30,848 nt of DNA from an uncultured Candidatus Rokubacteria bacterium (GCA_963789955.1 CAWBMV010000033.1:1-30848), one strand, 5' to 3'; positions 1 through 30,848 are shown, counted from the stretch's first letter. Notes: generated by a model not told the origin, from the sequence alone. Made by a program: numbers and translations.

Positions 1-86
1 AATGTTGCCGTGATCCACGCCGAGCACGCGCCCCCGGTCGTGCGCATGAGACCGCGGGTGGAGCGGATGGGATGGTGGCGCGGCTT

Positions 87-2537
87 ATGAGGGAGAGGGC
101 GCGGGTGGTGATTGTTGGTGGGGGGATTGCGGGGTGTAGTGTTGCGTATCATCTGGCGCGGAAGGGGTGGACGGATGTTGTGCTCGTCGACAAGGGGGAG
201 TTGACGAGCGGGTCGACGTGGCATGCCGCGGGGATGGTGACGCACTTTCATACGTCGCCGACGCTCATGCGGATGCGGAAGTACAGCATCGAGCTCTATC
301 GGCGGCTGCAGGCGGAGCCCGGATCGGCGGAGCACTGGCACGAGGTCGGGAGCCTTCGCGTCGCCTCGAGCGGCGATCAGCTTCGATTTTTCCAGCGGCA
401 GGTCGGCATGGCCCGCGCGATCGGGCTCGACGTCGACACCATCTCGCCGGCCGAATCACTTCGCATCTTCCCGTTGATGTCCGCCGAGAGCCTCCACGGC
501 GCGATGTACTTGCCGGGCGATGGCTGGCTCGATCCGAGCGGCGCGACGATGGAGCTGGCCGCGCAGGCACGCCGCCTGGGCGTCGAGCTCAACACCGGCG
601 TGCGCGTCACCGGGATCCGGCGGACATCCCGGGGCGCCGTCGCGGCCGTCGAGACGGACCACGGGGCGATCCACACGGAGATCGTCATCAATGCGGGCGG
701 GATGTGGGCGTCGCAGATCGCCGCGATGGTCGGCGTCAGTCTGCCGATCACGCCGCTGGTCCATCAGCATCTGGCGACGAAGCCGATCCCGGACCACCAG
801 CTCCCCCGCTCGACGCCGTGCCTGCGCGACCCGGAGAATCTCGTCTACATGCGTGAGGAGGTCGGCGGATTTCTCATCGGCGGCTTCGAGCGTAGCCCGG
901 TCGCGTGGTCGGTCGGCGGCGTGCCCTGGGACTTCACGCAGCAGCTCCTGCCGTCCGACTGGGAGCTGTTCAACGAGATCCTCGAGGGCGCGATCCGGCG
1001 CGTGCCGATCTTGTCAAAGGCCGAGCTGGCGCACCTGGTGAACGGCCCCGAAGGTATCACTCCCGACAGCCGCCCCTTGCTCGGTCCGGTGCCCGGCGTC
1101 CCCGGGTTCTGGGTCGCGGCGGGTCTGTCGCACACCGGCTTCGGCGCCGGCGGCGCGATCGGCCACATCGTGGCCGACTGGCTCGTCGACGGCGAGCCGC
1201 CGCACGACGTGACGGAGCTGAACGTCCGACGCTTCGGGCCGGTGTACGAGGATCGCGCATACGCCGCCGAGCGCGCGCGCGAATCGTACAAGTACTACTA
1301 CCTGCTCCGCTATCCCCACGACGAGAACGAGTGGGCCCGTGCGCGCCGCCTGAGCCCGCTCGACGCGCGACTCGGCGAAGCCGGCGCGGTGTTCGGCGAG
1401 AAGAACGGCTGGGAGCGCGCCAACTATTTCATGCCGGGCACACCCGGGCGTCGCGCGGGCACCGATCAGCGCCGCTGGGGCTGGGCGCGCGCGGCGTTCT
1501 TCGACCGCGTCGGCGCCGAGCACCGCGCCGTCCGCGAGCGGGTCGGCCTCTTCGACTTCACCTCGTTCGGCAAGCTCGACGTGAGCGGCCCGGGCGCGCT
1601 GGCGCTGCTGCAGCGGCTCGCCGACAACGACGTCGATCGCCCGGTCGGCAGCGTGATCTACACGCAGTTCCTCAACCCGCGCGGCGGAATCGAGAGTGAC
1701 CTGACCGTCACGCGCTGGGCGCCGGATCGCTTCCGGGTGACGACCGGCAGCAACTTCGTCGCGAGCGACCTCGGGTGGATCCTGATGCACCTGCCGTCCG
1801 ACGACAGCGTGCAGGTGCGCGACGTGACGGACGCGTTCGCGTGTATCGGCCTCTGGGGCCCCGACGCGCGTCGCGTGCTCCAGGCCGTCACCGCGAGCGA
1901 CGTGTCAAACGCGGCCCTTCCTTATATGTCGGCGCGACCGATCGAGATCGCCGGCGCCGCGGTCGGCGCTCAGCGAGTGACCTACGTCGGCGAGCTCGGC
2001 TGGGAGCTCTACGTCGAGAACCGCCATGCCGTCGCGGTCTGGGACGCGCTGCTGGCGGCCGGCCGGCCCTTTGCCATCGAGCCCGTCGGGTACAAGGCCG
2101 TCGACTCCTTGCGGCTCGAAAAAGGCTACCGCTACTGGAGCAGCGATCTCACGCCGGCCGAGAACCCCTACGAAGCCGGGCTCGGCTTCTGCGTGCGCCT
2201 GCAGAAGGGAGACTTCGTCGGCCGCGAGGCGCTGAGCCGGATCAAGGCCGAGGGACTCACGCGGCAGCTCTGCACGATCACACTGACGGCGGCGATGCCC
2301 GACCATTCGGATCTCTACGGGGGCGAGGCGGTGTACGCCGGCGGCCGTGTGGCGGGGCGGCTGCGGAGCGCGGGCTGGGGCTACACGGTCGCAAAGCACA
2401 TCGGCTTCGTGTACTTACCGGCGGGGCTCTCGGCGGCCGGCACGCCGCTCGAGGTGGAAGCCTTCGGCGCGCGCTTCGCGGCCGAGGTCGCGCCGGACGT
2501 GCTCTACGATCCCGCGGGCGCCCGGCTTCGCCTGTAG
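87..2537 (+). CDS. GcvT-family FAD-dependent oxidoreductase (dimethylglycine/sarcosine dehydrogenase-like)
   Basis: N-terminal VVIVGGGIAG FAD motif and GSTWHAAG; C-terminal aminomethyltransferase motifs (FDFTSFGK, TYVGELGWELY, SLRLEKGY). Start is ATG 87 or ATG 72. Confidence 0.93.
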   Translation: MRERARVVIVGGGIAGCSVAYHLARKGWTDVVLVDKGELTSGSTWHAAGMVTHFHTSPTLMRMRKYSIELYRRLQAEPGSAEHWHEVGSLRVASSGDQLRFFQRQVGMARAIGLDVDTISPAESLRIFPLMSAESLHGAMYLPGDGWLDPSGATMELAAQARRLGVELNTGVRVTGIRRTSRGAVAAVETDHGAIHTEIVINAGGMWASQIAAMVGVSLPITPLVHQHLATKPIPDHQLPRSTPCLRDPENLVYMREEVGGFLIGGFERSPVAWSVGGVPWDFTQQLLPSDWELFNEILEGAIRRVPILSKAELAHLVNGPEGITPDSRPLLGPVPGVPGFWVAAGLSHTGFGAGGAIGHIVADWLVDGEPPHDVTELNVRRFGPVYEDRAYAAERARESYKYYYLLRYPHDENEWARARRLSPLDARLGEAGAVFGEKNGWERANYFMPGTPGRRAGTDQRRWGWARAAFFDRVGAEHRAVRERVGLFDFTSFGKLDVSGPGALALLQRLADNDVDRPVGSVIYTQFLNPRGGIESDLTVTRWAPDRFRVTTGSNFVASDLGWILMHLPSDDSVQVRDVTDAFACIGLWGPDARRVLQAVTASDVSNAALPYMSARPIEIAGAAVGAQRVTYVGELGWELYVENRHAVAVWDALLAAGRPFAIEPVGYKAVDSLRLEKGYRYWSSDLTPAENPYEAGLGFCVRLQKGDFVGREALSRIKAEGLTRQLCTITLTAAMPDHSDLYGGEAVYAGGRVAGRLRSAGWGYTVAKHIGFVYLPAGLSAAGTPLEVEAFGARFAAEVAPDVLYDPAGARLRL

Positions 2538-2572
2538 CGCCGCATCGCCACGACCTCGTCCGTCGCTGCCGG

Positions 2573-2590
2573 TTGGGACCAAGGTCCGAT
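2573..2590. promoter_or_regulatory. Palindromic operator box, copy 1 (TTGGGACCAAGGTCCGAT)
   Basis: GAC-NWWG-GTC core, 37 bp upstream of the DUF3943 gene; the motif recurs in 7 other intergenic regions. Confidence 0.7.
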
Positions 2591-2627
2591 GGACGCCGCC
2601 GACTGACCCCGGCATGGTGCGCTCGCG

Positions 2628-3377
2628 GTGCACCGCTCCCTCGCCGGCTTCCTCTTACTCGTCTCCCTCTCGCTCGTGGCCATGCCTGCACGGGCCGAGA
2701 ACGATTCCGATTCGAGCGATTGGTGGATGCAAGCGGTTGCCGAGGACGCACCAGAGAAGAAGTTCCATTTACTTCCCGACGATTCGCTGCAGCCTCGAGA
2801 CTGGATCGGGCTCGCGCGCGACACCGCGTTCCTTCTCAGCTACCAGGTCGTCGGCGCCGCCATCCTCTACGTCGTCCCGGAGAGCGTCTCGCAGTGGTCC
2901 AGCAAAAACAAAGATATCAGCTTCGAGAAATGGTGGGAGAACGTGCAAAGCCCCCACTGGGATGACGATGCCTGGGCCGTGAACTACATCGGGCACCCGT
3001 ACTTCGGCGCCACCTACTACACGCGCGCCCGCGAGCGTGGCTTCGACCGCATCGACTCGTTCCTGTACGCGGCCTTTGCCTCAGCGCTCTACGAGTTCGG
3101 GGTCGAGGCGGTCTTCGAGCGGCCCTCCTACCAGGATCTGATCGTCACGCCCATCGGGGGCGCGCTGCTGGGCGGGTTCGTCTTCGAGCCGTTCAGAAAC
3201 TGGATCCGACGCAAGCCCGAGCTCAAGTGGTACGACCACGTCGGCCTGATCGCGACCGACCCGATCGGGGCGCTGAACTACATGGCGGAAAGCCTGCTCG
3301 GGATCAAGTCGGACATCCGGGTCGGGATCCCCCGAAGCGGCGGCGTGCTCGTCGAGTTCCGCATACCCTTGAAGTGA
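2628..3377 (+). CDS. DUF3943 domain-containing exported/membrane protein
   Basis: Signal peptide ending ARA; family-like motifs WDDDAWAVNYIGHPYFGATYYTRAR and YEFGVEAVFERPSYQDLIVTPIGG. Confidence 0.8.
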   Translation: MHRSLAGFLLLVSLSLVAMPARAENDSDSSDWWMQAVAEDAPEKKFHLLPDDSLQPRDWIGLARDTAFLLSYQVVGAAILYVVPESVSQWSSKNKDISFEKWWENVQSPHWDDDAWAVNYIGHPYFGATYYTRARERGFDRIDSFLYAAFASALYEFGVEAVFERPSYQDLIVTPIGGALLGGFVFEPFRNWIRRKPELKWYDHVGLIATDPIGALNYMAESLLGIKSDIRVGIPRSGGVLVEFRIPLK

Positions 3378-3386
3378 CGCCGTAAA

Positions 3387-3421
3387 GACATCGCCTGTCA
3401 CTATAATAGTGACGCGATGTC
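3387..3421. promoter_or_regulatory. Inverted repeat enclosing a perfect TATAAT -10 element and the start codon of the Rieske gene
   Basis: GACATCGC-CT-GTCACTAT-A-ATAGTGAC-GCGATGTC; TATAAT at 3402-3407, ATG at 3417. Confidence 0.65.
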
Positions 3422-4682
3422 GACTCCGTTCCTCACGTCTTCACAGCGCGCCGACGCCCGCGCGCTGCTCGAGCGTCTGATCGCCGAGCACACGCCGGGT
3501 CACGCTCTCCAGCGCGAGTTCCAGACCGATCCCGGCATCTACCAGCTCGACCTCGAGCGTATCTGGCGGCGCGGGTGGCTCTTCGCCGGCCACACCTGTC
3601 AGGTGAAGGCGCCGGGCGACTACTTCGTCTTCGACCTCGACACCGACTCGATCATCGTCATCCGCGGTGACGACGGACACATCGCCGCACTCCACAACAC
3701 CTGCCGTCATCGGGGAATGAAGGTCTGTCAGACCCAGTCCGGGCACGTCGCGCGGATCGTCTGCCCGTATCACCAGTGGTCCTATGCGCGCGACGGCGCG
3801 CTCGTGGCGTGCGGCGGGATGGACAAGGACGGCGACCTCGATCGCAGCGACTACGGACTGCACCGCGTGCACGCCCGTGAAGTCGGCGGATTGATCTTCG
3901 TTTGCCTGGCCGACGATCCGCCCCCGTTCGAGGGCGCCGCGGAAGCGCTCGGCGCGCTCCTGCGCCCGCAAGGGCTCGAGCGCGCGCGGATCGCCGCGAG
4001 CCGGAGCTACGAGGTCCACGCGAACTGGAAGCTCGTCTGGGAAAACAACCGCGAGTGCTGGCACTGCAACGCGAACCACCCGCAGTACGTCAAGGCCAAC
4101 TACGACAACGCGCCGATCGACGACCCGGCGCTCAAGCACGAGATCGAGACGCAGGCCCGGGCGACGTCCGATCGCCTGGAGGCCGACGGGCTTCGGATCG
4201 ACTATCAAGAGGCGGGCATGGTGCGCTTCCCGTCGCCCGACTACTGGTGGTCGATCAATCGCACGCCGCTGGTGCCCGGCTGGGTGAGCGAGTCGATGGA
4301 CGGTCGGCCCGTCGCGCCGCTGATGGGCTCGTACCGGACGCGCGACGTTGGCACCTTGCGCATGCGGACGATGCCCAACTTCTGGAACCACTCGAGCGCC
4401 GATCACGCCGTGTCCACACGGCTCGCGCCGGCCGGGCCGCAAAAGACGCTCGTGCAGGTACAGTGGCTCGTTCACGAGGACGCCGTCGAAGGGAAGGACT
4501 ACATACTGGACGCGCTGCTCCCGTTCTGGGAGCTCACCAGCGAGCAGGACTGGGACCTCTGCGAGAAGAACCAGGCCGGCGTCAACTCCTCGGCATTCAC
4601 GCCCGGCCCCTACTCCACGAAGCGCGAATACAACGTGATTCGCTACACGCAGTGGTACCTCCACCAGATCACCGGACAATAG
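3417..4682 (+). CDS. Rieske non-heme iron oxygenase alpha subunit, GbcA/choline monooxygenase-like (quaternary amine demethylase)
   Basis: Rieske motif CRH...CPYHQW; mononuclear iron motif NWKLVWENNRECWHCNANHP; C-terminal EQDWDLCEKNQAGVNSSAFTPGPYS. Confidence 0.9.
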   Translation: MSTPFLTSSQRADARALLERLIAEHTPGHALQREFQTDPGIYQLDLERIWRRGWLFAGHTCQVKAPGDYFVFDLDTDSIIVIRGDDGHIAALHNTCRHRGMKVCQTQSGHVARIVCPYHQWSYARDGALVACGGMDKDGDLDRSDYGLHRVHAREVGGLIFVCLADDPPPFEGAAEALGALLRPQGLERARIAASRSYEVHANWKLVWENNRECWHCNANHPQYVKANYDNAPIDDPALKHEIETQARATSDRLEADGLRIDYQEAGMVRFPSPDYWWSINRTPLVPGWVSESMDGRPVAPLMGSYRTRDVGTLRMRTMPNFWNHSSADHAVSTRLAPAGPQKTLVQVQWLVHEDAVEGKDYILDALLPFWELTSEQDWDLCEKNQAGVNSSAFTPGPYSTKREYNVIRYTQWYLHQITGQ

Positions 4683-4853
4683 ACAAAGCCTCTTGATTCG
4701 CCCGTCGTAGCCGGTGCGCGGCGCCACACTCGCTCTCGCACGCGACGGCGCGATGCCTGGCGCGACACCCTAAGCTCGCGCCGAACAATCGCGCGTCGAC
4801 CAATCAGCTGCAGCAGGGAATCGTCGCAACCCTCACCCGCCGCGACCGACATC

Positions 4854-5025
4854 ATCGGGGCGGCGCCGGGTCAGGGGTAGTGAGGGGGGTGCCTGGACCC
4901 GTTCCCTCCAAGTGCGCATCGGCCGTGGCGCGCCCAGATGGAGCCCAGCCACCCCGGAGCAGCGCAAGCGTGCCGCGTGGTCGCAGGCACCCCCCTCACT
5001 ACCCCTGACCCGGCGCCGCCCCGAT
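4854..5025. repeat. 172-bp element with perfect 42-bp terminal inverted repeats (MITE/REP-like), between convergent genes
   Basis: 4854-4895 (ATCGGGGCGGCGCCGGGTCAGGGGTAGTGAGGGGGGTGCCTG) is the exact reverse complement of 4984-5025; 88-bp spacer. Confidence 0.85.
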
Positions 5026-5032
5026 AGGTCGC

Positions 5033-5683
5033 TCACGGCCCAGTAAAGGGTGGAACGACCGACACCCCGTCCGGCAGCAGAATCTTGATAGAAGCGCGAC
5101 GCCGCGCGTCGTCGAGCCACTTCACCTGAGCTTCCACCGCCGCCTGACGGATCAGCCTGTCGCGCACGCGCTCCCGCGCGTCGTCGTCGTGCTGCCCCGC
5201 GCCGAGCTCGCGCGTCACCGTCTCCTCGTCCGGGAAGATGAACGCGGCGAATCGCGCGTCGAGGAACTTCGACTTCACGATGTCTTCCCCGACCATCACG
5301 CGCGCCCAGTCGCGGTCGATGGCCTTGTCCTCGAGCCAGCGCGTCAGCGCCGCCTCGCCGCCGGCGCGGGCGGCGACCGCGGCCCACGCGGTGTCGACCG
5401 CGGCCGGCTCGGCCTCGACGCCGATCTTGGCGGCTTCGGCGAGGATCAGCAAAACGTCGACGAAGCGATCGACGTCGATGCGTGTGATCGGCGCGCTCGA
5501 CGGCACGAAGCCGAACACGGCCAGCGCGCGCGCCAGCGCGATGTCGCTCGCCGAGATCGTGCGCGCGTCGACCTGCGCGAGCAGCGTGTCCACGGGCTCG
5601 GCGCGAGCGAACGAGACGTGAAGAAGAGCCAGCAGCATCGCCACCGCCACGAAGCGGGTGCGCGGCAGCGGCCGCACGTTCAC
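5033..5683 (-). CDS. SurA N-terminal-domain-like periplasmic chaperone without a PPIase domain
   Basis: GTG start 1 bp after the Omp85 stop; signal peptide ending ARA; VDTLLAQVDARTISASDI and WLDDARRRASIKIL resemble the SurA N- and C-terminal segments. Confidence 0.65.
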   Translation of the reverse strand: MNVRPLPRTRFVAVAMLLALLHVSFARAEPVDTLLAQVDARTISASDIALARALAVFGFVPSSAPITRIDVDRFVDVLLILAEAAKIGVEAEPAAVDTAWAAVAARAGGEAALTRWLEDKAIDRDWARVMVGEDIVKSKFLDARFAAFIFPDEETVTRELGAGQHDDDARERVRDRLIRQAAVEAQVKWLDDARRRASIKILLPDGVSVVPPFTGP

Positions 5684-5684
5684 A

Positions 5685-8459
5685 TCAGAACGCCTGGCCA
5701 ACCGTGAGATAGACCTGAATGCGATCGTCGTTGCGAACCTGGCGGAGCCCGTAGCCGACGTCGAGGCGAATCGGGCCGATCGGCGTGGTGATTCGCAATC
5801 CGCTGCCGACCCCGGGGAAGAATTCCGACCACGCGAAGTCGGACACGGTCTGGGTGACCAGGCCCGTGTCGAAGAAGACAACCCCGCCGAGCCAGCGATA
5901 GATCGGAAAGCGGTATTCGACGTTCGTGATGATCGAGAGATCGCCGCCTCGCGGATTGCCGCCGTCGTCGAGCGGACCGACCTTGTCCAGCTTGTAGCCG
6001 CGAACGGTCGTGCTGCCGCCGGCCTTGAACCGATCCTCGATCACCAGGTCCGCGGTGCCGCCGTACGGGGCCGCGATCCCGAAGCGAGTCGAGAGTGCCA
6101 GCACGGTCCGGGCCGGCAAGGAAACGAGCCAGGAGTCCTCGAGCCGAAACTTCACAAAGCTGACGTCGCCGCCGAGCGCGGAGCTTCCGATCTCGAGTCC
6201 GGCAAAATGATAGCTGCCCGCGTGCGGATCGGCGGGCTGATCGCGAAGCTCGAGCGTGAGGAACCCCTGTACGCTCGTGACCAGGTCGTCCGGCCTCCGT
6301 ATGGCGCCGTCCGCGATGAGGTCGGGGTCGATCTGAAAGCGGTGGAACTGCTCGATCCGGTAGCGGAATCCGCCGCGCAGGCTCTTGGGATGGTCCGTCG
6401 GCTCCTCCGGGATGAAGAGGCGGGGCAGGAGATCGCGCTGCAGGGTGGCCGTCGCGCCGTAACTGTCACGAAGGTAGCCAACCTCCTGCTTCTCTTCGAC
6501 GAACGCGATGGCTTCGCCTTGCCACTGGGAGTCCAGAACCCAGGGCTCGCGATAGGCGAGCTCGCCCCGATATCCCTTCTCGCTGATGCGCGTCATGAGC
6601 GAGGCGCTCCGCCCGGTTCCGAACAGATTGTCATACGCCAGCGTCAAGAACCCGCGAAAGCCTTCTTCCGTGGCGTAGCCCGCGCCGAGCTCGAAGCGCC
6701 ACGGCTTCGCCTCTCGCAGGGACACCCGAACGTCGCGGATGGGCGAGCTCGGATCGCCGAGAGGCTCGACGTCGACGCGGTCGAAGAGGCGGGTCGCATC
6801 CAGGCGGCGCCGCGCCTCCGAGAGCGTGACCGCGGTGAGCGGCTCGCCCGACGAGAACTTGAGCTCGCGCTCCACGACGTAGGGCCTGGTGGTCGTCAGG
6901 CCAGAGACCAGGATCTGGCCGATCTGCGTGAGCTCGCCCTCCCGCACGGCATAGGCGACCGATACCGACCCGTCCTTGTCCGCCGAGTTCAGGCCCACGA
7001 CGGTGCCGCGATATCCCCGGCGCTGATAGAGCTGCTCCAGCTTGTGGCGCGCGTCCTCGGCACGCGTGGCGTCCCACGGATCGCCGGCCTTGAATCCGAT
7101 GGTCTTCATGACGGTCTGGGTTTCGAGGGCACGGTTGCCCGTGAGGGTGACCGAGGCGACCATTCGTCTCGGCCCCTCGACCACTGGAACGACGATCCGC
7201 GCCTTGGTCCGGTCGTCGCTGAAGGTCACCCGCGGCGGCCCGATCTGCGCCGACGCAAATCCCTCGGTGCGGTAGTAGTGCTGGACGAGTCGCACGTCCT
7301 GTTCAAGCTGCTCCTGATTGAACAGTCCGCGAAAGATGCCGATCGGCACCAGGCCGGCGGGGCGCGTCTGCATCTGTTCGGCGACCTGCTTGTCGGTTAG
7401 GGTGGCCAGCCCTTCGAAGGTGAGGCTTTCGACGACGACACGCGGGCCCTCCTCGATGTGGAACTTCACCGCGCGTCCGCTGGCGTCGCCGAGCAGCGTC
7501 CCCGTCACCTCGACGAAGTGATAGCCTGCCTCGTGGTAGGCCTTCTCGATCTGATCGGCGCCGGCCCTGACCTCGACGTCGTCGACGATCCGGTCGTCGC
7601 CGAAGACCAGGCGCTCGCGGAGCTGCGCCTCGGTGAGTGCCTCCCGACCGATGAACTCCACCACCGTCAGCGGGCCCTCGATCACCTCCAGGGTGAGATC
7701 GACCTTGTTCGTCGCGGCATCGAAGGCGGGCTCGCGCGACGACACGCGCGATTCGAAGAAACCCTGCGTGTGAAGCGCTTCCTCGAGCGCGCGCAGGCCG
7801 TCGCGAAACTTGCGCTCTTTGAACTTGTCGCCCGGGCCGAGGTCGAGCGCCTTGCGGAGCGGCTTTTCCTCGGCGCGCGCGAGCCCGGTGATCTCCAGCC
7901 GACCGACGCGAGCCTCCTTGGCGGCATCGACGACCATCGTCACCGCCCGGCTGTTGGTCACCGGGTTCTCGCGAACATCAAGGCTCACCGTCGCGGCCAG
8001 ATAGCCCTCTCGACGCAGGCGCGCAAGGACTTCGTTCCGCGCGCGCTCGAGACGTGCAGGCTCGGCCGGGCCTCCAAGCGCCAGCGCCGCCGCACCGGCG
8101 AGGTCGGGCGCGTCGACCCCAAGGTTACCGACCCACGTCAGGCTCTCGAGAAACGGTCGCCGCGAGACACGGAAGCGAAGCCGGACGCCGCCGGGCTCCT
8201 CGACCGACTCGACCTCGACGCCGTCGAAGATTCCGAGCGCCCATAGCCGGTCGAGGCTCTCTCGGACTCGCGCGCGGGAGAACGGATGGCCCGGAAGATC
8301 CGTCAGGAACTGATCGACCGGAGGCCCGTTGAGCTGATGCCGCGAGACCACCTCGACGGCCGTCACCATGGGAGGCGGCGGCCCGGGGCTCGACCTGGCG
8401 AGCGAGGGCACGAGCGCGATGACGGTGACCACGAGGGCCGCCGCGAGGCGGCGGATCAT
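5685..8459 (-). CDS. bamA: Omp85-family outer membrane assembly protein (BamA/TamA-like) with about 7 POTRA repeats
   Basis: Signal peptide; repeated POTRA ends (VIEGP, IEEGP, VVEGP, VREGE); barrel motifs GGSTTVRGY and TPIGPIRLDVGY; terminal Phe; ATGA overlap with tamB. Confidence 0.88.
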   Translation of the reverse strand: MIRRLAAALVVTVIALVPSLARSSPGPPPPMVTAVEVVSRHQLNGPPVDQFLTDLPGHPFSRARVRESLDRLWALGIFDGVEVESVEEPGGVRLRFRVSRRPFLESLTWVGNLGVDAPDLAGAAALALGGPAEPARLERARNEVLARLRREGYLAATVSLDVRENPVTNSRAVTMVVDAAKEARVGRLEITGLARAEEKPLRKALDLGPGDKFKERKFRDGLRALEEALHTQGFFESRVSSREPAFDAATNKVDLTLEVIEGPLTVVEFIGREALTEAQLRERLVFGDDRIVDDVEVRAGADQIEKAYHEAGYHFVEVTGTLLGDASGRAVKFHIEEGPRVVVESLTFEGLATLTDKQVAEQMQTRPAGLVPIGIFRGLFNQEQLEQDVRLVQHYYRTEGFASAQIGPPRVTFSDDRTKARIVVPVVEGPRRMVASVTLTGNRALETQTVMKTIGFKAGDPWDATRAEDARHKLEQLYQRRGYRGTVVGLNSADKDGSVSVAYAVREGELTQIGQILVSGLTTTRPYVVERELKFSSGEPLTAVTLSEARRRLDATRLFDRVDVEPLGDPSSPIRDVRVSLREAKPWRFELGAGYATEEGFRGFLTLAYDNLFGTGRSASLMTRISEKGYRGELAYREPWVLDSQWQGEAIAFVEEKQEVGYLRDSYGATATLQRDLLPRLFIPEEPTDHPKSLRGGFRYRIEQFHRFQIDPDLIADGAIRRPDDLVTSVQGFLTLELRDQPADPHAGSYHFAGLEIGSSALGGDVSFVKFRLEDSWLVSLPARTVLALSTRFGIAAPYGGTADLVIEDRFKAGGSTTVRGYKLDKVGPLDDGGNPRGGDLSIITNVEYRFPIYRWLGGVVFFDTGLVTQTVSDFAWSEFFPGVGSGLRITTPIGPIRLDVGYGLRQVRNDDRIQVYLTVGQAF

Positions 8460-11400
8460 CGAAATCTGAAGCGCAAGATCACGTCGCCGCCGACGCCGCC
8501 GCTGAAGGCCTGCTCGCCCGCGATGAGGACGGGCCCGAACAGCTGGTATTCGACGCGGAGCTTCTGCTTACCGCCCTCGGAGAAGCTTCCGGAGTACGTC
8601 ACCAGCGTGCGGTCGTTGAGGCGCTTGCCCACACGAAATTCGCTCTGACCTTCCTCGTTCTTTCCGAACTCGAGGACGTCGACGGTCGGGGCGTGGAACT
8701 CGCCACCGAGCAGCTCCTTCGAGATGAGCTGTGCCGCCTCGGTCGCGAACACCGTGCCTCCGCCCGTGCCGCCGAGCTCGGACCTGGTCGAGCCGACGGT
8801 GACCAGCGCCAGCAGATCGTCTTGCGCGAGTGGCGGCTCGGACTGCAGGCGAATCGTGAGATCGTCGGCGCGACCCGTCAGCCACATCGTGACGTCATAG
8901 GTGCGGATTCGCGTGGTCGCGCGCAGGTCGAGGTACGGATTGATCCGTCCGGGGTCGTCGAAGCGCATGACCGCGTTCTCGAGGACGTATCGGTTCCGTC
9001 GGAAGGTGACGCGGCCGTCCTGGGTCTCGAGCGTCCCCAGGACCGCCGGCGCCGCGATCGTGCCGCGCAGCGCGAGCGCGCCGCCGCCGCGGACCTGCGC
9101 CTGCGGCGACCGAATGACCAGGTTGTCGTCGAGGTTGACCTGCACCTGCAGTGCGAATTCACGCCCCCACGCGGCGGGCTCCGCGCGCCCGCCGCTCTTG
9201 AGCAGGAGCGGCAGAATCGAGAGGTCGCGCGTGTAGGTGCCGCGAACGAGGTGCGCCTCACCTCGCACGAGCCCCCGGGCACCGCGGCCCACCAGCGCCA
9301 GCTCGGAATTCCAGACGGTCTCGAGGCCTTCGACCGGGGTCAGCCCCACCCGTTTCGCGCTCAGCTCCACCTGATAGGCGCCGACGGTGCCGCCGTCGAT
9401 CGCGATCTCGCCGGTCACGCTCACGGAGCCCGTCCCGACGCCGGCCTTCAGCTCCTCGATTCGAAGCCGTGAAGGCGACAGTGCCACGCGACCCTCCATG
9501 TCGCGAACCACGAACGGCAGATCTTTGATCGCGATGAGTCCGCCGCTGATGGTGGCGCGCCCCAGCACCGTCGGCTTCGCGAGGGTGCCGCCGAAGCGCA
9601 CGTCGAGATCGAGCTTGCCCGACGCGTCGCGCACTTCCTTGCGCAGGACCGCCAGCAGCGCGAGCGGCACCTGGCCGCGCAATGTGCCGTCGAGCGTGCC
9701 GCCGTCGTCGAGCGAGCCCACGACCGTGGCGGTGCCGAGACGCCCGGCGATCTCGAGCCGCTCGACGGTGAGCTTGCCGGCCTCGCGGCGGACGATGATC
9801 GGCCCCTGCGCCTCCCAGCTCTCGCCCGCCATCTGGAAGCGGACCGGCTCGAGCCGAACCACGCCGCGCGCCGCGCGGGGATCGCGCGCGGGCACGTCGA
9901 GCGTGGCGACGGCCGAGAAGCGGCCGTTCGCATCGCCGAACAGATCCGGGCGCAGCTGGCGCAGGATCGGGCCGATCTCGAAGTCGGTCGCGATGAGGCG
10001 CGTGGCGATCACGCCGTCCACCCGGCCCTGGGCACTCGCCGCGATCCGCGCGTCGGGCAGTACCGCGTCGGCTTTGAGCGCGTTGTCGTTCAGGGCGACG
10101 TCGGCGGTCGCCGGGCCGAGCGCCCACCCGGCCACCGCCAGACGCTCGCCGGCCAGCTTGCCCGAGCCGTTGACGCGACCGTCGCGCACTGTCGCATTGA
10201 CGTTGGCGCGCGCCCGCCCTTCGACGCGGAGCCGCGCCGGCACACCCGGCAGGCGCGCGAGATCGACCAGACCGGTGCTCGCGTCCACCTCGCCCTCGCC
10301 GGCCCATCGCCAGTGGCCGCGCGCCGTCAGCGGCGCGTCGAGCACCATCGCCTTCAGCGCCGGGATCTCGATGCGATCCGGAGTGGCCTCGAACGCCACG
10401 TGCAGGTCGCGCGCCTCCGGAATATCGGGCCAGGTCAAGCTGCTCGACTCGACCTGCCCGGTTGCGCGCCACGCGGTGAGCGTGCCCTTCACCGCCACGG
10501 TCGCTCGAACCGGGCCGCTGCCACGGGCCGCGGGCGGAAGCCACGGCCACGCGTCCTCCAGGCGCAGCTCCTCCGTCTGCGTCTGGAGATCCACGCGAAC
10601 CGCGTCGAGAGGCGGCACGGCGGGCGCCGCGCTCTGCGGCCACGTGGCGTTGCCCGAGGCGACGACGCGGGCGCGGCCGAGACGCACGGCGGCGTTCGCG
10701 AGCTTGAGCGAGCGCTGCGTGAGCTCGAACGGCAGCACGATCTCGTCCGCTCGCAGATCGGCGCGCGCGGGCGAGTGCAGCTCGAGCCGGCCGGTCGCCA
10801 TCGGATCGCGCCAGCGTCCCGTGACGTCCGCGGTCAGCACGCCGTTGCCCGACACCGCGCGCTGCCCCAGGAGCGGCCCGAGCTTCGCGAGGTCCCCGGT
10901 CGCCGTAAGATGCAGGCCCTTCGGCCCGTCCATCGTCGCCTGGCCGAGCGCGTCGACGCGAAGCCCCGCCCAGCTCGCGACGCCATGAGCGAGGGTGAAT
11001 GTCCCGTGCTGGCCGTGCACCTCGGCCTCGACGGCGCCGGGCCCGAGCGACGCCAGACGATCGGGAAGCCGGAGCGCGTGCGCCTTGAGACGGATATCGC
11101 TCTGCGCGTGCACGGGATCGCCGAGATCACCGTGGACGTCGACGTCGGCGTCGAGCCGTCCGGTGACGCCGGATCTGGCTCTGGCGAGCGGCTCGAGCGC
11201 CGCGACCGAGATCCCGCGCCCGCCGAGCACCGCGTGCGCGCGCTCCAGGTGCGCGAGCTCGACGGTCAGCGAGCCGACCACGGCGCCGTCGAACGCGCGC
11301 GCGTCGAGCTTCGTCACCGAGAGCACGCCGTCGGCGAGGGCCACCTGCGCCTTCCCGTTCCGTGCTTTCACGGGCCCCGTCGTGAGCTCGTCGAACGCGA

Positions 11401-12298
11401 CGTCCGCCGCGACGCGCGGGGCCGTCGCCGGGCCGTCGATCTTTCCGTCGACGTGGATCACGCCGGCCAGCGGCATGGTGGTGCCGATCCGCCGCCCGAT
11501 GCTCGCCACGTCGACGTCGCCGCGCGCCCGCAGCTCGAGCCGGGGCTTATCGAAGGGGCCATCGATGCGGCCGGCAATGATGGTGCGTGCCTTTTCCCAT
11601 ATTCCGGCGACGCGGCGGATCTCGAGACGCATCGGCAGAATGCGGACGTCGGCGTCGACCTGCTCGATCCGGTCGTGAACCCGGTCGACGTCGAGCATGA
11701 GCTGCTGCGCGGCCAAGGTCGCGCTCATCGCGTCGCGCCCGGGCCTCAGGCTCGCCGTGATGTCCTGCAGCTTGATGCGCAGCGCGCTCGCCGGATCGTC
11801 GTAGACGATCTGCCCGCGGCGAAGCTCGATCATCCCGAGATCGACTTCGACGGGCCCGGCCTGGACGACTTCCGGAATCATCGGGATCTCGCGCAGCGGG
11901 GGGCCGCCGCCGGCGCGGATCGAGAGGTCGAGATCGCTCAGCTGGATCGATCGGAGTGTTAGTCGCCGCCGCCACAGGCTGCTGATGGCAAAGTTGACGT
12001 CGAGACGGCCGAGCTTGAAGAAATGGGGGCCGGGCTCGCCCGGCAGCGAGGCAGCGGTCACGTCGCCGATGACCACGCGACCAAACCACGGCTCGACGGA
12101 GATCCGCCCGACGTGGGTCGGCCGGCCGAGCGCCGACGTCAACGCCGTGTCGAGACGCTCGCGCGCGAACTCAGGGCCCCAGGCGCGAACGGCGAAATAA
12201 GTTCCGACGGCGACGAGAAGCACCAGGAGCATCAGGGCGCCCGCGGAGTACCCGAGATAGCGCCAGAGCCGAGCACGCCTCGGGAAGCTCTCGCTCAT
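8456..12298 (-). CDS. tamB: Translocation and assembly module TamB / AsmA-like protein
   Basis: 1280 aa; N-terminal TM anchor; beta-rich repeats; C-terminal DUF490-like region (LQSEPPLAQDDLLALVTVG, RVGKRL, LRVEYQL, RFRFR); adjacent to Omp85. Confidence 0.88.
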   Translation of the reverse strand: MSESFPRRARLWRYLGYSAGALMLLVLLVAVGTYFAVRAWGPEFARERLDTALTSALGRPTHVGRISVEPWFGRVVIGDVTAASLPGEPGPHFFKLGRLDVNFAISSLWRRRLTLRSIQLSDLDLSIRAGGGPPLREIPMIPEVVQAGPVEVDLGMIELRRGQIVYDDPASALRIKLQDITASLRPGRDAMSATLAAQQLMLDVDRVHDRIEQVDADVRILPMRLEIRRVAGIWEKARTIIAGRIDGPFDKPRLELRARGDVDVASIGRRIGTTMPLAGVIHVDGKIDGPATAPRVAADVAFDELTTGPVKARNGKAQVALADGVLSVTKLDARAFDGAVVGSLTVELAHLERAHAVLGGRGISVAALEPLARARSGVTGRLDADVDVHGDLGDPVHAQSDIRLKAHALRLPDRLASLGPGAVEAEVHGQHGTFTLAHGVASWAGLRVDALGQATMDGPKGLHLTATGDLAKLGPLLGQRAVSGNGVLTADVTGRWRDPMATGRLELHSPARADLRADEIVLPFELTQRSLKLANAAVRLGRARVVASGNATWPQSAAPAVPPLDAVRVDLQTQTEELRLEDAWPWLPPAARGSGPVRATVAVKGTLTAWRATGQVESSSLTWPDIPEARDLHVAFEATPDRIEIPALKAMVLDAPLTARGHWRWAGEGEVDASTGLVDLARLPGVPARLRVEGRARANVNATVRDGRVNGSGKLAGERLAVAGWALGPATADVALNDNALKADAVLPDARIAASAQGRVDGVIATRLIATDFEIGPILRQLRPDLFGDANGRFSAVATLDVPARDPRAARGVVRLEPVRFQMAGESWEAQGPIIVRREAGKLTVERLEIAGRLGTATVVGSLDDGGTLDGTLRGQVPLALLAVLRKEVRDASGKLDLDVRFGGTLAKPTVLGRATISGGLIAIKDLPFVVRDMEGRVALSPSRLRIEELKAGVGTGSVSVTGEIAIDGGTVGAYQVELSAKRVGLTPVEGLETVWNSELALVGRGARGLVRGEAHLVRGTYTRDLSILPLLLKSGGRAEPAAWGREFALQVQVNLDDNLVIRSPQAQVRGGGALALRGTIAAPAVLGTLETQDGRVTFRRNRYVLENAVMRFDDPGRINPYLDLRATTRIRTYDVTMWLTGRADDLTIRLQSEPPLAQDDLLALVTVGSTRSELGGTGGGTVFATEAAQLISKELLGGEFHAPTVDVLEFGKNEEGQSEFRVGKRLNDRTLVTYSGSFSEGGKQKLRVEYQLFGPVLIAGEQAFSGGVGGDVILRFRFR

Positions 12299-12307
12299 GG
12301 CGGGCCT

Positions 12308-12316
12308 AGCATACCA
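12308..12316 (-). promoter_or_regulatory. Extended -10 element (TGGTATGCT) 9 nt before the tamB ATG; probable leaderless or short-leader promoter
   Basis: TGn + TATGCT on the minus strand; no Shine-Dalgarno sequence before ATG 12298. Confidence 0.5.
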
Positions 12317-12397
12317 GCGCGGCCGACCGCCAGACCGCGAGGCGGCCGGCCGCTATGCGCGGGCGTGTCGCCCGCGATGCGCCGAGCGTGCGCGCGG

Positions 12398-13258
12398 CTA
12401 TTCAGGTAGCGCGTGCAGCGCGTACATCGCGATCAGGAGGTTGCCGGGCTCGCCGAGCTTGCCGAACCACCGGGCGTAAATCTGCGAGACCTCGCGCGAT
12501 CGGTAGAGGCCGGAAAGTACGCGGTTGACGGCCAGCCGGAACGGCGAATCTCCTCGCCGCAGCATGAAGCCGTACGGCTCGTAGGACAGGTACTGCTCGC
12601 CGATGGCGAATTGCCCCTCCTTCGCCGTTATCACGAGGCCGATCAGGATGACCCGGTCCGAGGCGTAGGCGTCGGCGCTGCCGCTTTCCACCGCGGCGAG
12701 CCCTTCACGATGGTCCTTCACCGGAACGATCTGCGCCGTCACGAAGGCCTTCTGGAGCGCCGCGCGCACCGCCGGCTCGGTCGTCGTCCCCGGGATCACC
12801 GCGATCTTCTTGCCACCGAGGTCCTGCATCGCGGCCACCTTGTCGGCCTTGATGAGAAGGCTGCTGCCGTCGACGAAGATCATGTGGCTGAAGTCGACCT
12901 GCTCCTGGCGCGAGAGCGAATTCGTCGTCGAGCCACACTCCAGATCGACCGTGCCGTTGACGACCGATTGAATGCGCGTCTCGGGCGTGACCGCGACCCA
13001 CTTTACGTCGAGCTTCGACAGCTTGAGCTGCTGCTGGACACCCGTCGCGATCCGCTGGCACAGCTCGACCGAGTAGCCGGCGGGCTTGCCGTCGGGGCCG
13101 CGGAAGGAGAACGGGACCGACTGCTCGCGGTATCCGATCGTGATCGTTCCGCTGTCCTTGATCTTCTTCAAGGTTCCCGTGAGCTCTTGCGCCGGCGCGA
13201 CGCCGGGCAGCAACAGCGCGAGCGCGGCCGCGGCGAAGAACCGAGCCGGCGCGCTCAC
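12398..13258 (-). CDS. Amino acid ABC transporter substrate-binding protein, GltI-like (glutamate/aspartate, SBP family 3)
   Basis: TLKKIKDSGTITIGYREQSVPFSF, VDLECGSTTN, LSYEPYGFMLRRGD; signal peptide; GTGA overlap with the upstream gene. Confidence 0.88.
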   Translation of the reverse strand: MSAPARFFAAAALALLLPGVAPAQELTGTLKKIKDSGTITIGYREQSVPFSFRGPDGKPAGYSVELCQRIATGVQQQLKLSKLDVKWVAVTPETRIQSVVNGTVDLECGSTTNSLSRQEQVDFSHMIFVDGSSLLIKADKVAAMQDLGGKKIAVIPGTTTEPAVRAALQKAFVTAQIVPVKDHREGLAAVESGSADAYASDRVILIGLVITAKEGQFAIGEQYLSYEPYGFMLRRGDSPFRLAVNRVLSGLYRSREVSQIYARWFGKLGEPGNLLIAMYALHALPE

Positions 13259-13839
13259 AGGCCGGCCCGGTCGAGCGTGACCGCCAGCGCCTGGGTGTAA
13301 GTCAATTCGGCCACGTCACCGGCCTCGACTCCCGTGAGGTTCGTCGCGTCTTTCACCTTGATGGTCTCCATATTGCCGCGAGGGCCTTTGATGGTCACCG
13401 TCTGCGCCTTTCGGTCTACCGCGGTGATCGTGGTGGTCACGACGACCTCACGGCCGACGGCGCCCGCGGGCGTCTCGTCGGGCTTCGACGTCATCCGAGC
13501 CTCCGTGATGCTCACCCCGGCGGTCGCGCCGGGGACCTTCTTGACCTTGAGGGCAAGCGCCTCGATGAACGCGGCGACGACCGGATCGCCGACCGCGACT
13601 GTGTCGAGCTTATTCGGGTCCTTCACGTCGAGCGTCACCGTGCCCCCTCGGGGTCCCTTCAACGTCACGGTGCGGTTGGTCTTGTCGACGGCGTCGATCC
13701 ATCCGCGCACCGTCACCATGCCGGCCTCGCCCACGACTCCGACGGCCGGCCCCTCCTCGGCGCTCGGCGTCTGGGTGGACGTGCAGGCCTGCGCCGTCAC
13801 CAGTGCGGCCACGGCGAGCACCGCGATCAAGGTCTTCAT
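13255..13839 (-). CDS. Putative lipoprotein with two tandem ~70-aa beta-rich (OB-fold-like) repeats
   Basis: GGAGG RBS before ATG 13839; signal peptide ending AQAC; two copies of AVDxxxxTVT(L/I)KGPRG...VKD...GD; paralog of 27020-27646. Confidence 0.8.
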   Translation of the reverse strand: MKTLIAVLAVAALVTAQACTSTQTPSAEEGPAVGVVGEAGMVTVRGWIDAVDKTNRTVTLKGPRGGTVTLDVKDPNKLDTVAVGDPVVAAFIEALALKVKKVPGATAGVSITEARMTSKPDETPAGAVGREVVVTTTITAVDRKAQTVTIKGPRGNMETIKVKDATNLTGVEAGDVAELTYTQALAVTLDRAGL

Positions 13840-13869
13840 CGAGTGTCCTCCGAGTACGGGTGCCATCGG

Positions 13870-14901
13870 TCAGAACGACCAGCCAACGCCGAAGAGATAG
13901 CGTACATCTTCCTTCTTCGCGCCGGGTGCCGGAGTCGAGTCGTAGCGGAGCTCGATCTTGGCCTCGGCGAAGAGGCCCTCGTAGATCGTCGCCCGCACGC
14001 CGACGTCCGCGTTCAGGTTGTAGTCGCCGAACCAGTCAGTGATGTTCGGCAGCCACTCGACGTTGTGGAAGAGCTTGACGGTCTTGTACGGCGTCCAGTC
14101 GACGTGGTACGCGAGCCGCGCGGCGACGTGGTCCTCGGTGCCGTCGTTCTTGAATTTCTCGTACACCCAGGCCAGACCGGCCTCCGTGTTCAGGTTGAAG
14201 GTCGGCGTCTCGAACCACTGATAGCCCACACCTCCGCCGGTCGTCAGGCGCAGATCGAGTTCGGCGATCTGGTCCTGCTCGACACGAGTGGCGCCGTACA
14301 GGTAGAAATGCTTGGTGAGGAAGTAGTCGTATTTTCCGAGGACGAACCAGTTGTCGATGGTCGTCTCGCTCTTGTCGGTGTCCTTGTCCTTCTGCCGTCC
14401 GTAGTAATACGCGCCGCCCAGAGTGATCCGGTCGATCTCGCTTCGCCGCACAGCGTTCACACTCAGGCCGAAGTTCTCGGTCTCGGAGTTGCCGGTGGTG
14501 ATCAACGCGTTGCCTACCACCGACCCGGTCCATTTGACCGGCGGGTTGATCTTCGTCACGTCTTTGAGCGCGATCACCTGTGGACTCCCGCCGGCGACGG
14601 GCACGACCTGCACGGTGCCGTCGGCTCCGCCGGTGACCTTCGAGCTCAGCGTGGTGTCGCCGGTCTTGATCACGATGGGCTCGTCAGTCGAGAAGGTCTT
14701 CACCTTCGCCAGATCCACGGTGACCTCACCGGCGGTCTCGCTCTTGATCGTGAGCTTGCCGCCGTCGGCGCTGACGATCTTGCCGCTGAGCCTGTCGCCG
14801 TTGAGGAACAGAATCTCGTCGGCCGCGGCCCGACCGGCCACGACCAGTGATAGCGTGAGCGCGAGCGCCCACGCGAGCATCTGCAGCGATCGAACGGTCA
14901 T
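13870..14901 (-). CDS. DUF481 / YdiY-family outer-membrane beta-barrel protein
   Basis: GGAGG RBS; signal peptide; DEILFLNGDRLSGKI N-terminal domain; TGNSET and GGGVGYQW; terminal GVGWSF. Confidence 0.85.
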   Translation of the reverse strand: MTVRSLQMLAWALALTLSLVVAGRAAADEILFLNGDRLSGKIVSADGGKLTIKSETAGEVTVDLAKVKTFSTDEPIVIKTGDTTLSSKVTGGADGTVQVVPVAGGSPQVIALKDVTKINPPVKWTGSVVGNALITTGNSETENFGLSVNAVRRSEIDRITLGGAYYYGRQKDKDTDKSETTIDNWFVLGKYDYFLTKHFYLYGATRVEQDQIAELDLRLTTGGGVGYQWFETPTFNLNTEAGLAWVYEKFKNDGTEDHVAARLAYHVDWTPYKTVKLFHNVEWLPNITDWFGDYNLNADVGVRATIYEGLFAEAKIELRYDSTPAPGAKKEDVRYLFGVGWSF

Positions 14902-14995
14902 GTGGGCACCTCCCGGGCGCGCGCGGGACAATAGGCAGACTGAGCCGGCTCGTCAATTCGGACCAATGACCTAAGCCCGATTCGGAGACGGGAGG

Positions 14996-15013
14996 CCTGG
15001 ACGAAGGTCCAGT
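14996..15013. promoter_or_regulatory. Palindromic operator box, copy 2 (CCTGGACGAAGGTCCAGT), with a degenerate second site at 14957-14974
   Basis: GAC-NWWG-GTC core about 95 bp upstream of the DUF481 gene. Confidence 0.7.
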
Positions 15014-15029
15014 TGATCGGCCGGCGGCG

Positions 15030-17385
15030 TCAGCGGGGGGAACGTGCGCGGAGTTGCGCGACGAGCCGTTGCGCCTCGGGGTCGTCGGGGTACTGCGCGG
15101 CCATGCGCTCGGCGTAGCGAAGCGCCTGCTCGCTCGCGCCCTGGTCGCGGTTGAACGTGACCAGCGCCACCAGCACGTCGCGGTCGTTCGGGCGCCGCTG
15201 GAGCGCCTTCTCCAGCACGGCGATGGCCTCCCGTGCCTTACCGGTCGAGTACAGACTGACGGCGTAGGTATACACGAAGCGCACGTTGTCGGGCGCGCGC
15301 GCGGCCGCACGCTCGATGTGCGTCAATGCTTCGGCCGTTCGCTGCGCCCGCACGAGGGCCAACCCCAACGCGTAGTGCAGCGACGCGTCGTCCGGCACGG
15401 CCGTCAATCCTTCCGCGAGCACACGGCGGACGTCGGGCTCGCGCTGCTCCGCGCGATAGATGTCGGCCAGATTCACGTACGCGGGCACGAACGTAGGATC
15501 CAGCGCGAGCGCCGCGCGCATCTCTGTCTCCGCCGCGGCCACCCGGCCGCGCGCGGCGAAGTAGGTGCCGAGGTTGGTCCGCGACTCCGGTCGGTCGTCG
15601 TTCGTGCGCTGCACCGCGACGAACTCGGCGGCGGCTCGCTCGTAGGCGGCACGAGACGCCTGGTCGAGTGTCTCGGGCCGGACCGGGGCCAGCACGCGTG
15701 CCGCTTCGATCCGGACGAGTCGCGCCGGGTCACCTCAGGCGCGGCGTGGCCAGCGTGCTTCGCTGGTCGGGCGGCAGCGATTCGACAGCCGTCACGGCGG
15801 CACGACGCACCAGGGGATCCGCGTCGCCCAGAGCCTGCTTCACCGCGTCTACGCCCGAAGGCGCTCGCCCGAGGTCGCGCGCCATCTGCACCAGCGCCGA
15901 CGCGCGGACGATCGCGGGTTGAAGCGGGTCGCGGGAAATCGTCGCCAGTTGCCGGGCCGCGGCGTCCGCACCCGTCTCCGCTGCGCGGAACGCCTCGGCG
16001 AATCGCTGATAGCCGACCGCGTTGTGGCCGTACCAGGTCTGCATCCTGGCGACCGCCCAGTCGGGCTTGCGATCGGCGTGGCAGCGCGTGCACGCGTTCG
16101 GCACGCCGAGCGCGGCCGACTGGTCCGGCCGCGGCACCCGCAAGCTGTGGTCGTGGCGCGGATCGATGAGCATGTAGCGCGTCACCGGCATGTGGCAGCC
16201 GGCGCACTCGGCGCCCGGGCCGCCGACAGGGTGAAAGTGATGCGTCGCCGCGTCGTACTTCGCCGGCGCGTGGCACTGAGCGCAGACCTGATTGCCGGGC
16301 GCGCGGAGCGTCTGGCTGTGCGGCTCGTGACAGTCGCTACACGTGATCCCGGCGGCGTGCATCCGGCTCTCGAGGAAGGAACCCCACGTGTAGACCTCGT
16401 CGCGTTGCTGCCCGTCGGACCAGTAGAGCGGTGGCGTGAGCAAGGCCGGCAGGTAGTGATCGAGAAACGGCCGACCCGCGACGTAGTCGGACGAGATCTG
16501 GCTCCGCCGCGCGTGGCACTGCGCGCACACCCCCAGCTCGACCGCGGTGGCGCGCGGCGTACTCCGCTTGGCGTTGCCCGAGCTCGGGTCGATCACCCAC
16601 TGAACGCCGCGTCGTTCGCGCAGCACCGCCGCCAGTCCCTTGCGGTCGCTCGTGTCGTATGTCTGGCCGGGTCGTGCCGCGTCGGCCCAGGCCAGGTGGC
16701 GAGAGCCCGGACCGTGGCACGCCTCGCACGCCACGTTGATCTCGGACCACGTGGTGGCATAGCGATCGGCCGCGGCGTCGTAGTTCTTGCGGACGTTCGT
16801 CGAGTGGCAGTCCGCGCACATGTAGTTCCAGTTCTGCTGCCGGCGGGTCCAGTGGAGCTCGTCGCGAAAGTCGATCTTCTCGTTCGGATAGAGATGAAAC
16901 CAGCGCTGGCCGCCGGACTCACGCGGACGCGCATCCCACGCGATGGAGAGCGCCTGGAGGCGGCCTCCCGGCAGCTCGATCAGATATTGCTGCAGCGGCC
17001 GCACGCCGAACGTGTACTTGATCTCGAAGTCGGCCGGCTTGCCGTCCGGCCCATCCGTCCGGACCATGTATCGGCCGTCGCGCCGGGAGAAGATCGAGGT
17101 GACGGCGCTGTACGCGAACCGGCGGTCGGCGAAGTCGCCGAGCACGGTCGCCTCGCTTGCGACCTGCATCGCGCGCGCGTGATCCGAGCTCATCCACGCC
17201 GCATGCTCCTTCGCGTGGCAGCGGGCGCACGCCTGAGCACCGACGTAGGTTGCGGCGGGCTCGTCACGGCTGGTTCGTGACGAGCCAATCAGGCCGAGAG
17301 ACCAGGTTCCGAAGTAGTGCCAGCCAAGCAGGGCGCCGGCCGCGAGGAGGACCACGCCGGCGGCAACGACTACGGGTGTTCGCAT
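15030..17385 (-). pseudogene. Octaheme cytochrome c - HEAT - TPR protein, split by a +1 frameshift near 15733 (pseudogene or sequencing error)
   Basis: Eight CxxCH motifs (CARCH, CADCH, CEACH, CAQCH, CSDCH, CAQCH, CAGCH, CTRCH); HEAT repeat DADPLVRRAAV; removing one base joins PRL to xDPARLVRIEAARVLAPV and the TPR ORF 15030-15695. Confidence 0.85.
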
Positions 17386-17493
17386 GCGGTTCGAATTGTC
17401 GCGCACGAGGCCGGGCTCAGTCCGCCCGAACTGTACGGTCGCGACGGCGCCGAAGCAAGCGCCCGACATCGAGAAGCCGAATTAACCGTTGTG

Positions 17494-17511
17494 CTGCGAC
17501 GAAGGTCTCAG
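17494..17511. promoter_or_regulatory. Palindromic operator box, copy 3 (CTGCGACGAAGGTCTCAG)
   Basis: Lies between the divergent octaheme and lipoprotein genes. Confidence 0.6.
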
Positions 17512-17562
17512 TAGGACGCCGGACTTCCGACCTGTTACATGGGGCGGGAGGAGGACGGAAGG

Positions 17563-17934
17563 ATGAGGTACAGCTTCGTGTTCTTGGTGCTGTGCGGAGC
17601 TCTGGCCGCTGGTTGCGGGGCCGTGCAGCAGATGGCCGCGGCCATTGCGCCGATGGCCAACGTTTCCGGCGTGTGGACGGGAAGCGCCCGGACCGGAGGA
17701 ACGTTCATGCCCGTCACGATGACGCTGACGCAGAACGGGACAACCGTGACCGGCGACATGAGCGTGGGGGGCCGGTCGGAGATGACCGGGGGTGTCACCG
17801 GGTCGATCCAAGGCGAGCTGCTAACCCTGTCGCTGGAGCGCGTGACGTTCGGTGAGCTCACGGTCAAACAAGACACGATGACCGGCCAGGTCTCCGCCGG
17901 CGGCCTACAAGTCAGCCTCCGCCGCTCGAAGTAG
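17563..17934 (+). CDS. Small hypothetical lipoprotein (beta-rich)
   Basis: GGAGGAGG RBS; MRYSFVFLVLCGALAAGC lipobox; NVSGVWTG motif. Confidence 0.8.
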   Translation: MRYSFVFLVLCGALAAGCGAVQQMAAAIAPMANVSGVWTGSARTGGTFMPVTMTLTQNGTTVTGDMSVGGRSEMTGGVTGSIQGELLTLSLERVTFGELTVKQDTMTGQVSAGGLQVSLRRSK

Positions 17935-18123
17935 AGCGGCCGCACGCCTTCGCCGGCCGGGTGCCTCGGAGCCCGGCCCCGACCGAGTCAGTCCCCGCAG
18001 CGCAGCAGGCCGAGGTCGTGTACCATACGGGCTCCGGATCGATCCGGCTCCGGTCGAACGCGACGAGCCTCGTCGGGGTCGACGGGCCACAACGGCGTGA
18101 CCCGTGGTCGGCAGAGGAGCGAT

Positions 18124-21100
18124 ATGAATCGCTCGTCCGATTGCTTTTTGTCTGCACGGTCTTCCCGCGGAGTCCCCCGCGCCGCGCTCGCGTCGGCGGC
18201 ACTGCTGTTCGCCCTGCTGGTGACGCCGCCGATGGCGGTCGCCGATCCGTCGCCGCCGGCCGGTCGCGCCTCCTACAACGTGCTGTTGCTGTTCGCGTCC
18301 CCGCGGCTGACGCCCGCCCAGATCGCGATCGACGAGGCGTTTCGATCGACCCTGTCATCGCGGTTGTCGGAGCCCGTGTTCTTCTACACCGAGTATCTCG
18401 ATCTCACGCTGTTCCGCGGCGACGACCCGCGGCCCGAGCTCCGCACGCTGCTGAAGCACAAGTATCACGGCGTCAAGCTCGACCTGGTCGCCGCGTTCTC
18501 CAGTCGCGCGGTGCGGTTCGCGGTCCAGAATCGCGCCGATCTCTTTCCGGGCGCACCCGTCGTGTTCAGCAGCGTCGATCGCGCCGCCCTCGGCGATCTC
18601 AAGCTCGACGACGATGTCACCGGCATCTGGCTGAACGTCGATTGGGCGGGGACCCTCGAGGCCGCGCTTCGTCTTCAGCCCGGCACACGCCGCGTGGTCG
18701 TGATCACGGGAACCTCCGCGATCGACCGGGTGTGGCAGGCCGCCGCGCGCCGTCAGCTCGACGTCGACCGCTATCGCGGGGTCGCCATCGAGTACGTGAG
18801 CGATCTCGCCGTCGACCAGGTCCTCCAGCGCGTTGCCGCGCTGTCGCAGGGCACGATCGTGCTGTTCGGCGCGTTCACCCGCGACGCGACCGGTCAGAAT
18901 CTTCTCGGAGCGGAAGTCGTCCGGCGCGTCGCCGCGCGCTCAAGTGTCCCGGTGTACGGACCGGGCGAGACGTATATCGGCGGTGGGATCGTCGGCGGCC
19001 ACGTCGTGAGCTTCACCACGCAAGGCGCACGGGCCGCCGAGCTCGCCGCGAGCGTACTCAGTGGCGCCCGGCCCGGTCCCCTCGATGGCGCGACGAACAT
19101 GTACGTGTTCGACTGGCGGCAGCTCCAGCGGTGGGGGCTCGACGAGACGCGCCTGCCGGCCGGGAGCGAGGTCCGCTTCCGGCAGCCGTCGCCGTGGGAC
19201 GTCTACAAGTGGCCGGTGCTGGGCGGCGTGGCCGTGGTGGCGCTCCAGGGCGCCCTCATCGTCGGCTTGCTGGTGCACCGGCGGCAGCGGCGGCGGGCCC
19301 AGCGCGCCCTCGCCGAGCGCCTGCGCTTCGAGACGCTCGTCTCCGAGCTTTCGGCCGCCTTCATTACCTTGCCCGCGCGCGACGCGCCGGGACAGATCGA
19401 GAAGGCGCTCGGGCGCATCGTGGACGAGCTGCACCTGGACCGCGCGATCCTCGCCGAGCTCGATGACCGGGACCGCGACGTGATGGAAATCACGCATTCG
19501 TGGACGCGCGAGGGCGTCAATCCCTTTCCCGGGCCGCTCGTCAAGCGAGCGTTCCCCTGGGTGGGCTCCCGTGTGCACGCGGGCCACGTCGTGGCCCTGG
19601 GGCGAGTCGATGACCTTCCGGCCGAGGCCGAGACCGACCGCGCCAGTCTCGCCGCGCTGGGCACCCGGTCACTCGTGGCGGTGCCGCTGGTCATCGAAGG
19701 CGTCGTCGGCGGCGCGCTCGCATTCAGCTCGACCCGTGAGGAGCGCGAGTGGCCCGACGAGCTGGCGCAGCGGCTACGGCTCCTGGCCGAGATCTTCGCC
19801 AATGCGCTAGCCCGCCACAAGGCAGCGAGCGCGGCGCGCGAGAGCGAGGACCGCTTCCGGCTGCTGGCGGAGACGGCGCCGCTCATGATCTGGATGTCCG
19901 ACCCGGCCGGCCGGCGCACGTACTTCAATCGGCGCTGGCTCGACCTGACGGGCCGGAACGCCGACGAAGATCTGGCCGACGGCTGGATCGACAGCGTGAA
20001 CCCCGACGACCGCAAGGCCGCCCACGAGACGTACGAGCAGGCGGTCGTCGAGCAGAAGCCCTTCACGATCGACTACCGGTTGCGGCGGCGGGACGGCGAG
20101 GACCGGTGGATCCTCGATCACGGGGTCCCCCGGATCGACGATGACGGCGTCTTCGTCGGGTACGTCGGGTCGGTCATCGATATCACCGCGCTGAACACCG
20201 CGCTCCAGACGGTCCTCGAGAGCAACGCGCTCCGGAGCGCCATCTTCGGCTCGCTGTACGGGCAGGTCGCGGCGATCGACTCCGACGGGGTCATCATCGC
20301 CGTCAACCACTCGTGGACGCGGTTCGCCGCGAACAGCCCGGACCCGGCCCGCGGCCTCGCCGTCGGCGCCAACTGTCTCGAAGTCTGGCGTGCGGCGGCC
20401 GCCGCCGGCGACGCGGATGCGTTCCGCGCGCACGAGGCCGTCACCGCGGTGCTCAAGGGCCAGAAGGACCACGTGTTCGAGTACGCCTGCCGCTCGCAAG
20501 ACGGTGAGCGCTGGTTCGAGATGGCCGTCGAGCCCTTCCGGCGCCCCGAGGGCGGCGCCGTCGTCTCCTACATCGACATCACGCGAAGACACCATGCTGA
20601 AGAGGAGGCCCGGCGCCAGCGGGAAGAGCTCGCGCATGCGCAGCGCGTCACCACGCTCGGCGAGCTGAGCGCTTCGCTCGCCCACGAGATCAATCAGCCG
20701 CTGGCCGCCATCGTGACGAACGCGCAGGCGGCGGTTCGCCTGCTCAACCGGCAGGGCGTGGCGCACACCGACGTGTCCGAAGCCCTGACCGACATGGCGG
20801 CCGACGCCCGGAGGGCCTCGGCGATCATCCAGCGCCTCCGCGCCCTGTCACGCAAGGAGCACGCCCCGCGGGCAGGCCTCGATCTCAACGATCTGATCGA
20901 GGACGTCGTGAGCCTGCTGCGCCACGACTTCGTGCGCAAGCAGATCACGGTCCTCCGCGCCCTCGATCCGGTTGTGCCAACGGTGTCGGGCGATCCGGTT
21001 CAGCTCCAGCAGGTCATCCTGAACCTGCTCGTCAACGCGAGCGAGGCGATCGCGCTGACCGACGGCGGCAAGCGCGAGGTCGCGATCGCGACCCGTTACC

Positions 21101-21360
21101 GGTCGCCGGGTCGGGTCGAGGTTGTGGTGCGCGACAGCGGCATCGGCGCGAAGGGGTCCGATCTCGCGCGGATGTTCGAGCGGTTCGTGAGCACGAAGCC
21201 CGGGGGCCTCGGGATGGGTCTCGCCATCAGCCGATCGATTGTCGAGGCGCACGGGGGACAGATCCGTGCCATCGCCAACCCTGATCGCGGTCTCACCCTC
21301 CACGTCGAGCTCCCGTGCGAGGAGAGCGCCGTCCCGCAGAATGGCACGCCGGATCACTGA
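18124..21360 (+). CDS. Sensor histidine kinase (periplasmic ABC-substrate-binding-like domain, TM, GAF, PAS, PAS, HisKA, HATPase)
   Basis: GAGGAG RBS before ATG 18124; FYTEYLD and YVFDWRQLQRWGL in the sensor domain; H-box GELSASLAHEINQPL; N-box QQVILNLLVNA; G-boxes DSGIG and GLGMGL. Confidence 0.92.
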   Translation: MNRSSDCFLSARSSRGVPRAALASAALLFALLVTPPMAVADPSPPAGRASYNVLLLFASPRLTPAQIAIDEAFRSTLSSRLSEPVFFYTEYLDLTLFRGDDPRPELRTLLKHKYHGVKLDLVAAFSSRAVRFAVQNRADLFPGAPVVFSSVDRAALGDLKLDDDVTGIWLNVDWAGTLEAALRLQPGTRRVVVITGTSAIDRVWQAAARRQLDVDRYRGVAIEYVSDLAVDQVLQRVAALSQGTIVLFGAFTRDATGQNLLGAEVVRRVAARSSVPVYGPGETYIGGGIVGGHVVSFTTQGARAAELAASVLSGARPGPLDGATNMYVFDWRQLQRWGLDETRLPAGSEVRFRQPSPWDVYKWPVLGGVAVVALQGALIVGLLVHRRQRRRAQRALAERLRFETLVSELSAAFITLPARDAPGQIEKALGRIVDELHLDRAILAELDDRDRDVMEITHSWTREGVNPFPGPLVKRAFPWVGSRVHAGHVVALGRVDDLPAEAETDRASLAALGTRSLVAVPLVIEGVVGGALAFSSTREEREWPDELAQRLRLLAEIFANALARHKAASAARESEDRFRLLAETAPLMIWMSDPAGRRTYFNRRWLDLTGRNADEDLADGWIDSVNPDDRKAAHETYEQAVVEQKPFTIDYRLRRRDGEDRWILDHGVPRIDDDGVFVGYVGSVIDITALNTALQTVLESNALRSAIFGSLYGQVAAIDSDGVIIAVNHSWTRFAANSPDPARGLAVGANCLEVWRAAAAAGDADAFRAHEAVTAVLKGQKDHVFEYACRSQDGERWFEMAVEPFRRPEGGAVVSYIDITRRHHAEEEARRQREELAHAQRVTTLGELSASLAHEINQPLAAIVTNAQAAVRLLNRQGVAHTDVSEALTDMAADARRASAIIQRLRALSRKEHAPRAGLDLNDLIEDVVSLLRHDFVRKQITVLRALDPVVPTVSGDPVQLQQVILNLLVNASEAIALTDGGKREVAIATRYRSPGRVEVVVRDSGIGAKGSDLARMFERFVSTKPGGLGMGLAISRSIVEAHGGQIRAIANPDRGLTLHVELPCEESAVPQNGTPDH

Positions 21361-21435
21361 GCCGATCGGCCCGCCCGTATGGGACCAACAACGCATTGGC
21401 GCGATGGGGGCGCTCGGCGATAGTAGCCACCGAAC

Positions 21436-21864
21436 GTGGCTCAAGTGGATTGTCCGGATACTCGAGAGCAACACGCGGGCCGACTGAGCCCGACCGCATC
21501 GCCGTCACCCCTGGTGTACGTGATTGACGACGACGCTTCGCTCCTGCGTGCCCTTCGCCGTTTGCTCGCCGCAGGCGGCTTTCGTGTGTGCACGTTCTCG
21601 TCGGCCGAGGATTTCCTGGAGTCTGCGAAGGCGGCGCCCGCGTGTCTCGTGCTCGACGTGCACCTCGGCGGGCTCAGCGGGCTCGACCTCCAGGAGCAGC
21701 TGCTCGCCTCGGGGCGACGAATCCCGGTGGTCTTCATTACCGCCCACGACGACGCGGTCACGCGCGAGCGTGCGCGCCGCGCCGGCGCCATCGACTACCT
21801 CCGCAAGCCCTTCAACGACGAGTCGTTGCTCGCAGGCATCCGGCGCGCGCTCGACAGCCACTGA
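21436..21864 (+). CDS. Single-domain response regulator (FixJ-type receiver)
   Basis: VYVIDDD, CLVLDVHL, FITAHDD, YLRKPF; no output domain; start codon uncertain. Confidence 0.88.
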   Translation: MAQVDCPDTREQHAGRLSPTASPSPLVYVIDDDASLLRALRRLLAAGGFRVCTFSSAEDFLESAKAAPACLVLDVHLGGLSGLDLQEQLLASGRRIPVVFITAHDDAVTRERARRAGAIDYLRKPFNDESLLAGIRRALDSH

Positions 21865-21972
21865 CCGCACGCCAGGCGGTCGACACCTCAATCGAAGCGG
21901 AAAGCGAGAGCGGGGAGATCTGTCACCCGCGGACGCGCACGAAGCCTCGCGCGCGTCCGCGGGTGATGGGGC

Positions 21973-22557
21973 TTACTTTTCTTTGACCAGGAACATGCCC
22001 CGACGGTTCTGCGACCAGCACCCTTCGTTCTCTTCCTTGCACAACGGCCGTTCCTCGCCGAACGAAACGAGCGTGATCCGATCGCCCTGGACGCCTTGCG
22101 CGACGAGGTAGTTCATCGCGGTCTTCGCGCGCCGATCGCCCAGCGCGAGGTTGTACTGCTCGGTGCCGCGCTGGTCGCAGTGACCCTCGATCAATAGGAT
22201 CTGGTTCGGATTCCCTGCGAGCCATTTGGCGCTCGCGTCGAGGATTTTCGCGTCAGCCGGGCGAATCGTCGCCGAGTCGAACGCGAAGTGGATCGGCTTC
22301 AGACTGTCGTTCGCCATGTACTCCTTCGGCGGCGCGGGACGCGGCGCGGGCGGCGGCGGCGCAGCGACGACCGGCGGCGGTGGTGCCGGCGCGACAGGGG
22401 CCGGCGCGGGGGCCGGCGGCGGCGGCGCGGGGGCCGGCGCAGGCGCAGGCGCCGCCACTGGATTCGGGGCAGCCACTGGGCGCTTCGCGCAGGCCGACAC
22501 GAAAAGGAGCCCGACGATCAGTGAAGCGAGAATTGAACGATCAATGAACGTGCGCAC
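21973..22557 (-). CDS. pal: Peptidoglycan-associated lipoprotein (OmpA C-like domain) with a Pro/Ala-rich linker
   Basis: Lipobox VSAC; IHFAFDS; EGHCDQRGTEQYNLALGDRRA; SFGEERP; NRR. Confidence 0.92.
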   Translation of the reverse strand: MRTFIDRSILASLIVGLLFVSACAKRPVAAPNPVAAPAPAPAPAPPPPAPAPAPVAPAPPPPVVAAPPPPAPRPAPPKEYMANDSLKPIHFAFDSATIRPADAKILDASAKWLAGNPNQILLIEGHCDQRGTEQYNLALGDRRAKTAMNYLVAQGVQGDRITLVSFGEERPLCKEENEGCWSQNRRGMFLVKEK

Positions 22558-22630
22558 GGTTAGCCCTCCGCTCCGCTTCTGACTGCTGCAATGGTTCTGC
22601 TACACCTATACGCCCCGGCAAGCTTACTCA

Positions 22631-22648
22631 ATGGGACGTTGGTCGGAT
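22631..22648. promoter_or_regulatory. Palindromic operator box, copy 4 (ATGGGACGTTGGTCGGAT)
   Basis: Lies between divergent pal and the lipoprotein-kinase operon. Confidence 0.65.
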
Positions 22649-22785
22649 ACGCTCGCGACCCACGGCCGAGAGGCTACCACAAGAGCCACGCTGAATGTCA
22701 GCGTCCAGATCCCGCTCCTCGACCCGCGCGCGACGCGGTAGACTCATCACGCTTTCAGCGAGATGAACCCTCTCGGGAGGAACCG

Positions 22786-23211
22786 ATGCGTTCTGACAAA
22801 TTAGGCATCTGCGCGCTGGGGCTGGCGGTCGTACTCGGGCTCGCCGGCTGCGTGAGTAGCGGGTCGGCGACAACGGGTGGGCCGATCGCGATCACCGATG
22901 TGGCGAGCATCGCGGGCAAGTGGGTCGGACTTCTCGAGATGTCGGGCTCGCAAGACCGGGAGGACTATGTCGAGGTGACGATCGCCGGCGACGGCACCTA
23001 CCGGGCTGCCTCGGCGCGCACGATCGGGGTCATGGACGTCAAGGGAACCGTCTCCGTGTCCGACGGCAAGCTCCTGATCCGGGGCGAGCGCGGCGGCCGC
23101 GGGACCGGTACACTCTTTACCCAGACCGGGCAGCCGCCGCGTCTTCTGCAAGTGAACGGTACCGCGGGCGACGGGCGTCCGTACATCGTGCGGCTCCGGC
23201 CACAATCTTGA
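22786..23211 (+). CDS. Small hypothetical lipoprotein (beta-rich)
   Basis: GGGAGG RBS; lipobox LAGC; SIAGKWVG motif; ends 7 bp before the kinase gene. Confidence 0.8.
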   Translation: MRSDKLGICALGLAVVLGLAGCVSSGSATTGGPIAITDVASIAGKWVGLLEMSGSQDREDYVEVTIAGDGTYRAASARTIGVMDVKGTVSVSDGKLLIRGERGGRGTGTLFTQTGQPPRLLQVNGTAGDGRPYIVRLRPQS

Positions 23212-23218
23212 GAGCGGA

Positions 23219-25603
23219 ATGAGCAGAATCTCGACGGACCGCGCGTCGATGTTGCTGGCGGCGGCGCTCGTGTGCGTCGGGTACTTCTTCGGGGCCCGGA
23301 TCGGCTTCGCCTTCACGATCCACCCGTCTCCCGTGTCGACGCTCTGGCCCCCCAACTCGATCTTGCTGGCGGCGTTGCTGCTGGCCCCGACGCGGGCGTG
23401 GGGCCTGCTGCTCCTGGCGGCGTTCCCCGCGCATCTCGTCATCCAGCTCGCGAACGACATCCCCGTGACGATGATCCTCCTCTACTTCATCAGCAATTGC
23501 TCCCAAGCGCTGATCGGCGCCACCTGCATCCGCCGCCTTGCCGGGGGGACCCTGCGATTCGACGATTCCCGCCACGTCGGGGTGTTCGTCTTCGGCTCGA
23601 TCGTCGGCGTGTTCGTGTCGTGTTTTCTCGACGCCGGCATCGTGGAGCTCGTCGGGGGCTGGGGCCAGGGTCCCTTCTGGCAGCTCTGGCGATCGCGCTT
23701 CTTCTCGAATGTGCTGGCGGAGCTGACCGTGGTTCCCGCGATCATCGCGTGGTCGCAGGTCGACGTGCGAAATCTTCGGAAAGTGTCGGTGCGCACGCTG
23801 GCCGAGGTCATCGGCCTGAGCGTCAGCCTCCTTGGCGTCTGCATCGCGGTCTTCGTGTGGCGAGACTCGGGAGTGGGCGGGATTCACGCGCTGCTCTACG
23901 CGCCGCTCCCCTTCCTGGTCTGGGCCACCGTGCGCCTGGGCACGATCGGGACCAGCACCGCGACGCTCGTCGTCGCGTTGCTGGAGACCCGCGGCGCGAT
24001 CAATCAGGTCGGCCCCTTCGTCGCGAGCTCGCCGAGCGACAGCGCGCTGTCGATCCAGCTGTGTCTCATCCTCGCCTCGATTCCGCTTCTGCTGCTCAGC
24101 GCAGTCATCCAGGAGCGCAGTCGGGCCGAACGCGCGGCGGTCTTCAGCGCGGAGAGCCTGAAGCTGGCGCTCAACGCCGCGCACATGACGATCTGGGACT
24201 GGAGCCTGCCGCCGGGCGACGCGAACTGGCGGCGCGACTCGAGCCCCGCGCCGTTCGGCGCCATGCTGCGCGTGGTGCATCCCGACGATCAGCTCGTGGT
24301 CGCCGAGGCCATCACCGCCGCGATCGAGAAGGCCGCGCCCTGGGACGTCGAGTTCCGCGTCGTGCACTCCGACGGCAATGTCCGCTGGGTGATGGGCAAA
24401 GGCGAGGTCCTGCGCGACGAGCGCGCGCATCCGGTGCGTCTCCTGGGCGTCAACGTCGACATCACCGACCGCAAGCGGGCCGACGAGGCCGTGCGCGCGT
24501 CCGAGGAGCTCTTCGCGCGCGCCTTCCGCTCCAGCCCGGACGCGATGCTCATCAGCCGCCGGACGGGCGGCCAGATCATCGACGTCAACGATCGCTGGGA
24601 GACGCTCTTCGGCTACACCCGGGCGGCCGTGATCGGGCGTACGATGGCCGAGCTACCCCTCGCGGCCGGCCTGCATGACCAGGCGACCTTGCGACGCCTG
24701 GTCGAGGCGCCGGGCCCCGTGCGTGACGTCGAGGCCCAGTTTCTCACTCTGAAGGGGGAGCTGCGCGAGGCGATCATCGCGACCGAGACCGTCGAGATGA
24801 GCGGTCACGCGTGCTTCATCACGACGATCCGGGACATCACCGAGCGCCAGCGCGCCCAGCGTGAGGCGCAGGAGCAGCGCCAGCTCCTGACGCATCTGGG
24901 CCGCGTCGCGGTCCTCGGCGAGCTCTCCGGTGCGCTGGCCCACGAGCTGAGCCAGCCGCTGACCGCGATTCTGAGCAACGCCCAGGCCGCCCGCCGCATG
25001 CTCGCTCGGGAGCCCGTCGACCTGCATGAGATCGACGAGATCCTCGAAGACATCGCGAGCGCGGACCGGCGCGCCGGCGAGGTCATCCGGCGCCTGCGCG
25101 CGATGTTCAAGCGCGGGGAGTCGAACCGGCAGCTGCTCGATCTCAACGAGATCACGCGCGACGTGCTCGATTTCGCCCGGAGCGACATCCTCACCCGCCA
25201 CGTGCAGGTGACGACGAAGCTCGCTCCTGATCTACCGCAGGTGCGGGGTGACAGCGTCCAGGTCCAGCAGGTGCTGTTGAACCTGATCGTCAACGGATGC
25301 GAGGCGATGATCGGCAACGAGCCGAACGATCGCGCGCTCGTGATCGAGACGAGCGTCGTCGATCACGAGACGGTCGGGATCTCGGTGCTCGACAACGGCA
25401 GCGGCATCCGGCCCGACATCCTCGATCAGCTCTTCGAGCCGTTCGTCACCACCAAGCATCAAGGCCTGGGGCTCGGGCTCACCATCTGTCGGTCGATCGC
25501 CACCGCGCACGGGGGTCAGCTGTGGGCCGGCAACAACCAGGATCGCGGATCGGCGTTTCGGCTGCTCCTGCCGAGGAACGACAGCCTCACCCTGGTGAGC
25601 TGA
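23219..25603 (+). CDS. MASE1-PAS-PAS sensor histidine kinase (FixL/NodV-like transmitter)
   Basis: MASE1 motifs LWPPNSILLAALL and PFLVWATVRLG; PAS HPDD...EFRV; H-box GELSGALAHELSQPL; DNGSG; GLGLGL. Confidence 0.92.
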   Translation: MSRISTDRASMLLAAALVCVGYFFGARIGFAFTIHPSPVSTLWPPNSILLAALLLAPTRAWGLLLLAAFPAHLVIQLANDIPVTMILLYFISNCSQALIGATCIRRLAGGTLRFDDSRHVGVFVFGSIVGVFVSCFLDAGIVELVGGWGQGPFWQLWRSRFFSNVLAELTVVPAIIAWSQVDVRNLRKVSVRTLAEVIGLSVSLLGVCIAVFVWRDSGVGGIHALLYAPLPFLVWATVRLGTIGTSTATLVVALLETRGAINQVGPFVASSPSDSALSIQLCLILASIPLLLLSAVIQERSRAERAAVFSAESLKLALNAAHMTIWDWSLPPGDANWRRDSSPAPFGAMLRVVHPDDQLVVAEAITAAIEKAAPWDVEFRVVHSDGNVRWVMGKGEVLRDERAHPVRLLGVNVDITDRKRADEAVRASEELFARAFRSSPDAMLISRRTGGQIIDVNDRWETLFGYTRAAVIGRTMAELPLAAGLHDQATLRRLVEAPGPVRDVEAQFLTLKGELREAIIATETVEMSGHACFITTIRDITERQRAQREAQEQRQLLTHLGRVAVLGELSGALAHELSQPLTAILSNAQAARRMLAREPVDLHEIDEILEDIASADRRAGEVIRRLRAMFKRGESNRQLLDLNEITRDVLDFARSDILTRHVQVTTKLAPDLPQVRGDSVQVQQVLLNLIVNGCEAMIGNEPNDRALVIETSVVDHETVGISVLDNGSGIRPDILDQLFEPFVTTKHQGLGLGLTICRSIATAHGGQLWAGNNQDRGSAFRLLLPRNDSLTLVS

Positions 25604-25633
25604 CCGCGTCGCCCGGGCCTGGCGGTCCCGCGG

Positions 25634-26330
25634 TCAGTCGGTGGGACGGAGCCCCAGCCGATCGGCCTGGCGGACGAGCTCGGCGACCGATCCGACTTGC
25701 GTCTTCTCCATCACGCGGCCGCGGTGGAATTTCACCGTCTTCTCGCTGATGCCGAGATCACTCGCGATCTGCTTGTTGAGCCGGCCCTGAATGACGAGCC
25801 GGAGCACGTCGCGCTCGCGGGGCGTCAACGTGTCGAACCGCACGCGGATGCTGGCGATCTTCCGCCCGATCTCGCCGTGCCTCGCGATCGCGCCGCAGCG
25901 CGCCGTGGATGATGTCGAGCAGGGCCTGGTCGCTGAACGGCTTCTGGAGGAAATCGACCGCGCCGGCCTTGATCGCGCGCACGCTCGAGGGCACGTCGGC
26001 GTGACCGCTGATGAAGACGATCGGGACGTCATGCCCGGACCGGATGAGGCTTTCCTGGAGCTCGAGGCCGCTCGGACCCGGTAGCCGCAGATCGAGCACG
26101 ACACACGCCGGCCGATCCGGCATCGGCTTGCGCAGAAAGTCTTGAGCCGAGGCGAAGGTCTCGACGTCGAGGTCGACCGACCGGAGCAGGCGCTCGAGCG
26201 AGCGCCGCACCGAGTCGTCGTCGTCGATCACGAAGACGATCGGCCGTTCGAGTGGCTCGCCTTGCGGCCCCGCGGGGGCCGCCGGCGCTTCGCGACTCGA
26301 CGGTGGATTCGGGGTAATCGACATCGACAT
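25634..26330 (-). pseudogene. FixJ/NodW/TodT-type response regulator (REC + LuxR HTH), +1 frameshift at about 25860 (pseudogene or sequencing error)
   Basis: REC domain (VFVIDDD, LDLRLP, FISGH, FLQKPF) in ORF 25758-26429; HTH (LTPRERDV...[25 protein letters not shown]) in ORF 25634-26104; changing GAAG to GAG rejoins them as [15 protein letters not shown]. Confidence 0.88.
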
Positions 26331-26428
26331 GGATTCCGCTCGCCACCTCGTTGGTATCAGCCTTGCGTAACCCTGACCCGGCGGTCGGACCAGCCGCTCA
26401 AAGGTATGGGGTCCGGGGCCCCAAGGCA

Positions 26429-26446
26429 ATCCGACCTTGGTCCAGC
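26429..26446. promoter_or_regulatory. Palindromic operator box, copy 5 (ATCCGACCTTGGTCCAGC)
   Basis: Lies between the two divergent response regulator genes; extended -10-like TGCTACTAT at 26468-26476. Confidence 0.7.
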
Positions 26447-26491
26447 GCGTGAACCAGGGTACACGTTTGCTACTATCGAATGCAGGGTCTC

Positions 26492-26914
26492 ATGATCAGC
26501 GACTTGAGCCGCGCCCGACCGCTCGTCGCCATCGTCGACGATGAGGAATCGATCCGAAAGTCCCTTCGGCGGCTGTTGATGGCAGCCGACCTCGACGCCG
26601 TGGTCTACGCCTCCGGGCAGGAGTTCCTCGACACGCTGAGAGGGCGCCACCCGGACTGCCTGATCCTCGACCTCCAGATGCCCGGCCTGACCGGGCTCGA
26701 GGTTCAGCGGGCGCTCACGGCGGCCGGGGTGCAGTTCCCGACGATCATCATCACCGCCCACGACGAGCCGGAGGCCCGGGCCAGGTGCCTGGGCGCCGGG
26801 GTCGCCGCGTATCTCTGCAAGCCACTCCACGACGAGCTGTTGCTCGATGCGATCGCGAATGTGATGGGCCGTGTCGGCGCGCCTGCCGGCACCGAAGATC
26901 ACCCGCGGGCCTGA
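26492..26914 (+). CDS. Single-domain response regulator (FixJ-type receiver)
   Basis: VAIVDDE, CLILDLQMP, IITAHDE, YLCKPL; start is ATG 26492 or ATG 26480. Confidence 0.88.
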   Translation: MISDLSRARPLVAIVDDEESIRKSLRRLLMAADLDAVVYASGQEFLDTLRGRHPDCLILDLQMPGLTGLEVQRALTAAGVQFPTIIITAHDEPEARARCLGAGVAAYLCKPLHDELLLDAIANVMGRVGAPAGTEDHPRA

Positions 26915-26954
26915 GCCCGCTCCCCCGTCCCTTTCGTCTCTGACTCCCGCGAAC

Positions 26955-26972
26955 ACTGGACCTAGGTCTCAT
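26955..26972. promoter_or_regulatory. Palindromic operator box, copy 6 (ACTGGACCTAGGTCTCAT)
   Basis: 47 bp upstream of ATG 27020. Confidence 0.7.
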
Positions 26973-27019
26973 GGCCGATTCGTCCGGTCGTCATACCCTG
27001 AGCACCAGGAGGGCCTCCA

Positions 27020-27646
27020 ATGAGCCTGAAGGTGACGACATTCACTGCAATCGCCGGAATTCTGATGTGCGCCCAGTCGCCCGCGGTCGACGCTGACGCG
27101 CTAAGACTCGCTCAGACGTCGGGGACCGAGAAGGCACCGGCCGCGACCAACAAACCGCTTGGGCGCTCCGAGGGCCGGGCCGTGACCGTCAAGGGGACCA
27201 TTTCCGCCATCGACAAGGAAAAGAGCACCGTCACGCTCAAAGGGCCCAAAGGCCGTACCGTCACCCTCGAGGTGAAGGATCCCCAGAAGTTCGACGTGAT
27301 CAAGGTCGGCGATCCCGTCGTGGCCACCTACATGGAAGCGGTCGCGTTCCAGATCAAGAAGCCGGGCACCGCGACGCCGGGCACCACGGTTCAGGAGAGC
27401 CGCGTGAGCTCGAAGCCCGGCGAGACGCCGGCCGGCGCGGTCGGCCAGGAAGTCACGGTCACCGCCACGATCACCGCCATCGACAAGAAGGCTCACACCG
27501 TCACGATCAAGGGCCCCAACGGCAACACGGAGACCGTCAAGGCGAAGGACCCGAAGAACCTCGATCTCGTCAAGGTCGGAGATCTGGTCGAGATCAGTTA
27601 TATGCAGGCGCTGGCCGTGTCGCTCGACATACCCGCGAAGAAATAG
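27020..27646 (+). CDS. Exported protein with two tandem OB-fold-like repeats; paralog of 13255-13839
   Basis: AGGAGG RBS; signal-like N-terminus; two copies of AIDK...TVT(L/I)KGP.G...KDP...D..KVGD. Confidence 0.82.
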   Translation: MSLKVTTFTAIAGILMCAQSPAVDADALRLAQTSGTEKAPAATNKPLGRSEGRAVTVKGTISAIDKEKSTVTLKGPKGRTVTLEVKDPQKFDVIKVGDPVVATYMEAVAFQIKKPGTATPGTTVQESRVSSKPGETPAGAVGQEVTVTATITAIDKKAHTVTIKGPNGNTETVKAKDPKNLDLVKVGDLVEISYMQALAVSLDIPAKK

Positions 27647-27674
27647 GCCGCGCGGAGCCGGCCGCCGAAGAAAC

Positions 27675-29384
27675 TCAAACCTTGAGCGGGAACTCGGGCA
27701 AGGGCAGCTTGCCCTCGGTGCGCAAGCGCTGCACTTCGGCGGCCGCGGCCCCGGCCCGCTCGGTGTCGATGCCGGCGGTGGCGCTGTAGTTGGTCTGCGC
27801 CGGCAGGGCGAACGCCGTCCCGGCCGTTGCGACGACATCCATCACCCGGAGGCAGAGGTCCTCGCGAACCGCCAGGAAGTCGTTGTAATCCCGGGTGCGG
27901 ACGTAGACGAAGAGCTCGACGTCGAGCGAGCTCGCGCCGAAGCCGCTGAATCGCACGCGCGAGGTGTCGGGGTCGACGCGAGGATGCGCGTCGAGCAAGG
28001 CCCGTATGCGGACGAGGACCCAGCGAAGCTGGTCCGGTGACGTCTCGTAACGCAATCGCAGGGTCGTGTTGAACAGGATGCGATCCCGCTCCTGGAGGTT
28101 CTCCACCTGCAGGTCGAGGAACTTGGCGTTGGGGATCGTGATCACCGAGCGTTCGGGCGTACGCACGCGCGTGGACCAGAGGCCGATCCGCTCGACGGTC
28201 CCCTGCTGGTCGCCGAAGCGGCAGAAGTCACCCACCTGAACGGGCTGGTCGCCGACCACCGCGAGCCCTCCGAAGAGATTCTCCACGGTGCGCTGGGCTG
28301 CCAGCGCGATCCCGATGCCGCCGACGCCGATCGCCGCGATCAGCGCGCTGACCTGGACGCCTACCGCTTCGAGGAGCATCAGGGCCGCCATGACCGTCAC
28401 CACGATCTTGAGCCCGCGCTGAATGAAGTCGATCACCGGCTGGCTCGGGGGCTCCTGGCGACGGAGCAGTCGCCGCCGGACGAGCTGGCTCGATACCTCG
28501 ATGAGACGCAGGGCGAGCCAGCTCACGATGATGACGAGCACGAACTTCTGGATCCCGACGACGATCGGTCGGACGGCCACCGGCAGCGCGAGGCTGGATT
28601 CGCCGATCTTGAACGCGATGAGCCCGACCAGCCCGCGCAGCGGCGAGAGCGCTCGGCCAAAGGCGGGATCGGTAACGTCGAAGCCCGCCCGGATCGCCAG
28701 CCGGCGCGTCAGCGGCAACCCCGGGCGGACGACGATACACGCGATGAGCCAGGACACGCCGAGCAGGATCAGGAGCCCGATCCACTGCCACAGCGCGAGC
28801 CGGAGTACTCGCGTCTCGACGAGGAACGGCGGCAGACGCTCGCCGACGATCCCGTAGGTCAGGTTCTTGTAGAGATCGGGGATCCGCGAGACGGTGACGT
28901 TCGAGAACTGCCAGATCGGGACGCCGTCGTCGCGGGGCACCCGCTCCATGAGGAGCGAGAACGCTCCTTTGTCCGTCTCGACCCGCCCGATGAGCTCGCG
29001 GTTCGATGCCAAGCCGGTCTCCGGGCGACCCTCCGGCTCGTCTGAGATCGCCCCGAGATCGAACAGCGTGTTGTCGAGCACGACCCGAAGCTGATGCGCC
29101 AGCTCGGGTCCTCGTGCCGCGACTTCGGCGGCGGGGATGCGCCGCAAGTCGAGATAGCTCGCGGCGCGACGGTAGTTGTGGAGGGCTGCGGCGTCGAGAA
29201 AGCCGCGCAGCGCGCTTTGAGGCGTGCCGCGTCCGAGCTCGTCGACTGGCGGCGGCGCTGTCACGGCGGGCGCGGACTTGGCGCCAGTCGTATGGTCAGC
29301 CGGCGCCGCCGGCGATGCGACGACGAGCGTCCCCACGATGACCGCGAAGCCAAGGACCCGACAGCACACGGCCTTTCCCATCAC
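27675..29384 (-). CDS. MscS-family mechanosensitive channel with an N-terminal periplasmic domain
   Basis: GVGGIGIALAAQRTVENLFGG, DQPVQVGDFC, GTVERIGLWSTRVRT, IPN; N-terminal LGRGTPQSALRGFL domain. Confidence 0.92.
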   Translation of the reverse strand: MMGKAVCCRVLGFAVIVGTLVVASPAAPADHTTGAKSAPAVTAPPPVDELGRGTPQSALRGFLDAAALHNYRRAASYLDLRRIPAAEVAARGPELAHQLRVVLDNTLFDLGAISDEPEGRPETGLASNRELIGRVETDKGAFSLLMERVPRDDGVPIWQFSNVTVSRIPDLYKNLTYGIVGERLPPFLVETRVLRLALWQWIGLLILLGVSWLIACIVVRPGLPLTRRLAIRAGFDVTDPAFGRALSPLRGLVGLIAFKIGESSLALPVAVRPIVVGIQKFVLVIIVSWLALRLIEVSSQLVRRRLLRRQEPPSQPVIDFIQRGLKIVVTVMAALMLLEAVGVQVSALIAAIGVGGIGIALAAQRTVENLFGGLAVVGDQPVQVGDFCRFGDQQGTVERIGLWSTRVRTPERSVITIPNAKFLDLQVENLQERDRILFNTTLRLRYETSPDQLRWVLVRIRALLDAHPRVDPDTSRVRFSGFGASSLDVELFVYVRTRDYNDFLAVREDLCLRVMDVVATAGTAFALPAQTNYSATAGIDTERAGAAAAEVQRLRTEGKLPLPEFPLKV

Positions 29385-29434
29385 ATGGCTCCCTTTCGAT
29401 CACGACAGCCTACGCAACTCTCGCTCAGTCCATG

Positions 29435-29452
29435 CCTGGACAAAGGTCTCAT
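29435..29452. promoter_or_regulatory. Palindromic operator box, copy 7 (CCTGGACAAAGGTCTCAT)
   Basis: About 50 bp upstream of the MscS gene; nearly identical to copy 6, including the following GG. Confidence 0.7.
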
Positions 29453-29491
29453 GGTCGACCGGTGGGACCTGGCGTGAGGTCGTGCAGGCGT

Positions 29492-30184
29492 TCAGAGGTC
29501 GAAGATGGACCGTGACCCGGTCCCGCCCTCGAGCAAATCGCGCTGGATCATGCGCCGCCACAACTTTTCGGCGGCCTCGTCGATCGGGACGAGCCGGTCG
29601 TGTCTCACCACCTCGCTCGCGAGGGCGAGTTCCCCGGCCGACTCCCAGAGAATGTGGCCCGTCCGCGTGTCCCACAGCTGCAGCCACACGCGCAGAATCG
29701 ACACGCGAGTCCTGATCACCTTGACGCCGGCGATCTCGAACCTGTCCAGGACGACCTGATCGAGCTGCGCCAGCCCCGGAAGCAGCAGATAGCGGAAGCC
29801 GAGCGCCGACCCGATTCGCTGCAGCCGCTCACGATCCACGATGCCGGTGCGGGCGAAGCCCTCCAGCAGCTCGGCGTAGGCCGTCGCGAGGCCCTGATCG
29901 TTGAGCGCGTTCGCGATCTCGCGGGCCGGAATCGCGCGGATGGGCGGAGACGCGTTGGCGAGCGCGGCGACGAGCGCGTGAGACAGCGCCATGCTCAATC
30001 CCTGGAGCGCGGCGGGCGCGACGAGACCAGGGGTTGCCACCGGCTCGCGCGAGAGCTCGCTAACGTCGAACGACGGAGGCCTCGCCGTGGACGTGGTGTT
30101 GATGTCCCACATGTAAAGCGGCGTGCAGCCGATAATGAATACGGCTACGACCACGACGAGCGGCCCGCTCACGCGTTTTGCCAC
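29492..30184 (-). CDS. Hypothetical lipoprotein (possibly CsgG/LpoB-like fold)
   Basis: Lipobox-like FIIGC; LQRIGSALGFRYLL and LQLWDTRTGHILWES resemble CsgG/LpoB/GNA1162-type domains. Confidence 0.7.
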   Translation of the reverse strand: MAKRVSGPLVVVVAVFIIGCTPLYMWDINTTSTARPPSFDVSELSREPVATPGLVAPAALQGLSMALSHALVAALANASPPIRAIPAREIANALNDQGLATAYAELLEGFARTGIVDRERLQRIGSALGFRYLLLPGLAQLDQVVLDRFEIAGVKVIRTRVSILRVWLQLWDTRTGHILWESAGELALASEVVRHDRLVPIDEAAEKLWRRMIQRDLLEGGTGSRSIFDL

Positions 30185-30257
30185 GGTGCTTCAGCCTACT
30201 CCGATCATGAAGTCGTCATCACCCGCAAACTATCGAAGATGCGCCGCTCGCGACTCG

Positions 30258-30275
30258 CTTGGACTAAGGTCCAGT
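30258..30275. promoter_or_regulatory. Palindromic operator box, copy 8 (CTTGGACTAAGGTCCAGT)
   Basis: Lies between the divergent lipoprotein and PRC-barrel genes; matches copy 2 at 16 of 18 positions. Confidence 0.7.
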
Positions 30276-30378
30276 TCCCACCCCCCCGCGAGAAGCGTAG
30301 TCCTTCGTTGCGGGGGCCCGCGTGACAGCCGATCAACGATCGTAGGAATACCCAACACCAACCGACAGGAGGAACACC

Positions 30379-30771
30379 GTGAAAACAATGGTCGTGGTGC
30401 TCATGAGCCTCATCGTCGCCGTCGCGGCGGCCGATTCGGTGGCGCAGACCGCCGGCTCGAGCGTGGTCAGCGTCTCGGTATCGGAGGTAAAAGAAGTCGC
30501 GAAGGGGTGGAGCGCGAAGAAGCAGATTCTCGGGAAGGACGTCTACAACGACACCGGTGACAAGATCGGCGAGATCAACGACCTGATCGTGGCGCCCAAC
30601 AAGACGGTGTCGTACGCGATCGTCGGCGTCGGTGGGTTCCTCGGCGTGGGCGAACGCGACGTCGCCGTCCCGGTGTCGAAGTTGCAGCAGCAGATGGGCA
30701 AGATCGTCCTGAAAGGCGCGACCAAGGACGCGTTGAAGTCCGCCCCCGAATTCAAGTACGCCAAGGATTAG
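30379..30771 (+). CDS. Exported PRC-barrel domain protein
   Basis: AGGAGG RBS; signal peptide; WSAKKQILGKDVYNDTGDKIGEINDLIV and GVGGFLGVGERDVAVP. Confidence 0.9.
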   Translation: MKTMVVVLMSLIVAVAAADSVAQTAGSSVVSVSVSEVKEVAKGWSAKKQILGKDVYNDTGDKIGEINDLIVAPNKTVSYAIVGVGGFLGVGERDVAVPVSKLQQQMGKIVLKGATKDALKSAPEFKYAKD

Positions 30772-30796
30772 AACCGGAATCGGTCAAACTGGAATC

Positions 30797-30827
30797 GCGC
30801 GGCGCCCGCAGACCTTGGGCGCCGCGC
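30797..30827 (+). terminator. GC-rich hairpin after the PRC-barrel gene (possible terminator)
   Basis: 11-bp stem GCGCGGCGCCC/GGGCGCCGCGC with a 9-nt loop; no U-tract. Confidence 0.4.
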
Positions 30828-30848
30828 ATCATGGCGGCACGGCGGGAA

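Follow-up and report, generated by a model that had tools for sequence, protein, structure and literature searches.

A dispersed palindrome, the probable operator of a StyR/FixJ/EL222-like response regulator, in an uncultured Rokubacteria genome

In the genome of an uncultured Candidatus Rokubacteria bacterium, a palindrome of 18 bp, ATKGGACCWWGGTCCMAT, recurs between genes and is conserved. It is probably the operator of a REC+GerE protein, StyR/FixJ/EL222-like, whose gene shares a cluster with several of the sites; once phosphorylated, this response regulator would occupy the box as a dimer, centred near -43, and its predicted effect is activation. Rokubacteria (Methylomirabilota) are abundant soil bacteria of which, to our knowledge, no member has been cultured, and for this reason nothing is known about their gene regulation. 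The assignment proposed here provides this phylum with a concrete and testable combination of regulator, operator and regulon, the latter comprising about 30 transcription units enriched in envelope functions. The circuit itself is of a conventional bacterial control type, in an unstudied phylum. A described regulon with this box was not found by searching the full-text literature.

The window, i.e. the whole stretch of 30,848 nucleotides analysed, had been described in a first-pass annotation as carrying eight intergenic 18-mers located about 35-140 bp ahead of start codons, none of them in front of the Rieske gene. A direct check of the window recovered the eight 18-mers, letter for letter, at the positions listed in Table 1. 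Intergenic DNA makes up only 6.7% of the window (2055/30848 bases), and all eight lie in it, with scores of 17.3-24.0 bits on the 18-mer matrix, and both degenerate copies are intergenic too. Gene calls were made with our own codon-bias caller and, within the window only, checked by Pfam. The distance from the site centres to the called start codons is 34-146 nt; at 17494, where it is smallest, the start codons have probably been called too far upstream. The absence of a box in front of the Rieske gene was likewise confirmed on the gene map. When both strands are combined in a symmetrised matrix, the sites yield ATKGGACCWWGGTCCMAT, whose half-sites are two-fold symmetric and have the AC-N4-GT core spacing of the known boxes of the family (StyR/TodT, DosR, EL222).

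Table 1. Putative operator sites and genes of the cluster, with positions counted from the first letter of the window
Feature	Position	Strand	Context and evidence
Operator site TTGGGACCAAGGTCCGAT	2573..2590	.	Upstream of DUF3943 gene; 21.0 bits, intergenic
Degenerate copy TTCGGACCAATGACCTAA	14957..14974	.	39 nt from site 14996; 7.2 bits, weak, intergenic
Operator site CCTGGACGAAGGTCCAGT	14996..15013	.	Upstream of minus-strand DUF481-lipoprotein-SBP-TamB-Omp85 gene string; 20.2 bits
Operator site CTGCGACGAAGGTCTCAG	17494..17511	.	Between divergent multihaem cytochrome and small lipoprotein genes; 17.3 bits
Degenerate copy ATGGGACCAACAACGCAT	21379..21396	.	Upstream of single-domain receiver gene REC1; 11.2 bits
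Operator site ATGGGACGTTGGTCGGAT	22631..22648	.	Between Pal/OmpA gene (-) and lipoprotein-MASE1 kinase genes (+); 20.6 bits
Operator site ATCCGACCTTGGTCCAGC	26429..26446	.	Between regulator gene (-) and REC2 (+); 18.2 bits
Operator site ACTGGACCTAGGTCTCAT	26955..26972	.	Upstream of CusF-like lipoprotein gene; 24.0 bits
Operator site CCTGGACAAAGGTCTCAT	29435..29452	.	Upstream of MscS gene; 19.8 bits
Operator site CTTGGACTAAGGTCCAGT	30258..30275	.	Between 230-aa lipoprotein gene (-) and PRC-barrel gene (+); 21.6 bits
REC+GerE response regulator, StyR/FixJ/EL222-like	25634..26330	-	Pfam Response_reg and GerE in two frames; PDB matches
Single-domain receiver REC2	26480..26914	+	Pfam Response_reg
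MASE1-PAS-HisKA-HATPase sensor kinase, candidate partner kinase	23219..25603	+	Pfam
GAF-PAS-HisKA-HATPase sensor kinase, second candidate partner	18097..21360	+	Pfam
Single-domain receiver REC1	21436..21864	+	Pfam
Predicted target: DUF3943 protein	2628..3377	+	Pfam; site centre 46 nt upstream
Predicted target string: DUF481, lipoprotein, SBP_bac_3, TamB, Omp85/TamA-like, unknown	5033..14931	-	Pfam
Predicted targets: multihaem cytochrome and TPR protein	15030..17469	-	Pfam
Predicted target: small lipoprotein	17539..17934	+	Signal peptide with lipobox cysteine
Predicted target: OmpA-family (Pal-like) protein	21973..22557	-	Pfam; footprint alignment
Predicted target: small lipoprotein, ahead of MASE1 kinase gene	22786..23211	+	
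Predicted target: CusF-like exported protein, listed as lipoprotein	27020..27646	+	
Predicted target: MscS-family mechanosensitive channel	27675..29384	-	Pfam
Predicted target: 230-aa lipoprotein, no Pfam family	29492..30184	-	
Predicted target: PRC-barrel protein	30379..30771	+	Pfam

The looser core GACNWWGGTC gives 13 strand-matches in the window, corresponding to 10 distinct places. Dinucleotide shuffles contain a mean of 0.85 matches and none of 100 reaches 13, so that the earlier estimate of less than one chance match per window holds for shuffled DNA; in the real genome, 295 places in 6.77 Mb amount to 1.34 per 30.8 kb. Measured against this rate, enrichment in the window is about 7.5-fold, and no other part of the genome has so dense a GACNWWGGTC cluster. 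Since the window near-duplicates a segment of another contig (C1:291.5-324.1 kb, 83-95% identical), the clustering of the eight sites is in part explained by this duplication. Two loose-core matches are intragenic, at 1979 (in the DAO/GCV_T gene) and 7932 (in the Omp85 gene), and are read as chance matches because they are absent among the places reaching at least 7 bits on the 18-mer matrix.

Over the whole genome, the motif shows a strong preference for the DNA between genes. With a matrix built from the eight window sites and a scan threshold of 16 bits, 32 further sites of at least 16 bits were counted outside the window and its C1 twin after removal of duplicates, and 24 of them are intergenic, against 19.4% expected (binomial P=1.6e-11). 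The motif is also conserved at homologous promoters in other Rokubacteria: the same promoters carry sites in four other species of the genus (G011, G013, G002 and G008), where the cluster proteins are mostly 53-93% identical. That it behaves as a dispersed operator, as the first-pass annotation had proposed, is supported. In the alignment of the Pal upstream region (six sequences from five genomes), the longest block without variation has site 22631 as its core. The place homologous to site 14996 scores 18.4 bits in G011 and 20.1 bits in G013, the C1 homologue of site 2573 scores 18.2 bits and the G011 homologue of site 30258 reaches 23.7 bits, while sites homologous to 17494 are found in G011, G013 and G008. 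Even the degenerate copy at 21379 has a counterpart, its reverse complement adjoining the REC1 homologue of G008 with identical letters. Site 26955 has the highest score in the genome. Finally, the box adjoins the regulator gene itself in many genomes: sites of 16.2-19.8 bits lie in its upstream flank in G004, G014, G013, G011 and G001. Against this stand the orthologue loci of G002, G008 and G009, which keep no more than a degenerate box upstream of the regulator.

The reader of this operator is most likely the REC+GerE regulator of the cluster, judging from the sequence comparisons described below. This FixJ-like gene, already suggested in the first-pass annotation, stands out as the best candidate by the small number of GerE domains, by its fit to EL222 and by an association between helix and box. 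The whole genome holds only 10 GerE domains, and the exact recognition helix of the window regulator occurs only there and in its C1 copy. In the window, the gene is split near 25859 by one extra base, an A that is absent from the C1 copy, which is intact and encodes 231 aa; a related contig in run X17 also lacks this base. The segment VVLDLRLPG of the regulator aligns with LVLDMRMPG of StyR, and its aspartate is the phospho-acceptor known from the family. The best full-length match in the PDB is StyR (1yio, 4e-58 over 195 residues), followed by FixJ (1.3e-39), and DevR (3c3w) comes at 6.2e-15; a DevR orthologue is thereby ruled out.

The closest characterised DNA specificity, by sequence comparison, is that of EL222, a LOV-HTH protein of Erythrobacter litoralis with a GerE-type HTH (PDB 3p7n, 8a5r). 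The regulator HTH aligns to 8a5r (E=2e-12) and 3p7n (E=4e-12), and the EL222 helix SEKTVKMHRGLVMEK is nearly identical to the recognition helix of the cluster regulator, which is of the SEKTVK.HRG.VMEK type. Against the EL222 consensus, published as RGNCYWWRGNCY (PMC10521638), the core GGACCWWGGTCC agrees at 12/12 positions, and among 43 sites the outer R is G/A in 33 and the outer Y is C/T in 32. Natural two-component regulators are in this way linked to a DNA specificity measured for an optogenetic tool. EL222 binds as a dimer (PMC9614035), and the same is proposed here. The inputs differ, EL222 having a LOV light sensor and the present regulator a phospho-receiver: a LOV photosensor is ruled out by the N-terminal Response_reg domain. 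In comparison with EL222, the natural sites deviate little from perfect palindromes and their AT-rich outer positions are conserved, and the box marks a putative genome-wide regulon in an uncultured phylum.

StyR, which belongs with TodT and TmoT to a FixJ subfamily governing aromatic catabolism, has the same REC-linker-GerE build. Its box, given as ATAAAC-N4-GTTTAT in PMC5874301, shares the AC-N4-GT geometry, but the half-site is GGAC here and AAAC in StyR. Of the StyR residues reported in the same text to read DNA (K175, V176 and H179), only the lysine is kept, the cluster regulator having K, F and G, and V172 of StyR is replaced by K. The combination of residues and box typical of StyR/TodT is therefore not that of the cluster. 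The predicted targets are envelope proteins rather than a catabolic operon, and the kinases of the cluster differ from the double TodS/StyS type.

The residue at StyR position 172 was used to sort 101 distinct homologue loci from several phyla. A GGAC-N-WW-N-GTCC box lies beside the gene in 17 of the 28 loci with K172 and in 3 of the 73 without K; with WAWAC or CTAC boxes the proportions are reversed (1/28 K loci, 39/73 non-K loci). The strict box test is failed by 11 of the 28 K-type loci, and the P value of this association overstates its support because the 101 loci are interrelated. A single helix position nevertheless tracks half-site choice across phyla. A tentative generalisation, to which we give somewhat less than an even chance, would be a family-wide recognition code of StyR/FixJ/EL222-type HTHs in which the first helix residue sets the half-site, lysine selecting GGAC and Ile/Val mostly TATAC/TAAAC. 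It would span Rokubacteria, Acidobacteriota, Verrucomicrobiota and Proteobacteria, with an ancestral wiring of regulator, box and stand-alone feedback receiver. Expansion in Rokubacteria would have turned this module into a master switch over about 30 operons that remodel the envelope, among them those for a TamA/TamB-like assembly machine, MscS channels and many lipoproteins. If such a code were true, regulons of uncultured phyla would be predictable from sequence alone, and its confirmation would help to predict the targets of many metagenomic FixJ/StyR-type regulators.

The box could also be a real operator read mainly by another factor, either unrelated or the REC+GerE paralogue encoded on contig C34, the cluster regulator being only a target. 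The C34 paralogue has the helix LKTIKAHRARVMEK, with K at the key position, and GGACC boxes (AGTGGACCTTGGTCCAAC, CGTGGACCAAGGTCCACT and ACGTGGCCAAGGTCCAAT) lie 1-3 kb from its gene, so that some sites may be C34 targets; the frameshift in the window copy of the cluster regulator points the same way. The intact copy on C1, however, speaks against this possibility, as does the presence of the box beside cluster-type regulator genes in other genomes and other gene arrangements. Moreover, the boxes near C34 have the outer letters AGTGG/CCACT, unlike most sites of the regulon. We consider this alternative unlikely and retain the cluster regulator as the probable principal reader.

The mode of action is suggested by the layout of the promoters. 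Of 40 oriented site-gene pairs, 10 have a TAnnnn hexamer beginning 22 nt beyond the 18-mer, a peak of P=5e-9 against a mean of 0.8 per offset; even with offsets 21-23 taken together, no more than about one quarter to one third of the pairs have it. At site 29435, for example, TAGGCT begins 22 nt past the site on the side of the MscS gene. This -10-like hexamer would put the middle of the site near -43, a position that points to activation. Activation from similar places is known for the closest characterised relatives, phosphorylated StyR acting from about -40 (PMC2442086) and EL222 from an operator upstream of the -35 region (PMC9614035). The predicted site, at about -52 to -35, also overlaps the place of the -35 element, and the cluster regulator might instead repress by covering it, the genes being on when it is unphosphorylated; EL222 does become a repressor once its operator is shifted to a place between -35 and -10 (same paper). 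The positions from which these relatives activate argue against repression, and a TTGACA-like hexamer was not seen right after the sites (by eye, no count), which makes this second alternative improbable to about the same degree as a different reader. It is very improbable that the palindrome works as a hairpin of RNA or DNA, be it a leader structure, a terminator or a repeat element: a 7-bp stem with a 4-nt loop could in principle form in these 5' regions, but the two halves of the box vary independently, with no covariation (pairing observed/expected at variable symmetric positions 19/19.6, 26/26.5, 18/13.2, 18/18.0 and 17/19.8), the invariant letters are sequence-specific (GAC/GTC), divergent gene pairs are served from mid-spacer sites, no Rfam family matches the window and the flanks lack the conservation expected of a repeat element.

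On the preferred reading of an activating operator, the MASE1-PAS and GAF-PAS kinases of the cluster would phosphorylate the regulator, and the two HTHs of the dimer would take one RGNCY half-site each, GG being read by the lysine with which the recognition helix begins. The dimer would replace the -35 element and recruit RNA polymerase. The MASE1 kinase gene adjoins the regulator gene in the window and in relatives. Outputs may comprise about 30 transcription units rich in envelope proteins (lipoproteins, outer-membrane proteins, MscS channels, a Pal-like protein and an HtrA-like protease) as well as the regulator's own gene. Exported proteins and lipoproteins are over-represented among the predicted targets, which agrees with the cell-envelope character attributed to them at the outset; envelope or osmotic stress as the signal is a guess from this target list. 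The gene string 5033..14931 runs on one strand throughout with short gaps and presumably forms one operon. In the C1 copy, the multihaem cytochrome and TPR protein are fused in a single frame of 792 aa.

The first-pass annotation had likened the box to that of DosR. The consensus that it gave for DosR/DevR of Mycobacterium tuberculosis, TTSGGGACTWWAGTCCCSAA, is correct as printed in PMC2275270; this box, the OsdR box of Streptomyces, AGGGCCGATCGGCCCT (PMC5069765), and, as predicted, the present one are palindromes of GerE-type HTH dimers. The likeness stands for the GGAC-N-WW-N-GTCC core, common to the DosR box and the box described here, but the inner pair is C/G here and T/A in DosR, the outer letters differ too, and the regulator is not DosR-like (DevR E=6e-15). 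The kinases here carry MASE1, GAF, PAS and HisKA (PF00512) domains, whereas DosS/DosT presumably carry HisKA_3. Typical DosR regulons contain universal stress proteins, nitroreductases and alpha-crystallin, and none of these genes was found among the targets scanned. A DosR-type regulon is thus not supported by the regulator, the kinases or the targets scanned.

A parallel to the circuit is offered by FixL-FixJ, in which a FixJ-type regulator has a stand-alone receiver in its output: FixT of Caulobacter crescentus is reported to be a single-domain receiver and feedback inhibitor of FixL-FixJ (PMC7078487). The same arrangement is predicted here, with a single-domain receiver among the outputs, and this receiver would close a feedback loop on signalling in the manner of FixT. 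The candidate sensors are kinases of the MASE1 and GAF/PAS types; a haem-PAS FixL was not identified. The receiver would be a direct target here, whereas Caulobacter fixT is, we assume, downstream of FixK. REC2 could conceivably inhibit a kinase. The box directly precedes the receiver gene in Rokubacteria and in distant homologue loci, where the regulator gene is directly followed by box and receiver gene, and no other predicted target of the box is conserved as widely as REC2.

The eight 18-mers listed in the first-pass annotation were recovered with the same coordinates and letters, and all of them lie between genes on a map drawn with a retrained codon-bias caller and checked against Pfam. 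Intergenic DNA accounts for 2055 of the 30848 bases of the window (6.7%), and this small fraction also contains the two degenerate copies. The core GACNWWGGTC is found in the window at 10 distinct places, or 13 strand-matches; the expectation of fewer than one chance match agrees with a shuffle mean of 0.85, and 0 of 100 dinucleotide-preserving shuffles reach 13. Across the genome (6.77 Mb in 38 contigs, 68% G+C, the window being all of contig C33) the same core occurs at 295 places, that is 1.34 per 30.8 kb, so that the window is enriched about 7.5-fold and forms the densest cluster of the genome. A symmetrised 18-mer matrix was built from the sites, whose consensus, read on both strands, is ATKGGACCWWGGTCCMAT. 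Scanned with this matrix, the genome yields 49 matches of at least 16 bits, 40 of them intergenic, for an intergenic share of 19.4%. After removal of the window, its twin on contig C1 and other near-duplicate contexts, 24 of the 32 non-redundant sites at this threshold remain intergenic (binomial P=1.6e-11 against 19.4%), as do 15 of the 18 sites of at least 18 bits. The sites are often located midway between divergent genes, and the median distance from their centre to the called start codon is 84.5 nt (interquartile range 49-109).

Coordinates of the putative operator sites and of the other features discussed
Feature	Location	Description
Putative operator sites	window 2573, 14996, 17494, 22631, 26429, 26955, 29435, 30258	17.3-24.0 bits; 8/8 intergenic
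Degenerate copies	window 14957, 21379	7.2 and 11.2 bits
Additional core matches	window 1979, 7932	inside genes; absent from places >=7 bits
Cluster regulator gene	window 25634..26330 (-)	REC+GerE; split by one extra A near 25859
Long hairpin	window 4854-5024	about 170 nt, near-perfect; -146.6 kcal/mol, z=-14.5
TamB/Omp85 gene string	window 5685-12298	TamB-like (1280 aa); Omp85/TamA-like (924 aa, POTRA repeats)
Cytochrome and TPR frames	window 15030-17469	two frames, 579 and 221 aa
Cytochrome-TPR frame, C1 copy	L001:16840-19215	one frame, 792 aa
Near-duplicate of the window	C1:291547-324142	inverted
Paralogous kinase and REC+GerE pair	C34:1204796-1208900	GerE and REC in separate frames
REC+GerE paralogue	C34:1205535-1206117	helix LKTIKAHRARVMEK
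OmpR-type regulator locus, first copy	C2:17106-18955	22.4-bit site mid-spacer; divergent from 351-aa methyltransferase-domain gene
OmpR-type regulator locus, second copy	C36:144875-146040	22.4-bit site mid-spacer; divergent from small lipoprotein gene

A palindrome of this kind could in principle fold as a hairpin instead of binding a protein. At the variable symmetric positions, however, pairing is no commoner than independent columns predict (observed/expected 19/19.6, 26/26.5, 18/13.2, 18/18.0 and 17/19.8), the invariant letters are sequence-specific, the sites serve genes on both sides, and Rfam has no match anywhere in the window. Judged by these patterns, the box is predicted to behave as the operator of a dimeric protein.

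The conservation of this putative operator was followed in the nearest relatives, metagenome-assembled genomes filed under the names Candidatus Rokuibacteriota, Rokubacteria or Methylomirabilota. Four further species of the genus (G011, G013, G002 and G008) encode the cluster proteins with identities mostly between 53 and 93%, and sites recur there at homologous positions: before Pal, before the DUF481 string, in the cytochrome/small lipoprotein pair, before the single-domain receiver gene REC1, in the pair formed by a second such gene, REC2, and the regulator, before MscS, and in the lipoprotein/PRC-barrel pair. In the alignment of the Pal upstream regions from five genomes the mean column identity is 64%, and the longest invariant block is TATCCGACCAACGTC[C/T]CATTGAG.

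The best candidate for the binding protein is encoded within the cluster. GerE domains number only 10 in the genome, and the exact recognition helix of the cluster regulator is found only in its two copies. On C1 its gene is unbroken (231 aa); the window copy is split, the extra A being called from the comparison of C33 with C1 only, and a related contig from run X17 is without this base. Compared with the PDB, the full-length protein matches StyR (1yio, E=4e-58) and FixJ (5xso, E=1.3e-39) far better than DevR (E=6.2e-15), and because of this difference it is placed, from its sequence, in the StyR/FixJ subfamily. The regulator is not DosR-like. The core GGAC-N-WW-N-GTCC is common to the DosR box, whose consensus the first-pass annotation gave as printed, TTSGGGACTWWAGTCCCSAA (PMC2275270); the inner pair is C/G here and T/A in the DosR box, and the outer letters differ as well. 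The Streptomyces OsdR box reads AGGGCCGATCGGCCCT (PMC5069765).

The C-terminal domain alone retrieves EL222 (E=2e-12), and the EL222 recognition helix, SEKTVKMHRGLVMEK, is nearly identical to the 15-residue helix of the cluster regulator. The box core GGACCWWGGTCC fits at 12/12 positions the EL222 DNA consensus RGNCYWWRGNCY published in section 3 of PMC10521638. StyR, TodT and TmoT are reported to bind ATAAAC-N4-GTTTAT, a box of identical geometry, with K175, V176 and H179 as reading residues (PMC5874301, section 16); the cluster regulator carries K, F and G at these positions, and at position 172 it has K in place of the V of StyR. The paralogue on contig C34 also has K at position 172. Three GGACC-type boxes lie 1-3 kb from it, with outer letters AGTGG/CCACT that are unlike those of most regulon sites. 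Some of the sites of the genome may belong to this paralogue, and the C34 pair may represent a sister regulon with overlapping specificity.

The relation between helix residue and half-site was examined in 101 distinct homologue loci, taken from the relatives and from a one-genome-per-species scan that extended to the Acidobacteriota, Verrucomicrobiota and Proteobacteria. tblastn alignment took the place of a regular-expression search for the helix, too narrow to catch many loci, and boxes were scored by half-site, since a perfect-palindrome test (>=6/7 pairs) missed most boxes near the homologue genes. A GGAC-N-WW-N-GTCC box with no more than one mismatch, sought in the 350 nt before and the 300 nt after the gene, is present in 17 of the 28 loci with K at position 172 and in 3 of the 73 without it (Fisher P=2e-9, a value that overstates the support because the loci are kin). 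The proportions are inverted for WAWAC or CTAC boxes (1/28 with K versus 39/73 without). Of the 16 K-type loci that share less than 70% identity with the query, 8 satisfy this strict criterion, and several others have looser GGMCC boxes. In many homologue loci a palindromic AC-N4-GT box lies within a few bases after the regulator stop codon, and in six Pfam-checked loci of the Rokubacteria order the gene that follows encodes a single-domain receiver, as does REC2 in the window. The arrangement of a StyR/FixJ-type regulator gene followed by a palindromic box, 0-10 nt past the stop codon, can be seen in many of the loci L060-L139, from several phyla, for instance CCTATACCAAGGTATAGG in Pyrinomonadaceae and AAACCTAAGTAT in Alphaproteobacteria, Bradyrhizobium among them; there a different recognition helix goes with a different half-site.

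The position of the sites relative to promoters was analyzed for 30 sites, which form 40 oriented site-gene pairs once duplicates are removed. In 10 of these pairs a TAnnnn hexamer begins at an offset of exactly 22 nt past the 18-mer, for a mean of 0.8 per offset (P=5e-9), and at offsets 21-23 in 14, with a mirror peak on the opposite side of the palindrome. No TTGACA-like hexamer was seen by eye in the -35 place after the sites. If the TAnnnn hexamer is a -10 element, the centre of the site would be near -43.5 and the site would fill the -35 place. For PstyA, activation by StyR-P from a high-affinity site at about -40 has been reported (PMC2442086), and section 16 of PMC9614035 describes EL222 as activating from an operator upstream of -35 and repressing from one between -35 and -10. 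Given this position and these precedents, class-II-type activation is the favoured prediction: a phosphorylated dimer bound near -43.5 would activate transcription, and would do so for its own gene through site 26429, between the regulator gene and REC2. An induced stand-alone receiver could then damp signalling, a role proposed here by likeness to FixT, which damps FixLJ signalling (PMC7078487). Parts of the kinase, regulator, REC2 and lipoprotein genes are matched, with only a few mismatches, by contigs from the soil RNA libraries X15, X16 and X18, of which the first two are probably a single data set deposited twice; because these contigs carry no starts, strands or levels, they are uninformative on promoters and co-regulation.

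Circuits of this kind are already well known. No described regulon with this box was found by full-text search, by Rokubacteria or by box sequence, in the part of the literature covered. The new elements are the regulator-operator assignment proposed for an uncultured phylum, the match of the box to EL222 specificity, the way the half-site tracks the residue at helix position 172, and the conserved regulator-box-receiver wiring.

Further genes behind sites encode three MscS-type channels, an HtrA-like protease, an OprD-like porin, DUF3300, MMPL and sulfotransferase proteins, CopD, a NapC/NirT cytochrome, a sulfatase, a carbonic anhydrase, OmpR-type regulators and many small lipoproteins. By crude heuristics, a hydrophobic N-terminus is found in 25 of 44 first genes (29.6% genome-wide) and a lipobox in 6 of 44 (1.9% genome-wide). 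The label of envelope regulon, proposed initially from the window, is therefore a reasonable one for this predicted target set. The loci with OmpR-type regulator genes on C2 and C36 form a second near-duplicate pair, besides the window and its C1 copy.

The whole window aligns end to end, in inverted orientation, with C1 at 83-95% nucleotide identity, with the same gene content and order. This situation points either to a recent large segmental duplication or to a second strain in the bin, for which the contamination estimate is 5.14%. The C1:289-326 kb cluster was rejected as independent evidence of conservation because of this identity over the full length. The broken genes differ between the copies (the regulator in the window; Omp85, DUF481, DUF3943 and DAO/GCV_T on C1), which fits indel errors in the assembly. 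The multihaem cytochrome and TPR protein may naturally be a fusion, since a single frame encodes them in the C1 copy.

Two other features of the window deserve mention. The TamB-like and Omp85/TamA-like genes belong to one gene string, behind DUF481, lipoprotein and SBP_bac_3 genes, which is an unusual setting for the genes of a TAM-type machine. The long hairpin lies between the Rieske gene and gene 5033-5683; it resembles a dispersed repeat of the MITE type, other contigs carrying at least 12 copies at 73-82% identity.
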